Of a DNA stretch of 64,000 bases, positions 1 through 64,000 are shown piece by piece; positions within the stretch are counted from its first letter, which is position 1, and each line of letters begins with the position of its first letter. This DNA comes from Vampirovibrio sp. (GTDB taxonomy: Bacteria > Cyanobacteriota > Vampirovibrionia > Vampirovibrionales > JAJTHC01), in NCBI GenBank assembly GCA_024998755.1, contig JACEUU010000002.1:3511-67510 (forward strand), read 5' to 3'. A program made the translations under genes and the position numbers. Under the pieces are notes generated by a model that saw only the letters and a program-made list of their open reading frames with translations, did not search any database and had not been told where the DNA came from.

Positions 1-1
1 A

Positions 2-526
2 TTGGTGGTTTTAGAACGAGATGTGGCGAAACTAGAAGCCATCACCTTGCCGTTTCCTCGGATAACTTATGACGAGGCAATTAAGATTTTGCATCATCAT
101 GGGCGTACCGACGTGGTTTGGGGCGATGATTTGGGGGGCGATGAGGAAACCTTGGTTTCCCAAGCGTTTGATAAACCGGTGATTATTGAAAAATACCCTG
201 TAACGTTGAAGCCGTTTTACATGAAGCGGAATCCTGAAAACCCTCAGCAGGTGTTGAATATGGATATTATTGCTCCTGAAGGCTATGGCGAAATTGTGGG
301 GGGTAGCCAGCGGGAAGATGATTTGGCGGTGTTGGAAGGCTTAATTGCGGAACATGGGTTGGATGAAGATGTGTTTCGGTGGTATTTGGATTTACGCACT
401 TATGGGTCTGTACCCCATTCGGGCTTTGGTTTGGGGTTGGAGCGTTTGGTGGCTTGGGTTTGTGGGTTGCATCATGTGCGGGAATGTATCCCCTTCCCAA
501 GGTTGATGGATAGGTTAAGCCCTTAG
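2..526 (+). CDS. asnS: Asparagine--tRNA ligase, C-terminal part (5' end outside window)
   Basis: Class IIb synthetase motifs KPFYM, DIIAPEGYGEIVGGSQRE, WYLDLRTYGSVPHSGFGLGLER, IPFPR. Confidence 0.9.
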   Translation: MVVLERDVAKLEAITLPFPRITYDEAIKILHHHGRTDVVWGDDLGGDEETLVSQAFDKPVIIEKYPVTLKPFYMKRNPENPQQVLNMDIIAPEGYGEIVGGSQREDDLAVLEGLIAEHGLDEDVFRWYLDLRTYGSVPHSGFGLGLERLVAWVCGLHHVRECIPFPRLMDRLSP

Positions 527-552
527 GCTACTTTAGTTTTGGGCGTTGCGTG

Positions 553-980
553 CGGTGAAGACCCGCCCGCCGTTACCCCCTGCTTCGCACTCAACCCCGC
601 CGGCCCTCACCCTAGCCCTCTCCCAGAGGGAGAGGGAACTATGAACTCTAGTAATGGCGGGTTTTCGCCCTATCGGGTGGGGCAACTAACGCTTTAGAAA
701 CGGGCGGATGCAGTCAGCCCCTACACAATAGCCTAAACCATCGTCATGTTGAGCTTGTCGAAACATCCCCTTAGACCAATTATAGTATTTTGAATAATTA
801 ACCACCTATTTTAATGTAGGGGCGTAATTTATTACGCCCCTACACAATCCCCAAAAGGATGCGTTGCCCTGCATAGACCGTAGGGCTAGTAAATCGCACC
901 CCTACAGAGAAGCAGAAGAAAGAAACACTTCAAAATACTATACAGAGAACGAGATTCCTCGGCTACGCTCGGAATGACAA
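553..980. repeat. Cluster of REP-like palindromes of several families
   Basis: CCCTCACCCTAGCCCTCTCCCAGAGGGAGAGGG (~605-636); GTAG-type units ending CCCCTAC (~702-724, 816-843, 879-905); CGTC-type halves GTCATGTTGAGCTTGTCGAAACATC (~743-767) and GAGATTCCTCGGCTACGCTCGGAATGAC (951-978). Confidence 0.8.
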
Positions 981-1016
981 GACGATTTAATTCTTTGCCT
1001 ACCCCATAACTGGTGG

Positions 1017-1943
1017 TTATGGTTGCGGTTGAGGCTTTTTATTGCCCACTGAATACCCAATCCATGCACCAGCGGCCACCGTTGCTGCCGTAAGAGCGGC
1101 AATCCATCCCACTTTTCTACCTGCTCCGTGTAGCAGGTTTTCGATGCCTTCGGGGTTTTTTAACCCTTTAAATTTGTCAAAAGCATCCATTGCTTTAACT
1201 TGGTCGCTCATTAACATTTTTTTCAACTCCTCAACATTGGTTGGGTTAATATGAGGCTTTGTATCATCCTTTATCAATCCTAGCAAATGGTCAGATTCTT
1301 TTAACACCATTTTACCGTCTGCATCTTTCACCACATTAAAGGCAATAGTTTCTTTAGTACTGCTTACCTGTACACTGTTTTTATCTGTATGAACCCCAAA
1401 TTTTTCTCCTGCATTTATGGCTAATGCATCCATAGAACCTTGCTTTAAAGTAATATCACTCCCAGCCTCAATAAATCTGGTCAACAACTGTCCTTCATGC
1501 GGAGATTTGACAAAATGATTCCACTCCTTATCACCAACTTTGATTTCCCCTACAATGTCTTTTACCTTGTATTTTCCATCGGCTTTTTCCATTGTGTAAG
1601 TGTAGCCATCGTGCATAACCTTATCGCCTTCAATGGTTACAACATCTGTTTTCCCCGCTTTTACTTTCAGTTCCGTGGGTTGGTTCAGCGGCACAAACGC
1701 AGACCCTAAACCCCCAACAAACAATCCAGTACCACCACCAACCAACGTTGAAGCGATGGGGAATACGGATTTATCGGTTGGCGTTGCCATGGGGGTAAAG
1801 GTATCACCTTCTTCCGCTTGGGCTTTGCGGGGTATCCCTGCTGGGGTTTGGTCTTTAGACAATTGGTTATTGTTGAATTGGGTATTAACGCCATTGTTGT
1901 TGAATGGCATCGCATTAAAATTGCCGCTAGAAATACTACTCAT
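1017..1943 (-). CDS. Hypothetical protein with Asn-rich N-terminus and two Gly/Ala-rich hydrophobic segments
   Basis: 308 aa ORF with AGGAG upstream; segments IASTLVGGGTGLFVGGLG and VGWIAALTAATVAAGAWIGY; no family recognised. Confidence 0.75.
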   Translation of the reverse strand: MSSISSGNFNAMPFNNNGVNTQFNNNQLSKDQTPAGIPRKAQAEEGDTFTPMATPTDKSVFPIASTLVGGGTGLFVGGLGSAFVPLNQPTELKVKAGKTDVVTIEGDKVMHDGYTYTMEKADGKYKVKDIVGEIKVGDKEWNHFVKSPHEGQLLTRFIEAGSDITLKQGSMDALAINAGEKFGVHTDKNSVQVSSTKETIAFNVVKDADGKMVLKESDHLLGLIKDDTKPHINPTNVEELKKMLMSDQVKAMDAFDKFKGLKNPEGIENLLHGAGRKVGWIAALTAATVAAGAWIGYSVGNKKPQPQP

Positions 1944-2063
1944 CCTTAATTATCTCCTTGTTTATACCTAATTCACACCACTGTTGAGGTATTATAATTA
2001 AACACACTATCAGCATAAAAACCCCATCCCACTAAAAATGTGCTAGCAAGAATCAAAAAGCAA

Positions 2064-2133
2064 CGTCATGTTGAGCAAATGCGAAACATCCCCTGAGACG
2101 CTAAGGGGATTCCTCGGCTATGCTCGGAATGAC
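2064..2133. repeat. CGTC-type REP-like palindrome
   Basis: CGTCATGTTGAGC...AACATCCCC-TGAGACGCTAA-GGGGATTCCTCGGCTATGCTCGGAATGAC; both halves also occur at ~743 and 951; related to 33187-33255. Confidence 0.75.
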
Positions 2134-2175
2134 AAAACACGCTATTGAATCTATGAATGGGTACTAGAACTGACC

Positions 2176-2394
2176 CTTGATTTCCTCCCCACAATTCAAG
2201 TGCTTCTTGAAAAAATGGGATTTATTCAACCGACACTTGAAATGGTGGTAAAGAATCAAGTTTAGCCTCTGGCTAAAATGCTTGAAACCTAATCATTAGT
2301 AGCATCTTCAGGTTTTAAGTTGCTTAAACTGTCTTTAATCTTGAAATTTACCCTTTATTTCAAGTGGCACTTGAATGGTGGGTAAACAATCAAG
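2176..2394. repeat. MITE-like element with ~55 bp imperfect inverted ends
   Basis: Left CTTGATTTCCTCCCCACAATTCAAGTGCTTCTTGAAAAAATGGG resembles the reverse complement of the right end, CTTGATTGTTTACCCACCATTCAAGTGCCACTTGAAATAAAGGG; a third partial arm lies at ~2234-2260. Confidence 0.6.
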
Positions 2395-2473
2395 TTTTTT
2401 GGGTATTTTGCTTCTTTTTTGTTACCATTGAAGTATGAAATTCCCTTAAAATCATTTTAGAAAAAACCACAAA

Positions 2474-4033
2474 ATGTCTGATATTCACCCACCCCTCCCT
2501 TGGGATTTTTCGTTTTTAGAACCGTTTGAATCGGTAAAATCCCCTGATTTTATTAGCTTCTTGCCCCCATCCCCCCTCTCAACCCCAGTGCAATGGGGGC
2601 ATTATAATCACGCTTTTGCTGAAGAACTGGGTTTAGGGGCAATTCCCCCTGAAATTCTTTTACCAGTCCTCAGCGGAAATGCCGTTCTTACTGGGTCTAC
2701 ACCGTATGCGGTGGTTTATTCAGGGCATCAATTTGGCTATTACGTTCCCCAATTGGGCGATGGTAGAGCGACTACGATTGGCACACTATCAACGGCTTCC
2801 ATGGGGCTACAAACCTTGCAGTTAAAGGGGGCAGGGCAAACGCCTTATTCCCGTATGGGCGATGGGCGGGCGGTTTTGCGTTCCAGCATTCGGGAATATT
2901 TATGCAGTGAAGCGATGCAAGCCTTGGGCATTCCCACCACTCGGGCGTTGAGCTTAACCGTGGCGTTAGATGAACCCATTTACCGCGAAACCATTGAGCC
3001 TGCGGCGGTTGTGTGTAGGGTTGCTCCGTCGTTTTTGCGGTTTGGCAATTTTCAATTTTGGGCGAAATTGGGGCGTGTTGATGTTTTAACCGCACTGGCT
3101 GATTACACCATTAATCACCATATGCCTGAAATCAAATCGGCTGAAAACCCTTATACGGCATTGGTTTTAACTGTTGTGGAACGCACGGCAATATTGATGG
3201 CTCAATGGCAAAGCGTCGGGTTCTGCCACGGCGTAATGAATACCGATAATATGAGTATCCTAGGTTTGACGCTGGATTACGGGCCTTTCGGCTTTTTAGA
3301 TGCCTTTGACCCCGCCCATATTTGTAACCATAGCGATAATGGGGGGCGTTACGCTTATAATCAGCAACCCGCCGTGGGGCAGTGGAATGTGATGCAGTTT
3401 GTCAACGCCATCAAGCCGATTTTAGGTATTTCAGCAGACCAGTGGGAAGCCTTTGAAGACAAGTGTTTACGGCTTTATGAAACGAGCTTCTACAAGGCTT
3501 TTATGGGGCTTTATACCCAAAAATTAGGGTTGCCAACTTCCGTCATGAGCGAACCTTTTTTGAAGCAATTACTCCAGTGGATGGCGATTTTCCAGGTGGA
3601 TTATACCAATACCTTCCGTGGGTTTAGCCAGTTGCAAGCCCTTTTAAACGCTAGTTCTGCCAATGGTTTAGCGACGAATGAAGCCATTCTTGCTTGGAAA
3701 CAACAAACGCTGGGTGAAGGGTGTGTTAATCCTGAAAAAGAAGGATTGGTAGATGCGTGGTTAGTGGCTTATCAAGCCTTGTTATTGGCAGATACTGGGG
3801 TTTGCATAGAAGAACGTAAACGGCAAATGGATGCAGTGAATCCTAAGTTTCTTTTGCGGAATTACTTATTACAAGAAGCCATCGTTCAAGCCGAAGCAGG
3901 CGATTTCTCTGAAATAGACCGATTATTTCAGTTAATGAATGCCCCGTTTGATGAGCACCCTGAATTTGAAGCCCATTACACGCAACCCCCGCCTTCTTGG
4001 GCGAAAGCCTTGTGCATCAGCTGTTCATCGTAA
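2474..4033 (+). CDS. selO: Protein adenylyltransferase SelO (YdiU)
   Basis: YSGHQFG, QLGDGRA, LKGAGQTPYSRMGDGRAVLRSSIRE, HGVMNTDN, DYGPF and C-terminal CISCSS. Confidence 0.95.
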   Translation: MSDIHPPLPWDFSFLEPFESVKSPDFISFLPPSPLSTPVQWGHYNHAFAEELGLGAIPPEILLPVLSGNAVLTGSTPYAVVYSGHQFGYYVPQLGDGRATTIGTLSTASMGLQTLQLKGAGQTPYSRMGDGRAVLRSSIREYLCSEAMQALGIPTTRALSLTVALDEPIYRETIEPAAVVCRVAPSFLRFGNFQFWAKLGRVDVLTALADYTINHHMPEIKSAENPYTALVLTVVERTAILMAQWQSVGFCHGVMNTDNMSILGLTLDYGPFGFLDAFDPAHICNHSDNGGRYAYNQQPAVGQWNVMQFVNAIKPILGISADQWEAFEDKCLRLYETSFYKAFMGLYTQKLGLPTSVMSEPFLKQLLQWMAIFQVDYTNTFRGFSQLQALLNASSANGLATNEAILAWKQQTLGEGCVNPEKEGLVDAWLVAYQALLLADTGVCIEERKRQMDAVNPKFLLRNYLLQEAIVQAEAGDFSEIDRLFQLMNAPFDEHPEFEAHYTQPPPSWAKALCISCSS

Positions 4034-4777
4034 TTAACGCCCCCGAAAAAAGGTGGCAACTTGGGCTAAAGCTTTGCCTCTGTGGCTAATGGCGTTTTTT
4101 TCAGCCATGCTCCACTGTGCCATGGTTCGGTCTGAAAGTTCGCCTGTAGCTTCGTCAATCCCAAAAGAAATAAGAGGGTAAACCATTGGGTCATACCCAA
4201 ACCCATTCGTCCCAAGCAGTTCAGGCGTTGGAGCAACGCTAACAGGACAAAGCCCTTCCATCGTATGCATTTTGCCAGATGAAACTTCTAACAACACCAT
4301 TGCACAATGATAAGCCCCTTTACGATTAGGGTTATCTCCTAACAAGCGAAAAACTGCCATACACCGCTGCGGATGCGTAATAGGGCTTTCAAAAGCTGGT
4401 GCATCTTCATCTTCTCCCAACAAAAGGCCTCGTCGTTCCGTCGTTAACCACCGATTAGACTGCACCCCCGGAAAAAGCGGCAACCCATACTGCCCTGCCA
4501 AGGCCTCGACGGAAAAGCCCGAATCATCGCCCAAAACCCACTGGCAATTGGCATCTTTGGCTTGTTGGTAGGCGAATTGCACTTTCAATAGGGCATTGGC
4601 GGTAAAGGTATCGCCTGTTTCTTCCAGCCCCTCAAGGCTTTTGGGTAATACCACTGTGATGGGTAAATTTTCCTGCGTGAAATACGCCTGCATTTCTTCC
4701 AGCTTATGGACATTTTCAGACGCTATCATTAAGCGGATGGTGGTTGGTGAAGTGGGGGGTGTTTGGTGCATAGCCAA
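4034..4777 (-). CDS. rdgB: Non-canonical purine NTP pyrophosphatase (RdgB/HAM1)
   Basis: ETGDTFTANALLK, DDSG, GFGYDP, EKNAISHRGKA; start uncertain (TTG at 4777 or ATG at 4771). Confidence 0.9.
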   Translation of the reverse strand: MAMHQTPPTSPTTIRLMIASENVHKLEEMQAYFTQENLPITVVLPKSLEGLEETGDTFTANALLKVQFAYQQAKDANCQWVLGDDSGFSVEALAGQYGLPLFPGVQSNRWLTTERRGLLLGEDEDAPAFESPITHPQRCMAVFRLLGDNPNRKGAYHCAMVLLEVSSGKMHTMEGLCPVSVAPTPELLGTNGFGYDPMVYPLISFGIDEATGELSDRTMAQWSMAEKNAISHRGKALAQVATFFRGR

Positions 4778-5622
4778 GCGATTCTTTCATATTGCCAGTT
4801 GATAAACGAATTGGGAAGCGGGTTTTCCAGTTTTACCCATGTTAGTTGCTGCTGAAGGGCATCAGGCAATTGCTGAAATAACTGTTCCTGCTGGGCGGCT
4901 TCTTCAGGCGTTAAGTTGATAATCAACAGAACACCGCCCTGTGTCAATAGCGAAACGCACTGGGTTAGTATCGCCAGTGGTTTAAACTGTTGCGTGGGCA
5001 AGCCCCAACTGACCAACGGGTCTTCAAACACGAAGGGCAGAAACAGAGAAATTCCTTCGTATTGCTGGGTTTCTTCAAGCATATCGCCACTACGGTAGGT
5101 GGTGTTGGGTAGCAAGTTTACAATCCCGTTGGCATAGGCGGTACGGCTAATGCCTTGAGCGTCTAACCGCCCCGCATCGAGTTCGATGCCTGTTAGTTGC
5201 CAAGGGATTTCTAGGTTAATCCAGTGTTGAAGAAACACCGCCAAGGCGGGGGCGTAGGCGAAGTTTTTACTGCCAACATCTAACCAGCGGAGTGGCTTCG
5301 CTGGTTTTGGGGGCGATGGAAAGGCTGGGTGATGGAGAAAAACAGAAAGCCATTCCAGTGTTTGGAGGCTTTCCAGCCCTGCCCATGTGGTTGCGGGGGG
5401 CAGGAAGCGGGTTAGCTTTTCTGGGGTGAAGTGTGTTTCAAGCTGGTTGAAGGCTTCTGAAGCGAAGGGTTGTTTTTGGTGCTTCTGCACGGAAGCGTTT
5501 AACGCCCATTGGTCGGGTGGTATGGGTTTTTTTGGGGTTTTTGACTTGTTTTCAGCGTTAAACCGAAGGATGTTAATCCAGTTTTTAAGTAATCGGAACA
5601 CTTGGGGAAGCCTTTTTAGCAA
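4729..5622 (-). CDS. Putative class I SAM-dependent methyltransferase-fold protein
   Basis: WLDVGS motif-I-like segment, LTGIELD, LLTQGGVLLI. Confidence 0.55.
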   Translation of the reverse strand: MLKRLPQVFRLLKNWINILRFNAENKSKTPKKPIPPDQWALNASVQKHQKQPFASEAFNQLETHFTPEKLTRFLPPATTWAGLESLQTLEWLSVFLHHPAFPSPPKPAKPLRWLDVGSKNFAYAPALAVFLQHWINLEIPWQLTGIELDAGRLDAQGISRTAYANGIVNLLPNTTYRSGDMLEETQQYEGISLFLPFVFEDPLVSWGLPTQQFKPLAILTQCVSLLTQGGVLLIINLTPEEAAQQEQLFQQLPDALQQQLTWVKLENPLPNSFINWQYERIAWLCTKHPPLHQPPSA

Positions 5623-5900
5623 TGGATGGCGTAAAGACTTTATTATACTCTATTAATTTTTAAGCTTGCGTTTGTAATTGATACACACTAAACGATTAAA
5701 TAGCGTACCAACCAGTAGGAACGACCATCGCGTTTGCTCTGCAGTCGTCGATGCGTTCCGTCCACCAAAGGAGCGAAAAAAGCATCCCCCCGTCAGTGCC
5801 CTTGTGGCATAGGGGGGTGTTTTTTCGGGGGTTTTTAGGGGCTTGCCCCTGAATTTGTGGGGGGTGTCGGGGGGTGCCCAAACAGGCATCCCCTTATGTG

Positions 5901-6068
5901 TTGGTAGAACAAAACGGTGCTAGTCGATCGTCCATTCCCCTCGGCTCCAAACAACCGATTGTCAGCAAGATCACTAGCACCGTTTTACAAGGGATGCCAT
6001 TTGAACAGATGCCCGAACTCTAACGTTCGTACCATAAGGCTAAATCCAAATCCCTATTTTTCTACCAA
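5901..6068 (+). ncRNA. Predicted IS110 bridge RNA (target-binding and donor-binding loops)
   Basis: Two stem/internal-loop/stem domains whose loop segments match both IS junctions (see findings); exact RNA ends unknown. Confidence 0.8.
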
Positions 6069-6081
6069 AGGAAATCCTACC

Positions 6082-7005
<924 letters not shown>

Positions 7006-7045
7006 CACAGATGCTGACAAACCAACCAGCGAAAAGCGTTAGCGG

Positions 7046-7978
7046 TATAGCTGTTCCAAAAGTTATTGAGCCATTTTAAAGGCTTGGTCAATGGCTTCAT
7101 CTAAAGATAAGGTATCGGTTAGTAACCGACGAATTCTCGCCTTCAACGCCGACCAAAATCGCTCAATCGGATTCAAATCAGGACTGTAAGGCGGTAAAAA
7201 CAACAACCGACAACCCGCAGATTCAATCAGCTGTTGAATCTCCCAAGATTTATGAAAACTCGCATTATCCCCAATGACCGTCATCCCCGCCGTTAAACTC
7301 GGTAACAACTCATGTTCAACCCACGTCAAAATAACCTCGGTATTACAATAGCCCTTAAAACACCACGGGGCTAATGGCTTTCCACCCTGTAACCCTGCTA
7401 TAATAGAGGTACGTTCGGTGCGTTGACCACTAATTTCCTCCTGCACCCGTTCACCTTTAGGGGAACGACCATACAAGCGTTCAACGCTTCTACGGTCAAC
7501 CCCACATTCATCCACAAACACAAGACTGGCGGGCGTTAGCGGTTCTATCTCCTGCTTATAAACTGTGCGTTTGGCTTCACTTCGTTCTCGGTAGAGCGTG
7601 CTTTTTTTTACGGCTAATGCCGAGTTTAATGAGGTTGTAGGAGATGGTGGATTTTTTAGAACCGAGCAAGAGAGCCAATTCGTCCAAATAGGCACTGGGG
7701 TTGGCTTTTTGTATGGCGAGTAGTTGGTTTCTGTCGATGCTTGTTGCGGTGGTTGCCCCTGGTTTTTTGGGGATGAGACAGGTTCGTTTGACCCATCGTT
7801 TGACGGTGGCGAGACTGACTTTGAATCGGATGACGGTGGCTTGTTGTGTTTCTTTTTCTTGATTGATGCAATCAACGACTCGTTGTCTTAAATCGACGCT
7901 ATATGCCATAGATGAATCCTCCTTTTTCGTGAACGTTATCCTCCTTATTATAGCTCAATAATTATTGGAACAGCTATA
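7046..7978 (-). mobile_element. IS630-family element A, copy 1
   Basis: Ends TA-TAGCTGTTCCAA; HTH ORF 7577-7909 and DDE ORF 7063-7875 (VFVDE, GDNASFH, PPYSPDLNPIE) overlap at an A8G run, consistent with a -1 frameshift. Confidence 0.95.
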
Positions 7979-8065
7979 TGATTTGAAGCTTAAAATTTTA
8001 GCCTAAATCAAGCAATAATACCTATTCCGCAATTTGGTTAGGAGGCGTAAAAAATTATTGAGCCT

Positions 8066-8132
8066 GTAGGGGCGTGATTTATCACGTCCGTCTGAAGATT
8101 TACAGAAACGGGCGGATGCAATCCGCCCCTAC
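8066..8132. repeat. GTAG-type REP doublet (REPIN-like)
   Basis: GTAGGGGCGTGATTTATCACGTCC ... GGGCGGATGCAATCCGCCCCTAC in inverted arrangement. Confidence 0.75.
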
Positions 8133-8169
8133 ACTAAATGGAGTCAAAAAATTTTAAAAAACGATACTA

Positions 8170-8198
8170 TTGGCACAAAGGTGTGTTTCCACTATAGT
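8170..8198 (+). promoter_or_regulatory. Possible sigma70 promoter of yajQ
   Basis: TTGGCA-17 nt-TATAGT. Confidence 0.45.
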
Positions 8199-8245
8199 AA
8201 AGAGGTAGTTGTTTTTTGATTTTTAAGTATAAGGAGATGGATGTA

Positions 8246-8761
8246 ATGATGATGATGGCAAGCGGTGAAGCCAGTTTTGACGTAGTTTCAGAATTTGATG
8301 CCCAAGAATTAACCAACGCCCTAGACCAAGTAAAACGAGAAATTGGTGCACGGTTTGACCTAAAAGACGCCAACACTGAAATGGATTTAGGCAAAGATAC
8401 GCTAACCATTACCACCGCAGATGAAACCAAACTAAAAAACGTGATACTAATTATTGAAGAACGCCTCATTAAACGTGGACTTTCTCCGTTTTTGCTAGAT
8501 ACGCAAACGACCAGCCCTGAAGCCGCTTTAGGCGGTAGGGTGCGGCAAGAATTTCCGTTAAAAACAGGGATTGATTCTGATTTAGCCCGTAAGGTAGTGG
8601 CGGAAATTAAAGGTTTGAAACTCAAAGTACAATCTGCCATACAGGGCGAACAAGTGCGGGTTTCAGGCAAAAGCAGAGACGATTTGCAAGCCGTTATGGC
8701 ACACCTTCGTCAAAGTGCTGCAAAGTGGGAAGTACCCCTTCAGTTCAATAATTTTAGATAG
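8246..8761 (+). CDS. yajQ: YajQ family nucleotide/c-di-GMP-binding protein
   Basis: SFDVVSEFD, RFDLKD, KVQSAIQGEQVRVSGKSRDDLQ, LQFNNFR; begins within an ATGx4 run downstream of AAGGAG. Confidence 0.93.
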   Translation: MMMMASGEASFDVVSEFDAQELTNALDQVKREIGARFDLKDANTEMDLGKDTLTITTADETKLKNVILIIEERLIKRGLSPFLLDTQTTSPEAALGGRVRQEFPLKTGIDSDLARKVVAEIKGLKLKVQSAIQGEQVRVSGKSRDDLQAVMAHLRQSAAKWEVPLQFNNFR

Positions 8762-8778
8762 ATAGGAATCTGCATCCC

Positions 8779-10107
8779 TTGTCTCAAGCCATTTCCGCCA
8801 CTGAATCTACTGTTGTTATAGAACATTCCAAACCGAATTCGCCCCTCATGGGTCAAACTAAAAGGTACCTGTTTTGGGTCTTTTTAGGTTGCTGGTTAGG
8901 AGGTATTTTTGATGGTATGGATTCTAGCCTAATGCACATTGTTCTACCCGATGCCGTTGGTGAACTGGTCGGAAAATCAGTCGGTACGGCGGTTACTAGC
9001 CAAGTAGCCAGCTGGGTATCAACCGTTTTCTTGTTGGGGTGGATGCTGGGCGGTATAATTTTTGGTAGGCTGGGCGATACGCTTGGGCGTGTAAAAGCAA
9101 TGGTCTTCAGCATTCTGTTATATTCTTTGTTTACAGGGCTTTGCGGTTTTGCCCATAGTTGGCAGGAATTGGCGGCTTATCGGTTTTTAACAGGCGTAGG
9201 AATTGGCGGAGAGTTGGTTAGTATCGCCACTTTTTTAAGCGAAGTTTGGCCTAAGAAAACCAAAGCCATCGCCATTGGATGCCTATTAACTTCATACCAA
9301 GTAGGGGTTTTTTTAGCCGGCGGGCTAAACTTTTTACTGCATGATTGGCGGCAAGTGTTTTTTGTAGGTGCGTTACCCGCCTTGTTAGTGCTTTTCTTAA
9401 GGTTGTTTCTGAAGGAAAGTCCGCTTTGGATTGCTACTCAAGAAGCTCATGCTCATACTGAATTGCTGTTAGATGATGCAGGCGAAATCATTAGACCCCC
9501 TAGTCTGTGGCAGTCTTTTAGAGAAAAAGACCAACTGCGGTCGCTTATTGTAGGGTCTTTAGCTTTTACAGGGTTATTAGTTGGTTATTGGGCTAGCTTG
9601 GCTTGGATACCCATGTGGATTCATTCCTTAGAAAACGTGCCACCCAATGCCAAAAGTTTCGCTACCATGGTGCAAGGGTCTGTTGCCATTTTGGGTTGCC
9701 TATTGGGTGGACCGTTATGTGATGCTGTTGGGCGTAGATGGTCGATTGTTATTGCTGGACTAGGATGCTTTGGGGCTTCTGCATGGTTGTTTTTAGGGCA
9801 TCCTACTGCGTTTGTTCCCTCGGTTTATTGGGCTAGCGGTGCGTTGGGCTTCTTTATTGGCTTGTCGCAATCTAGCTTGTATATTTATTTACCCGAATTA
9901 TTTGAAACAAAAATTAGAGCGACTGCGACAGGTACTTGCCTCAATTTAGGCAGATTCGCTACAGCCATTGCGGTTTTGTTTATGGGTGTTGTTGTTCAAA
10001 GTTTAGGTGGCTATGGTAATGCTGCCTTTGCCTTTGGTTTTTCATACTTGATAGGCACTTTGGTCATGTTTTGGGCAAAAGAAACGAAGGACGCTTCTTT
10101 ACTTTAA
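8779..10107 (+). CDS. MFS transporter
   Basis: Multiple TM segments; GRLGDTLGR motif A, RFLTGVGIGGE, PELFETKIRATA. Confidence 0.9.
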   Translation: MSQAISATESTVVIEHSKPNSPLMGQTKRYLFWVFLGCWLGGIFDGMDSSLMHIVLPDAVGELVGKSVGTAVTSQVASWVSTVFLLGWMLGGIIFGRLGDTLGRVKAMVFSILLYSLFTGLCGFAHSWQELAAYRFLTGVGIGGELVSIATFLSEVWPKKTKAIAIGCLLTSYQVGVFLAGGLNFLLHDWRQVFFVGALPALLVLFLRLFLKESPLWIATQEAHAHTELLLDDAGEIIRPPSLWQSFREKDQLRSLIVGSLAFTGLLVGYWASLAWIPMWIHSLENVPPNAKSFATMVQGSVAILGCLLGGPLCDAVGRRWSIVIAGLGCFGASAWLFLGHPTAFVPSVYWASGALGFFIGLSQSSLYIYLPELFETKIRATATGTCLNLGRFATAIAVLFMGVVVQSLGGYGNAAFAFGFSYLIGTLVMFWAKETKDASLL

Positions 10108-10111
10108 AGCA

Positions 10112-10855
10112 TTACATTTGGGTACGGAAAACTTTTGAACTTTCTTCTTTTAGAAAGAGAATGGCTTCTACATCTTCTTGTTCCACCAATTCTAAGCGAA
10201 CTAAAATTTCCCCAATATTGGTGCGTTCACCCATAGCAACCGTAATGTATTGTTGCGTTAACAGGGCTTGCTCCATATCCTCTTCCGTAATGCGTTGAGA
10301 CTGTACCAAGTATTCTCCCAGCCTTGTTTTATTGCCTAAATACCGCATTGTCGCATCAATGGTTAAAGAAATAGACGGCTCTATGTAACCCGTTGCAATC
10401 GTATCACACAATAAAATGCAGCATTTTTCCAATGTCCAATGCAGTTCTGTACAAATATTGGCTACATTTAATCCATTTTTACAGAATTTTAACAATTGTT
10501 GCACATCCTTAGAAACATTAGCACTCGGGTTCAATATTTCATTCTTCCCACGAGTCGCTAGAATAGGGTCCCAAAGTTGCAAGAAGTGTTGTTTGTCCAA
10601 CGTCTTAATGGTTTTGGCACTCATTTCTTTTTCAAGTGCATCGCGTAAATCTGTATAGATAACTTGTCTAATCCATAAAGGTAAAGAATTAATAGATAGG
10701 AGTAAATGATCTAATTGCGTTTCTCCTGAAGTTTGCGGCGTTAAAATGCCATTAATATTGAAAGAAGATTCAGGTGTTTTTGCTACACTTGGTGATGGAG
10801 ATACTGTAGCTTGAGGATGTAAATTGGGGTTTTGTGAGGGGGGTAACATAGCCAT
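10112..10855 (-). CDS. Protein with C-terminal MshEN/GSPII_N-like repeats
   Basis: RLGEYLVQSQRITEEDMEQALLTQ followed by NIGEILVRLELVEQEDVEAIL. Confidence 0.65.
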   Translation of the reverse strand: MAMLPPSQNPNLHPQATVSPSPSVAKTPESSFNINGILTPQTSGETQLDHLLLSINSLPLWIRQVIYTDLRDALEKEMSAKTIKTLDKQHFLQLWDPILATRGKNEILNPSANVSKDVQQLLKFCKNGLNVANICTELHWTLEKCCILLCDTIATGYIEPSISLTIDATMRYLGNKTRLGEYLVQSQRITEEDMEQALLTQQYITVAMGERTNIGEILVRLELVEQEDVEAILFLKEESSKVFRTQM

Positions 10856-11126
10856 TTAACTTTAAAACTCCTGTTGCTTGTACCGTATAAATACCTATTG
10901 AGCGTGATAGTGGTACTATCGGTACAAGCAATCAAAAAGTTTAATAATGATTTTTCTATGCAATTGTAGGATTAAATAGGTTATCTTGTTCTTTAGGGGT
11001 CGGTTCATGCTATATTTCAGGGGAAGGAGGCTCTTGCTTAATAATTAATACCTTGTTAACCTTGTCTTCCATTTTCATTATCAACAAAAAAGAAAAACAA
11101 TTCATAGAGTAAAATTGCTTAACGAC

Positions 11127-11161
11127 AAAAATCCACCGATACTTATATCGTATCGGTGGAT
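11127..11161 (-). terminator. Intrinsic terminator of the respiratory operon
   Basis: 12-bp stem ATCCACCGATAC/GTATCGGTGGAT followed by a T run on the minus strand. Confidence 0.75.
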
Positions 11162-11197
11162 AAATTGCACTAAATCAGTCGCTTTTAAAACAAGAGC

Positions 11198-12685
11198 TTA
11201 ACTTTTAGTCGTAGTACTTTGCGGTGCTGATTCAGTTGCCATTTGGGCTTCTGCTTTTTCAGCACCAGCTTCCATCCCTTTTTTGGAAAGGGTTACAAGA
11301 TATTTAGATAATGCATCTAATTCATCTTGATGACCAACAACCGGCGGCATATAGCCATTGTAAGGTGTTTTAGCTTTGGTTGTAATTACGGTGTTGCCTT
11401 TTTCATCTTTTGATTCTTCACTGAGGATAACATGGTTATCTTTCATTAAAGTAATTAAATTAGCAATGGCGTTTTCATCACGTTCGCCCAACAACCTTGC
11501 CATTGAACGGTATCCGTTACCAGTAGCCGTGTGGCAGCTCATACATTGATACCGAAACATTAATTTACCATGACCTACAGTATCTTCTTTCGCCAAGGTA
11601 GCACCTTCTGCTCTTGCCCATGCGTTGGATTTGAAAAAGCCATCGGCATTAACTTGAGCAATTTGATTTTTGCGTAATCCGTTAGAATACATATAGTTGT
11701 AAATAACGTAAGGTTTACGCATCATTTCACGGCTCCATTCTTCCGTGAACATAAAACCAAACCCTGAAGCTAATAACATTAAGGCAAAGGTTGTATTAAA
11801 CCCTTTTGGGTTTAAGAATGGCCCAACAATAACCATACCAATTAGGCCGGTTGCAAATACGATACAGAGGAAGATGACTTTCGCCATCATGGAGAAGTTA
11901 CCTTCGCCCAGTGATGATAAGCCAGATACAATAACTTGTTGAGTAGCTGGTGGTAATGTAAACATATACCATACGACAAATAGAGGACCCGCAATTAGAC
12001 CCGGCAACATCCACTTGGCTGAATAGCGAAGCAAATACTGTTTCAAATCATCTTGACCTTTAATAGTAGAAGCTGTTAGCAAGGCATAAATACCTGCCAA
12101 AGCAAACATTATAAAGAGTCGAATTGCTAAGGCAGGCCAGAAGGCAGGGTTAAAGAATGAATCGTAAACCGTGCCAACAATATTACCTTGTGCATTTAAC
12201 CAACCACCGTTGGTCAACATACCGGTTAAAATGCCGTTAATTACAAACAATGTTCCAAACGAAATACCAAAATAAATCCATGCTAATACGCAGTGGTTTT
12301 TCTTGTCCATTTTACCCATTGTGTAATAATAGGCCAAGAAAGTGGCTAGTTCTGCGGCGAAAAATGTCCATTCCGCACCCCAGAACAATCCAAAGTTTTG
12401 GATTAAAACAGATGCTCCGGAAGGGTTTGCTAAGCCAATAGCCCACCAAATACCCACACCAGAAACTGCACCTAGTACGGTGGTTAGTAGCAAGAAGAAC
12501 TTACTATGTTTCTTGATATAGTCATAAATACGGTCGTCGTTTTTTTTGTAGGCTAAGGTTTCAGTCAAAGCTAAAAATGCACCGCCACCAATAGCAAAGT
12601 GAGAAATAAACACGTGAAAAATAGCGATTAAGCCAATAATCCACCCGTTACCGATGTTAGGAACTTCCCATACTGGATAACTCAT
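11198..12685 (-). CDS. CydA-like (cytochrome bd superfamily) subunit with fused C-terminal cytochrome c
   Basis: IFHVFISHFAIGGG, GAVSGVGIW, WGAEWTFF, EWSREMMRKPY, CMSCH heme motif and distal YMPP; ATG overlaps the cytochrome b stop (TAATG). Confidence 0.85.
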   Translation of the reverse strand: MSYPVWEVPNIGNGWIIGLIAIFHVFISHFAIGGGAFLALTETLAYKKNDDRIYDYIKKHSKFFLLLTTVLGAVSGVGIWWAIGLANPSGASVLIQNFGLFWGAEWTFFAAELATFLAYYYTMGKMDKKNHCVLAWIYFGISFGTLFVINGILTGMLTNGGWLNAQGNIVGTVYDSFFNPAFWPALAIRLFIMFALAGIYALLTASTIKGQDDLKQYLLRYSAKWMLPGLIAGPLFVVWYMFTLPPATQQVIVSGLSSLGEGNFSMMAKVIFLCIVFATGLIGMVIVGPFLNPKGFNTTFALMLLASGFGFMFTEEWSREMMRKPYVIYNYMYSNGLRKNQIAQVNADGFFKSNAWARAEGATLAKEDTVGHGKLMFRYQCMSCHTATGNGYRSMARLLGERDENAIANLITLMKDNHVILSEESKDEKGNTVITTKAKTPYNGYMPPVVGHQDELDALSKYLVTLSKKGMEAGAEKAEAQMATESAPQSTTTKS

Positions 12686-13776
12686 TATACTTGTAACCCC
12701 ATATATGTTAATACGCCTAAAGCGATAAGGAATACAACACCCCAAATAGTAGCTAATTTAGATATGGTGGGGTTTTTACCCGTATCTAAAAACGGAATAA
12801 GTACCATAGTTGAAGCCGCAGCACCAATAATTGCCATTGCCACATGGGCTCCTTCAAAGAAGAGAAACTGAGAGGGCATTAGCTTAAGCACTTGAAACTG
12901 AGATAAGAAATACCATTCAGGCTTAATTCCAATAGGAGCAGGAGCTGAAGGGTCAATTGTTGGACCAAGAGGCCAAGGATTGAGGCAAACAATTGCTAAA
13001 AATAGTAAGGTAACACCACCCCAAACAAACATATCGTTCATAATAAAGTCTGGGAAGAATTTTTCGTACTTCTTAATGCTTAGCTTTTTAAAATATTCGG
13101 GTTCAGAAATACCGTGAATCTGAATAAGCAACAAGTGCAAACCTAATGCACCCATTAAGGCTGCAGGTAAAGCACAAACGTGAATCAAGAAAAACCGATT
13201 CATCGTCGCTTGTCCTACTTCTTCACCACCACGCACGAAGTTGGCAACAAGTTCACCAATAAAAGGTGCTTCACCCGCTACATCAACCCCAACTTTGGTG
13301 GCGAAAAACGCCATTTCATCCATTGGTAATAGGTAGCCAGTAAAACCGAAGACCATCGCTAAACCAATCAAGCCTAAACCTGAAAACCAAGTCAATTCCC
13401 TAGGAGACCGATAAGCTTTCATAAAGTAGGTTGAAAACATGTGAATAACCAAAATGGCGATAAACAGGTTTGCACCCCAGCTATGCATTGAGCGTATTAA
13501 CCAGCCAAACGGAATTTTGTTGTTAATAGCCATAACGGATTGGTACGCACCTTCATAGGAAGGTACATAGTGCACCATTAATAACAAGCCAGTTACTAAC
13601 TGAAGTACTACAAACAGCATACAAATGCCGCCCATGTAATACCAAATAGAATGCTTATGAACAGGAACCTCTTTTTTGGTTGCGAACTTAATAGCGGCTT
13701 CTAGAGGCACTCGCTGGTTAAGCCAATCATAGCCAAACTTGAGGAGATTCATTTTTTTAAAAGTTTCAAATGCCAC
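12685..13776 (-). CDS. Cytochrome b subunit of a bc complex
   Basis: GWLIRSMHSWGA, FGFTGYLLP, RFFLIH, KPEWYF; start probably GTG at 13776 (GGAG upstream) or ATG at 13752. Confidence 0.92.
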   Translation of the reverse strand: MAFETFKKMNLLKFGYDWLNQRVPLEAAIKFATKKEVPVHKHSIWYYMGGICMLFVVLQLVTGLLLMVHYVPSYEGAYQSVMAINNKIPFGWLIRSMHSWGANLFIAILVIHMFSTYFMKAYRSPRELTWFSGLGLIGLAMVFGFTGYLLPMDEMAFFATKVGVDVAGEAPFIGELVANFVRGGEEVGQATMNRFFLIHVCALPAALMGALGLHLLLIQIHGISEPEYFKKLSIKKYEKFFPDFIMNDMFVWGGVTLLFLAIVCLNPWPLGPTIDPSAPAPIGIKPEWYFLSQFQVLKLMPSQFLFFEGAHVAMAIIGAAASTMVLIPFLDTGKNPTISKLATIWGVVFLIALGVLTYMGLQV

Positions 13777-13827
13777 AGGGGGAATTCTCCATATTAACAA
13801 TTAATAATAACTAGATAGCCACTGAAA

Positions 13828-14358
13828 TTAGGCCTTAGCCCCTGCTTTTTCAGGACGAATAACAATTTCACCTGCTTCAACGGAAGCTAATAATTTATGC
13901 AAGCCTTCAGGCGGAGGACCAGCTACTACATTACCAGTTGCAGGGTCATACGTTCCACCGTGGCAAGCACAATAAATGTTATTTTTTGCTTGTTGATATT
14001 GAACAGTACAGCCCAAATGGGAACAGGTTGCGTTGAATGCGTGCATGCTACCATCTGGCGAATGAATAAATAGGGCAGGAATACTACCAAATTTAAAGTT
14101 TTTTGACGTACCGGCTGGAAATTCAGCCACTTTACCTAGTACTAATTTGTCAATTTTAATAGCGGTTGATTTGGGTGGCCATAAATAGCTAAGTAACGGC
14201 CCAGCTGCTACTGCAGCCATTACTGCACCAAATACACCAATCATGCCACCCATAAATAACCGACGAGACATTGTTTCACCAGCTGTTTCTGCTGAATAAT
14301 CAAACGTTGGTGGGGTTTCAATTTTTTCTTCTTGACCTGTTGCCATCATCATCATCAT
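13828..14358 (-). CDS. Rieske [2Fe-2S] subunit
   Basis: Tat-like SRRLF plus TM helix, CSHLGC and CACHGG boxes, GPPP; begins within an ATGx5 run. Confidence 0.93.
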   Translation of the reverse strand: MMMMMATGQEEKIETPPTFDYSAETAGETMSRRLFMGGMIGVFGAVMAAVAAGPLLSYLWPPKSTAIKIDKLVLGKVAEFPAGTSKNFKFGSIPALFIHSPDGSMHAFNATCSHLGCTVQYQQAKNNIYCACHGGTYDPATGNVVAGPPPEGLHKLLASVEAGEIVIRPEKAGAKA

Positions 14359-14379
14359 TTTAGACAACGCTCCAATCTT

Positions 14380-15519
14380 TTATTTGTTTTGATACGCTTT
14401 ATGAACAATTTTAGCTAACCAGCCCAGATACAAAATCAACGCAACAAACAAGACTAAGAAAATAATCAAGATTTCTGTTTGAGGTTGTACTGCGTGGGTA
14501 TTAGGGTCTAATATGTTACTAATAGAAAAAACACGCACTAAATGACGCATTTCCGACATGGCACCTATTAACAATAGAGCTGAAACCAACCCTGTAATAA
14601 AGGCTTTAGAACTACCTTTGACGTAAGCAATAGCCATTGCTATTAACGCAATAACATCTAAGCCTAACGAGGTTCTAAACAAGTGAGACGCCATTTTGTT
14701 TAAGCCCATAAAGCCAGCACCGTTCACATCGAAAAACTGTTGCTGAACAGGACCAGGCAAGGTAAACAAGAACCAAGGACCGACAATGGTTTGTAACAAG
14801 GTAATGCCTAAAAACAAGCCAGCACCTGTTTTAATGAGCCAAGTTGCGTACCCATCATCCTTCTTTTTAAAGTACAAGCCAAAGCTACCAATAGCCAAAC
14901 CCGTTACGGCAACAGCAGCTAATACAAAGTGAACAAACCTTGGAATTAACGTCGGTTCACTTAAGTTTAAGTGCATACCACTTGGGCTTGCTTGGTACAT
15001 TGGCAAGAATTTTTCAGGGGTAAGCATCAGCGTCATATTATTGCTAAAGAAAAACGCAATGACCATAAACAACACGGAAGAACCCAGTAAAAACCAAGGT
15101 GATTTTTCACCTAACTTGTTTTGACCATAGTTAAAGATGTAAAGACCATAATAACCAATGACTAATAGGAATAGTACACTTAACCAGGGAACTGCCATTA
15201 AAATTGACGAGGTATAGGTTAATGGCCCGTATAGAATTTGTAAAAACAACAAGGGGACAATCCCGTTTGTGATTGCCGCAGTGGTAAATAGTGGCAACGA
15301 AGCAGCAATTTGTTTGCCTGCCCGCTGTTGATAACTTTCCGGCTTGTTTTTACCTTGAAATAGTAAAATAGCCGATGTAATACCACCCATTAAAGCAACG
15401 TTCATGGGAATGGCGTGAATAAAAAAGCCTACTACTAAAAGCGTTTCCATAAGCCAAACTGGCGCAGGAAAAGGCATGGGTTGGTAAGCACCGATTGGAT
15501 ATAATGTGATTGGATCCAT
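14380..15519 (-). CDS. Polytopic membrane protein, probable divergent CydA-like partner subunit
   Basis: Many TM segments with FFIHAIPMN, GIVPLLFLQILY, RFVHFVLAAVAVTG, EMRHLVR; first gene of the Rieske/cytb/CydA-c operon. Confidence 0.65.
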   Translation of the reverse strand: MDPITLYPIGAYQPMPFPAPVWLMETLLVVGFFIHAIPMNVALMGGITSAILLFQGKNKPESYQQRAGKQIAASLPLFTTAAITNGIVPLLFLQILYGPLTYTSSILMAVPWLSVLFLLVIGYYGLYIFNYGQNKLGEKSPWFLLGSSVLFMVIAFFFSNNMTLMLTPEKFLPMYQASPSGMHLNLSEPTLIPRFVHFVLAAVAVTGLAIGSFGLYFKKKDDGYATWLIKTGAGLFLGITLLQTIVGPWFLFTLPGPVQQQFFDVNGAGFMGLNKMASHLFRTSLGLDVIALIAMAIAYVKGSSKAFITGLVSALLLIGAMSEMRHLVRVFSISNILDPNTHAVQPQTEILIIFLVLFVALILYLGWLAKIVHKAYQNK

Positions 15520-15897
15520 AAGAATAGAGCGGTCCCATCTACTAAAAAAAGATTGATACGAAATCAGTGAAAGTCTGCAAAGCAACCCTTGGGTTGAATC
15601 TAGACCGTTCAGCCGAAAGAAACTGAAGGCTTCCATCAAACAACTGAATAACGTCTAACAACAAATAAAACAACATTTTAATAACTTTTTAGTTATTTGC
15701 TAACATTATACTGATAGCATACTAAAGAAGCAATGGCATGGCTGAAATAACCAGCGATACCTGTTGAATTAAAATTGAGTTAGTGTGTTAATCACTAATT
15801 ACTTAGTAGTTTAAACCGTTCAACCTAAATGCACCTTGAGCGGACGCATGGAGGTTTTGTCTTTATAAAATCTTTATAAGTTAGGTGTTTTCTTACG

Positions 15898-16227
15898 TTA
15901 TGCTTGAAGCTTGAACGTACTTTCAATACTTTTACTAATAATCTTCCGTAAGCCATCTACTTCTGTAGTAATAGCTTGGTGCTGAAGCTGAATGCGGTTG
16001 GCAATCAATTCTAACCGTTTATCTTGGTTTTGAACACGCTCCATAAATTGCTCTTGTAAAACCACTGCAGGGTTTTCTGGTTCTAACGATTGTGCACTGG
16101 CATAAAGTTTGTCCAGTACATTTGTTAGCCGTAACCGTGCTTGGTTAATTTGCTGCAACTGGAATTCTAAGTCCATTTTGCGAGCAAGCAACATATAGAG
16201 CCGTGCGCTACTAGCAGCGAACCCCAT
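15898..16227 (-). CDS. Small coiled-coil protein beginning MGFAASSARL
   Basis: 109 aa helical ORF; N-terminal MGFAASSARL and C-terminal IISKSIESTFK. Confidence 0.7.
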   Translation of the reverse strand: MGFAASSARLYMLLARKMDLEFQLQQINQARLRLTNVLDKLYASAQSLEPENPAVVLQEQFMERVQNQDKRLELIANRIQLQHQAITTEVDGLRKIISKSIESTFKLQA

Positions 16228-16595
16228 AGCTGTAATCCCCAATCTTAATTGTTAAGGTGAGTGTAAACAAAACATTTATAAAATTAAACTGTAAAAAGAG
16301 AGTTTGTAACCTAATTGATTTGTTTGAAAAGGCTTTTCTTTGCGAAGAAGGTTGTTTCAAAACATCGAATTGACCGTGGCAGCAAATTCCGAAAAGAAGA
16401 GACAATAATCCATTGCATCTATAATTAAAAGCATTCCCGATATCCAAGTATATAAAAACAAGATGCATGAGGTTTTGTGCTAGCAATTCATAAACTTGGT
16501 AATAGGGCTTGGTTAAATCGATTTTATCCTAACTATTGACCCTTTGGTTTGTTTGAAAGAAGATAATGCTATAAGTTTATCTGTACTATTGTTAG

Positions 16596-18080
<1,485 letters not shown>

Positions 18081-18181
18081 CTTTGTAATTCAACAGCGGT
18101 CTCTCTTTTGAATAGTTGAAGACTGACCGTTGTTGGCTTTAATCTTATTTAAATAAAATTCCAGAAGGTAATGCTAGTGCT

Positions 18182-18445
18182 ATGGATATTGCATCAAAAT
18201 ACTTAAAATTGTTGGTGTTATCACCTGAAAAAACGATATTAGACAATGAACCTGTGCTATCAATTGTTGCTTGTGGTGAAGAAGGTTCTTTTGGGGTTTT
18301 GCCTAAGCACCAACCTTTATTAGCCCCCTTGAAAGCTGGCGTATTGGAATACCGTGATTTGTCTGGTGAAAAACGGACGGTAATCTTGCCTTCTAAAGCT
18401 ATTTTATCTACTGACGGAGATGAAGTGGTTATTCTTTGCCAATAA
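18182..18445 (+). CDS. atpC: ATP synthase epsilon subunit, N-terminal domain only
   Basis: LVLSPEK, GEEGSFGVLPKHQPLLAPLKAG; follows atpD; 87 aa. Confidence 0.85.
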   Translation: MDIASKYLKLLVLSPEKTILDNEPVLSIVACGEEGSFGVLPKHQPLLAPLKAGVLEYRDLSGEKRTVILPSKAILSTDGDEVVILCQ

Positions 18446-18475
18446 TAGCCTTAAATTTTATAAAGGTATCCGTGA

Positions 18476-19399
18476 ATGACTTTTTCTGTAAAAAAACCGA
18501 CGACTCTTTTGTTTTCCTTGTTTCTTTCAATTGCCACGATAGCTATTATGGGTTCAACGGCTTTTGCTGATGACTATGATGCTGATACGGTGGATGTGAT
18601 TGATATTGAAAATTTGCCTTGGGGAACGCCTAATCAGCAAGAAGCAGCGACAGAAAAATCTACGGAAAAAAAATCTTTCAGCCCGACAGATTTTCTCAAT
18701 GAATCTGAATTTCAGGCTCACAAACGCACGTTGACGGAATTGAACCAAGTGTTGAAATCCATTTACGATCGTAATCCTAGTTACTTATCGCAATTGGCTA
18801 TGTTTAAAGTCAGTACGGCTACTCGGCTTTATAATGCGTTTATTTATAATCGAGGTGCATTTTTCATTGGCAAAGGCTTTTGGAATGCTTTACAAACCCC
18901 TGACGCCAGAGCATTTGTAATTTTAAACGCCATTACGTGGAAGAAAAATAAAGGCCCTGATAAAGCTCAAAAAGTTAGTTTGCATAGTAAAATTGGTGCT
19001 TTCCCTGGTGGGCTTGTGTTGCTGTTTGCAACCAGTTTGCTTTCCTTGCCTTATAGTGGCTGGGCTACTTACCAAGCTTATAAGGGGTATCCTAATTTTA
19101 TTTTCAGAACGGATATAATGACCTTAGACCAACTTGAAAAATTAGGATATGATCCTAATAAAGCCATTGAAGCTTTAACGGTATTGGATGATACCGATGC
19201 GTTTTCTTTTTTGGATCAACCCACCAAAACTTATTATGAAGCTCAAACGGGGCGTTCGGTTTACAACCCAAGCAATTATCGGTTAGCCAAACAAGGATTT
19301 ACTATGGGCGTCCCTAAGCCTGAAAAACGGTATGAAAAACTAGCACTTTATTTGGCTAAGCAAGCTAAACCTTCTGTTAATGTTACCAAAAAACCTTAA
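18476..19399 (+). CDS. Exported M48 peptidase-like protein lacking zinc ligands
   Basis: Signal peptide ending AFA-D; YNAF...FFIGKG...AFVILNAITW; KLGYDP; PKPEKRYEKL. Confidence 0.55.
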   Translation: MTFSVKKPTTLLFSLFLSIATIAIMGSTAFADDYDADTVDVIDIENLPWGTPNQQEAATEKSTEKKSFSPTDFLNESEFQAHKRTLTELNQVLKSIYDRNPSYLSQLAMFKVSTATRLYNAFIYNRGAFFIGKGFWNALQTPDARAFVILNAITWKKNKGPDKAQKVSLHSKIGAFPGGLVLLFATSLLSLPYSGWATYQAYKGYPNFIFRTDIMTLDQLEKLGYDPNKAIEALTVLDDTDAFSFLDQPTKTYYEAQTGRSVYNPSNYRLAKQGFTMGVPKPEKRYEKLALYLAKQAKPSVNVTKKP

Positions 19400-19416
19400 C
19401 CCCATTAGCTTTATTT

Positions 19417-20526
19417 CTACCAATTTTGCTTAATGGTATCGATGACTTTTATTTGTTGTTCTTCTGTCAAGGTACCCGAAGAGGGTAAATTAATATGTTC
19501 ACGCCATAGTTTTTCTGCTACAGGAACTGAGTTGGATTGATTGGTAGTGGCATAGGCTTGGGTTAAAGGCAGTGGTTTAAAAATAGGGCGTGCTTCAATA
19601 CCAGCTTCGCCTAATTGGGCTAGCAACGCTAACCGTTTTTCAGGGTGTGGCAACCGTAAAGTGGAAAGCCAATAGCTAGGCACTTGTATCATGCCATTTT
19701 GGGGTGGTGGGCACCCTCTAAACCAGCTCTCAAAAGCCTGTTCATAAGTAGTAGCAATCGCAATACGTTTAGCTAGTAATTCAGGGAAGCGTGCCAATTG
19801 CACCAATCCTAAGCTAGCAGGTATAGCAGACATTCGGGTATTGTAGCCCACATCAAAATGGTCAAGTTCGCCATTGGTGAAAATTTTGGCTTGTGTAGCA
19901 AGGCGTTTAATGGTTGCCATTTCGTCGGCATTTTGACCTACTAACATCCCACCAGACCCAGTTGTAAGTGTTTTGTTGCCATTAAAACTAAATGCACCAA
20001 AACGTCCGAAGCTACCCACTGGCTTCCCATTTACTTTAGTACCTAATGCTTCCGCAGCGTCTTCAATCAGGATGAGGTTGTGAGCATCTGCCAAAGCCCG
20101 AAGCCCAACCACATCGCACGCAAACCCATAAAGATGGGTTGCAATGATAGCCTTGGTTTTCGGGGTTATGAGTGGTTCTACGGTTTCTGGGCAGAGCCCG
20201 AAGGTTTCTTCGTGAACATCTGCAAAAACGGGCGTTGCCCCAACATATCGAACGGGATTAACCGTAGCTACAAAGCTTAATGCTGGTACAATGACTTCAT
20301 CGCCTGTTTGAATGCCACTGGCAGCCAACGCCATCCAAATGGCACTGGTACCACAATTTGTACTGACGGATGCATTAAAGCCTAACTGCTTTACAAAAGC
20401 CGTTTCAAATTCATCCACCATGGGGGCTGCAGTGGAAAGCCAGCCAGATGCAATGGTTTCAGCAACAGCCGATTGTTCAGCGTGGGTCAACCAAGGTTCT
20501 GATAAAGGAATTCGTTCAACAGGCAT
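19417..20526 (-). CDS. DegT/DnrJ/EryC1/StrS PLP-dependent sugar aminotransferase
   Basis: GDEVIVPALSFVAT, IEDAAEALG, SFNGNKTLTTGSGG, GYNTRM. Confidence 0.92.
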   Translation of the reverse strand: MPVERIPLSEPWLTHAEQSAVAETIASGWLSTAAPMVDEFETAFVKQLGFNASVSTNCGTSAIWMALAASGIQTGDEVIVPALSFVATVNPVRYVGATPVFADVHEETFGLCPETVEPLITPKTKAIIATHLYGFACDVVGLRALADAHNLILIEDAAEALGTKVNGKPVGSFGRFGAFSFNGNKTLTTGSGGMLVGQNADEMATIKRLATQAKIFTNGELDHFDVGYNTRMSAIPASLGLVQLARFPELLAKRIAIATTYEQAFESWFRGCPPPQNGMIQVPSYWLSTLRLPHPEKRLALLAQLGEAGIEARPIFKPLPLTQAYATTNQSNSVPVAEKLWREHINLPSSGTLTEEQQIKVIDTIKQNW

Positions 20527-20624
20527 TCAAGGCAAGCATTCTAAACGGTTATAAGCATATAAAGATGTTTTAATTATAGCCTAGAACCCTAAGAATTGGC
20601 TTCCCCTAGCCAGTTGAAACCTAC

Positions 20625-21074
20625 CTACAGGCTTAATTGATGTTTTAAAAAATCCAAAACCCAAGGTTCAATGGGTTGATTGGTTGAAGAAAGGGTGTTT
20701 AGTTGATTAGCAATCCATGGTCTAGCAACTAAACCAGTCCGAAGAAACACCATGATGACCCAACTTTTTGTTTGAACAGACCCAACGGAAAGTGCTTGCC
20801 ACAACAACGGAAATTGAGTTTCATCCAGCTGTAGAGCTACTAATTGATTTTCAAACTGTTTTAATTGGTCAGGATTGGTTGTGGTTGAAGCTTGTTCTAA
20901 CAACCTGGCCACAGGGTTCAAGCTTAATGCGGGTGCTGGTTTTTGAATTAAGGAAAGTCTTTTTCTAGCAGGAGACGTAATCGTACTAGTGCCAACGGTC
21001 TGTTTTGTGGCAACTGAAGGTTGCTTTTTAACAGGTGAAGGCTTTAATAAAAATGTTGTAGTCGATGTAGTCAT
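20625..21074 (-). CDS. Hypothetical protein
   Basis: ORF with likely start MTTSTT; low-complexity N-terminus and helical C-terminus. Confidence 0.55.
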   Translation of the reverse strand: MTTSTTTFLLKPSPVKKQPSVATKQTVGTSTITSPARKRLSLIQKPAPALSLNPVARLLEQASTTTNPDQLKQFENQLVALQLDETQFPLLWQALSVGSVQTKSWVIMVFLRTGLVARPWIANQLNTLSSTNQPIEPWVLDFLKHQLSL

Positions 21075-21509
21075 TTCAGACGATTTCTTTCTTTGTAAAA
21101 AACAGAGATACTTAGCAATCAATACACACAGTAGCAACAACACTACTTTATCGGTTTAACGGATGACAGGCAAGTTACTTGCAACGGGAAAAATGGGTTT
21201 AAAGCCATTATTTAAAGTCCAATCTTTACATGGGCAGTAGGGAACGGGTAAAAACAGGCAGAAATAGCGGACTACTTCTAATTGCTAGCGGTTTAGCCCT
21301 TAATGTGCAGAGTTATTTCTTGATGGTGCAATAATCAAATCTTTATCTGTTCTTAATCTCAAAAACGTCTTTTCTCCATATTGTAAGGTAAGTATATGGT
21401 CATAAGTCATTAAAAAACGAAAGCACGATTCTTCTATTAGCTGTTTTTTTGCTTTAAGATGAGGTAGTATCAGCCCTCTACAGTTATTGCTTAGGATGAA
21501 AACGATTTC

Positions 21510-22550
21510 ATGGTGGGCATTACCCCCGTTCAATTACAGTCAACCGTGGTAAAACCTCAAGCTATTGAGGCTATTTCGCTTATGCCAAAAAATCAGCCTA
21601 GAAGTGGGGTTACCATTCTGGCGTTTTCTTCTTATCCTAATGGGTTTCCCGTGTTGGATTTAGACGATAAAACCGCCATGAAGATGGTAGAAAAAGCCTT
21701 GCCCAGTGTTTCTGTTGAAGAAAAAAGACTGCTTTTTGGTAGAACGAAATGGCAAGGTAGAACGGTAGGGGCAGTGGTCTACCCCATTTCAGAACAGGAT
21801 ATTCGGCAAGTGCAGAATATTATGAACGATAGCAGACTTTCAGATTACGAACGGAATATGAAAGTTAATGATTATATGCCTACCGTGATGGCTAAAGACA
21901 CGGGATCGACCAGAATTTTCGATATTCAGCGTAATAAATTGCTGGGTCTTCAAGAAGCGGAAGACTTATCAAAAGTAGGGCACGTTGCTTTGACGGATGC
22001 GAAAAAACAAGCAGAAAAAATGACCGCTATTGAAGGAGCTGCTTCTACGCAAGCCGTAAAAGAAAAAGAAGGGGGTGTTAAAACAACGGTTAGCGATGAG
22101 AAACATCGTAAACAATTGTCTGATTTTCATCAGCAATTATTGCGGGTAACAACGCAATCTAGCCAGTATAATAAAAGCCCTGTAACAGATACCCTTCCCT
22201 TGTTACCTCAGCCATTAAAGCCTGTTTTATGGAATAATAGTTCTACTTTTTTTTTACCATTGCAGTCGCCAGTGCCTCCGCCCGTAGTAGTTACACCAGT
22301 TAATAATAATAAGACTTCACCAATACCCCCTTTGTTGCCTCAAGCCACTGAAGTTGCTGAACAACCAAAAGCTATGAATAAAGAATTGAGTGTTACCATA
22401 CCTTCTCCCACGCAATCATTACCTTCAACCCCTGTTGTGAAGCCGACCCAACCGGTGCAACCCACTGCTGATAAAACGACGGCATTACCTGCTGTACAAC
22501 AATCATCAGCTACTATACCCATTGATTTTTATTCAGTACCAAGCTTTTAA
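21510..22550 (+). CDS. Hypothetical protein with Pro/Thr-rich C-terminus
   Basis: 346 aa ORF with AGGA upstream. Confidence 0.7.
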   Translation: MVGITPVQLQSTVVKPQAIEAISLMPKNQPRSGVTILAFSSYPNGFPVLDLDDKTAMKMVEKALPSVSVEEKRLLFGRTKWQGRTVGAVVYPISEQDIRQVQNIMNDSRLSDYERNMKVNDYMPTVMAKDTGSTRIFDIQRNKLLGLQEAEDLSKVGHVALTDAKKQAEKMTAIEGAASTQAVKEKEGGVKTTVSDEKHRKQLSDFHQQLLRVTTQSSQYNKSPVTDTLPLLPQPLKPVLWNNSSTFFLPLQSPVPPPVVVTPVNNNKTSPIPPLLPQATEVAEQPKAMNKELSVTIPSPTQSLPSTPVVKPTQPVQPTADKTTALPAVQQSSATIPIDFYSVPSF

Positions 22551-22570
22551 TTTTGTGGTTTTGAACATAT

Positions 22571-22775
22571 TAGGGTCTGTTTTCAAATAGAGTAGTTGTT
22601 TTTTTGTTAAAATAGGGCTGTAACCTTTGTATACAGAGCCTATAGCCCATGCGATTTGACCTAACAGATACCCAATTTGAACAAATTCACGCTCTATTTC
22701 CTAATGGAATCGAAACGAGAGGCAGAAAACCGATCGATATTCGGCAAGTCATTAACGGTATTTTCTACATTCTTA
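22571..22775 (+). pseudogene. IS5-family left end and transposase N-terminal fragment
   Basis: MRFDLTDTQFEQIHALFP..RGRKPIDIRQVINGIFYIL (DUF4096-like) from 22649, interrupted by IS630 element C. Confidence 0.75.
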
Positions 22776-23528
22776 TACCAATTCTCAGTTTAAATGACGT
22801 GTTGAATATAGGGAAAATAGGCAAACGATTTCACCCACGTCGTATTTGCCTCTACCCAACGCAAAGCCTTAACTAAATGAGCTTCCACTGCCCAACGCTC
22901 TCCTTGTGGCAACAAAACTCGGCGTAATTGACAAATTTTGCCAAACCTCGCTTCATCTTGAAAAAAGACCCGAACGGTCTTTTTTACTATTTTCGTAACA
23001 AAATTAATGCGTTCAGGGAGTTTTTTTGAAGAGGGTTTGATCCTCCTCATTATGATTGGGGTGAATTGATCGGGGTACCTTCGGCTTCCAGCCGTGGCGA
23101 TTAAGCAGACGGTAGCCGCTTTGAAACCCTACGTTTCGCCCCACTTGTGCATTAAGTGCTTGGTGTAAATCGTAGATGCCAACCTTGCCTTTGTGTTGGT
23201 CAAGTAACGCCATTTCGACTTGTTTGTTGGGTAATAGGCTGTTACGACGAATGCCTTTTTTGGGGTTGAGGATGTGAAGTCCGTGTTGTTGGACTTGGGC
23301 TTGGATGGGTTGTACTTGTCTAAGGCTGTAGCCAGTGTGTTGGGCTATTTCAGCTTGTTTTTTTGGGTCGACGATTTTAAGCTGAATACAGAGGAATCGA
23401 CGGTAGGTTTTTCTTGTCGGTGAAGGTTTTTCAAAGGCGAGTACGTCTTCTTGGGTAAGCATAATAAAGGTCTTTGAAACAGACAATAACACGCCCTTAT
23501 TATACGACACTTAAAGTGAGAATTGGTA
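22776..23528 (-). mobile_element. IS630-family element C, internally deleted relative of element B
   Basis: Ends TACCAATTCTCA.../...TGAGAATTGGTA; ORFs 23013-23510 and 22790-23050 homologous to element B but missing ~330 bp of the DDE domain. Confidence 0.88.
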
Positions 23529-23873
23529 TTACCCACAGGCTTGGCGGTTTCTAAAGCAACGGTCAATGTTTATGTTTTAGATTCAAATATTAAAACCATT
23601 ACAACTGGCGGTGTAACAAGGAAGTCTTTAAATATTAATGTTTATTCAGCTACTCCTACAGGTACTATTTTTATTAGAACAATTGCTTTAAATGTAAGCG
23701 ATGAAGTTTTTACTAATGCAACAGATAGGTTAACCAATGCAGGGGTTAGTGGTAGTATTATGCTGTTGACTTTGGACGAAAACAAGACTCAGTTTTACGT
23801 TAATGTTGAAGCAGCAGGAACGGCGGGTAACCCTGGTATAATTTATCAATTTGGCTCAGACCAAGCCATTTAA
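23529..23873 (+). pseudogene. Probable 3' remnant of a beta-rich protein gene truncated by IS630-C
   Basis: Open frame begins at the IS boundary with no native start; terminator hairpin downstream. Confidence 0.45.
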
Positions 23874-23897
23874 CACAATTAACTTTACCCTTTATAA

Positions 23898-23939
23898 AAA
23901 CATACCAGACTGTACCTCAAGGTGCAGTCTGGTATGTTT
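23898..23939 (+). terminator. Intrinsic terminator-like hairpin
   Basis: AAACATACCAGACTGTACC-TCAA-GGTGCAGTCTGGTATGTTT. Confidence 0.7.
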
Positions 23940-24142
23940 ATTGGTGCATTTAAAAAAGGTGTATTTTTATTATTTGTTACATATTAGTTACTTATTTTAA
24001 AAAACAAGCAACATATTCAGTGGAATTGTTTTTATTAACTTGTAGACCAAATACAATACCCCCATTTCCCAACATTCATCCACTTTAAAGACTAAGCTAT
24101 AAAAGCCAAATCTAACATTTTTAAAAAAGGACCCCACCCACA

Positions 24143-25318
24143 ATGACAATGCCTCAAGTTTCTTTACCACCTTCCGCAACTAATTTAGGGTTGCAATCAC
24201 AATTAGACCCCAACAGTGCCTTGGCACAGTCTTTACAAGCTCGCTCATCGACTTTAGCAAGTATGAGTGCTCTTATTCAACCATCATTATCCAGTCAAGG
24301 GTTGCAATCACAATTAGACCCCAACAGTGCCTTGGCACAATCGCTACAAGCTCAATCAGGTACATTAGCAAGCATTAATAGTAGTCTTATGCCACAATCT
24401 GTAGGGTCTACGTTAAGTCAACCTCCTTCTGCTGGTTCTGTATTAACGCCTGATGTTTTGAAACGCTATATTGCCAAAGAAGGTATCGGTAGCCCCGCAC
24501 AAGCCGCACAAATTGCGTTGCTTGCATGGCAAAATGGCGATATCGCCGTAGCTCAATTCGCCGCTAAAATTGCAACAAATTACAGTATTTCCAAACTAAT
24601 CGCTGGGCAAGATGGCGACGCCAACAGCATTAGCTGGACTGATTTAGGGAAGCTTGCCAAAGGTAAATCTGCCATTGGTAGAGATGATATTGGTGCCGCT
24701 CCTGATTTAACCGAAGCCTTAGAAAGTGATTTAAGAGCCATGGCTGGTTTAGCCGCTGGTGCTTCTTCACAAAACCAATGGGACCCCTATGGTACTACAG
24801 CGGCAGGTGTGGGTGGTCAGCCTCCAATGCCTGGGCAAGTAGGTCAGCCCCCAATGCCAGGTGGTATGCCCCAAGGGCAACCAGCTTCATTGAATGGCGT
24901 TAACGGTAACGTTTACATGATGCCCTATGCTCAAGCTCAACAATTGCAACTTTCCCAACAAGGTCAAATTTTACAACCACAACAATTAGCTAACTTAACA
25001 CCGCTTCAACAAAGTATGCAATTGGCTGGCGTAGGTGCCAATCTTTCACCACTAATGCAACAAGCTGGGTTGGCATCTCCTGGAACTTTTCAACAACAAC
25101 AACCAAGCGTAGCCATACCTGCTGCTATTAGCCAACCCATTTCTTCGGGTAATATGTTACAACAACAACCACCAGTCGGGTATCCGCAACAACAGCCAAT
25201 GGCTCCAGCTTATCCACAGCAAGGTGGCGTTCAACCCCAATACCCTCAACAGCAAATGGCTTCAATGCCTCTTTCCTTACCAGGTAGTTACCGCTTAGCT
25301 TTAATCCCTACGTTCTAA
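24143..25318 (+). CDS. Gln/Pro/Ser-rich hypothetical protein with internal duplication
   Basis: 391 aa; GLQSQLDPNSALAQSLQA occurs twice; GQPPMPG occurs twice. Confidence 0.75.
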   Translation: MTMPQVSLPPSATNLGLQSQLDPNSALAQSLQARSSTLASMSALIQPSLSSQGLQSQLDPNSALAQSLQAQSGTLASINSSLMPQSVGSTLSQPPSAGSVLTPDVLKRYIAKEGIGSPAQAAQIALLAWQNGDIAVAQFAAKIATNYSISKLIAGQDGDANSISWTDLGKLAKGKSAIGRDDIGAAPDLTEALESDLRAMAGLAAGASSQNQWDPYGTTAAGVGGQPPMPGQVGQPPMPGGMPQGQPASLNGVNGNVYMMPYAQAQQLQLSQQGQILQPQQLANLTPLQQSMQLAGVGANLSPLMQQAGLASPGTFQQQQPSVAIPAAISQPISSGNMLQQQPPVGYPQQQPMAPAYPQQGGVQPQYPQQQMASMPLSLPGSYRLALIPTF

Positions 25319-25462
25319 TACCAATTTCAAATAGGCATAGCGTCAGCGTCTACGTTGTTACCGTCAAGCAAAAAATCCTCAACGTACGTCTGTGTACGCC
25401 TGCGGTTTTTTACTTGCCAGTGCCTAGTATCCATCTAACGCTATGCCTATTTGAAAATGGTA
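25319..25462. mobile_element. 144 bp MITE P, copy 1
   Basis: TACCAATTTCAAATAGGCATAGCGT...ACGCTATGCCTATTTGAAAATGGTA; inverted copy at 42297-42440. Confidence 0.85.
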
Positions 25463-26395
25463 TATAGCTGTTCCAATAATTATTGAGCTATAATAAGGAG
25501 GATAACGTTCACGAAAAAGGAGGATTCATCTATGGCATATAGCGTCGATTTAAGACAACGAGTCGTTGATTGCATCAATCAAGAAAAAGAAACACAACAA
25601 GCCACCGTCATCCGATTCAAAGTCAGTCTCGCCACCGTCAAACGATGGGTCAAACGAACCTGTCTCATCCCCAAAAAACCAGGGGCAACCACCGCAACAA
25701 GCATCGACAGAAACCAACTACTCGCCATACAAAAAGCCAACCCCAGTGCCTATTTGGACGAATTGGCTCTCTTGCTCGGTTCTAAAAAATCCACCATCTC
25801 CTACAACCTCATTAAACTCGGCATTAGCCGTAAAAAAAAGCACGCTCTACCGAGAACGAAGTGAAGCCAAACGCACAGTTTATAAGCAGGAGATAGAACC
25901 GCTAACGCCCGCCAGTCTTGTGTTTGTGGATGAATGTGGGGTTGACCGTAGAAGCGTTGAACGCTTGTATGGTCGTTCCCCTAAAGGTGAACGGGTGCAG
26001 GAGGAAATTAGTGGTCAACGCACCGAACGTACCTCTATTATAGCAGGGTTACAGGGTGGAAAGCCATTAGCCCCGTGGTGTTTTAAGGGCTATTGTAATA
26101 CCGAGGTTATTTTGACGTGGGTTGAACATGAGTTGTTACCGAGTTTAACGGCGGGGATGACGGTCATTGGGGATAATGCGAGTTTTCATAAATCTTGGGA
26201 GATTCAACAGCTGATTGAATCTGCGGGTTGTCGGTTGTTGTTTTTACCGCCTTACAGTCCTGATTTGAATCCGATTGAGCGATTTTGGTCGGCGTTGAAG
26301 GCGAGAATTCGTCGGTTACTAACCGATACCTTATCTTTAGATGAAGCCATTGACCAAACCTTTAAAATGGCTCAATAACTTTTGGAACAGCTATA
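25463..26395 (+). mobile_element. IS630-family element A, copy 2
   Basis: Near-identical to 7046-7978 (DQTF versus DQAF near the C-terminus); A8G run at 25832-25840. Confidence 0.95.
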
Positions 26396-26562
26396 AATAC
26401 CAAAAAGTAACGGATTAAATGTTACAGAACCGTAAAATTACGACAGGCTTTTTGAAGAAAGGCTAAACCGCTTCCGATTAATCTTTTATAGCATGATGAG
26501 GATTTAATAAATCCCTGAACCCGTCTTGTTTTAAAATGAACCCATGGAAAGTAGGTTGCCTT

Positions 26563-27063
26563 ATGTCAAACAAACCTCAAACTAAAGTTTGGTCTCGGTG
26601 GTACGAAAAAGATAAAGATTTGCTGACTTTTGTTACCAGTTTAAGAAGAATGCCTAATTGGTTGTTGGAAGCCTATTGTAAAATTATTATTCATCACGCC
26701 AATAATATGTATTCTTTGGATAGTAGTAAACAGTATTTACTACAACATGGCTCCGACAAACACCTTTCCTTGCTTAAATCAATGGGAAGAAAGCGGTGGT
26801 ATGACAAAAACAAATATGCCTACAGAGCCTTCAATGCCCTTTATTTAATGGAAGAAACATCTCGTAGAACGTTAGTTTTACAACTTAATGATAGTGCTAA
26901 TTTGTTGCATTGTTACCAAGGGCGTTGTGAACTGTATAACTTAGAACCATCGTCATTAGTGTTTGAAGACTTGCTAAAAACTTGGGTACTGACTGGTGAA
27001 CAAGACGCTTATCATCAAATTGATGAGTTTGAAAGTCTTGGGGCTTTGGTAAGAGATAGTTAA
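26563..27063 (+). CDS. Hypothetical protein with two RWY(D/E)K repeats
   Basis: SRWYEKDKDL and KRWYDKNKYA, each followed by a helical segment; start at 26563 or 26536. Confidence 0.7.
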   Translation: MSNKPQTKVWSRWYEKDKDLLTFVTSLRRMPNWLLEAYCKIIIHHANNMYSLDSSKQYLLQHGSDKHLSLLKSMGRKRWYDKNKYAYRAFNALYLMEETSRRTLVLQLNDSANLLHCYQGRCELYNLEPSSLVFEDLLKTWVLTGEQDAYHQIDEFESLGALVRDS

Positions 27064-27066
27064 GTT

Positions 27067-30000
27067 TTACCCTAACAACCCTTTTTGCTTGAGCGAAGGG
27101 GTTGTTTTCGATAGTTTTCTGTTCTGTTTTTGAGCCAATGCTATATTGGCAATAAACGCTTTTTCTTCGCGTTCTGCTTTTTTGTGTTTAATTTGGTCTA
27201 TTTCAAATTCATTGTATTTTAAAATGCCCACACCCGCTAAAGCCGTTGCCCCTAGTCCAGCTATAGCAAACGGAATTGCCTGCTTTAGGCTATTAACCTG
27301 TTTTACAAACCCTGTAACTAAATCCGCCGTGGCTTGAGGTAGAAATAGTGCCATCATTTTGCCTGCTTGTTCAGGTTGGGTAATAAAAGCATGGGTCAAG
27401 GTTTCTTTGGCTAAGCTAGTGAAGGCTTTTCCATTTAAACTATGGGCTTTATAAAAAATACGCAATAATGATTTTACGAGCAAGTCATTGTGGTCTCCGC
27501 CCGCCATTTCCAATAAAGCGTACCCTGTGGTTACTTGCAATAACTTGGCTTTTAACACATCAAAATTAGGGTAGTTGTAGCCAATTCTACGCCGGCTTAA
27601 TTCAGATTGGACTAAATTAAAAGCCAATTCAAAGTTTTGCACATTGTCTTTAATTTCAAAAATTTGTTGGTTAAACAATGACGGTAATTCTGCTTCAAAT
27701 AGCGTTTGTCTATCTTCTAGTAGTTTGCTAAAAAAGTTTTCTAAGGGATTGTGGGATTTTAGTATGACCGCCAGTTCCTGTTCCAACACGGTTTTTTTAC
27801 TGGGGTTGTTTGCCAGAAATTGTTTAGCCCGTTCACTGTAAAGCTCTTCTGTAAAGACGGTTAAAAGTTCTGGTAACTTTTGTTCGTTCAACAAACTAGG
27901 TAAGTTATGTGTTTTTAGTAGCCGTTTTTTTTCAATGTCAGTCAAAGAAGCCTCATACGTAATTTGAGATTTAAAATAATCCTGCAGTTGCTTTGGGTTA
28001 CCTGTACAGTAGCCTAGCACCAGCTTTAAATCATCTATAAACAGGCTACTATCAAGTGATTGTATCCCGCCAGTATCAATATACTGAATGCGATAGGGGT
28101 TGATATTACCTTCCAACCCGAGCTGAATTAACTTATCTGCCTTATCTGTTACGGTGGGGTCAAACAGTATTTTTTGGGCTCGTTGAAGTAGTACCAAGGT
28201 ACTGTCTTTTTTGCTGTTTTGGCCTTTGGTAACCGCTCCACCTTTTAGTTTCTCATACAGCTTATCATCTCTATAAACAAAGGCGTTGGCTTGTGTTACG
28301 TCCATGTGAAGCCTTATTTTACCCAGTGCGTCGCCTTCTCTTATGGTGGTTTGCGTCATTTGTGTGGCGGTGGCCTGTGCGAACGATTCCCCTACTTGCG
28401 TCATTAAATGAGGGTCGTTTACTAGCCATGGGTATTGCTGAATCAGTTCGATAGATTTTAATAACACCTTACTGTTGGCATCTTTCAGTTGGTTTACTAA
28501 AATATCATTGACCATTGTTTGTAAATTATTACTGCTGGCAGGCTGGTTTAATGCGTTGGTATGAACACCCGAAATAATGCCTTCCAATGCCATTTCTAAC
28601 TGATTGGTTAATTGAATGGAAGAAGCTACTTCTTGTGCGGGTGGCTTGTGGGCTATTGGGGCATTTGCCCATAGTAGTTCCATTTTTTGTTCTAAGGCTT
28701 GGGTTTGTTGTTTTTGGTGTTCTTTATCTAGCTTAAACCGCTGAAGACCTGCTATAGCAATTGATTTTTTTGCGTCTTCAGAAGCTAAAATTTCCCGAAG
28801 GGTTGCTTGCGGGTGTTGGTCTAAATAAGCTATCAGCCCTTCAGAAACAATGTTACGGGTATATTCTTTGGTTTCCATCAGTTGTTTCAGAGAGATGCCC
28901 TTAGCTTCTACTTGTAAATCAATACAGCTGGTTGCAAAGTCAGACAAAGCCACGTCATACATAGGGTACGGATTGCCCTCTACATCCAACTGAAGCGGTT
29001 GCCCATTTTTATCACGTAAAATGGCGGCTTCTGCTAATATTCTGCCATTTTCAGCCCCATTCCTCAGGTCTAATTCAGGTTCCCAGCTAGCACACAGTGT
29101 GTTTACCTGCCCTAGCCAATAGTCTAACACTCGGGGGTCATCGCTAATGAGTGTAAACAGTTTAGTGAGCAATTCTTTATCTCGAGCCATTTGTTTTTTT
29201 GGAAGATCTTCAAGTTTCGTATTTTGTTCCCACCATTGCGATTCCACTAAATTTTTCTTGAGTACTTTAATAATTCGCCCTTGTTCATCGCCCGTTATTC
29301 TACGCTGGCTGAGTAGTTCACGGGTTGGGTCTTTTTTGGAAACGACCCGCAGTTTACACCGATATACTTCGGCTGTGGAAGCCACCCCGAGAGGTTCGAT
29401 GTTTCCGTTTTTGTTTTTTAGTAACTCAATAACAACTCGTCCATCACGCAGTAGTTCTTCTTTAGCATGTTTGTTTTCAGGACGATTAGCAATTTGTTCA
29501 ATAAAACGATACTGCTCAAATTGAGATTCAATGATTTTTACTACCTCTTTCGGTTCCCAAGAAGGTGGCAAATCACTTTGAAATGATTTCAGTGCTTGGT
29601 ATACAGCATCAGGCATACTATTTCTTGCACTGCTGTTATTGCTAATAATTTGCATGAATTTGGCAAACCCAATGGAGTTTTTACCGATTAGTCGAAGGCA
29701 ATCTTTCAAAGCCAAATCTTTATCTGCTTGTGTGCAAGGTAATTTTGTTTTTTTGTTAATAACTGGTTTAGACCAATAACCTTGCCATTCAAACCAGTAA
29801 GGTTTTGAAAGATTTCGTTGGGAATTAAACCATAATGGCAGTGCTTCCGTTATAAAACTCCACGGGGTCATGACATTTTCCACAACCACATTGGTTAATA
29901 TTCTGGCACATAGCTTCGGTGGAAACCCATTGGGTGGCTTAAATGAAATGGTGTCGTTGGGATTTGTTGTTATAACCCCTTTTATTAAATCCCTAAAAGG

Positions 30001-30450
30001 GTCTTCTAAATTAGGAATCACATAACCGTGCTCTCTGCCTTCCCCTGCAGTATGGTGGGGACGGTACTGGGTATGATTGAGAACGGCTCTCGCTGTTTCT
30101 GGTATTTTCATATTCATGATCAAATCGAACCACGAAGAATCCACCTCGTCAGGGTTCAAGGAAGGGAGGGTACAATCATCAACGTGTTGAGCGTACCACC
30201 TGTTGCTACTACCAGATGCCACCGTTGGTGGGTTATTAGTAGCTGGTGTGGCGGATGCCGTTATGAAACCGCTCCGATTTTTAGCTGTTATTGTTAGGGT
30301 ATCGGTGGTATTGGTTGTAGTGGGTTGCCATTGCAGGGTTGTATTGATGGGTACTGCCAATGGCGTTGCAAAGCTAGTAACCCTAGGCTGCGAAAGCTTG
30401 TTTAGCTTGTTTGGTTCTTGTCCACCCACCGCATTGGTTTTCACTACCAC
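27067..30450 (-). CDS. Large divergent ABC1/UbiB (AarF) atypical kinase-like protein
   Basis: AKFMQIIS, QSDLPP, PLGVASTAEVY, IIKVLK, ELDL, LHMDVTQAN, YIDTG and a C-terminal TM helix. Confidence 0.7.
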   Translation of the reverse strand: MVVKTNAVGGQEPNKLNKLSQPRVTSFATPLAVPINTTLQWQPTTTNTTDTLTITAKNRSGFITASATPATNNPPTVASGSSNRWYAQHVDDCTLPSLNPDEVDSSWFDLIMNMKIPETARAVLNHTQYRPHHTAGEGREHGYVIPNLEDPFRDLIKGVITTNPNDTISFKPPNGFPPKLCARILTNVVVENVMTPWSFITEALPLWFNSQRNLSKPYWFEWQGYWSKPVINKKTKLPCTQADKDLALKDCLRLIGKNSIGFAKFMQIISNNSSARNSMPDAVYQALKSFQSDLPPSWEPKEVVKIIESQFEQYRFIEQIANRPENKHAKEELLRDGRVVIELLKNKNGNIEPLGVASTAEVYRCKLRVVSKKDPTRELLSQRRITGDEQGRIIKVLKKNLVESQWWEQNTKLEDLPKKQMARDKELLTKLFTLISDDPRVLDYWLGQVNTLCASWEPELDLRNGAENGRILAEAAILRDKNGQPLQLDVEGNPYPMYDVALSDFATSCIDLQVEAKGISLKQLMETKEYTRNIVSEGLIAYLDQHPQATLREILASEDAKKSIAIAGLQRFKLDKEHQKQQTQALEQKMELLWANAPIAHKPPAQEVASSIQLTNQLEMALEGIISGVHTNALNQPASSNNLQTMVNDILVNQLKDANSKVLLKSIELIQQYPWLVNDPHLMTQVGESFAQATATQMTQTTIREGDALGKIRLHMDVTQANAFVYRDDKLYEKLKGGAVTKGQNSKKDSTLVLLQRAQKILFDPTVTDKADKLIQLGLEGNINPYRIQYIDTGGIQSLDSSLFIDDLKLVLGYCTGNPKQLQDYFKSQITYEASLTDIEKKRLLKTHNLPSLLNEQKLPELLTVFTEELYSERAKQFLANNPSKKTVLEQELAVILKSHNPLENFFSKLLEDRQTLFEAELPSLFNQQIFEIKDNVQNFELAFNLVQSELSRRRIGYNYPNFDVLKAKLLQVTTGYALLEMAGGDHNDLLVKSLLRIFYKAHSLNGKAFTSLAKETLTHAFITQPEQAGKMMALFLPQATADLVTGFVKQVNSLKQAIPFAIAGLGATALAGVGILKYNEFEIDQIKHKKAEREEKAFIANIALAQKQNRKLSKTTPSLKQKGLLG

Positions 30451-30583
30451 TAATTGCCTTTCTAAAAGACTTTTTTCTTTACGATAAAACCGATATACAC
30501 ACGCACTAACGCATGGTTAGAAAAACACACGAGACGATACAAGTGTATGAAACCCAAATCCCCTGTTTTTTGTGCGGTATTGA

Positions 30584-30741
30584 TACCAATTAAACGATTA
30601 AATGACGTGTTTATATTTACATCATCGTCGGGCGACCACAAGGGTTCGCCCCTACAGTAAGCTTTCAATTTTATCTCCGTAGGGGAGACCCTCGTGGTCT
30701 CCCGCCCCAAGATTTTACGACATTACAATTTTGAATTGGTA
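30584..30741. mobile_element. 158 bp MITE N carrying two GTAG-type REPs
   Basis: TACCAATTAAACGATTAAATGACGTGTT...TTGAATTGGTA; internal GGGCGACCACAAGGGTTCGCCCCTAC and GTAGGGGAGACCCTCGTGGTCTCCC. Confidence 0.75.
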
Positions 30742-30794
30742 TTACAGGATTGTATTAATCAATTCCCGTAATTTTTAAGCCTATGATGATGCTA

Positions 30795-31295
30795 CTATTG
30801 GTTTTTGAAATTAACGTTTTTTACTTCCCGTTGCATTTCACGGTCTGATTGTTTCGCTTTAAGGGCATCACGTTTATCATGCAATTTTTTACCTTGGCAC
30901 AACCCCAATTCAATTTTCACCCAACACCTTGCAAAATAAAGGCGAAGTGGAATCAACGTTAACCCTTTTTCTTGAACCGCTTGATGAAATTTAATAATCT
31001 GTTTTTTATGCAATAGTAAGCGTCTTGCCCGTAGCGGGTCATGATTATTGTAAGTGCCTGCTTCATAGGGGCTAATATTCAACCCATAAAGCCACATTTC
31101 GCCTTTTTCAATACGGGCATGGGCTTCATTCAGGCTAGCCCGCCCTTTTCGCAATGATTTTATTTCTGTACCCGTCAGGGCAATACCCACTTCTAATGAG
31201 TCTAGTACGGTAAATTCATGGTAAGCCTTGCGGTTAGAAATGGCGACTCTACCGCTGGAGGTTTTATCATTTTTTGCTTTGGCAGCGTTCATCAT
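30795..31295 (-). CDS. smpB: SsrA-binding protein
   Basis: NRKAYHEF, GIALTGTEIKSLR, RRLLLHK, GKKLHDKR. Confidence 0.96.
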   Translation of the reverse strand: MMNAAKAKNDKTSSGRVAISNRKAYHEFTVLDSLEVGIALTGTEIKSLRKGRASLNEAHARIEKGEMWLYGLNISPYEAGTYNNHDPLRARRLLLHKKQIIKFHQAVQEKGLTLIPLRLYFARCWVKIELGLCQGKKLHDKRDALKAKQSDREMQREVKNVNFKNQ

Positions 31296-31330
31296 GGTAG
31301 AGGGTTTTTCATTCTAACAACGGGGTGAAT

Positions 31331-31510
31331 TAGGTGCTGTTGACAATAGTGGGCTGGTGGTGCAGATTCTAGGCACGTTGATTGTTTACAATCATTCTGT
31401 CAAAGGCAGAAAATAACGCAGAACCGCAGTGTATAGAGAAATACATGAGGATTCGAGTAACGCAGTAACAACGAAGATGCCCATCAGAGCGTTATTGTCA
31501 ACAACACCTG
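31331..31510. repeat. ~180 bp palindromic element Q, copy 1
   Basis: Ends AGGTGCTGTTGACAATA/TATTGTCAACAACACCT; highly similar to 40482-40661. Confidence 0.85.
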
Positions 31511-31543
31511 ACATCACTATAGCATAGAAATAGGTGGTATCAG

Positions 31544-32641
31544 CTAGTTTGTATTAAAGGTTCGGTTAATCGCTACGGATAAATGAGAGGGTAGTATATC
31601 GGTTCTACACGCATCAGTAGCACAAGTTTTAGCAATGCAAGGTTTGCAAGGCAACACCAGTGAAACGGCTTCAAATCGACCAACTTCAACGTTGGGTGGG
31701 TGCCATTGGTTGGGGGAAACAGCCCCATAAACCCCTACAACATGAGGGACACCAACGGCACTAGCCATATGCAATGGGGCGGAATCCAACCCAATTAACC
31801 CAGTTGAAAGAGAGAGCAAAACGGCTAATTCCCGCAAGGAAGTTCTGCCTGCCAAATTAAAACTGCGTTGGGGTTGACTGGCACTTGCCTGTAAAAAAGT
31901 ACCTTCTTGAATGAATTTTTCGTATAAGGGGGAATGGTTTGGCATACCTGTAAATAACAGTTGAGCGGTTGGATTATTCTCAACAAGCAGGGTCAATCCT
32001 TGTTGAAGCTGTTCTAATGGCACATCTTTATGCTTGCTGGCACTCGCCCAATGAATTACTATCCATGGGGCTACCGAGGGTGGGGTAATGTTAAAATTTT
32101 GGGTTAGTTTTTCTTGCAGGGCTTCTTGTTCTTCAGGGTGTATCCAAAGTTCTAATGCTCTATCTGTTTTGTCTAAAAATGGTAAGGATAGAGGCTCTAA
32201 CAGTTCCCATAAGTAATCTTGCTGGTGTCGGTGGGCTGTTAAAACAGGATGGTTAACAGGATGCGTTAAACCAATACCCCAATGCAGGTAGTTCTTTTTA
32301 GTTAAGCGTTGAGATTGAAATCCAATGACCGTTTTAACGCCAGCCCATCTCGCCAACAGGGCTTCTCTGGCGGAATGGCGGGTTAAAATAACGGTATCTA
32401 CTTGATGTTGCTTTAATGTGTCAATAAACTCAGCAGATTGCTGCGTTGCTGGTTTAACCCAATCGACATAGGGACAATTTTCAAAAAGAGGGAGGGCTAT
32501 TTCAGGCAACCAAAGTCCTAACTCAACTCGGCTACCCCATGCTTTTTTCAGTTGGCGAAGCAGGGGCATTAAAAACAGGCAGTCGCCGACAAAGCGTGGG
32601 GGAACAAAGCAAATTTTTCGAGTAACCGTAGGAGTTGTCAT
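31544..32641 (-). CDS. Glycosyltransferase family 9 (heptosyltransferase-like)
   Basis: PRFVGDCL, NLAGRTSLRELA, DSAPLHMASA, PCKPC. Confidence 0.88.
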   Translation of the reverse strand: MTTPTVTRKICFVPPRFVGDCLFLMPLLRQLKKAWGSRVELGLWLPEIALPLFENCPYVDWVKPATQQSAEFIDTLKQHQVDTVILTRHSAREALLARWAGVKTVIGFQSQRLTKKNYLHWGIGLTHPVNHPVLTAHRHQQDYLWELLEPLSLPFLDKTDRALELWIHPEEQEALQEKLTQNFNITPPSVAPWIVIHWASASKHKDVPLEQLQQGLTLLVENNPTAQLLFTGMPNHSPLYEKFIQEGTFLQASASQPQRSFNLAGRTSLRELAVLLSLSTGLIGLDSAPLHMASAVGVPHVVGVYGAVSPNQWHPPNVEVGRFEAVSLVLPCKPCIAKTCATDACRTDILPSHLSVAINRTFNTN

Positions 32642-32648
32642 TGGCTGA

Positions 32649-33086
32649 CTAGAACACGCCTCCTACTTTAACATCAATGCCTTGTAAGGTAATGCCTGTT
32701 TGCGGGGCTAGTTTATTGAGTTTTGAAAGTAATTGACTCAGTTGAAAGCTTAATTCGGTTGCTAATGAAGGGTTTTGCACGGCGACTAATAGGCGTTTTT
32801 CCGCCCCACGCTGTTGAACTTTGATGGCTTTGGTGTAGAGCGATAAGGGCGTTCCCACAATGCCATTCCATGCACCTAATAACGCCAGTTCAGCTAGTTT
32901 TTTATCAAACCCAATTTGCTTGGCAACCTCTGGGAAAATAGCTTGTAAGCTAGCATACCCAGCTTGATAGGCTGGTAATGCTTCGCCTTTGGCTAACTGC
33001 TTGCGGTAGGTTCTTTTTCGCCCAAGGTGTCGTGTGTCTTCCGTGTTTTTATTGAAAAACGACGATGTGCCCGATTTTTTTTCCAC
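32649..33086 (-). CDS. DUF721/DciA family protein
   Basis: AWNGIVG...TKAI...LLVAVQNPSLATELSF...LLSKLN. Confidence 0.7.
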   Translation of the reverse strand: MEKKSGTSSFFNKNTEDTRHLGRKRTYRKQLAKGEALPAYQAGYASLQAIFPEVAKQIGFDKKLAELALLGAWNGIVGTPLSLYTKAIKVQQRGAEKRLLVAVQNPSLATELSFQLSQLLSKLNKLAPQTGITLQGIDVKVGGVF

Positions 33087-33186
33087 GATTCAAACCGCCT
33101 TGCCTTCACCATTACAATGCTATCTTATATTAGCCCTAGTTTACCGTAAAGAGAAAGAGAAGGCAAAGCCTTAAATAGCGTGTTTC

Positions 33187-33255
33187 GTCATCCTGAGTGA
33201 AGCGAAGGATCTCCTGAGACAACCAGAGGAGATCCTTCGCTTCACTCAGGATGAC
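33187..33255. repeat. CGTC-type REP-like palindrome
   Basis: GTCATCCTGAGTGAAGCGAAGGATCTCCT...AGGAGATCCTTCGCTTCACTCAGGATGAC, perfect 29-bp arms. Confidence 0.85.
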
Positions 33256-33268
33256 AGTATTTAAATGG

Positions 33269-34360
33269 CTAAGCTACGTTAGTGCCTTCTAATTGTTCTT
33301 TTAAAAGAGTGTAAACCTCTTCCACCAAAGGCTTTAGCCCTTCAACACCGTTGGTAGGCTTCAATCGATAGTTTCTAATTTCGGCGGCTAATTTTTCAAC
33401 CTCTGTAGCAGTAGTAGGTAATAAAACAATCTCTTTCCACTCTGGGGATTCCAAAGCGGTTTCAGGGTTAATATCTGTAAACGCTGGCTTCAGGGTTTTT
33501 ACAGTCGCAAGTAACGTTTCCATTTTAGGCTTTGTTTTTTCAGTATCTGCTAAAGTCTCTATATGTGTCTCGAAGGCTGGTAAAACGGTTTCGTGTAAAA
33601 ACCGAGCATCTTTCCGTAGGGCTATGTTGTCGGTGTCATTGTTAAAAAATGTACTCTTACGGTCAAAGAACTTCCCTTTGAGATCAGCAAAACTCTCGAG
33701 TCCGTTTACAAACCAATTGTTAGCCCACTTTGCTATTACTGGTGCGTTTTCAGGCAAAGTCTCTATACGACTAGCATATTTCGCACCCCATGAAGCGATT
33801 TTTTTAGCTTTTTCAGCAGCCTTTTCTACAATACCCACCCTTTGATCTAGTGCGTCTACTACTGTTTGCTGTGCCTTTTCTGACATCTCTGCTGTTAATT
33901 TCGTCACTTTGTTTTCCAATTTTGTAGTGGCTTGCTTAGCGAAATTTAATTCTTCCTTGAGCCCATTTATTTCCCCATGTTGACCAAACACCATAAAGCC
34001 TAACCCTAAAACGCCTAAGCCTGCGAAACTACCTGCAATGGTACCAATCAGCCCTAAGTTAGGGGTAGCAGGGGCTACAGGTTGAACACCAGCAACGGCA
34101 GGGGAAGAAAGAGGTAGAGGGGAAGACGGTAGTACAACAGGCGTAGCACTAGCCATAGTCGATAAATTATCGGTTGGTGCTGTCGTAACAATCGGTTGAG
34201 GGGGCGTGTCTGTCGGCATGGCTTCTCTCGCTGACCGACTAAACTGCACGTTATCCGCTTTCAGGGGCTGGTAAGCGGTTTGTTTCTGCTGTTTTTTGAT
34301 AAGCACAGAATTTGACTGATTGTAATTAGGTGAAACGGTATTTAACGTGATATTCATCAT
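33269..34360 (-). CDS. Hypothetical protein with one TM helix followed by a coiled coil
   Basis: 363 aa; Pro/Ser-rich N-terminus, then LGLIGTIAGSFAGLGVLGLGFMVF. Confidence 0.75.
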   Translation of the reverse strand: MMNITLNTVSPNYNQSNSVLIKKQQKQTAYQPLKADNVQFSRSAREAMPTDTPPQPIVTTAPTDNLSTMASATPVVLPSSPLPLSSPAVAGVQPVAPATPNLGLIGTIAGSFAGLGVLGLGFMVFGQHGEINGLKEELNFAKQATTKLENKVTKLTAEMSEKAQQTVVDALDQRVGIVEKAAEKAKKIASWGAKYASRIETLPENAPVIAKWANNWFVNGLESFADLKGKFFDRKSTFFNNDTDNIALRKDARFLHETVLPAFETHIETLADTEKTKPKMETLLATVKTLKPAFTDINPETALESPEWKEIVLLPTTATEVEKLAAEIRNYRLKPTNGVEGLKPLVEEVYTLLKEQLEGTNVA

Positions 34361-34598
34361 ATAAATGAATTGAACTCCGAAGGTTATCTATAAAAAAACT
34401 ATGACTTGAAGAGAGAGAAAAATAGAAAGGTTAAACTAAACAAAGTGGGGTCTACTGTATTTAAAGTAGCCTCACTAGGGTAGAAATGCAAGTAAAAAAT
34501 AAATGATGCCTACCAAATTGCAATTTTTCTTCACAAAAACCAGCAAGAACGATTGTTTTAGTGTAGAATAATAGTACCTTGTTTTCTATTATGATTGA

Positions 34599-35114
34599 TT
34601 GGACTTTGAGATAATGTTGATATTAATACCTGACCCTAAAGCTACTACGTTAACAGCTTCGTTGAAACGAATTGTTGTAGGTTGTTTGTTGCTACAACTA
34701 GGTTTATGGGGTGTTGAAGCGGTTCAAGCCAAACGCCATGCTAAAGGAAAGCCAAGTGCTGTTGTGGTTGAGCAACCAGTCAATGAAGCATTGCCATCTT
34801 CTGATGCTGTTGCGGAAACAGGCCTGAAGCCAGCTAAAAAATTAAAATTTAAAAAAACGAAACAAGAAGCACAGATAACCGCTTTTGAATTAGAGCCCCC
34901 CGCTAACCCAGATTACCCCGCTCAATTGTGTGGTAAGCGGCGGGAACGTCTCGTGGAATTGCAAACCATGCCTTGGGTAGTAAAGCCGTTTTTTTTAGGA
35001 GAACGCAGAATTGAACAATGGCAATATCGGTTATGTTTATCCAAAACCATGCCAGAAGTTCAACGCTATTTGGAATCATTCCCTGTGCCATACACGGCAA
35101 CCCCAGCTAATTAG
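34599..35114 (+). CDS. Hypothetical exported protein
   Basis: 171 aa ORF with signal-like hydrophobic stretch; start uncertain. Confidence 0.55.
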   Translation: MDFEIMLILIPDPKATTLTASLKRIVVGCLLLQLGLWGVEAVQAKRHAKGKPSAVVVEQPVNEALPSSDAVAETGLKPAKKLKFKKTKQEAQITAFELEPPANPDYPAQLCGKRRERLVELQTMPWVVKPFFLGERRIEQWQYRLCLSKTMPEVQRYLESFPVPYTATPAN

Positions 35115-35129
35115 GATTATTTCTTTTTT

Positions 35130-35438
35130 ATGCCAGAATCTTACAGCCATTTTATCCATACTATTGAAAAATATGCCTTTATCATCGTTGTGTTAGAACT
35201 TTTGCTGATAGTAATTGGTGGTATTGTATTTCGGGCGTTATTACGAACAAACCTTACGTTAAAGGCTAGGTTGCTTGGGTTTGTTACCAAGTTAAAGCAG
35301 GCTAAAATTGCTTCAAAGCAACTAAACCAGCAACTGCAGGCTAATCAAGAACTGTTAGCTTCAGGCTTTCTTTCTGCTGGTAAAGCCTTGCCTAAACCCC
35401 TGCGATGGTTTTCAACCCTGTTAAGCTGGATAGCTTAG
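35130..35438 (+). CDS. Small hypothetical membrane protein
   Basis: 102 aa with one N-terminal TM helix. Confidence 0.55.
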   Translation: MPESYSHFIHTIEKYAFIIVVLELLLIVIGGIVFRALLRTNLTLKARLLGFVTKLKQAKIASKQLNQQLQANQELLASGFLSAGKALPKPLRWFSTLLSWIA

Positions 35439-35445
35439 CCCAATT

Positions 35446-36393
35446 TTAATCATCGAAGGCTATTTTGTGTACTTTTTGAATATGTGCCTTTTGAATGTGG
35501 GTATAAATTTGCGTGGTAGCAATATCTTGATGCCCCAATAATTCTTGAACTACGCGTAAATCTGCTCCGTTTTCTAGTAGATGACTAGCAAAACTATGCC
35601 GAAATGAATGCGGTGAAAGTGGCTTGCCTAAGAATGCTTCCCATTGTTTGCTCCACTGCCAAATTTTCATTCGGTTAACCGGCTTGAAGTAATCGATTTT
35701 ATTGCGGGGCAAAATCGTTTCTGGGGTGATGAGATAAGCAGGTAAAATGGCTTGTTTCTTATCTTTCACTGGAAATTCATACCGATAATCTTCCAGTAAG
35801 GCAATGGTAACAGGGGGCAGGGGAATGAGGCGTTCTTTTTGTCCTTTACCAAAACACCGAATAAACCCAACCGACAAATCGATTTGATGCCAACACAAGT
35901 TGACCAATTCCGTTACCCGCAATCCGCACGCATAAAGTAACCCTACTGCCACCAGTTGGTGCGTCGCTTCTTCGTTGGTTAACGATTGGTTTTTTAAATG
36001 GCTGAATAGTCGTTTAATATCTCCTTGGCTGATTGCTTTGGGTAAGGCGTGGATGCGTTTGGGTAATTCTAGCCAATCAAACACGTTTTCTTGTAGATGA
36101 TGATGTTCCTGCAGCCACAGAAAAAACCCCCGAAGGGCAGAAATTTTACGCAAAACACTGCGGGTTTTGTAGTCTTCTTGGTGAAGTATCCCTAAAAACT
36201 GATTCACGCTTCTACGGTTGAGGGCTTGCCAGTTGGTCAGTTGGTTGGCTTCCATAAAGTCTAAAAATTGCAAAATATCGCCTTCATAAGCGGAAAGTGT
36301 GTGGGCGGAATAGCCCCGTTCTTCACCCAGCATAGCAAGATAGTTTGAAAGTAAGGCTTGCGGATGAGAACAGTCATCCTGTAGTTGCGTCAT
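35446..36393 (-). CDS. xerD: XerC/XerD-type tyrosine recombinase
   Basis: YACGLRVTEL, GKGQKER, SPHSFRHSFASHLLENGADLRVVQELLGH, TTQIYTH; XerD versus XerC not firmly resolved. Confidence 0.82.
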   Translation of the reverse strand: MTQLQDDCSHPQALLSNYLAMLGEERGYSAHTLSAYEGDILQFLDFMEANQLTNWQALNRRSVNQFLGILHQEDYKTRSVLRKISALRGFFLWLQEHHHLQENVFDWLELPKRIHALPKAISQGDIKRLFSHLKNQSLTNEEATHQLVAVGLLYACGLRVTELVNLCWHQIDLSVGFIRCFGKGQKERLIPLPPVTIALLEDYRYEFPVKDKKQAILPAYLITPETILPRNKIDYFKPVNRMKIWQWSKQWEAFLGKPLSPHSFRHSFASHLLENGADLRVVQELLGHQDIATTQIYTHIQKAHIQKVHKIAFDD

Positions 36394-36486
36394 AGTACGA
36401 AGGCGTTTTCCACTTTATGGGGGTTGATTTTTAGGTGTTTTTTTATCATTATAGTTGAAGTTAAGCGTAATTGCTTGGTTTGGTTT

Positions 36487-36559
36487 GCCAACATAGCTCA
36501 GTCGGTAGAGCAGTTGATTCGTAATCATCAGGTCGCAGGTTCGATTCCTGTTGTTGGCA
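36487..36559 (+). tRNA. tRNA-Thr(CGT)
   Basis: Acceptor GCCAACA/TGTTGGC, D arm GCTC/GAGC, anticodon loop TTCGTAA, T loop TTCGATT; one T-T mismatch in the anticodon stem; CCA not encoded. Confidence 0.93.
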
Positions 36560-36617
36560 CATTTTAACTTTGGGGGACTAAAGACAATTTCATAGCTGGA
36601 TTTTTGGTTAAATGCCT

Positions 36618-36646
36618 TTGCCTTTTCGGTTTGTTTTGGGTATGAT
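36618..36646 (+). promoter_or_regulatory. Possible sigma70 promoter of gyrA
   Basis: TTGCCT-17 nt-TATGAT. Confidence 0.5.
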
Positions 36647-36706
36647 TATGGTTAGCATTAACCTGTAATCTCTATATCCTAGAACAGAAAGCGTTTTTTA
36701 CCTCTT

Positions 36707-39256
36707 ATGATGATGAGTAAACCTGCCATAAACCCCTACAACCAAGTTTTCGGAGACGGTAACATACAGCCAATCTCTATCCGTGAAGAAATGCGACGTT
36801 CCTATATTGATTACGCCATGTCTGTTATTGTTGGGCGTGCTTTGCCTGACGTACGTGATGGTTTAAAGCCTGTTCACCGTCGTATTCTTTACGCCATGCA
36901 CGAACTGGGGTTAAGTCCTGAAAAATCCTTTAAAAAATGTGCTAAAATTGTTGGGGAAGTACTCGGTAAATATCACCCTCACGGTGATACGTCTGTTTAC
37001 GACGCACTCGTGCGGATGGCTCAAGATTTTGCCCTTCGGTATCCGCTAATTAACGGGCACGGTAACTTTGGTTCCATTGAAGGCGATAACGCCGCCGCCA
37101 TGCGGTATACGGAATGTAAACTGGCTCATATCGCCATTCCTGTTTTACAAGACATTGAACAAGATACCGTTGATTTTCAACCCAACTATGACGGGTCTGA
37201 AGAAGAACCTTCAGTTTTGCCGACCCGTTTGCCCATGTTGTTGCTGAATGGGTCTGGTGGTATTGCGGTCGGTATGGCTACCAATATTCCCCCATTTAAC
37301 GCTCGTGAAGTGATTGATGGCATTGTTGCCCTCATTGACGACCCCACCATTGATAATACATGTATTCTTCAGTATATCAAAGGGCCTGACTTCCCCACAG
37401 GTGGGGAAATTATCGGGCAAGCGGGCATTCGTGAAGCGTTCCGCACAGGGCGTGGTTCGGTTAAAATGCGGGCGGTTACTTCCATTGAACAAATCCCGGG
37501 TGGGGCAGGAAGGCATGAATGTACCGCCATTGTTATTCATGAAATTCCGTACCAAGTAAACTTAACCACGCTGATTGAAAAAATCGCCGAATTGGTTCGG
37601 GATAAGAAAATTGAGGGTATTCGAGATTTACGCAACGAATCCGATAGAGACGGTCTTCGCTTGGTGATTGAACTCAAACGGGATGCGATGCCCGATGTGG
37701 TGAAACGGAACTTATTTAAACACACCAGTTTGCAAACCAGTTTTGGTGTGAATATGTTGGCATTGGTGAATAATCAACCTCGGTTGTTGACTATTGTCGA
37801 TGTATTGCATGAATTTGTGGAACACCGTGTCGTTGTCGTTGTTCGGCGAACTCGGTTTGAATTGCGAAAAGCGGAAGCTCGGGCACATATTTTATCAGGC
37901 TTATTGATTGCTTTGAGCGATATGGACGCCATTATTAAGCTCATTCGAGCGGCTAGCACGTCAGAAATTGCTCGGCAAGGGCTGATGAGCCAATATAGCT
38001 TAGATGAATTGCAGGCTAATGCTATTTTAGAAATGCAATTGCGTCGTTTAACGGGCTTGGAACGGGAAAAAATAGAAAAAGAATACGCCTTATTGCGTGA
38101 AGCTATTATGGAATACAAATCGATTTTATCAGATAGAGTCAAAGTGCTGACCATTATTAAAGGCGAATTGCTCGAACTGAAAGACAAGTTTGGCGACGAC
38201 CGGAAAACACAAATAGTGATGGGTGAAGATGCTGATTTTTCCATTGAAGATTTAACGCCAAATGAAGAGATGGCGGTGTTTATCACGGAAAAAGGCTATA
38301 TTAAACGCATTGCTTTAGATACGTTTGAACGACAAAATCGTGCTACTCGTGGTAAAGGTGCTATGAAAACCCGAGACGAAGACGATGTAACGCATTTCTT
38401 TACGGCGGGTATGCACAACCAAGTGTTGTTCTTTACCTCTAAAGGTGTGGCTCATTCGTTGAAGGTTTACGATTTACCCGAGGGGTCTCGGCAAGCCAAA
38501 GGGTTAGCAATTATTAACTTGCTACCGTTGGCTCAAGATGAACGCATTACTTCCGTGGTGCCTGTTAAAGAATTTGTTGAGGGTCATTTCCTTCTGATGC
38601 TAACCCACAACGGGTGGATTAAGAAAATTGACATGAACAATTTCGAAAACATCCGTAAAAATGGGTTAATTGCCGTAACCCTTGAAGAAGGTGATTCACT
38701 TGGCTGGGTAATGGAAGCCGCTGAAGCAGACACCGTGTTTATTTCTTCCCATATGGGTATGGCGATTCGCTTTGCTGTGGATGATTTACGTTCAATGGGT
38801 AGAACCGCTAGAGGTGTTATTTCAATAAAACTTCGTACGGGCGACCAAATCGCTTCGATGAGCGTGTTACCTTCCGTTGAAGACCCTGAAAACCCATCAG
38901 AAATTCTGTTTGTAACCAACGATGGCTACGGTAAACGGGTGGCTACCTCCGAATTCCGTCCGCAAGCCCGTGGTGGTATCGGCTTAATTTCCACGAAGTT
39001 TAAAAATCGTCAATCTTTACTGGTTTCTACTTGCGTGGTGCATGAAGCCGATGAGCTGATGATTACTTCCACGAATGGCGTGGTGGTTCGCTTAGCCGCT
39101 TCCAGTATTTCTCGTCAAGGGCGTCCTGCTACAGGGGTTCGTATCATGAATATGGATGCGTCCGATAGTGTTTCGAGCCTAACGAAAGTGGTAGCAACAA
39201 CGATTGATGACGTCATTCAAGGCACAGAAGCTGAAACCGGTGGCGAAGCGGAATAA
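36707..39256 (+). CDS. gyrA: DNA gyrase subunit A
   Basis: [31 protein letters not shown], GyrA-box-like QNRATRG. Confidence 0.97.
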
Positions 39257-39259
39257 CAG

Positions 39260-40468
39260 ATGACTGCGATTGATTCAACCGTGATTGAACAGACGTTGAA
39301 AAACGCCAAACGGATTGTGATTAAGTTTGGTAGCCAAATTTTGGTGGATACACAAGGTAGGCTAGCCATTGATAAGCTAGCTGCCTTGGTTCGCCAATGT
39401 TCAGAATTGGTTCAGCAAGGCAAGCAGGTTATTTTGGTTACGTCTGGGGCAATTGCTTCAGGGCGGTTTCAGCTAGGCTTTTCGTTAGATCAACAATTAA
39501 CGAGAGTTCAAAAGCAGGCGTGTGCAGCGGCTGGGCAAAGTAACATGATGCAAACTTATCAAGAGTTGTTTCGGCATTATGGCGTGGGGGTTGCCCAAGT
39601 ATTACTTAACCCAAGCGATTTTTCCCAACGGTGGCGATACCTCAGTGCTAAAGCCTTACTAGAAGAATTGCTAAACTTAGGGGTTGTACCCATTTTAAAT
39701 GAAAATGATGCTCTGTCAGAATCCGGTATTTTTGAACAACCTTCTTGCGTGGCAACCACCAGTTTTGGCGATAATGACAAACTTTCTGCGTTGGTTTCAG
39801 CCCAATTGGAAGCAGATTTATTAGTGGTGCTTTCTAATGTGGAAGGCATTTTTACTGCGAATCCGTTTGATGACCCCACGGCTAAACGCTTACCCTTTAT
39901 TCATGAATTAGAAGAATTAACCCGTATTAGCACGGCGGGAAAAAGCAAAAGCGGACGGGGCGGGATGAGTTCCAAACTGGAAGCAGCTCAATTGGCTGCT
40001 CAATGCGGCACGCATATTGTGATTGCTACAGGCTTGGCGAATCAAGCGATAGCAAGGCTATTTGAATTTTCGGGGCAAAATGAGGTTTTTCCAGCCACGT
40101 TTATATTGGCACACCCAGACAAAACGCAAAATAGCATGAAGCGGTGGATTGGTTTAGCTTCAGGTTATTCGGGTATTTTAACGTTAAACCAAGGGGCTAA
40201 ACAAGCCTTGTTAGAACGGGGTGCCAGTTTGTTGACTGTTGGTATTGTTGGGGTTGAAGGCGAATTTGCATCGCACCAAGTGGTTAGTTTGCAAGATGAA
40301 ACGGGCTTAGAATTTGGGCGGGGTGTGGTTCATTTTTCATCGCAAGCATTGCAAGAAATGGTAGGCAAATCGAAATCGGAATTAGTTCAACGCTTTGGGG
40401 CGGAGGTGGCTAATTTGGAAGTGGTACATCGTAGTAAATTATTTCTTTCCGGCGAAGAGGCTATTTAA
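39260..40468 (+). CDS. proB: Glutamate 5-kinase
   Basis: IVIKFGS, VTSGAI, PILNEND, FGDNDKLS, GGMSSKL and C-terminal PUA domain. Confidence 0.95.
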   Translation: MTAIDSTVIEQTLKNAKRIVIKFGSQILVDTQGRLAIDKLAALVRQCSELVQQGKQVILVTSGAIASGRFQLGFSLDQQLTRVQKQACAAAGQSNMMQTYQELFRHYGVGVAQVLLNPSDFSQRWRYLSAKALLEELLNLGVVPILNENDALSESGIFEQPSCVATTSFGDNDKLSALVSAQLEADLLVVLSNVEGIFTANPFDDPTAKRLPFIHELEELTRISTAGKSKSGRGGMSSKLEAAQLAAQCGTHIVIATGLANQAIARLFEFSGQNEVFPATFILAHPDKTQNSMKRWIGLASGYSGILTLNQGAKQALLERGASLLTVGIVGVEGEFASHQVVSLQDETGLEFGRGVVHFSSQALQEMVGKSKSELVQRFGAEVANLEVVHRSKLFLSGEEAI

Positions 40469-40481
40469 AACAAATAGGTAT

Positions 40482-40661
40482 TAGGTGCTGTTTAGAATAA
40501 TAGGCTAGCGAGGCAGATTCTAGGCACGTTGATTGTTTACAATCATTCTGCCAAAGGCAGAAAATAACGCAGAATCGCAGTGTATATAGAAATACATGAG
40601 GATTCGAGTAACGCAGTAACAACGAAGATGCCCGTTAGAGTGTTATTCTCAATAGTACCTA
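40482..40661. repeat. ~180 bp palindromic element Q, copy 2
   Basis: Direct homology to 31331-31510. Confidence 0.85.
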
Positions 40662-40797
40662 GCACAAAATAAAATATGGGTGGTTTTATCCTTCTGTAGC
40701 TTAGTTTAAGATGAAACACCCTGCACAAGCTTTCGATAAATTTATTCTGATTTTATTTGTTTTTGATTACATATTTTTCGCATTAGGAAATCTAATA

Positions 40798-42195
40798 ATG
40801 ACGTATTCTCCAGATTTTTCATCGGCATCGCCAGCCAGTAATTGGGTTGCTCCTCCAGCTAGTATCCCGTCTGCTGATTACACTTACCAGCCAGATGCTT
40901 ATGCTGAGGCTAGCCAATCGGCTGAATCAGTTTATGTGCCTACGGCTCCGTTAATGCAAGCCCCCGTTCAAGATGTTTATTCGCCCCCCGTCCTTCAGCC
41001 AACAGTTGGTACTGTTAGTTCTGCTGATAGCTATACGCCATCTTTTGCGACACCCTCTACACCGGAAGAAGCTGATGCTGAAGAGGCAAATAAACCGATG
41101 CCCTTTATGGGTAAACACCCTACGCAAACCTTATTAGCTACTGGGGTTGGTGCTTTAGGTGGCGGATTAATTGGGGGTTCTGTTAAACATATATTTTTTA
41201 GCGGAGAGAGTGATGACGCAAAGTCAGCCTCTTCAGGGAAACCCACTAGCACTACGGCATCACCCAAAATCGCTAATGGCTGGGAATTTACTGGGGTGCA
41301 TGATGATGGTATAACGCCAAAAATGATCAAAAATACCAGCACGGGTTTTACTTATGAAATTAACAAAGAAACCAAAGCAGTTGTTACTAAGGATGCTTCG
41401 GGAAATATTGTTACACCAAATACTAGCCAACAAAGCCTGCTACAAGGTATAACTTTAGGTAAAGAATCTGTTGTGGAAAGTGAGACCTTCACTGTTAATG
41501 AACTCGGAATAACTACACTTGTAATTGTTAAAAAAACGACTCTCGTGCAACAAAAAGCTCCTCATATATTAGAAACCACCATTACCGCAGAAGATGCTGT
41601 ATGGAGTACAAAAACCCATCGCACTTTAGTTCATCAGCAACAGAAAGTAGCTCTTGAATTAAATGAAAAGAGTGAAATTGTAGGCATTTTTAAAATAGCA
41701 GACAAGAGTAACCTTGGCTGGTTTCAAGGACTTTTTAATGGAGAAAAACTATCTGATATTGAAATCCAAAACATATTACAGAGTTTCCCAGATGCTGTTT
41801 TGAGTCAGGACATAAAGCTTAAATTTTCGGACAAAATAAAAAAAAGGTTTGGGCGACCTAATATTTCTGTGCTTGCTTTCGATAAATTAAAAGCTGAAGA
41901 ACAACAATTATTAAGAGAACTTTGTGTTTTTGGTACTTCATCTTCAAGCAATGGCTACTATCCAGATTTTAAGGCCCTCAATGCTCAGTGCAAATTTGTA
42001 CCAGAATCTGTTGCTAAAACCACAGAAGCAGCCAAGGAAGCGGCTGAAAAAGCAGCGAAAGAAATTAAGTGGGGTGAATTAGCCTTGCCTGCACTGGCTG
42101 GTGCAAGTATTGTTGGAGCAGGCGTGTTTGTGGCTGATTTTATTTTACAACGCAGAAAACCCAAAGCTACCACCGCTGAACCCCAAGGAGCTTAG
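40798..42195 (+). CDS. Hypothetical protein with low-complexity N-terminus and two hydrophobic segments
   Basis: Likely start MTYSP after AGGA; LLATGVGALGGGLIGG and LPALAGASIVGAGVFVA. Confidence 0.75.
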   Translation: MTYSPDFSSASPASNWVAPPASIPSADYTYQPDAYAEASQSAESVYVPTAPLMQAPVQDVYSPPVLQPTVGTVSSADSYTPSFATPSTPEEADAEEANKPMPFMGKHPTQTLLATGVGALGGGLIGGSVKHIFFSGESDDAKSASSGKPTSTTASPKIANGWEFTGVHDDGITPKMIKNTSTGFTYEINKETKAVVTKDASGNIVTPNTSQQSLLQGITLGKESVVESETFTVNELGITTLVIVKKTTLVQQKAPHILETTITAEDAVWSTKTHRTLVHQQQKVALELNEKSEIVGIFKIADKSNLGWFQGLFNGEKLSDIEIQNILQSFPDAVLSQDIKLKFSDKIKKRFGRPNISVLAFDKLKAEEQQLLRELCVFGTSSSSNGYYPDFKALNAQCKFVPESVAKTTEAAKEAAEKAAKEIKWGELALPALAGASIVGAGVFVADFILQRRKPKATTAEPQGA

Positions 42196-42296
42196 GCTGA
42201 CTAGCCAGCTATCAGAGCTATCTTTGAGGTTTTACAGAGAATTTCCAAGTATCTTCATGCTAAACTAAAGCTAACCGTTACTATTTAACACGTTTA

Positions 42297-42440
42297 TACC
42301 ATTTTCAAATGGAAATAGCGTTAGATGGATACTAGGCACTGGCAAGTAAAAAACCGCAGGCGTACATAGACGTACGTTGAGGATTTTTTATTTGACGGTA
42401 ACAACGTAGACGCTGACGATATTTCTATTTGAAAATGGTA
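42297..42440. mobile_element. 144 bp MITE P, copy 2 (inverted)
   Basis: Reverse-complement homology to 25319-25462. Confidence 0.85.
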
Positions 42441-42458
42441 TTAGAAGGTTTTGCTGAT

Positions 42459-43697
42459 ATGATGATGCGTCCACTCATTCAACCTGCTTCTGCTACCGAT
42501 GCTTTTCCGTTTTCATCTGCTTTTGAAGCTGAAATGATGTTAGGCAAGCAACATCCGTTGCGTCCGTATTTTGAAAAAGTCATAGCCAAAGAACGCTTGA
42601 CTCAAGACGATGCGTTGGCTATTTATCATTCCACTGATTTGTTAGCCATCGGCTTACTGGGCGATGTGGCACGCAAGGTTAGGGCTACACAAGGGCATGA
42701 AAATAGTGTTTGGTGGGTGCATAATTACCATATTAACCCAACCAACATTTGTGAAGACACCTGTACGTTTTGTTCCTTCAAAAAAGGAGAACAATCACCA
42801 CACGCCTATTTTTGGCCCATTCAAAAGGTGATTGACGATATTCATGCTTATGAAGGCAATGAAACCCTTCGGGAATTCCATATTGTGGCGGGGCATTACA
42901 AAAAAGCAAATTTAGCTTACTATGCAGAGATGTTTAAAGCCTTACGGAAGGCATTCCCGTGGGTGAACATCAAAGGTTTAACCGCTGCTGAAATTGACTA
43001 TATTGCCAAAATTGAAGGCATCACATGGGAAGAAACGCTGAAAGTGTTGATTGATTCTGGGCTTCAAGCCCTCCCTGGTGGCGGAGCAGAAGTATTTTCA
43101 CCTAGAGTGCGTGCCTTGGTTTGCCCTGATAAAATTTCGGGCGAAACGTGGTGTGATATTCATGGATTAGCCCATAAAATGGGGCTTAAAACCAACGCAA
43201 CCATGTTGGCGGGCTTGGGTGAAACCCCCGAAGAACGGGTACAACATATGATAGCCTTGCGGGAACAACAGGATAAAACTGGCGGATTCCTCAGTTTTAT
43301 TCCGCTGAATTGTTATTATGAAAAAAACAAGGCAGATGCTCAGCACGCATTGACTGGGTTTGAAAACTTGAAAAACTTTGCTGTTAGCCGGTTGGTGCTG
43401 GATAATTTTCCGCATATTAAAGCGTTTTGGATTCATATGGGCGAAAAAATATCGCAAGTGGGCTTGCACTTTGGGGTTGATGATGTAGACGGTACGGTTA
43501 TTCAAGAAAAAATTGCTCATGCGGCGGGTACGCAAACGGCTCAAGGGCTGACGGTTCGGCAGTTGGTGCACTTAATTCGGCAAGCGGGTAAAACACCTGT
43601 TGAACGTGATGCGTTTTATAATGTGGTTAAGGTGTGGGATGAAACGGCTCAAGCAGAACTAGCCCCAGCCGTGGTTTTGAATAAAGCGTATCATTAG
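42459..43697 (+). CDS. mqnE: Aminofutalosine synthase (radical SAM)
   Basis: HINPTNICEDTCTFCSF, LPGGGAE, HIKAFW, DGTVIQEKIAHAAG; adjacent to mqnA. Confidence 0.88.
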   Translation: MMMRPLIQPASATDAFPFSSAFEAEMMLGKQHPLRPYFEKVIAKERLTQDDALAIYHSTDLLAIGLLGDVARKVRATQGHENSVWWVHNYHINPTNICEDTCTFCSFKKGEQSPHAYFWPIQKVIDDIHAYEGNETLREFHIVAGHYKKANLAYYAEMFKALRKAFPWVNIKGLTAAEIDYIAKIEGITWEETLKVLIDSGLQALPGGGAEVFSPRVRALVCPDKISGETWCDIHGLAHKMGLKTNATMLAGLGETPEERVQHMIALREQQDKTGGFLSFIPLNCYYEKNKADAQHALTGFENLKNFAVSRLVLDNFPHIKAFWIHMGEKISQVGLHFGVDDVDGTVIQEKIAHAAGTQTAQGLTVRQLVHLIRQAGKTPVERDAFYNVVKVWDETAQAELAPAVVLNKAYH

Positions 43698-43774
43698 GTA
43701 GATGGCTTCCCCCAATACCTATCAAACATGGTAGAATATCGGTAGTAATCATCTTTTCATAAGGGTTAAATACT

Positions 43775-44674
43775 ATGCACCCCAAACAACATGAGTATCC
43801 GCTACCGAACCAACCTCCAGCTACCGTATTGAGAATCGGGAAAATATCCTATCTCAACACCTTGCCGATGGTTTTCAACCTGCCGTTGGAAGCTACTGTG
43901 GGTATGCCTGTTCAGTGGTTGGAAGCACCGCCAGCTGAACTAAATCAAGCCATGAAACAAAACCAATTAGATATTTCCTTGGTTTCCACCGTTGAATTTC
44001 TTCGTAACGAAGCGGATTGGGTACTTCTACCCCATCTTTCTATTAGTTCATTTGCCCCTGTGCAAAGTGTACTTTGGGTTGCAGATACCCAAGGGCATCG
44101 GTTGAACTTTCAGCAAGCCCTTGCTCAATTTGACCAATTCCCTGTTACGTCAGATTCCGCTAGTTCTGTGGTTCTGCTGAAATGTTTAGCTCAATTATAT
44201 ACGGGTAAGCCGTTGTTTGCCAATCAGCTGAAGCCCTATCCTGCTAGTCAATATCGGTATCAATTAGGGCATTACGGTAATGTGCTAATGATTGGCGATG
44301 ATGCCTTATCCTTTTTAAATTCCGGCTTACGCAAAAGCGATTGCGTTTACGATCTTGCCCAATTGTGGAGCGATTTCCACGGTGGGCAATTTCCCTTTGT
44401 GTTTGGCGTTTGGGTCGCTAACCGCACTTGGGCCAATCAAAACGTTGAACTACTTAATAAAGTGATTGGGTGCTTGCAACAGCAGGTTTACGAAAACTTA
44501 CATAATCCCGCTCAAAAAGAAGCTTTATTGCTTCATGCACACAGTTTAGGCTACCAAACACCCGCCCAGTTAGACGCTTATTTTTCACATTCGCTTTCGT
44601 ATGAATTGACGCCTCGGCATTTGCAAGCCATGCATCAATTTAAGCAATATCTCGTAGATTTTCAACTGCTATAA
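43775..44674 (+). CDS. mqnA: Chorismate dehydratase (futalosine pathway)
   Basis: IGKISYLNTLP, PAELN, SVL, SASSVVL, IGDDAL, DLAQLW, PFVFGVW. Confidence 0.85.
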   Translation: MHPKQHEYPLPNQPPATVLRIGKISYLNTLPMVFNLPLEATVGMPVQWLEAPPAELNQAMKQNQLDISLVSTVEFLRNEADWVLLPHLSISSFAPVQSVLWVADTQGHRLNFQQALAQFDQFPVTSDSASSVVLLKCLAQLYTGKPLFANQLKPYPASQYRYQLGHYGNVLMIGDDALSFLNSGLRKSDCVYDLAQLWSDFHGGQFPFVFGVWVANRTWANQNVELLNKVIGCLQQQVYENLHNPAQKEALLLHAHSLGYQTPAQLDAYFSHSLSYELTPRHLQAMHQFKQYLVDFQLL

Positions 44675-44708
44675 TCAATAATTATAATTAAAGGACAATG
44701 CTTCTGCT

Positions 44709-45473
44709 ATGCAAACCAATCAGCAACCACTTATTCAAGTCAAAAATCTTAAGAAAAAATATGCCGAAGATGGGCCTTGGGTCTTAAATGATATTACATT
44801 TGATGTTTATGAAAACGAAGTGTTGGCGATTATTGGCACCAGTGGCTGCGGAAAAAGTACGTTATTGAAGTGTATTGCAGGGTTGGAATGCCCCACCGAA
44901 GGACAGGTTGTTTTGAATGACCCTAATTACACCCTTGTTTTCCAGTATTCTGCTTTGTTTGATTCGCTCAGTGTGTTTGAAAATGTGGCATTTGCTTTGT
45001 TAGAACCGCCTGATGATGCCACTACGTTCAAGCGTCTACCAAAGGCTGAAATTGCTAAACAGGTAGAAGAAAAGCTCAAAATGGTTGGTTTGGACGGCAT
45101 TGAAGAAAAACGCCCCAACGAACTTTCTGGTGGTATGCAAAAACGGGTTAGTTTTGCTAGGGCGATTATGTCGAACCCCAGAATTATTCTTTATGATGAG
45201 CCGACTTCGGGGTTAGATCCTGTAGCAGCCAATACCTTGGAAGATTACATGAATGTGTTAAGCAGAGAATTAAAAGCTGCTTCAGTAGTAGTTACCCATA
45301 CGCTTTCAACCATTTGCAGAACCGCTCATCGGGTTATTTTGTTGAATGAAGGGGTGATTCATTGGTCAGGCACACCGCAGGAATTATTACAGACAGATGA
45401 CCCTATTGCTAGCAGATTTGCAAAAGCCGCCTTGGATACGACTTCCGCTGCGGCTACAGGCGTTCGGGTTTAG
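44709..45473 (+). CDS. ABC transporter ATP-binding protein (MlaF/Ttg2A-like)
   Basis: GTSGCGKST, FQYSALFDSL, LSGGMQKRV, YDEPTSGLDP. Confidence 0.88.
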   Translation: MQTNQQPLIQVKNLKKKYAEDGPWVLNDITFDVYENEVLAIIGTSGCGKSTLLKCIAGLECPTEGQVVLNDPNYTLVFQYSALFDSLSVFENVAFALLEPPDDATTFKRLPKAEIAKQVEEKLKMVGLDGIEEKRPNELSGGMQKRVSFARAIMSNPRIILYDEPTSGLDPVAANTLEDYMNVLSRELKAASVVVTHTLSTICRTAHRVILLNEGVIHWSGTPQELLQTDDPIASRFAKAALDTTSAAATGVRV

Positions 45474-45573
45474 TTGGTTATTTTGGGTACTTGGCATTTT
45501 TTCCATGTTTATGCTTAAATTAAGTGATAAGTTTAATTTAATAGTTATGATTGATGCTTGAAAGGGCGATATA

Positions 45574-46143
45574 ATGGGATACGTTTCTACCAACGATTTT
45601 AAAACAGGGTTGACCCTTGAAATTGATAGTGCTTTAATGCAGGTTATTGAATTTTTGCACGTAAAACCCGGTAAAGGTGCGGCGTTTGTTCGTTCAAAAC
45701 TGCGTAACGTGTTAACAGGGCAAGTGGTTGAAAAAACGTTCCGTGCTGGTGAAAAATTGGAAACTGCCCATTTGGATAGAAGCGATATGAGCTACCTTTA
45801 TAATGATGGCACTGAATATACCTTTATGGATACCAACACGTTTGAGCAAATCACCATTCCTGCCAGTATGATTGGCGATAATGGCATTAAATACCTCAAA
45901 GAAAATATGATTTGCATGATTGTTCGGCACAACGACAAGGTTGTGATGGTGGATATACCTTCGCACGTTGAACTTGAAGTAGTGGATACCCCCCCTAACG
46001 ATAAAGGTAACACCGCTCAAGGTGGCTCGAAACCTGCTACGTTGGAAACAGGGGCTACGGTTCAAGTGCCTTTCTTTGTTGTGAATGGGACAATTATTCG
46101 GGTAGATACTCGCAATAACTCTTACCTTGACCGTGTAAACTAG
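45574..46143 (+). CDS. efp: Elongation factor P
   Basis: HVKPGKGAAFVR, KGNT, KPATLETG. Confidence 0.97.
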   Translation: MGYVSTNDFKTGLTLEIDSALMQVIEFLHVKPGKGAAFVRSKLRNVLTGQVVEKTFRAGEKLETAHLDRSDMSYLYNDGTEYTFMDTNTFEQITIPASMIGDNGIKYLKENMICMIVRHNDKVVMVDIPSHVELEVVDTPPNDKGNTAQGGSKPATLETGATVQVPFFVVNGTIIRVDTRNNSYLDRVN

Positions 46144-46186
46144 GCGTTATTCAGCTTTTTGTTAATTAAAAAGGACTCAATTCCTC

Positions 46187-46678
46187 ATGATGGACGTTAA
46201 TATTGAACAACTTAAAGCCTTGGCTGAACTAGCAAAAGCCAATGAATTGGCTGAAATTACGGTTACAGATGGTGATAAAAGTATTACCATTAAAACACCG
46301 TCTTCAGTTTCTCATACCGTAAACCAGTTTTCTGGTGGTGGTGTTTCTACTTTCGCTCCTGCAATGGCTGGTGCAACCACTGCTGTAGCCACGGAATCTT
46401 CCAGTCCCTCTCCTTCTGTTGTTGCGGTAGATGCGGCAAACATTAAAACGATTAGTGCCCCAATGGTTGGTACGTTTTATGCGTCTTCTTCCCCAGAATC
46501 ACCCGTTTTTGTTGAAAAAGGGACGGTAGTAAAAGTGGGTCAAACACTTTGTATTTTGGAAGCCATGAAGCAGATGAATCAGCTGGAAAGTGAATTGGCT
46601 GGCACGATTGTTGAAGTGTTAGGTCAAAATGGTCAGCCTGTTGAATTTGGTCAGCCTTTATTTAAAATTCAAGTGTAA
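46187..46678 (+). CDS. accB: Acetyl-CoA carboxylase biotin carboxyl carrier protein
   Basis: APMVGTFY, EAMK, VEFGQPLF. Confidence 0.96.
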   Translation: MMDVNIEQLKALAELAKANELAEITVTDGDKSITIKTPSSVSHTVNQFSGGGVSTFAPAMAGATTAVATESSSPSPSVVAVDAANIKTISAPMVGTFYASSSPESPVFVEKGTVVKVGQTLCILEAMKQMNQLESELAGTIVEVLGQNGQPVEFGQPLFKIQV

Positions 46679-46717
46679 CGGTTTTATTTTAGTTCGTTTG
46701 TTTGAGGTTTATCGTTG

Positions 46718-47773
46718 ATGTTTTCTTCTCTCGTTCAGTCTGCTTTTCATGCTAAAACGGTTCAACGGGTTGGCTTCAGTTGGCTTTTCGTTGTAGTTAC
46801 CTTCTTTGTCTGCTTATTCATTAGTCAAGTTATGGCTCAACCTTTGCGGTTGGCTTCAAGTAGTTATTGGCAAGCAGGAATGAACTTTATTACCGCTTCT
46901 TTAAGCGATAAAGAACCGAATACAACCCATTTTATCGCCGTGGGCGATACGGGTTCTGGCAATAACAATCAACAAGCGGTAGCTACGGCTATGAAAGACC
47001 GGTATGCTACGAACCCCTATCAATTCGTTTTGCATTTGGGTGATATTATTTATCCTGTAGGTAATGTAGATAAAGATGGGGAACGGTTATATACCAATTT
47101 TTATCGGTTTTGGTATGAAGAGTTCAAAGTGCCTGTTTGGTTAACCCTTGGTAACCACGATAAAATTTATAAACACGGCAAGCCTGCTCTTAAATTTTAC
47201 CGTATGCCGAATTATTATTATAAAAACACCATGGGTAATATGGAACTGTTCACCTTAGATACCAACAACTTCGATGCGAAGCAACAAGCATGGCTAAAAA
47301 GCGGGCTAGCTTCTTCTAAAGCGAAATGGAAAGTGGTCTACGGGCATCATCCTATTGGTACTTCTGGGGAGCACGCCAGAGAAAAGTTGGTGTTGGATTT
47401 GAGAAAAACGTTATTACCAACCCTTGCTGAAGGCAAAGCAGACTCTTACTTGGCAGGACACGACCATGATTATGAACGGTTTACCCCAATGGCTGAAAGC
47501 CCCTTGATGACTATTGTTTCAGGTGGTGGTGGTGCTTATTTACGAGATAAAGCCGAAGAACGTGTGGGTAGCTTGAAATTTATTAAAGCTCACCATTACT
47601 TGGAAGGTTTGGCGGATGATAAAACCTTGCGTCTTCAGGCGTTAGATGTGAATAATAAGCAGTTGGATTGCGTGGTTCTTAAGAAATCTGCAGCTAAGTT
47701 GGTTTTTCAATCTGCTGTTTGGAAAACGTGCGACCAAGTGGTTGTTCCGTTTACGACTGAGGTGGCAAAATAG
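46718..47773 (+). CDS. Exported metallophosphoesterase (purple acid phosphatase-like)
   Basis: GDTG, GDIIY, GNHD, GHHP, GHDH, SGGGG. Confidence 0.88.
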   Translation: MFSSLVQSAFHAKTVQRVGFSWLFVVVTFFVCLFISQVMAQPLRLASSSYWQAGMNFITASLSDKEPNTTHFIAVGDTGSGNNNQQAVATAMKDRYATNPYQFVLHLGDIIYPVGNVDKDGERLYTNFYRFWYEEFKVPVWLTLGNHDKIYKHGKPALKFYRMPNYYYKNTMGNMELFTLDTNNFDAKQQAWLKSGLASSKAKWKVVYGHHPIGTSGEHAREKLVLDLRKTLLPTLAEGKADSYLAGHDHDYERFTPMAESPLMTIVSGGGGAYLRDKAEERVGSLKFIKAHHYLEGLADDKTLRLQALDVNNKQLDCVVLKKSAAKLVFQSAVWKTCDQVVVPFTTEVAK

Positions 47774-48060
47774 TGGTTTCAAGCGTAGTTAAATTAGTTG
47801 AAGAGAAATTGAAATTAGCTTATTGCCCCACTTACTTTGAATTGGTTGATAATTCTTGGCAACACGCTGGTCATGCCGGTAATAAAATGGGTGGTAGCCA
47901 TTTGGGTGTTTTGATGGCTTCTGCTGTGTTTGAAGGGCTTTCTACTTTGCAACGTCATCGTCATGTTAATAATACCCTGAAGGCAGAAATGGCAGGGTCT
48001 GTTCACGCATTAGAACTAAGACTTTACACCCCTGAACAGTTCGCCCAGCTTGGTTCATGA
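47773..48060 (+). CDS. bolA: BolA family protein
   Basis: HAGHAG, SH, QRHRHV, VHALEL. Confidence 0.9.
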   Translation: MVSSVVKLVEEKLKLAYCPTYFELVDNSWQHAGHAGNKMGGSHLGVLMASAVFEGLSTLQRHRHVNNTLKAEMAGSVHALELRLYTPEQFAQLGS

Positions 48061-48098
48061 TTTTGTTTTTTAAACGATTCTAGTGGATATTTCAGTAC

Positions 48099-49289
48099 CT
48101 ACCCCGATATGTTTATAATGGCTTGCTCTAAAGTGGCTAGTTGTTTAGCAAAACAAACCCGAACATATTGCGTTTCAATGCTGTTTTCACGAGGAGGGGT
48201 TCGGTAAAAACATCGCCCTGGCACGACTGAAAAGCCTTTAGTTCGAATCCACGAATCAACCGCTTCTAAATCAGAGTTAAATCCAGCAGGGGTAACAGGC
48301 AACCAAAAGTAATAAGCACCTTGCGGTAAACCTGCATAAGGCAAACCTAAGGCATCCAAAAAGCCGACCATTTTCCCCCTCCGCTGATGGAAATCAGCTG
48401 AAAGTTGATGTAAATAAGTTGGTAATTCAGGGCTAGTTAACAAATAACTGGTGGCAATTTGCCAATGGCTAACCGTACCAGCACTTAACACATCATGGAT
48501 TTTGCGTATAGCTTCAGTAACAGTGGGGTTCGCTAAAACCCAGCCCACACGCCAACCCGTAGCACTAAAGGTTTTTGAAACACTTTGCAGGGTAATAACC
48601 CATGGACGAATAGCAGTATCTAACGTGGCGGTGGGCGTGTGTTTGCGTCCATCGTACAAAAGGTTTTCATAAACTTCATCGCTAACCAAATAAATACCCC
48701 GCTCCGCACAAGCTAACCCTAATGCTGTTAAAGAAGCGGTATCAAAAACCGTACCGGTAGGGTTACAGGGGGAATTAATGATAATAGCCTTCGTTTTTGG
48801 CGTGAAGCTTGCGATAATTCGGTCAACATCTAAAGCAAACAAGGGTGGGGGTAGCGGCACAAAAACTGGCGTTGCCCCTAGTAATTTAATGACTGGTAAA
48901 TAACTTTCATAAAAGGGTTCTAGCAAAACTACTTCATCTGCAGGGTTAAGAACTGCGGCTAAGCCAGCATAAATGCCTTCAGTAGCCCCTGTAGTAACGG
49001 TTATTTCCGTTTCAGGATGATAACTAATACCATATTGTTGTTGATTATAACTGGCAATGGCTTGGCGAAGCGGTTGGTAGCCCCAGGTATTTTCCGCTTG
49101 ATGCCAAACCCCGTTGCCTGCTAAAGCTTGCTGAGCAGCGTTTAACACCAGCGGAGCGGGTGCGAAATCAGGCAAGCCTTCTGCTAGGTTAATAGCCCCT
49201 ACTTGGTTGGCAAGCCTAGTCATATTGCAAATAACTGATTCTGAAATGCCTTGCACAACCGTACTAATGATATTTTTAGAAAAAGACAT
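48099..49289 (-). CDS. Class I/II PLP-dependent aminotransferase
   Basis: NLAEGLPD, NSPCNPTG, SDEVY, SKTFSATGWRVGW. Confidence 0.92.
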   Translation of the reverse strand: MSFSKNIISTVVQGISESVICNMTRLANQVGAINLAEGLPDFAPAPLVLNAAQQALAGNGVWHQAENTWGYQPLRQAIASYNQQQYGISYHPETEITVTTGATEGIYAGLAAVLNPADEVVLLEPFYESYLPVIKLLGATPVFVPLPPPLFALDVDRIIASFTPKTKAIIINSPCNPTGTVFDTASLTALGLACAERGIYLVSDEVYENLLYDGRKHTPTATLDTAIRPWVITLQSVSKTFSATGWRVGWVLANPTVTEAIRKIHDVLSAGTVSHWQIATSYLLTSPELPTYLHQLSADFHQRRGKMVGFLDALGLPYAGLPQGAYYFWLPVTPAGFNSDLEAVDSWIRTKGFSVVPGRCFYRTPPRENSIETQYVRVCFAKQLATLEQAIINISG

Positions 49290-49530
49290 GAATAAAATAA
49301 ACTTTCTATTCTTTAGTATGCAAAATAATAACTTACTGTTATTATAGCTTTTTTATGAAAACAATGTATAAAAATACACCCTTAAATACTACAACGCTTT
49401 AAAAATTATCCGTGGATACAGAATTATTGCTATGTTAAATAAGCCACATATGAAAATTAGCCTAGTGCTAGTCTTTCAAAACAACCTAATTTAGGTGAAT
49501 TAGAAGCAATGGTTTTTAATAATTAACCAA

Positions 49531-50634
49531 CTACCAGTGCCAGTTTTTGATGGTATCTACCACTAACGCCACGTTTTCAACTGGGGTTAGGGGTAATACA
49601 CCATGCCCCAAGTTAAACACATAATGACTTTGCCCGCCTTGAGCAATAGTGGCTTCCGTTAAAGCTTGAAGCTTGGCTTTATCAGTCAAAAACAACGCAG
49701 TAGAATCCAAATTACCCTGTAAAACCGTCCCTGCTGGAAATAGATTTCTAGCCTCATCTAATCGGGTTAGCTCATCAAGGCTAAAGCAATCAGCATTAAG
49801 CTTAGCCATAGTAGGCAACAACCCACGGGAATGCTTCACAAAGATGATAACAGCCACCGTAGGGTGTTTCGCCTTTAATGCATCTATGACTTGGGCTTGG
49901 TATGCCTGCACAAAGGCTTCATAATAAGCGGTTGGTACATTGCCCGCCCAAGTATCAAACAATTGAATAACTTGAGCACCCGCTTGAATTTGAGCATCGC
50001 AATAGTCAATGACCATCGCCGTAATGGTTGCTAATAGCTGATGCAACGCTTCGGGCTGTTCAAACAACCACTGTTTTGAAAACCGACCGGTTTTCCAGCT
50101 ACAGCCTTCTAAGGCGTAACTAGCCAACGTCCACGGAGCACCCGCAAAACCAATCAAGGCAATGCCCGTATCTTTCAATTCATGTCGCATCATTTGAAGC
50201 GATTTGATGAGAAAATCACAATCAACCATCGGGTCAAAGCCATGAAGGCGTTTCAAATCATCCACATGTCGAACAGGGTTGGCAAACTGCGGGCCTTTTT
50301 CATCGGTGAACGCCAGTTCCAACCCCATAGCTTGAAGGGGTATAAGAATATCTGAAAAAATAATGGAAGCGTCAAACCCGAATTGCTGAAGTGGTTGCAA
50401 CGTTACTTCTACCGCTACTTCGGGTGTATGGCAAATTTCCAAAAACGTATGGCGTTTACGGACAGCTTGATATTGGGGCATATATCTGCCCGCTTGCCGC
50501 ATCATCCACACAGGTGGACGTTCTAATGTTTCACCCTTTAAGGCTCTTAGTAATAAGGGCTCAAAATTGGGGGTTTCAGCATAAGGGGTAGGCAAGTTGC
50601 CGGTCGGTTGATAGCGGGTTGAAGTCATTGTCAT
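49531..50634 (-). CDS. hemE: Uroporphyrinogen decarboxylase
   Basis: PPVWMMRQAGRY, FSDIL, GFAGAPWT, QGNLD, NLGHG. Confidence 0.96.
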   Translation of the reverse strand: MTMTSTRYQPTGNLPTPYAETPNFEPLLLRALKGETLERPPVWMMRQAGRYMPQYQAVRKRHTFLEICHTPEVAVEVTLQPLQQFGFDASIIFSDILIPLQAMGLELAFTDEKGPQFANPVRHVDDLKRLHGFDPMVDCDFLIKSLQMMRHELKDTGIALIGFAGAPWTLASYALEGCSWKTGRFSKQWLFEQPEALHQLLATITAMVIDYCDAQIQAGAQVIQLFDTWAGNVPTAYYEAFVQAYQAQVIDALKAKHPTVAVIIFVKHSRGLLPTMAKLNADCFSLDELTRLDEARNLFPAGTVLQGNLDSTALFLTDKAKLQALTEATIAQGGQSHYVFNLGHGVLPLTPVENVALVVDTIKNWHW

Positions 50635-50676
50635 TTTATGTTTACAGCCTTTTAATTCATAGCAAGTAATAGTGGG

Positions 50677-50985
50677 TTAAGCCTTATCAATAACCCATGC
50701 GGAAAATAGAAAAATCAACTGCAAAATCAAGGCTGTTGCAGCTAACCGAACAAATGCTCCCTTGGGGCTTTCTGGGTTATTAGGCGGTGCTAGCAAATAA
50801 GGGATACCCACGCAAGGCATGGCAAAAACGGCACTAAGCCAAGGGAAAACCGGTTTTTCTGTTTTTTTACAATACCGATAGCAACTGAGCAGAAAAAATA
50901 CGTTTGGCACTAAGATAATAGCCACTGTAAACAAGGGGTGTCGCATGGGCAACAACGCTGGTAAATCTAAAAATAACATCATCAT
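50677..50985 (-). CDS. Small hypothetical membrane protein
   Basis: About 100 aa with three hydrophobic segments; ATGx3 directly after AGAGGAA. Confidence 0.6.
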   Translation of the reverse strand: MMMLFLDLPALLPMRHPLFTVAIILVPNVFFLLSCYRYCKKTEKPVFPWLSAVFAMPCVGIPYLLAPPNNPESPKGAFVRLAATALILQLIFLFSAWVIDKA

Positions 50986-51063
50986 TTCCTCTACCAAATA
51001 AGGGTTGAATAAACACCTTATTAGTATAAGTGAAATATGGGCTTACCAGACTATGAATTTTCA

Positions 51064-51175
51064 AAAAGCCTCGGAAAAAGTTTCAGTGGGATGGGATAAT
51101 GAGGCACGTTGATTCCTCTGGAATCACTCCCGCCTCGGGATTAGCACGCTCAATGGAGCTTTTTCCGAGGCTTTT
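51064..51175. repeat. 112 bp palindromic element S
   Basis: 17-bp arms AAAAGCCTCGGAAAAAG/CTTTTTCCGAGGCTTTT; internal AGGCACGTTGATT..AATCA shared with element Q. Confidence 0.75.
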
Positions 51176-51429
51176 CAAGAATGGGTGCTGATTGTTTCAA
51201 TAGGCTGCGTAAGCACGGGGTTGCTTTTAAACATTTTGGCTATAAAGGCTTCAACCCCAGTAGGGCCAGCTATCATTAACCCACCTAAAATAACGGTGGT
51301 TAGCAGAAACGTGCAAAGATATTCATAAATACCACGTTGAATGCTAATGCGTTGCGTGGGGAATTTATGCGAAGCAGGTTCAATGGCTTGAGAAACGACA
51401 AACGATGTTGATTGTTGTGATACTGCCAT
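51175..51429 (-). CDS. Small hypothetical membrane protein
   Basis: 84 aa with one TM helix; purine-rich SD-like region upstream. Confidence 0.55.
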   Translation of the reverse strand: MAVSQQSTSFVVSQAIEPASHKFPTQRISIQRGIYEYLCTFLLTTVILGGLMIAGPTGVEAFIAKMFKSNPVLTQPIETISTHS

Positions 51430-51876
51430 GAGACCCTTTCCCCTCTTTTTTACTTGGATTATTAGATAAATTCACTATTTTTTGATTCTGTTATTCTCAG
51501 TCTCTTGTTAACAATACCTATCGGATACTAAAAACGATAGGTAAAGGGGTCGGCTTATTTAGTAACAATTCCTTTACAAAAAAGCAAGTCAAATTGTAAC
51601 TAAATGTAACTAATTTATGATGATTGTATGACTATCTACTACCTTGTAGTAAAATAATCACAATGGTAATGTTCTAATTTAGTGTGATTCTTAGTTCGTT
51701 GATTCACTTCTTTTTCGCTTTTGACTTTACTTTTTTTCTTTTACAGGTGTAATAAAAATGCTAAAATATAACCTTCAGTGAAGGGTTCAGCTTTGTTACA
51801 TTCAGATGTTTAAAAAATTACAAAAAAGCAGTTGCTTTTATTTTAAAATTTCAAACAATCAAATTGGTACTTATTT

Positions 51877-52461
51877 ATGATTACGTCTCTTCCTTATTAT
51901 CAATCCACCACACCCACTGTTTCTACTCAGTCTGCCGCATTGCGTTCAGGTAAAATTGAATTGTTTGTAGGGTCTACACCCGCCGTTGAAGCTGTCATGG
52001 CTCAGCCTGTGCCGGTAAATCAACCGGTGTTAAGGCTAACGGCCAACACCTACGAAAGCCCTGAAGATTACGGACTGTTTGCCCCTAAAAAACCCGTTGA
52101 AAAAACACTGTTTTCCCATGCTGATGCTGACAATATTGTGCCCAATGGGGTTCAAGGGTCTGAAGCGGGTTATTTGTACCCGTTAAAAAAAGGGCAAACC
52201 TTTGGTATTCGAATTACAGATAAAGACGTTGAAAGATTTCTGAATAGCATTGGGGTTGAACGTTGGCCTGGCTTGGTTGCCAACCCTATTCGGTTAACAA
52301 GAACCTTGGGCGATTATTTAAATGAATCGCTTTATAAAGATGCTGCGAATAAGCCTGTGGGTATTCAAGAAGTAGCCTTGGCTAACACTTCACCAACCGC
52401 TGAAAAATCGCCACGGTCAGTGAATGTGGGTCGTATTAAACCGCTCAATGTAATGGCTTAA
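51877..52461 (+). CDS. Hypothetical protein
   Basis: 194 aa ORF with Ser/Thr-rich N-terminus. Confidence 0.65.
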   Translation: MITSLPYYQSTTPTVSTQSAALRSGKIELFVGSTPAVEAVMAQPVPVNQPVLRLTANTYESPEDYGLFAPKKPVEKTLFSHADADNIVPNGVQGSEAGYLYPLKKGQTFGIRITDKDVERFLNSIGVERWPGLVANPIRLTRTLGDYLNESLYKDAANKPVGIQEVALANTSPTAEKSPRSVNVGRIKPLNVMA

Positions 52462-52529
52462 GTTTAACTACATAACACCTGACAAAAACAAGATAAACAC
52501 TGATGTTTTATAGCTTTTGTTAGAATTGT

Positions 52530-52787
52530 TAGCTTCAAACCATAGGCAGTTGAAGATAGGCTGGTGCAAGCGTAGCGAAGCAGACCAATTAGGGAGCTTC
52601 TAGCTTCCGGTCAAGCCTATTTTCAACGTATACCCAAACCAATTAACCAGTTGTTCCCCTGGGGATTATTAAGGGGGTTACGGGCGAAAGCTCCCTAACT
52701 TTTGCGGGGGGTGTGGGGGGTACTCAAACAGTACCCCCCATGAAGCCCTAGCCCGAAGCGATAACCTTCAACCAAAAAAGGTCAGGT
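52530..52787. repeat. Structured repeat R, copy 1
   Basis: Homologous to 54418-54691 and 56463-56745. Confidence 0.85.
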
Positions 52788-52887
52788 TTTAGGTCTTAAC
52801 TTTCTATTTCTACCCAAGTACTTTCTTTTTGTGTAAAATTGAACTACCTGCTAATTCATTCATTACAATAAGAAAGCTTATTACATC

Positions 52888-54345
52888 ATGCCTAAACCTA
52901 GTAGCACTGCTATTGCAGCCAAAACAGTCGTTGTCATTGGGGCAGGGCCAGGTGGCTATGCCTGTGCTATTCGGCTAGCCCAACAGGGGCACACGGTAAC
53001 TCTCATTGAAAAAGAAAACCTAGGTGGTACTTGCCTTAACTGGGGATGTATTCCTTCTAAAGCGTTTATTCATGTCGGCGAATTTTATCATCAACTGCTT
53101 TCAGGTGAAAGCGAAGCCTTTGGCGTTTCAGTTAGCCAAGCGACGTTAGATTGGCAAAAAACAGTGGCTTGGAAAGACGCTATTTTAACCCGTCTTCGAG
53201 GTGGTATTCAACACCTACTAACCAAACACAAAGTAACCATCATCAAGGCAACTGCAGTTCTTGAAGCCAATAAAACCATCCAATTAACCCATGCAGATGG
53301 TAAAACACAAACCCTACAACCACAAGCCATTGTATTAGCGATGGGTTCTAGACCTTCTATTCTGCCTAATTATGCTGATATACTAGACGGTCAATTTATA
53401 CTCAATTCCAACCAGTTGATGATGCTACCTAGCCTACCTAAAAGCATGGCTATTTTAGGCGGGGGTATTATTGGGCTTGAATTAGGCTGTATGCTAGCCC
53501 ATTTGGGGGTAGATGTTACCATTATTGAATTTCAGCCTACAGTGCTTACCCATTGGCATACCGAAACGGTTAAGGTGTTTTTACAACAATTAAAATCACT
53601 CGGTGTTAAGTTACTACTTGAAACGACCATTGAAGGCTTGCCTGTCATCAACCAAGTTGATAATACGGTATCTATTACGGTAAAAGATAAAAAATCGAAT
53701 CAAACGACGGGTCTTTCTGTGGAAAAACTATTGTTATGTACCGGTAGAAAGCCTAATATTGAAGGCTTGGCTGAAGCCGGTATTTCGATAAGCCCTTCGG
53801 GCAAAGTGGCGGTTAATCATCAACTGCAAACCACTGTGGCAGGTGTTTATGCCATTGGCGATTTAATTGAAGGCCCTCAACTAGCCCATAAAGCCACCAA
53901 AGAAGGACTATTAGTTGCAGATGTCATTTCAGGTTTCCCTGAACTAAAAGATTGGCGGGCTTTGCCTTCCGTTGTTTACACTGCCCCTGAATTAGCCCAA
54001 GTGGGGCTCAATGAAACCCAAGCGAAAGTGGCAGGCTATGGTCAAGCAACAACCATCTTGTTTCCATTAGGTGCATTGGGGCGTTCTCATACGCTTTCCA
54101 GTAGTGCTTCGCCCAAAGGGCATTTTATTTTAGTGGTAGACGCCGTTACCGATGTGGTTTTGGGCGGAGAAGTGGTTGCACTCAATGCCGGTGAACTAAT
54201 AGCAGAAATAGCGTTGGCGGTAGAATGTGGGCTAACAGCGACGGATTTAGCCTTAACCGTTCACGCCCACCCAACCCTTTCAGAAGGCTGGATGGAAGTG
54301 GCAGAAGCGGTACATAAACAGGCCGTTCATCTTTTTCAAGGGTAG
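52888..54345 (+). CDS. lpdA: Dihydrolipoyl dehydrogenase
   Basis: GAGPGGY, GGTCLNWGCIPSK, GGGIIGLE, HAHPTLSE. Confidence 0.93.
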   Translation: MPKPSSTAIAAKTVVVIGAGPGGYACAIRLAQQGHTVTLIEKENLGGTCLNWGCIPSKAFIHVGEFYHQLLSGESEAFGVSVSQATLDWQKTVAWKDAILTRLRGGIQHLLTKHKVTIIKATAVLEANKTIQLTHADGKTQTLQPQAIVLAMGSRPSILPNYADILDGQFILNSNQLMMLPSLPKSMAILGGGIIGLELGCMLAHLGVDVTIIEFQPTVLTHWHTETVKVFLQQLKSLGVKLLLETTIEGLPVINQVDNTVSITVKDKKSNQTTGLSVEKLLLCTGRKPNIEGLAEAGISISPSGKVAVNHQLQTTVAGVYAIGDLIEGPQLAHKATKEGLLVADVISGFPELKDWRALPSVVYTAPELAQVGLNETQAKVAGYGQATTILFPLGALGRSHTLSSSASPKGHFILVVDAVTDVVLGGEVVALNAGELIAEIALAVECGLTATDLALTVHAHPTLSEGWMEVAEAVHKQAVHLFQG

Positions 54346-54417
54346 TAGAGCTTAAATAATTGCTTCGGTCTGAAATAAAATATAAACGTTTATAATTGAT
54401 AGTTTTTACAGAGATTT

Positions 54418-54691
54418 ATAGCTTCAAATCATGGGCAGTTGAAGATAGGCTGGTGCGAGCGTAGCGAAGCAGAGCATTTAGGGAGCCTCTTTTGCTTCCG
54501 CTCAAGCCTATTTTCAACGTACACGAAAGCCAATTAACCAGTTGTTCCCCTGGGGATTACAAAGGGGGTGGCGAGCAGCCCCTTTGTTTTGCGGGGGGTG
54601 TGGGGGGTGCTCAAACAGTACCCCCCATGAAGCCCTAGCCCGAAGCGATTAACCCGTCCGCATTTTGAAAAATAAAAAAGGTCAGGTGTTA
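54418..54691. repeat. Structured repeat R, copy 2
   Basis: Direct repeat of R1; near-identical to R3. Confidence 0.85.
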
Positions 54692-55189
54692 TAGCAATTC
54701 AAAGTTAGAATAGCGTATAGCTTTCTCTATGTAGGGGTGCGATTTATCGCATCCGTTTAGGGCTTGTGGGACGGACTGATGCAACGCATAGACCGCTAGG
54801 GCTAATAAATCACGCCCCTACAAAAACACGCCATTTAATCTTTGAATTGGTATTAGACACCTTCTTCCAAGAGAACAACCTCATTCTTAAAGAAGGCAAC
54901 TTGGTAGATGCCACCTTTATTAAAGCCAATAGCAAACAGAGAAAAAAGCCTGAAGACCAGAGCGACCCTGATGCCACTTATGGCTACAAAGGCTTTGGTT
55001 ACAGTGCCACGGTTAATGTGGATGCTAATACCAATTCAAAGTTAGAATAGCGTATAGCTTTCTCTATGTAGGGGTGCGATTTATCGCATCCGTTTAGGGC
55101 TTGTGGGACGGACTGATGCAACGCATAGACCGCTAGGGCTAATAAATCACGCCCCTACAAAAACACGCCATTTAATCTTTGAATTGGTA
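54692..55189. mobile_element. Two 161 bp MITE M copies (54692-54852, 55029-55189) bracketing an IS5 transposase fragment
   Basis: TA(C/G)CAATTCAAAG...CTTTGAATTGGTA with internal GTAG REP doublet; middle fragment encodes LILKEGNLVDATFIKA..DPDATY..GY. Confidence 0.85.
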
Positions 55190-55233
55190 TGATTTGTTGG
55201 CTTCCACGTTAGAAAGAGGCTTGAGCGGAAGGC

Positions 55234-55375
55234 TATAGCTGTTCCAAAAGTTATTGAGCCATTTTAAAGGCTTGGTCAATGGCTTCATCTAAAGATAAGG
55301 TATCGGTTAGTAACCGACGAATTCTCGCCTTCAACGCCGACCAAAATCGCTCAATCGGATTCAAATCAGGACTGT
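55234..55375 (-). mobile_element. Terminal fragment of IS630 element A
   Basis: Matches the first ~142 bp of 56951-57883; ends where element B begins. Confidence 0.88.
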
Positions 55376-55377
55376 CA

Positions 55378-56460
55378 TACCAATTCCAAGTTTAAATAGC
55401 GTGTTGAATATAGGGGAAATAGGCGAACGATTTCACCCACGCTGTATTAGCCTCTACCCAGCGTAAAGCCTTCACTAAATGAGCTTCCACTGCATCCAAC
55501 GTCTCAAAATAAGCATTGCCAAAAAACCGAGTCCGAATACCCTTCCACAACTGCTCCACAGGGTTCAACTGCGGACTATACGGCGGTAAACAAACCAACC
55601 GAATGTTAGCAGGAACAACCAGCCCCCCACTTCTATGCCAACCTGCACCATCCAAAACAAGCACAATCTCATCTGCAGGGTAACGCTCACTTAATTCACG
55701 TAAGAATACGTTCATCCAATCCGTATCCGCATACGGAAGAATCAACGAAACACTCTCTCCCGTCTTGGGTTCCATGGTACTATACGCATAGAGGTATTGC
55801 CGTATATGTTGAGCTTCCACTACTGAACGTTCACCCTTGGGTAACCATACTTTACGAACTTGGCAAATTTTGCCAAACCTCGCCTCATCCTGAAAAAATA
55901 GCCGAACTGGCTTTTTTACTGTTTTTGTAACAGAGTTAACGAAGTCAGGAAGTTTTTTTGAAGAGGGTTTGAGCCTCATCATTATGGTTGGGATGCACTG
56001 GGCGAGGTACTTTTGCCTTCCAATCGTGGCGATTGAGCAGGTTGTAAACAGTTTGAAAGATGACGGGTCTGCCCACCAGTGCGTTGAGTGCCTGGTGTAA
56101 ATCGTAGATACCGACCTTACCTTTGTGGCGTTGTAGTAGGTCTATTTCGGCTTGTTTACTGGGTAGTAGGCTATTGCGTACAATCCCTTTTTTAGGATAG
56201 AGACTGTAAAGTCCGTGTTGTTGAACTTGGGCTTGAATGCGTTGGACGTGTCGAAAGCCGAAACCCGTATGTTGGGCTATTTCGGCTTGTGTTTTACCGT
56301 CGATTATTTTGAGTTTAATGCAGAGGAATCGGCGATAGGTTTTCTTGTCGGTGAAGGTTTTTTCAAAGGCGAGTACGTCTTCTTGGGTGATCATGATCAG
56401 AATCTTTCAAACAAACAATAATACCCCTCTATTATACGCTATTTAAACTTGGAATTGGTA
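55378..56460 (-). mobile_element. IS630-family element B, complete
   Basis: 25-bp ends TACCAATTCCAAGTTTAAATAGCGT; ORFs 55945-56394 and 55392-55982 (FQDEARFG, LDGAGWH, PPYSPQLNPVE) overlap at A7C. Confidence 0.93.
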
Positions 56461-56462
56461 TT

Positions 56463-56906
56463 ATAGCTTCAAACGCTTCAAACCATAGGCAGTTGGAGAT
56501 AGGCTGGTGCGAGCGTAGCGAAGCAGAGCATTTAGGGAGCCTCTTTTGCTTCCGCTCAAGCCTATTTTCAACGTACACGAAAGCCAATTAACCAGTTGTT
56601 CCCCTGGGGATTACAAAGGGGGTGGCGAGCAGCCCCTTTGTTTTGCGGGGGGTGTGGGGGGTGCTCAAACAGTACCCCCCATGAAGCCCTAGCCCGAAGC
56701 GATTAACCCGTCCGCATTTTGAAAAATAAAAAAGGTCAGGTGTTATAGCAATTCAAAGTTAGAATAGCGTATAGCTTTCTCTATGTAGGGGTGCGATTTA
56801 TCGCATCCGTTTAGGGCTTGTGGGACGGACTGATGCAACGCATAGACCGCTAGGGCTAATAAATCACGCCCCTACAAAAACACGCCATTTAATCTTTGAA
56901 TTGGTA
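56463..56906. repeat. Repeat R copy 3 (56463-56745) plus MITE M copy 3 (56746-56906)
   Basis: Near-identical to 54418-54852. Confidence 0.88.
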
Positions 56907-56950
56907 TGATTTGTTGGCTTCCACGTTAGAAAGAGGCTTGAGCGGAAGGC

Positions 56951-57883
56951 TATAGCTGTTCCAAAAGTTATTGAGCCATTTTAAAGGCTTGGTCAATGGC
57001 TTCATCTAAAGATAAGGTATCGGTTAGTAACCGACGAATTCTCGCCTTCAACGCCGACCAAAATCGCTCAATCGGATTCAAATCAGGACTGTAAGGCGGT
57101 AAAAACAACAACCGACAACCCGCAGATTCAATCAGCTGTTGAATCTCCCAAGATTTATGAAAACTCGCATTATCCCCAATGACCGTCATCCCCGCCGTTA
57201 AACTCGGTAACAACTCATGTTCAACCCACGTCAAAATAACCTCGGTATTACAATAGCCCTTAAAACACCACGGGGCTAATGGCTTTCCACCCTGTAACCC
57301 TGCTATAATAGAGGTACGTTCGGTGCGTTGACCACTAATTTCCTCCTGCACCCGTTCACCTTTAGGGGAACGACCATACAAGCGTTCAACGCTTCTACGG
57401 TCAACCCCACATTCATCCACAAACACAAGACTGGCGGGCGTTAGCGGTTCTATCTCCTGCTTATAAACTGTGCGTTTGGCTTCACTTCGTTCTCGGTAGA
57501 GCGTGCTTTTTTTTACGGCTAATGCCGAGTTTAATGAGGTTGTAGGAGATGGTGGATTTTTTAGAACCGAGCAAGAGAGCCAATTCGTCCAAATAGGCAC
57601 TGGGGTTGGCTTTTTGTATGGCGAGTAGTTGGTTTCTGTCGATGCTTGTTGCGGTGGTTGCCCCTGGTTTTTTGGGGATGAGACAGGTTCGTTTGACCCA
57701 TCGTTTGACGGTGGCGAGACTGACTTTGAATCGGATGACGGTGGCTTGTTGTGTTTCTTTTTCTTGATTGATGCAATCAACGACTCGTTGTCTTAAATCG
57801 ACGCTATATGCCATAGATGAATCCTCCTTTTTCGTGAACGTTATCCTCCTTATTATAGCTCAATAATTATTGGAACAGCTATA
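56951..57883 (-). mobile_element. IS630-family element A, copy 3
   Basis: Same translated ORFs as copy 1; abuts element B at an internal TA. Confidence 0.95.
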
Positions 57884-58735
57884 GCAGGAACAACCAGCCC
57901 CCCACTTCTATGCCAACCTGCACCATCCAAAACAAGCACAATCTCATCTGCAGGGTAACGCTCACTTAATTCACGTAAGAATACGTTCATCCAATCCGTA
58001 TCCGCATACGGAAGAATCAACGAAACACTCTCTCCCGTCTTGGGTTCCATGGTACTATACGCATAGAGGTATTGCCGTATATGTTGAGCTTCCACTACTG
58101 AACGTTCACCCTTGGGTAACCATACTTTACGAACTTGGCAAATTTTGCCAAACCTCGCCTCATCCTGAAAAAATAGCCGAACTGGCTTTTTTACTGTTTT
58201 TGTAACAGAGTTAACGAAGTCAGGAAGTTTTTTTGAAGAGGGTTTGAGCCTCATCATTATGGTTGGGATGCACTGGGCGAGGTACTTTTGCCTTCCAATC
58301 GTGGCGATTGAGCAGGTTGTAAACAGTTTGAAAGATGACGGGTCTGCCCACCAGTGCGTTGAGTGCCTGGTGTAAATCGTAGATACCGACCTTACCTTTG
58401 TGGCGTTGTAGTAGGTCTATTTCGGCTTGTTTACTGGGTAGTAGGCTATTGCGTACAATCCCTTTTTTAGGATAGAGACTGTAAAGTCCGTGTTGTTGAA
58501 CTTGGGCTTGAATGCGTTGGACGTGTCGAAAGCCGAAACCCGTATGTTGGGCTATTTCGGCTTGTGTTTTACCGTCGATTATTTTGAGTTTAATGCAGAG
58601 GAATCGGCGATAGGTTTTCTTGTCGGTGAAGGTTTTTTCAAAGGCGAGTACGTCTTCTTGGGTAATCATGATCAGAATCTTTCAAACAAACAATAATACC
58701 CCTCTATTATACGCTATTTAAACTTGGAATTGGTA
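57884..58735 (-). mobile_element. IS630-family element B, truncated copy
   Basis: Matches ~55609-56460; 3' part of the DDE ORF is absent. Confidence 0.92.
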
Positions 58736-58756
58736 TTAAAGTAATTATATCGTATT

Positions 58757-59962
58757 TTACAAACTGGCTTGGGCATGAAACCGTCCATGATGATGCTTCG
58801 AATGATGCGTAGAAGCCGTAGCATGGCTTCCTCCTTCAACTAAAGTGCCTTGCGAACGATTAACCGACGTTTTAGCCCCTATTGTTGGGTTGGCTACAAT
58901 TGTTGCTGTAACTGGTTTAAGAGGCGAAACAATGGGTTTTTTAGTTATGGTGGAGGCTCCTAAAACCGTTGCTAACGTTGCAACTTCACTCAGCCGTACT
59001 TGTTCCACATAAGAAGGTTGTTGGGTAGCCACGGCTTTCGTTGTGTTTGGTTTTTCTGTTGTGGGAGGCGTCGTTGTCGCTTCCGTAATACCCAAGAAAG
59101 TGGTATTAACCAGCAACGGACGCATAATGCCATAAGAAAGTAAATTAGAAATCATTACAAAGGCTAAAGAAAGCCCCGTTTTGTTATGGCCTTCATTAAG
59201 TGTGTTCCACGACCACTGCAACCCATCCGCGGTTTTATGTAAGCTTTTACCCACGGCTTGGTTTAGCCCTTTCCACCCTTCCGTTTTGGCTAGCCATTGT
59301 TCTGCCTGGTTGCGTACAACGTGGTTCTTTTTGCCCGCCAATGCAATGCCATCTACCAACGCAAAACTAGCTACAGCCTGCACACAATGAATAGCAGCTC
59401 CAACAACTTGCCGAGCAATTTCTTGGTTATTAAGCAGTTTTTCTTCTTTGGGAGTGATTTTTTTAGCTTTTTTTAGCTCTTTGTTAATCCAAATCGTCGT
59501 CATAATGGTAACGATAGTAGACGGTACATATTGCATAACAACGAAGGCTTGTAGCCATTTGTTTACTTCGGTTTTACCCCCCGTAATAGCATCTTTTATC
59601 TGCTGTTTTAAACTATCCACATAGGTATTGTTTTGAGTTAAGGGTCCGCCCACTTTTTGTTGTACGGTTTGCCAGATAGCATCTGCCGTTTGATGACTTT
59701 CTTGTTTTACACTGTTAAGTAAACTAATTAATTGGTCATCTGTCAAAGTGTGGTTAGGATGATTAACCAATAGCCATTCTTTAACTAGGTTAAGAATTTT
59801 CTTCGGGTTTTCTTCGGATTGTTCCAAGGCTTTTTTTAAGGGCGAATCTTCCGTTTTAGATGATTTTCCTGAACGCATACTAGCACCAGTAATAGAGGGT
59901 AAGCCCTGTTGATAGACCGATTTTCGGCTATTACTGTAGGGTGTTATCAATTGCATCATCAT
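58757..59962 (-). CDS. Hypothetical membrane-associated protein with His-rich tail
   Basis: About 400 aa from an ATGx3 run; several hydrophobic segments; HHSKHHHGRFH near the C-terminus. Confidence 0.72.
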   Translation of the reverse strand: MMMQLITPYSNSRKSVYQQGLPSITGASMRSGKSSKTEDSPLKKALEQSEENPKKILNLVKEWLLVNHPNHTLTDDQLISLLNSVKQESHQTADAIWQTVQQKVGGPLTQNNTYVDSLKQQIKDAITGGKTEVNKWLQAFVVMQYVPSTIVTIMTTIWINKELKKAKKITPKEEKLLNNQEIARQVVGAAIHCVQAVASFALVDGIALAGKKNHVVRNQAEQWLAKTEGWKGLNQAVGKSLHKTADGLQWSWNTLNEGHNKTGLSLAFVMISNLLSYGIMRPLLVNTTFLGITEATTTPPTTEKPNTTKAVATQQPSYVEQVRLSEVATLATVLGASTITKKPIVSPLKPVTATIVANPTIGAKTSVNRSQGTLVEGGSHATASTHHSKHHHGRFHAQASL

Positions 59963-60387
59963 AAGAAGGTTTTCCTCCGCTGGCATTACCCAGATCAGGT
60001 AGTAAGGGTCCGTTACACCGTTGTTTCAGTAACGCTCTCAGCCGACTGTCAGCAGAAAAACTATCAAAGTTTTCTGTCGGGCGTCAGCTCCCCATGGGGT
60101 TGTAAGTATCTATGTACCTAAAACCTTGTAAATAAAAAATAGAATCAAGAGAAATCCATAACCTATTCTATTAAAGGTAAAATACGGTCTACTATATATA
60201 GTATTTCTCATAGAATAAAAAATGAATGAGTTGATTGAATTTTATTATTGCAATTAAATTGCATTTGTATTATTGTTACTAAGGTTAGCTTTTTCATCTT
60301 TAAGCACACTTCTATCTGTTAATGGTTTTATCAAGGTAGATAGTTTTTCTTTTTCTCTCTTCTCACATTATTGGTTTTTTACATTGA

Positions 60388-62745
60388 ATGATAGTGTCTG
60401 CTTCTACTCCCCCCCTTACCACAAAACTTCATAAAGCTGCCGTAGAACGTCATCAACCTGCCCATGCTAAACCTCGTGGGGTTTCTACTAATGGTAGTGT
60501 GGAAATTCATCATGATACGCACGAAAAAGAAGCCCCAAAAACACCCGCTCAGCGAATTGCTGCCTTGGGTTCTGGTGTTTTACTGACAACCGCTATTACC
60601 TTATTAAGCCGTACTGAAGATAAAGCTTATCAACTCAATGAATTCGCCAAAAGAACCGTGGCAAAACGAGACAACGAAACCGTTCTATTTGATGCGGATA
60701 AAAAACGGATTGAAGGGCAAGCCAAACCCAAACCCAATGCTTTAAGAATCTACCCAGATACCCTGCTTAAAACAAAACCCGCTGCTTTATTAACCACTGA
60801 TGCAATTAGCTGGGTCAAATCGCTCGGGTTATTGGCGGGGGTTCAGGGTATTAATGCAGGTTTAGGCTTACATTTACCCCCCGTAATTAACGCCCTTGAA
60901 TTAGGTGCCGTTTCTCATGTGCTAATACCTGGCACGTTGGGTAGTAAAGTAGCCCACTTTATGACCATGGCACCGCTGTTGATAGGGTCTGTTGGGGTAA
61001 CGCAACTAGCCCATGGTGCAATAGACCCTACCGTGGATAAAGATGATAGCTTAACGAAAAACGAAAAACAACTGACAAAATCCCTACTCGGCATGGCGGT
61101 TTCTATTGGTATGGGGGTTGGTGCTATGGCTTTATTTCCTAGAATTCACATGGGGCTTTCGGGGTTGGATGTGAAGTTTCAGTCTAACAAAGTAACGGGG
61201 GCTAAAGCAGGCGAAAATTGGTATATTACTACGACTAAAACAGTTGATGGCTGGCAACATGCCACGGGTAAGGCATGGGAACAGCTTCAAACTAAGTTGC
61301 AAAATAAGTGGGAACGCACTTGGAAAAAAACTGCTGAAAGACCGCCGTTAAATAAGGAACCTTGGTTTGATAAAAATGCCTTCAAAACCCATGCCGAAGT
61401 ACCGTGGAGCAACCCTTATTTTTACGAAGAAAAACCTGAAGATAAGCTATTTGCCTTACAAAAAGCGTATAGCCAAACGTTAGAGGTATTGCCTGAACCG
61501 TATACTTGGCAAGAAAAAGCCCTACACTGGTTGAATGGCAAACAATCACCTGTAGCCAAAGCGATTTTGACTACCCGATGGCATGTTGCTAAACGAGAAG
61601 CCCAGTTCAATCAAGCGTTTCTAACCAATGGGGCGTTTCAACAGTTTGAACCCTTCTACAAACGAGACATAAACCACGTTATGGGCGATGGGCAGTATTA
61701 TCAAACGGCCAAACAGAAACTGATTAAAGCCTTAGAAGAATTAAGTACTCCGCAACAACCAGAACCAATCAGTGGAAATTCCCTACTGGGTGGTGGTACA
61801 GGGATGATAGGTCAAAGAAAACCCCGTATCTCTGAAGCAATAAACAACTTAGTTGTTGAACTGGCAAAAGAAGCCCCTACCCTATTAGAAGCACTTAAAC
61901 AGGGAAAATCTTCTAAACAAACGAGTCCCTTTTTACAAGAATATCTCTTGTTAAAACCTCATTTTGAAATCTTAAAAGCTCATTTTGAAAACTCGTCCGA
62001 TTCACAAATGTCAGCATCTGAAATAAAGTTATACACTTATCTAAATGCATTAACGCCGTTTTTTGATGCCAATAACAATGTTTCTAATGGGCTATTGCCT
62101 AAAATTACCTTGCTGGGTGAACAACTATATGATTGGCACAGTGCCAACCCCACCATTACGTTTTCAACCGATGCATCTTTGAATAAACAGCTCATTCAAC
62201 TAATTACGGCATTCAAAACCCGTAATGAAACCATGGGATCGGCGGATTTGTCGGCAGATTTAAGCACTGTTCAGCAGTATTATTTACCCATTACTGAACA
62301 ACTAGAAACTGCATTTCAAGCTTTTAGGAAAACCAAACCAGATTGTGTTGAGTGTGAAAATGAAAACACTAGAAGTGCTGAACTGAAACAGTTTTATGCT
62401 AGAGTCACTGAAACGCTGACCCCTCAATTAACAACTGGCAATAATGACAAAGCTGTTGCTAAGGCAAAAAAACAGGCAACAGAAATTGCTGACCAATTGG
62501 CGTTACTGCATGATAAAACCGAACATTTACGAGGGCACGTACCGGGGTCTGCACCGTTTTGGGCGATGACTGGGGCAGCCGCAGGGGCGGTTACCTGTGG
62601 TAGCGGGTGTTGTGCAGGTTCGTTCTTCTGCCTAAACGAAGCCACCGCTCTGTTTGGTAGCTTATTTGGGGCATTGGTCACCAAGCTGGGCTGGAATCAA
62701 TCGAAAGAAGAGTCAGAAAAGAAGAAACAGAAGGCTAAGGTTTAA
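60388..62745 (+). CDS. Large hypothetical membrane protein with C-terminal Cys cluster
   Basis: 785 aa; N-terminal hydrophobic bundle; TCGSGCCAGSFFCLNE. Confidence 0.78.
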   Translation: MIVSASTPPLTTKLHKAAVERHQPAHAKPRGVSTNGSVEIHHDTHEKEAPKTPAQRIAALGSGVLLTTAITLLSRTEDKAYQLNEFAKRTVAKRDNETVLFDADKKRIEGQAKPKPNALRIYPDTLLKTKPAALLTTDAISWVKSLGLLAGVQGINAGLGLHLPPVINALELGAVSHVLIPGTLGSKVAHFMTMAPLLIGSVGVTQLAHGAIDPTVDKDDSLTKNEKQLTKSLLGMAVSIGMGVGAMALFPRIHMGLSGLDVKFQSNKVTGAKAGENWYITTTKTVDGWQHATGKAWEQLQTKLQNKWERTWKKTAERPPLNKEPWFDKNAFKTHAEVPWSNPYFYEEKPEDKLFALQKAYSQTLEVLPEPYTWQEKALHWLNGKQSPVAKAILTTRWHVAKREAQFNQAFLTNGAFQQFEPFYKRDINHVMGDGQYYQTAKQKLIKALEELSTPQQPEPISGNSLLGGGTGMIGQRKPRISEAINNLVVELAKEAPTLLEALKQGKSSKQTSPFLQEYLLLKPHFEILKAHFENSSDSQMSASEIKLYTYLNALTPFFDANNNVSNGLLPKITLLGEQLYDWHSANPTITFSTDASLNKQLIQLITAFKTRNETMGSADLSADLSTVQQYYLPITEQLETAFQAFRKTKPDCVECENENTRSAELKQFYARVTETLTPQLTTGNNDKAVAKAKKQATEIADQLALLHDKTEHLRGHVPGSAPFWAMTGAAAGAVTCGSGCCAGSFFCLNEATALFGSLFGALVTKLGWNQSKEESEKKKQKAKV

Positions 62746-62746
62746 C

Positions 62747-64000
62747 CTAATCAGCTAAAGAATCTAAGGCTTCAGCAGTTTCCAATTCCTTACCCGCCAC
62801 AGACCGAGGCACTAACAGCCGGCGTGTTTCCGCTAACGATTCTTCCAATTCATCACTATCCAACAACCAATCGCCATCCAAATCATCTTGGTAAGCTTGG
62901 GCTTCATCTGCCAACGTTTTATCGGTTTGATAAGCTTCGGGGTGTTCTCGTTCATCAGGCTCAAAATCAAAAGCTTGGTCTCTAATTTCAATGGTATCGC
63001 CTACTTTAGCACCCATTTTCACCAATTTACGGAACACACCTAAGGCTTTTAGCACCATCAAAAACCGCATCAACGATTGCGGTACGCCCATATCCGTAAT
63101 TTCAATCCACCGATGAATCTTCCCGCCTTCAATAAAATAAGTACCCGCACTGGTCTTGGTAATTTGAAACGCCGAATCATCATGGTTGGTGGCACGGTCG
63201 CTTAAGCTTGGGTTGACAATCACGGCTTCAGGTTTAGGGGCTTTTTCCAGTTCTTCTAACAACGTGCGTTTAAAATCATCTAAATTCAATCGAGAAACGG
63301 CGGAAATAGTATAAATCTTCAGTTGAGGGTAAGCCTTGTTAAAGGTGGCTACTACTTCGGCAAGGTCTTCTTCATCCAACGCATCTTGCTTGGTTAAAAC
63401 CAGCAACTGAGGGCGTTTAATTAATTCAGCACTATAAGCTTTTAATTCTTGTTGAATGAGGTTATAATTGCCCAGCGGCGTACCACCATCGGTAGCTGTA
63501 GCATCTACTAAATGAACAATCAACCTTGTCCGCTCTACATGACGTAGGAAATCATGCCCTAAGCCAACACCTTGGTGTGCCCCTTCAATTAAACCGGGTA
63601 TATCAGCAATAACGATACCGTCGCCATTGGGTTTACGCATAACGCCCAAATTGGGAATCAGCGTGGTAAACGGGTAGTTAGCAATTTTAGGTTTAGCAGC
63701 AGAAACCACGCTAATGAGGGTTGATTTCCCTGCATTGGGCAAGCCCACCAAGCCAACATCTGCCAGTAGTTTTAGTTCCATTAATACATTTCTGATAATG
63801 GGTGGTTCGCCTGGTTCAGAGAAGTAAGGGGCTTTGTTTTTCGCTGTACTAAACCGAGCGTTACCTCTGCCACCACGCCCGCCTTGGGCAATCAGTTCTT
63901 TTTGCCCAGCGACAGATAAATCTGCAAAAATTTCGCCGGTTTCAGCGTCTTTTAGTACTGTGCCAATGGGTACTTTAATGACGAGTTCTTGACCGCCCCG
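62747..64000 (-). CDS. obgE: GTPase ObgE/CgtA (5' end outside window)
   Basis: Frame open to the window edge: VPIGT, GGRGGRGNARF, ELKLLADVGLVGLPNAGKST, YPFTT, DIPG, TKQD. Confidence 0.97.
   Translation of the reverse strand, partial: RGGQELVIKVPIGTVLKDAETGEIFADLSVAGQKELIAQGGRGGRGNARFSTAKNKAPYFSEPGEPPIIRNVLMELKLLADVGLVGLPNAGKSTLISVVSAAKPKIANYPFTTLIPNLGVMRKPNGDGIVIADIPGLIEGAHQGVGLGHDFLRHVERTRLIVHLVDATATDGGTPLGNYNLIQQELKAYSAELIKRPQLLVLTKQDALDEEDLAEVVATFNKAYPQLKIYTISAVSRLNLDDFKRTLLEELEKAPKPEAVIVNPSLSDRATNHDDSAFQITKTSAGTYFIEGGKIHRWIEITDMGVPQSLMRFLMVLKALGVFRKLVKMGAKVGDTIEIRDQAFDFEPDEREHPEAYQTDKTLADEAQAYQDDLDGDWLLDSDELEESLAETRRLLVPRSVAGKELETAEALDSLAD

Follow-up and report, generated by a model that had tools for sequence, protein, structure and literature searches.

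Many unrelated genes in the stretch of DNA analyzed here (64,000 nucleotides, hereafter the window) open with several consecutive ATG codons, which raises the question of what these runs are, how they are maintained, and whether the additional start codons matter to the genes that carry them.

Tandem ATG codons at gene starts in the window

Overall, ATGATGATG yields 16 overlapping matches at 12 loci in the window, for an expectation of 0.38 and a maximum of 3 across 100 shuffles. Seven start-codon ATG runs had been listed in the initial annotation; all seven lie where it placed them, as do the ATG doublets it gave for smpB, accB, and 34355-34360, and the pattern is far stronger genome-wide. 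Pfam confirmed the proposed gene identities (YajQ/DUF520, Rieske, AtpD, GyrA, radical-SAM MqnE/C-like, SmpB, and AccB), and the three longest window runs have GC directly after them and, in line with the GGAG-type motif it had named, GGAG 9, 11, and 7 nt upstream. The loci are as follows:

8246..8257, + strand: (ATG)4, start of the YajQ/DUF520 gene (Pfam); ORF to 8761; GGAG at 8233-8236, 9 nt upstream
14344..14358, - strand: (ATG)5, start of a Rieske/PetC-like gene (13828-14358; Pfam); GGAG at 14370-14373, 11 nt upstream
16641..16652, + strand: (ATG)4, start of atpD (Pfam); gene to 18080; GGAG at 16630-16633, 7 nt upstream
36707..36715, + strand: (ATG)3, start of gyrA (Pfam); gene to 39256
42459..42467, + strand: (ATG)3, start of a radical-SAM CofH_C-type (MqnE/MqnC-like) gene (Pfam); gene to 43697
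50977..50985, - strand: (ATG)3, start of a 102-aa ORF (50677-50985) with no Pfam family; GAGG only 2 nt upstream of the first ATG
59954..59962, - strand: (ATG)3, start of a 401-aa ORF (58757-59962) with no Pfam family; GGAGG 11 nt upstream
31290..31295, - strand: (ATG)2, start of smpB (Pfam), an instance of the family-wide excess of MM starts
46187..46192, + strand: (ATG)2, start of accB (biotin carboxyl carrier; Pfam)
34355..34360, - strand: (ATG)2, start of a 363-aa ORF with no Pfam family
92-100, 36097-36105, and 58787-58795: (ATG)3, non-starts, read as His codons on the coding strand
41300-41308: (ATG)3, non-start, Asp codons
30783-30791: (ATG)3, outside any called gene

The five (ATG)3 loci at the end of this list were not in the initial annotation, and none is a gene start. 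MMMM also opens the two genes that span the ends of the window, one of which is Obg (Pfam). At yajQ, an in-frame ATG at 8237 abuts the Shine-Dalgarno (SD) motif and is unlikely to be used as the start.

An assembly artefact, one of the refuting outcomes named in the initial annotation, is contradicted by independent assemblies: Logan contigs of four sequencing runs from four studies carry the runs. Length varied within populations for one of the three window runs that could be compared with these contigs. An X1 contig of 2547 nt differs from the window at only 11 letters and has 9 extra bases (three repeat units) at 14343, so that the Rieske gene of this near-identical population starts with (ATG)8 instead of (ATG)5; the sister species G001 has (ATG)2. 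Run length was identical at yajQ in contigs of X1, X2, and X4, and at atpD in contigs of X2 and X4, and none of the listed X3 contigs covers the three runs. Among orthologues, atpD begins with MM in G001 and genus g5, M or MM in genus g4, and M in other genera, while gyrA has three ATGs in G001, two or one in g4, two in g8, and one in other genera.

Specificity, variability, and distribution of the runs

The source genome (G000; 2.49 Mb, Vampirovibrionales) is a metagenome-type assembly in 3 contigs, and belongs to a freshwater relative of the predatory Vampirovibrio. Gene calls come from a crude in-house caller that places each start at the 5'-most ATG; 33 of 2051 ORFs had no ATG and were left out, leaving 2018 genes. 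The proposed count of runs at starts versus internal Met positions gave a strong excess at starts: (ATG)3-9 opens 245 of the 2018 called genes, about 1 in 8, versus 16 of 11032 internal Met positions in G000, an 84-fold enrichment. The first-ATG run length n was 1 for 1568 genes, 2 for 205, 3 for 125, 4 for 87, 5 for 28, 6 for 3, and 7 and 9 for one gene each; internal Met runs of one to four numbered 10706, 310, 13, and 3. Across the genome, 344 ATG runs have n ≥ 3, including the 245 at called starts, 21 in frame within 40 codons of a start, 15 internal Met runs, 49 out of frame or on the opposite strand, and 14 outside called genes, most of which resemble the starts of small genes. ATG/CAT is also the sole expanded triplet genome-wide (134 runs with n ≥ 4, versus at most 7 for any other unit), and 99 of the 120 genes with n ≥ 4 have no in-frame ATG, GTG, or TTG upstream, i.e., the run is the first possible ORF start in 82%. 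The expansion is specific on three counts: the triplet (ATG), its reading frame, and its position at gene starts.

Tract lengths shift in 3-nt steps, within populations as well as between sister species: of 72 orthologous runs compared in G000 and G001, 53 are of unequal length and only 19 are the same. Presence is better kept: the 372 orthologue pairs include 59 G000 genes of n ≥ 3, and their G001 counterparts still have n ≥ 3 in 44 cases, n = 2 in 8, and n = 1 in 7. The two genomes differ at 45% of four-fold degenerate sites, and neutral survival of two extra ATGs would therefore be 2.8%. By this comparison, ATG tracts stay at given genes for much longer than expected of neutral sequence, although slippage-driven repeat homogenization could imitate part of this conservation signal.

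As the initial annotation had suspected, the trait is lineage-specific: among about 600 Cyanobacteriota genomes scanned, it is high in just three genera of one Vampirovibrionales family, and it was also seen at orthologous starts in four further species genomes. Starts with n ≥ 3 make up 12.5% in G000, 8.2% in G001, 6.9% in G010, 0.6% in G004, and 0% in G019 and G044, and 28 of 34 G004 orthologues of G000 genes with n ≥ 3 have n = 1. MM starts reach 10-14% in the family versus 3.4% and 1.1% outside. No gene-content correlate of the trait was found in the 19 family genomes examined. Loss of mismatch repair or of formylation and processing genes was rejected, with mutS, fmt, MetAP, and peptide deformylase present in 19/19, and so was Met auxotrophy, with metH in 18/19 and metE in 0/19 regardless of the trait. 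Overall, poly-ATG starts are a changeable, lineage-specific feature that looks selected.

Genes carrying the runs are mostly housekeeping genes from many pathways (e.g., AtpD, GyrA/B, DnaB, FlhA, Ffh, MutL, and S9), with a bias toward motility. Flagellar genes account for 8 of the 20 longest-run genes examined and for 14 of the 57 annotated genes with n ≥ 4 (57 of about 120 being annotated), i.e., they are enriched but a minority; when flagellar genes were chosen by family alone, 7 of 17 had n ≥ 3 versus a 12% background (p = 0.0025). Genes with n ≥ 3 become more common as codon adaptation increases, from 8.4% to 17.1% over the quintiles. The ribosomal-protein operon was set aside as a test of high expression, as ribosomal-protein genes mostly have n = 1 (L6 has three ATGs and EF-Tu two).

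Candidate roles of the additional start codons

The initial annotation had interpreted the runs as a lineage-specific initiation device. Its broader part stands, i.e., the runs are lineage-specific, tied to starts, and do not look like chance, artefact, or neutral slippage, but three of the options it offered found no support. Alternative SD spacings are at odds with the aligned SD, which in G000 lies most often 9-10 nt from the first ATG at every run length, so that the suggested correlation between spacing and run length is absent. Tandem TGA stops clearing the +1 frame fare no better, with overlap of the upstream gene in only 1-2.5% of run genes and no effect of operon position, nor does a binding site for an sRNA or protein, the runs being frame-locked to the ORF with few outside called genes. 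The runs showed no sign of compensating for a weak or misplaced SD, whose spacing is unchanged and whose frequency is equal or higher in genes with longer runs. They did not open the ribosome-binding site (RBS) either (5.91 kcal/mol with the run versus 5.70 when collapsed in silico), and GTG and TTG after the start are depleted rather than enriched. An altered anti-SD was rejected on the canonical 16S 3' end, as were an unusual initiator tRNA or extra tRNA-Met genes on the three CAT tRNAs with a canonical initiator; the idea that UGAU in the run pairs weakly with the 16S tail, considered from sequence, was abandoned, as genes lacking an SD behave like those that have one.

Our leading reading, to which we assign slightly less than an even chance, is that these are tandem start codons maintained by selection, tunable by slippage, and acting at initiation. 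Hundreds of unrelated genes in the three genera carry in-frame (ATG)2-9 with the first ATG at the normal SD distance; on this reading, the extra AUGs would be kept by selection, with strand slippage supplying the length variants. The array would most likely work at translation initiation or during the first rounds of elongation, presenting the initiator tRNA with several neighboring in-frame AUGs, and run length might then set or tune protein output while the frame is never broken. Use of the first AUG would give a product with a short poly-Met N-terminus, and the outcome would be a graded, heritable expression knob rather than an on/off switch. Points against it are the lack of SD compensation, RBS opening, and GTG/TTG enrichment noted above, the absence of a gene-content correlate, the mostly single ATG of ribosomal-protein genes, and a distance of 12-22 nt between the SD and AUGs 2 to n, past the usual initiation window.

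Alternatively, the protein rather than the message may be under selection, with an N-terminal Met cluster on the mature protein acting as a sacrificial antioxidant patch, a block to N-terminal Met excision, or a stability or recognition tag, for which ATG repeats are the only possible coding. We consider this unlikely. Since the SD places the start at the first ATG, Met tails are the expected product. The junction is also constrained at the amino acid level: the residue after the run is Ser or Thr in 69% of cases with n ≥ 4 (35% at the following position), Ser is encoded by both TCN and AGY codons, and Ser, Thr, and Ala are preferred right after the run whereas Lys, Pro, and hydrophobic residues are depleted there. 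Run genes encode hydrophobic N-terminal segments half as often (9-10% versus 20%), and a third copy of peptide deformylase is present in genus g1. The sharp junction preference points to some link with N-terminal maturation. However, the weakest Ser/Thr bias is found in MM genes, one extra Met would be enough to block excision although runs reach 4-9, and the clients are very diverse, from AtpD, GyrA/B, and DnaB to FlhA and Ffh. Each of the 19 family genomes has a single MetAP gene, and deformylase copy number (2 in most, 3 in g1 and G007) varies without tracking the trait. Additional Met is a known cellular antioxidant, through surface Met residues or the mitochondrial reading of AUA as Met. 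Lineage-wide selection for added Met would apply here as well, but those residues are spread through proteins, whereas here internal Met runs are not raised compared to relatives and the additional Mets are N-terminal only. As a separate observation, a pure initiation model does not predict the sharp Ser/Thr preference after the run.

A block of AUGs could also make early elongation dependent on charged elongator tRNA-Met, such that at low Met ribosomes would stall on the RBS and a regulon including motility genes would be turned off. This gate on Met-tRNA or physiological state appears improbable. It would fit runs located inside the ORF, 3' of the SD-positioned AUG, the functional bias toward flagellar genes, a tRNA set in which the initiator is accompanied by one gene for a probable elongator tRNA-Met and one for a probable tRNA-Ile2, and a Met synthesis that goes through B12-dependent MetH alone. 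Yet MetH/MetE content is equal in genera with and without long runs, the run genes belong mostly to housekeeping functions, and the Ser/Thr junction is left without explanation. Leader peptides with codon runs are known from the attenuators of the his, trp, thr, and leu operons, and here too an early block of identical codons could report the supply of one charged tRNA. Unlike in these leaders, the runs stand at the head of main ORFs in unrelated genes, with no terminator or antiterminator implied; the single MMMM-stop mini-ORF found (G000 C1:1281452), rather than leading a biosynthetic or transport operon, lies between unrelated genes, does not adjoin a Met gene, and is followed by a gene that we take to resemble an AMP-binding enzyme.

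Finally, the runs may be a nearly neutral by-product, in which start ATG doublets grow by slippage and are tolerated in unconstrained N-terminal tails, the lineage effect reflecting drift or a subtle change in replication or repair. The length changes are 3-nt indels, lengths fall steeply above 5 as in microsatellites, the N-termini of run genes are polar and flexible-looking, and g1 mutS has an insertion of ~57 aa. Runs of g1 and g5 are also on different genes, with n ≥ 2 in G010 for 11 of 19 orthologues of G000 genes with n ≥ 3 versus 20 of 59 orthologues of n = 1 genes. Nevertheless, other units do not expand to a comparable degree where constraint is low: non-ATG triplet runs outside called genes (471 kb) number 5387, 129, 9, and 0 for n = 2, 3, 4, and ≥ 5, and runs of other codons within the first 25 codons number 1504, 80, 6, and 3 for n = 2, 3, 4, and ≥ 5, compared to 205, 125, 87, and 33 for start ATGs. 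The corresponding step ratios are 0.02 and 0.07 in non-coding DNA versus 0.61, 0.70, and 0.38 at starts, and the overall triplet-repeat density is not above that of relatives without runs. Neutrality would not lead one to expect the junction constraint, the functional bias, or MM starts that are 3-10 times commoner throughout the family, even in genus g4, where long runs are absent. Since runs are kept in 44 of 59 orthologues despite the silent-site divergence and non-coding triplets are not expanded, we regard neutral slippage as a slim prospect. An assembly, binning, or annotation artefact, conceivable for a metagenome-type assembly with crude gene calls, has a negligible chance given the Logan contigs, the orthologous starts in further species, the constant SD spacing, and the position of most n ≥ 4 runs at the first possible ORF start.

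Related systems and significance

In the usual model of bacterial initiation, each gene has one start codon, positioned by the SD. Here, one lineage keeps several adjacent start codons on ~12% of its genes; these vary rapidly in number and yet are retained over deep divergence. The runs can be compared with simple-sequence-repeat (SSR) contingency loci, known from phase-variable genes of Haemophilus, Neisseria, and Campylobacter, flagellar genes included. Shared features are tandem repeats at the 5' end, length change by slippage, polymorphism within and between close populations (x8 versus x5 at the Rieske gene, most orthologous runs differing), and a bias toward motility. Unlike at these loci, the repeat unit is the start codon itself and the spacing between the SD and the first ATG is untouched; since the 3-nt unit is in frame, no gene is switched off, and length change is not an on/off switch. 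The runs also involve hundreds of mostly housekeeping loci instead of a few surface, motility, or host-interaction genes.

Alternative in-frame starts that give isoforms are known from E. coli infB and clpB. Two reports describe leaky scanning in yeast PIF1 (10.1101/2024.01.21.576553) and tandem AUGs in PTPRJ (PMC2490741). In all four, more than one in-frame AUG is open to the initiating ribosome; these are, however, single genes with starts parted by functional sequence, whereas the AUGs described here are adjacent, variable in number, and genome-wide. In agreement with the initial annotation, which knew of no matching system, a full-text literature search, with subscription journals outside its reach, found no description of tandem ATG starts in bacteria; PMC13157829, on a ribosomal-protein prophage, is unrelated to them.

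If run length affects output, this would be a new and very simple means of expression tuning without frameshift risk, with implications for how start sites are chosen, for early elongation and N-terminal processing, and for the way "tuning-knob" repeats evolve; it would also provide a directly copyable part for synthetic biology. If the Met tails matter instead, they would represent a new kind of proteome-wide N-terminal tag. Under either reading, gene callers and N-terminal predictions need care in these genomes, and ATG run length offers an easily scored population marker for freshwater Vampirovibrionales. Taken together, these sequence comparisons lead us to suggest, tentatively and as a possibility with clearly less than an even chance, that in this freshwater Vampirovibrionales clade start-codon copy number may serve as a heritable, rapidly mutable output dial, or as a Met-tRNA or physiological-state gate, on hundreds of genes and on the flagellar apparatus most of all, i.e., an (AUG)n layer of translational control in which the Ser/Thr junction would mark coupled N-terminal maturation.

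Tandem ATG arrays at gene starts

All seven window genes for which the initial annotation had reported starts of at least three tandem ATG codons carry these runs exactly where it had placed them, each at the beginning of a long ORF. The three longest have GGAG 7–11 nt upstream and GC directly after, and Pfam agreed with its gene names for YajQ/DUF520, Rieske, AtpD, GyrA, SmpB, AccB, and a radical-SAM MqnE/C-like protein. Overall, ATGATGATG occurs at 12 loci in the window (16 overlapping matches, for 0.38 expected and a maximum of 3 in 100 shuffles), and the remaining five (ATG)3 loci either encode His or Asp in another reading frame or fall where no gene was called.

To establish that these arrays are real, we compared Logan assembled contigs of four sequencing runs from four studies with window positions 8000–19999. 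One 9.5-kb contig (from X2) carries all three arrays of this interval at the window length, the YajQ array was confirmed by contigs from two other sequencing runs (X1 and X4), and the AtpD array by an X4 contig. In an X1 contig of 2547 nt that differs at 11 other letters, the Rieske start has eight ATG codons vs five in the window, i.e., three added repeat units. With the arrays present in contigs from X1, X2, and X4, an assembly artefact, considered in the initial annotation, is excluded at the level of assembled contigs. Other differences included a 9-nt insertion at window position 10911 in one near-identical population (X1), and a cluster of several 1–2-nt indels at 10951–11162 in X2, located in a non-coding gap between ORFs ending at 10855 and 11198. 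Summed contig depth rose several-fold in all four sequencing runs over the conserved atpD core (17200–17999), most likely because contigs of other organisms were recruited at 90% likeness rather than through a change in copy number.

The genome holding the window (G000) comprises 2.49 Mb in three contigs with 43% G+C, the window spanning C2:3511–67510. Window DNA was seen again in freshwater and lake metagenomes, and the nearest AtpD loci (78–82% identity) were from metagenome-assembled Vampirovibrionales genomes. Dispersed repeats were noticed alongside. A ~150-bp stretch at ~25314–25464 has >25 matches over many contigs of the sister species G001 (83–96% identity), sometimes on both strands, and resembles a miniature mobile repeat. 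A second repeat (~22771–23529), matched in several G001 contigs and at many contig ends in the relative G005, is probably an insertion-sequence fragment. An insertion sequence with two ORFs is also present in two copies:

55392–56394 (−): first copy, DDE_3 transposase (Pfam), beginning MMRLKPSSKKLP
57853–58669 (−): second copy, DDE_3 transposase (Pfam), beginning MMRLKPSSKKLP

Genome-wide, G000 contains 344 runs of at least three ATG. Genes were called with our own crude caller (2051 ORFs, 84.5% coding, start set at the 5′-most ATG), and 33 ORFs without any ATG were dropped from start counts. First-ATG run lengths (n) were 1 in 1568 genes, 2 in 205, 3 in 125, 4 in 87, 5 in 28, 6 in 3, and 7 and 9 in one each, whereas Met runs located >30 codons into genes numbered 10,706, 310, 13, and 3 for lengths 1 to 4. 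Runs of n ≥ 3 are thus 84-fold in excess at starts. By location, 245 of the 344 were at a called start and 21 in frame within 40 codons of one, including the YajQ run, upstream of which another ATG adjoins the Shine-Dalgarno (SD) sequence. A further 14 were outside called genes and mostly resembled small-gene starts, 15 were internal Met runs, and 49 were in other frames. Only the ATG/CAT triplet is expanded (134 runs ≥4, and ≤7 for other units, own rotations excluded), and in 99/120 genes with runs ≥4, no possible start codon of the ORF precedes the run.

Distribution among relatives and evidence for selection

We found 177 (ATG)4 in G000, 206 in G001 (same genus, g1), 89 in G008 (genus g8), and 62 and 37 in two genomes of genus g5. 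Among ~195 other Vampirovibrionia searched, counts were 0–20 in almost all and 33–46 in three larger or repeat-rich genomes. For (ATG)5, G000 has 43, and 398 of 400 other Cyanobacteriota sampled have ≤14, the two exceptions having a small number of long arrays or a background rich in repeats. Runs in G008, G010 (g5), and G005 are likewise at gene starts with an SD upstream, and are followed by Ser, Ala, or Thr in 17/24 cases. With one gene caller throughout, starts with n ≥ 3 represented 12.5% in G000, 8.2% in G001, 6.9% in G010, and 0.6% in G004 (genus g4), and 0% in both G019 (another family) and G044 (another order), consistent with the lineage specificity initially proposed. Starts with n = 2 (MM) amounted to 10–14% in four family genomes vs 3.4% and 1.1% outside the family. 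In a single-gene gyrA tree, g1, g8, and the low-run g4 form a clade that excludes g5. Using orthologues with ≥35% identity, ≥60% coverage, and alignments beginning in the first 40 residues, G004 has n = 1 in 28/34 pairs with G000 n ≥ 3 genes, and G010 has n ≥ 2 in 11/19 orthologues of these genes vs 20/59 for G000 n = 1 genes. Doubled starts are therefore in general excess across the family, and long arrays arose or were retained in some genera, mostly on different genes.

We then evaluated array turnover between G000 and G001 with 372 orthologue pairs (≥50% identity, 622 kb fetched). Among 59 G000 genes with n ≥ 3, 44 keep n ≥ 3 in G001, with n = 2 in 8 others and n = 1 in 7, while 239/268 genes with n = 1 remain at 1. 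Run length is identical for only 19/59 (differences of −3 to +4), so that genes tend to retain an array while its length changes readily. Since 45% of four-fold degenerate sites differ between these genomes (0.69 substitutions per site), the expected probability of two extra ATGs surviving unchanged is 0.028. This retention argues against tolerated slippage, although slippage homogenisation could contribute to it.

Arrays arising as a neutral by-product of tolerated slippage would be expected beyond starts as well. Outside called genes (471 kb), non-ATG triplet runs numbered 5387 for n = 2, 129 for n = 3, 9 for n = 4, and 0 for n ≥ 5, i.e., step ratios of 0.02 and 0.07 vs 0.61, 0.70, and 0.38 for start ATGs, and runs of non-ATG codons among codons 1–25 of genes numbered 1504, 80, 6, and 3. 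Overall non-ATG triplet-repeat density in G000 is the same as in relatives without the trait, and mutS was found throughout the family genomes. The behaviour of start ATGs is thus absent elsewhere in the genome, which speaks for selection acting on start ATGs and makes a neutral by-product unlikely. As a separate observation, MutS of g1 (G000 and G001; G000 C1:349986–352598) contains an in-frame ~57-aa insertion between model positions 589 and 592.

Array anatomy and array-bearing genes

At every run length, the G-rich SD peak stays at one position upstream of the first ATG, most often at 9–10 nt (aligned spacing). Hence the run grows into the ORF, and the alternative SD spacings suggested in the initial annotation find no support. 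If the SD sets the start, proteins would begin with 3–9 Met. In G000, runs showed no association with a missing or misplaced SD, operon position, overlap with the upstream gene, or RBS accessibility, and GTG/TTG was not enriched beside the start. Ser and Thr together directly follow 25% of starts at n = 1 (34% in a cleaner SD-bearing subset), 35% at n = 2, 51% at n = 3, and 69% at n ≥ 4, falling to 35% one position on and ~24% thereafter; Lys, Pro, and hydrophobic residues are under-represented at this junction. Ser is enriched via both of its codon families, so the junction signal concerns the amino acid rather than the codon. In run genes, N-termini with a hydrophobic segment occur at half the usual frequency.

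The share of n ≥ 3 starts climbs from 8.4% to 17.1% over codon-adaptation quintiles, and most ribosomal-protein genes have one ATG. Annotation covered 57 of ~120 G000 genes with runs ≥4, and 32 flagellar genes. Among the 20 longest-run genes examined (of 33 with n ≥ 5), eight are flagellar (FliL and FlhA ×6; FlhB, FlgD, an FlgF/G-like protein, FliE, FliS, and FliM ×5), and others include a phosphoribosyltransferase (×9), RbfA (×7), pyruvate kinase, fumarase, and YebC. Runs ≥4 were also found in GyrB, DnaB, MutL, Ffh, EngA, S9, PurN, FliW, FliG, and rod proteins. Among 17 flagellar genes identified solely through family searches, starts with n ≥ 3 occur in 7 (background 12.1%, p = 0.0025) and starts with n ≥ 4 in 4 (background 5.9%, p = 0.016); n ≥ 4 was seen in 14/32 flagellar genes overall, 9 of these 32 having been found via their long runs. 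G000 also encodes two FliP-family genes (C2:239876–240529 and C2:633310–633975) and six flagellin-family genes (C1:50050–53517 and other places), which suggests a second export apparatus or else an enlarged flagellin set. A mini-ORF of four ATG (MMMM; C1:1281452–1281469), closed by TAG TGA, was noticed in a 70-nt intergenic gap, upstream of a gene beginning MM that presumably encodes an AMP-binding enzyme.

Candidate roles of the arrays

Full-text literature searches returned no description of tandem-ATG starts. The best-supported reading of the sequence data is that start-codon arrays are kept by selection and varied in length by slippage. Two other explanations are live rivals. The first, a Met tail with a protein-level role, would fit the amino-acid-level junction and the 3–9 Met predicted at N-termini. 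The second is a gate responding to Met-tRNA. Met-synthesis genes do not account for the trait, metH having been found in 18/19 family genomes and metE in 0/19. Changes to the machinery itself received no support: the anti-SD and initiator tRNA are both canonical, fmt, MetAP, and peptide deformylase were found in 19/19 family genomes, and the presence of a third deformylase copy (g1 and genome G007) is not in step with the trait. In G000, two of these deformylase genes are in tandem and adjoin fmt (C1:574071–576393), with the third elsewhere, and most relatives have two. For selected, slippage-varied arrays, the Ser/Thr preference at the junction is a hint that they may be coupled to N-terminal maturation. 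These arrays would most likely act during initiation or early elongation, where they may serve as a graded expression knob.
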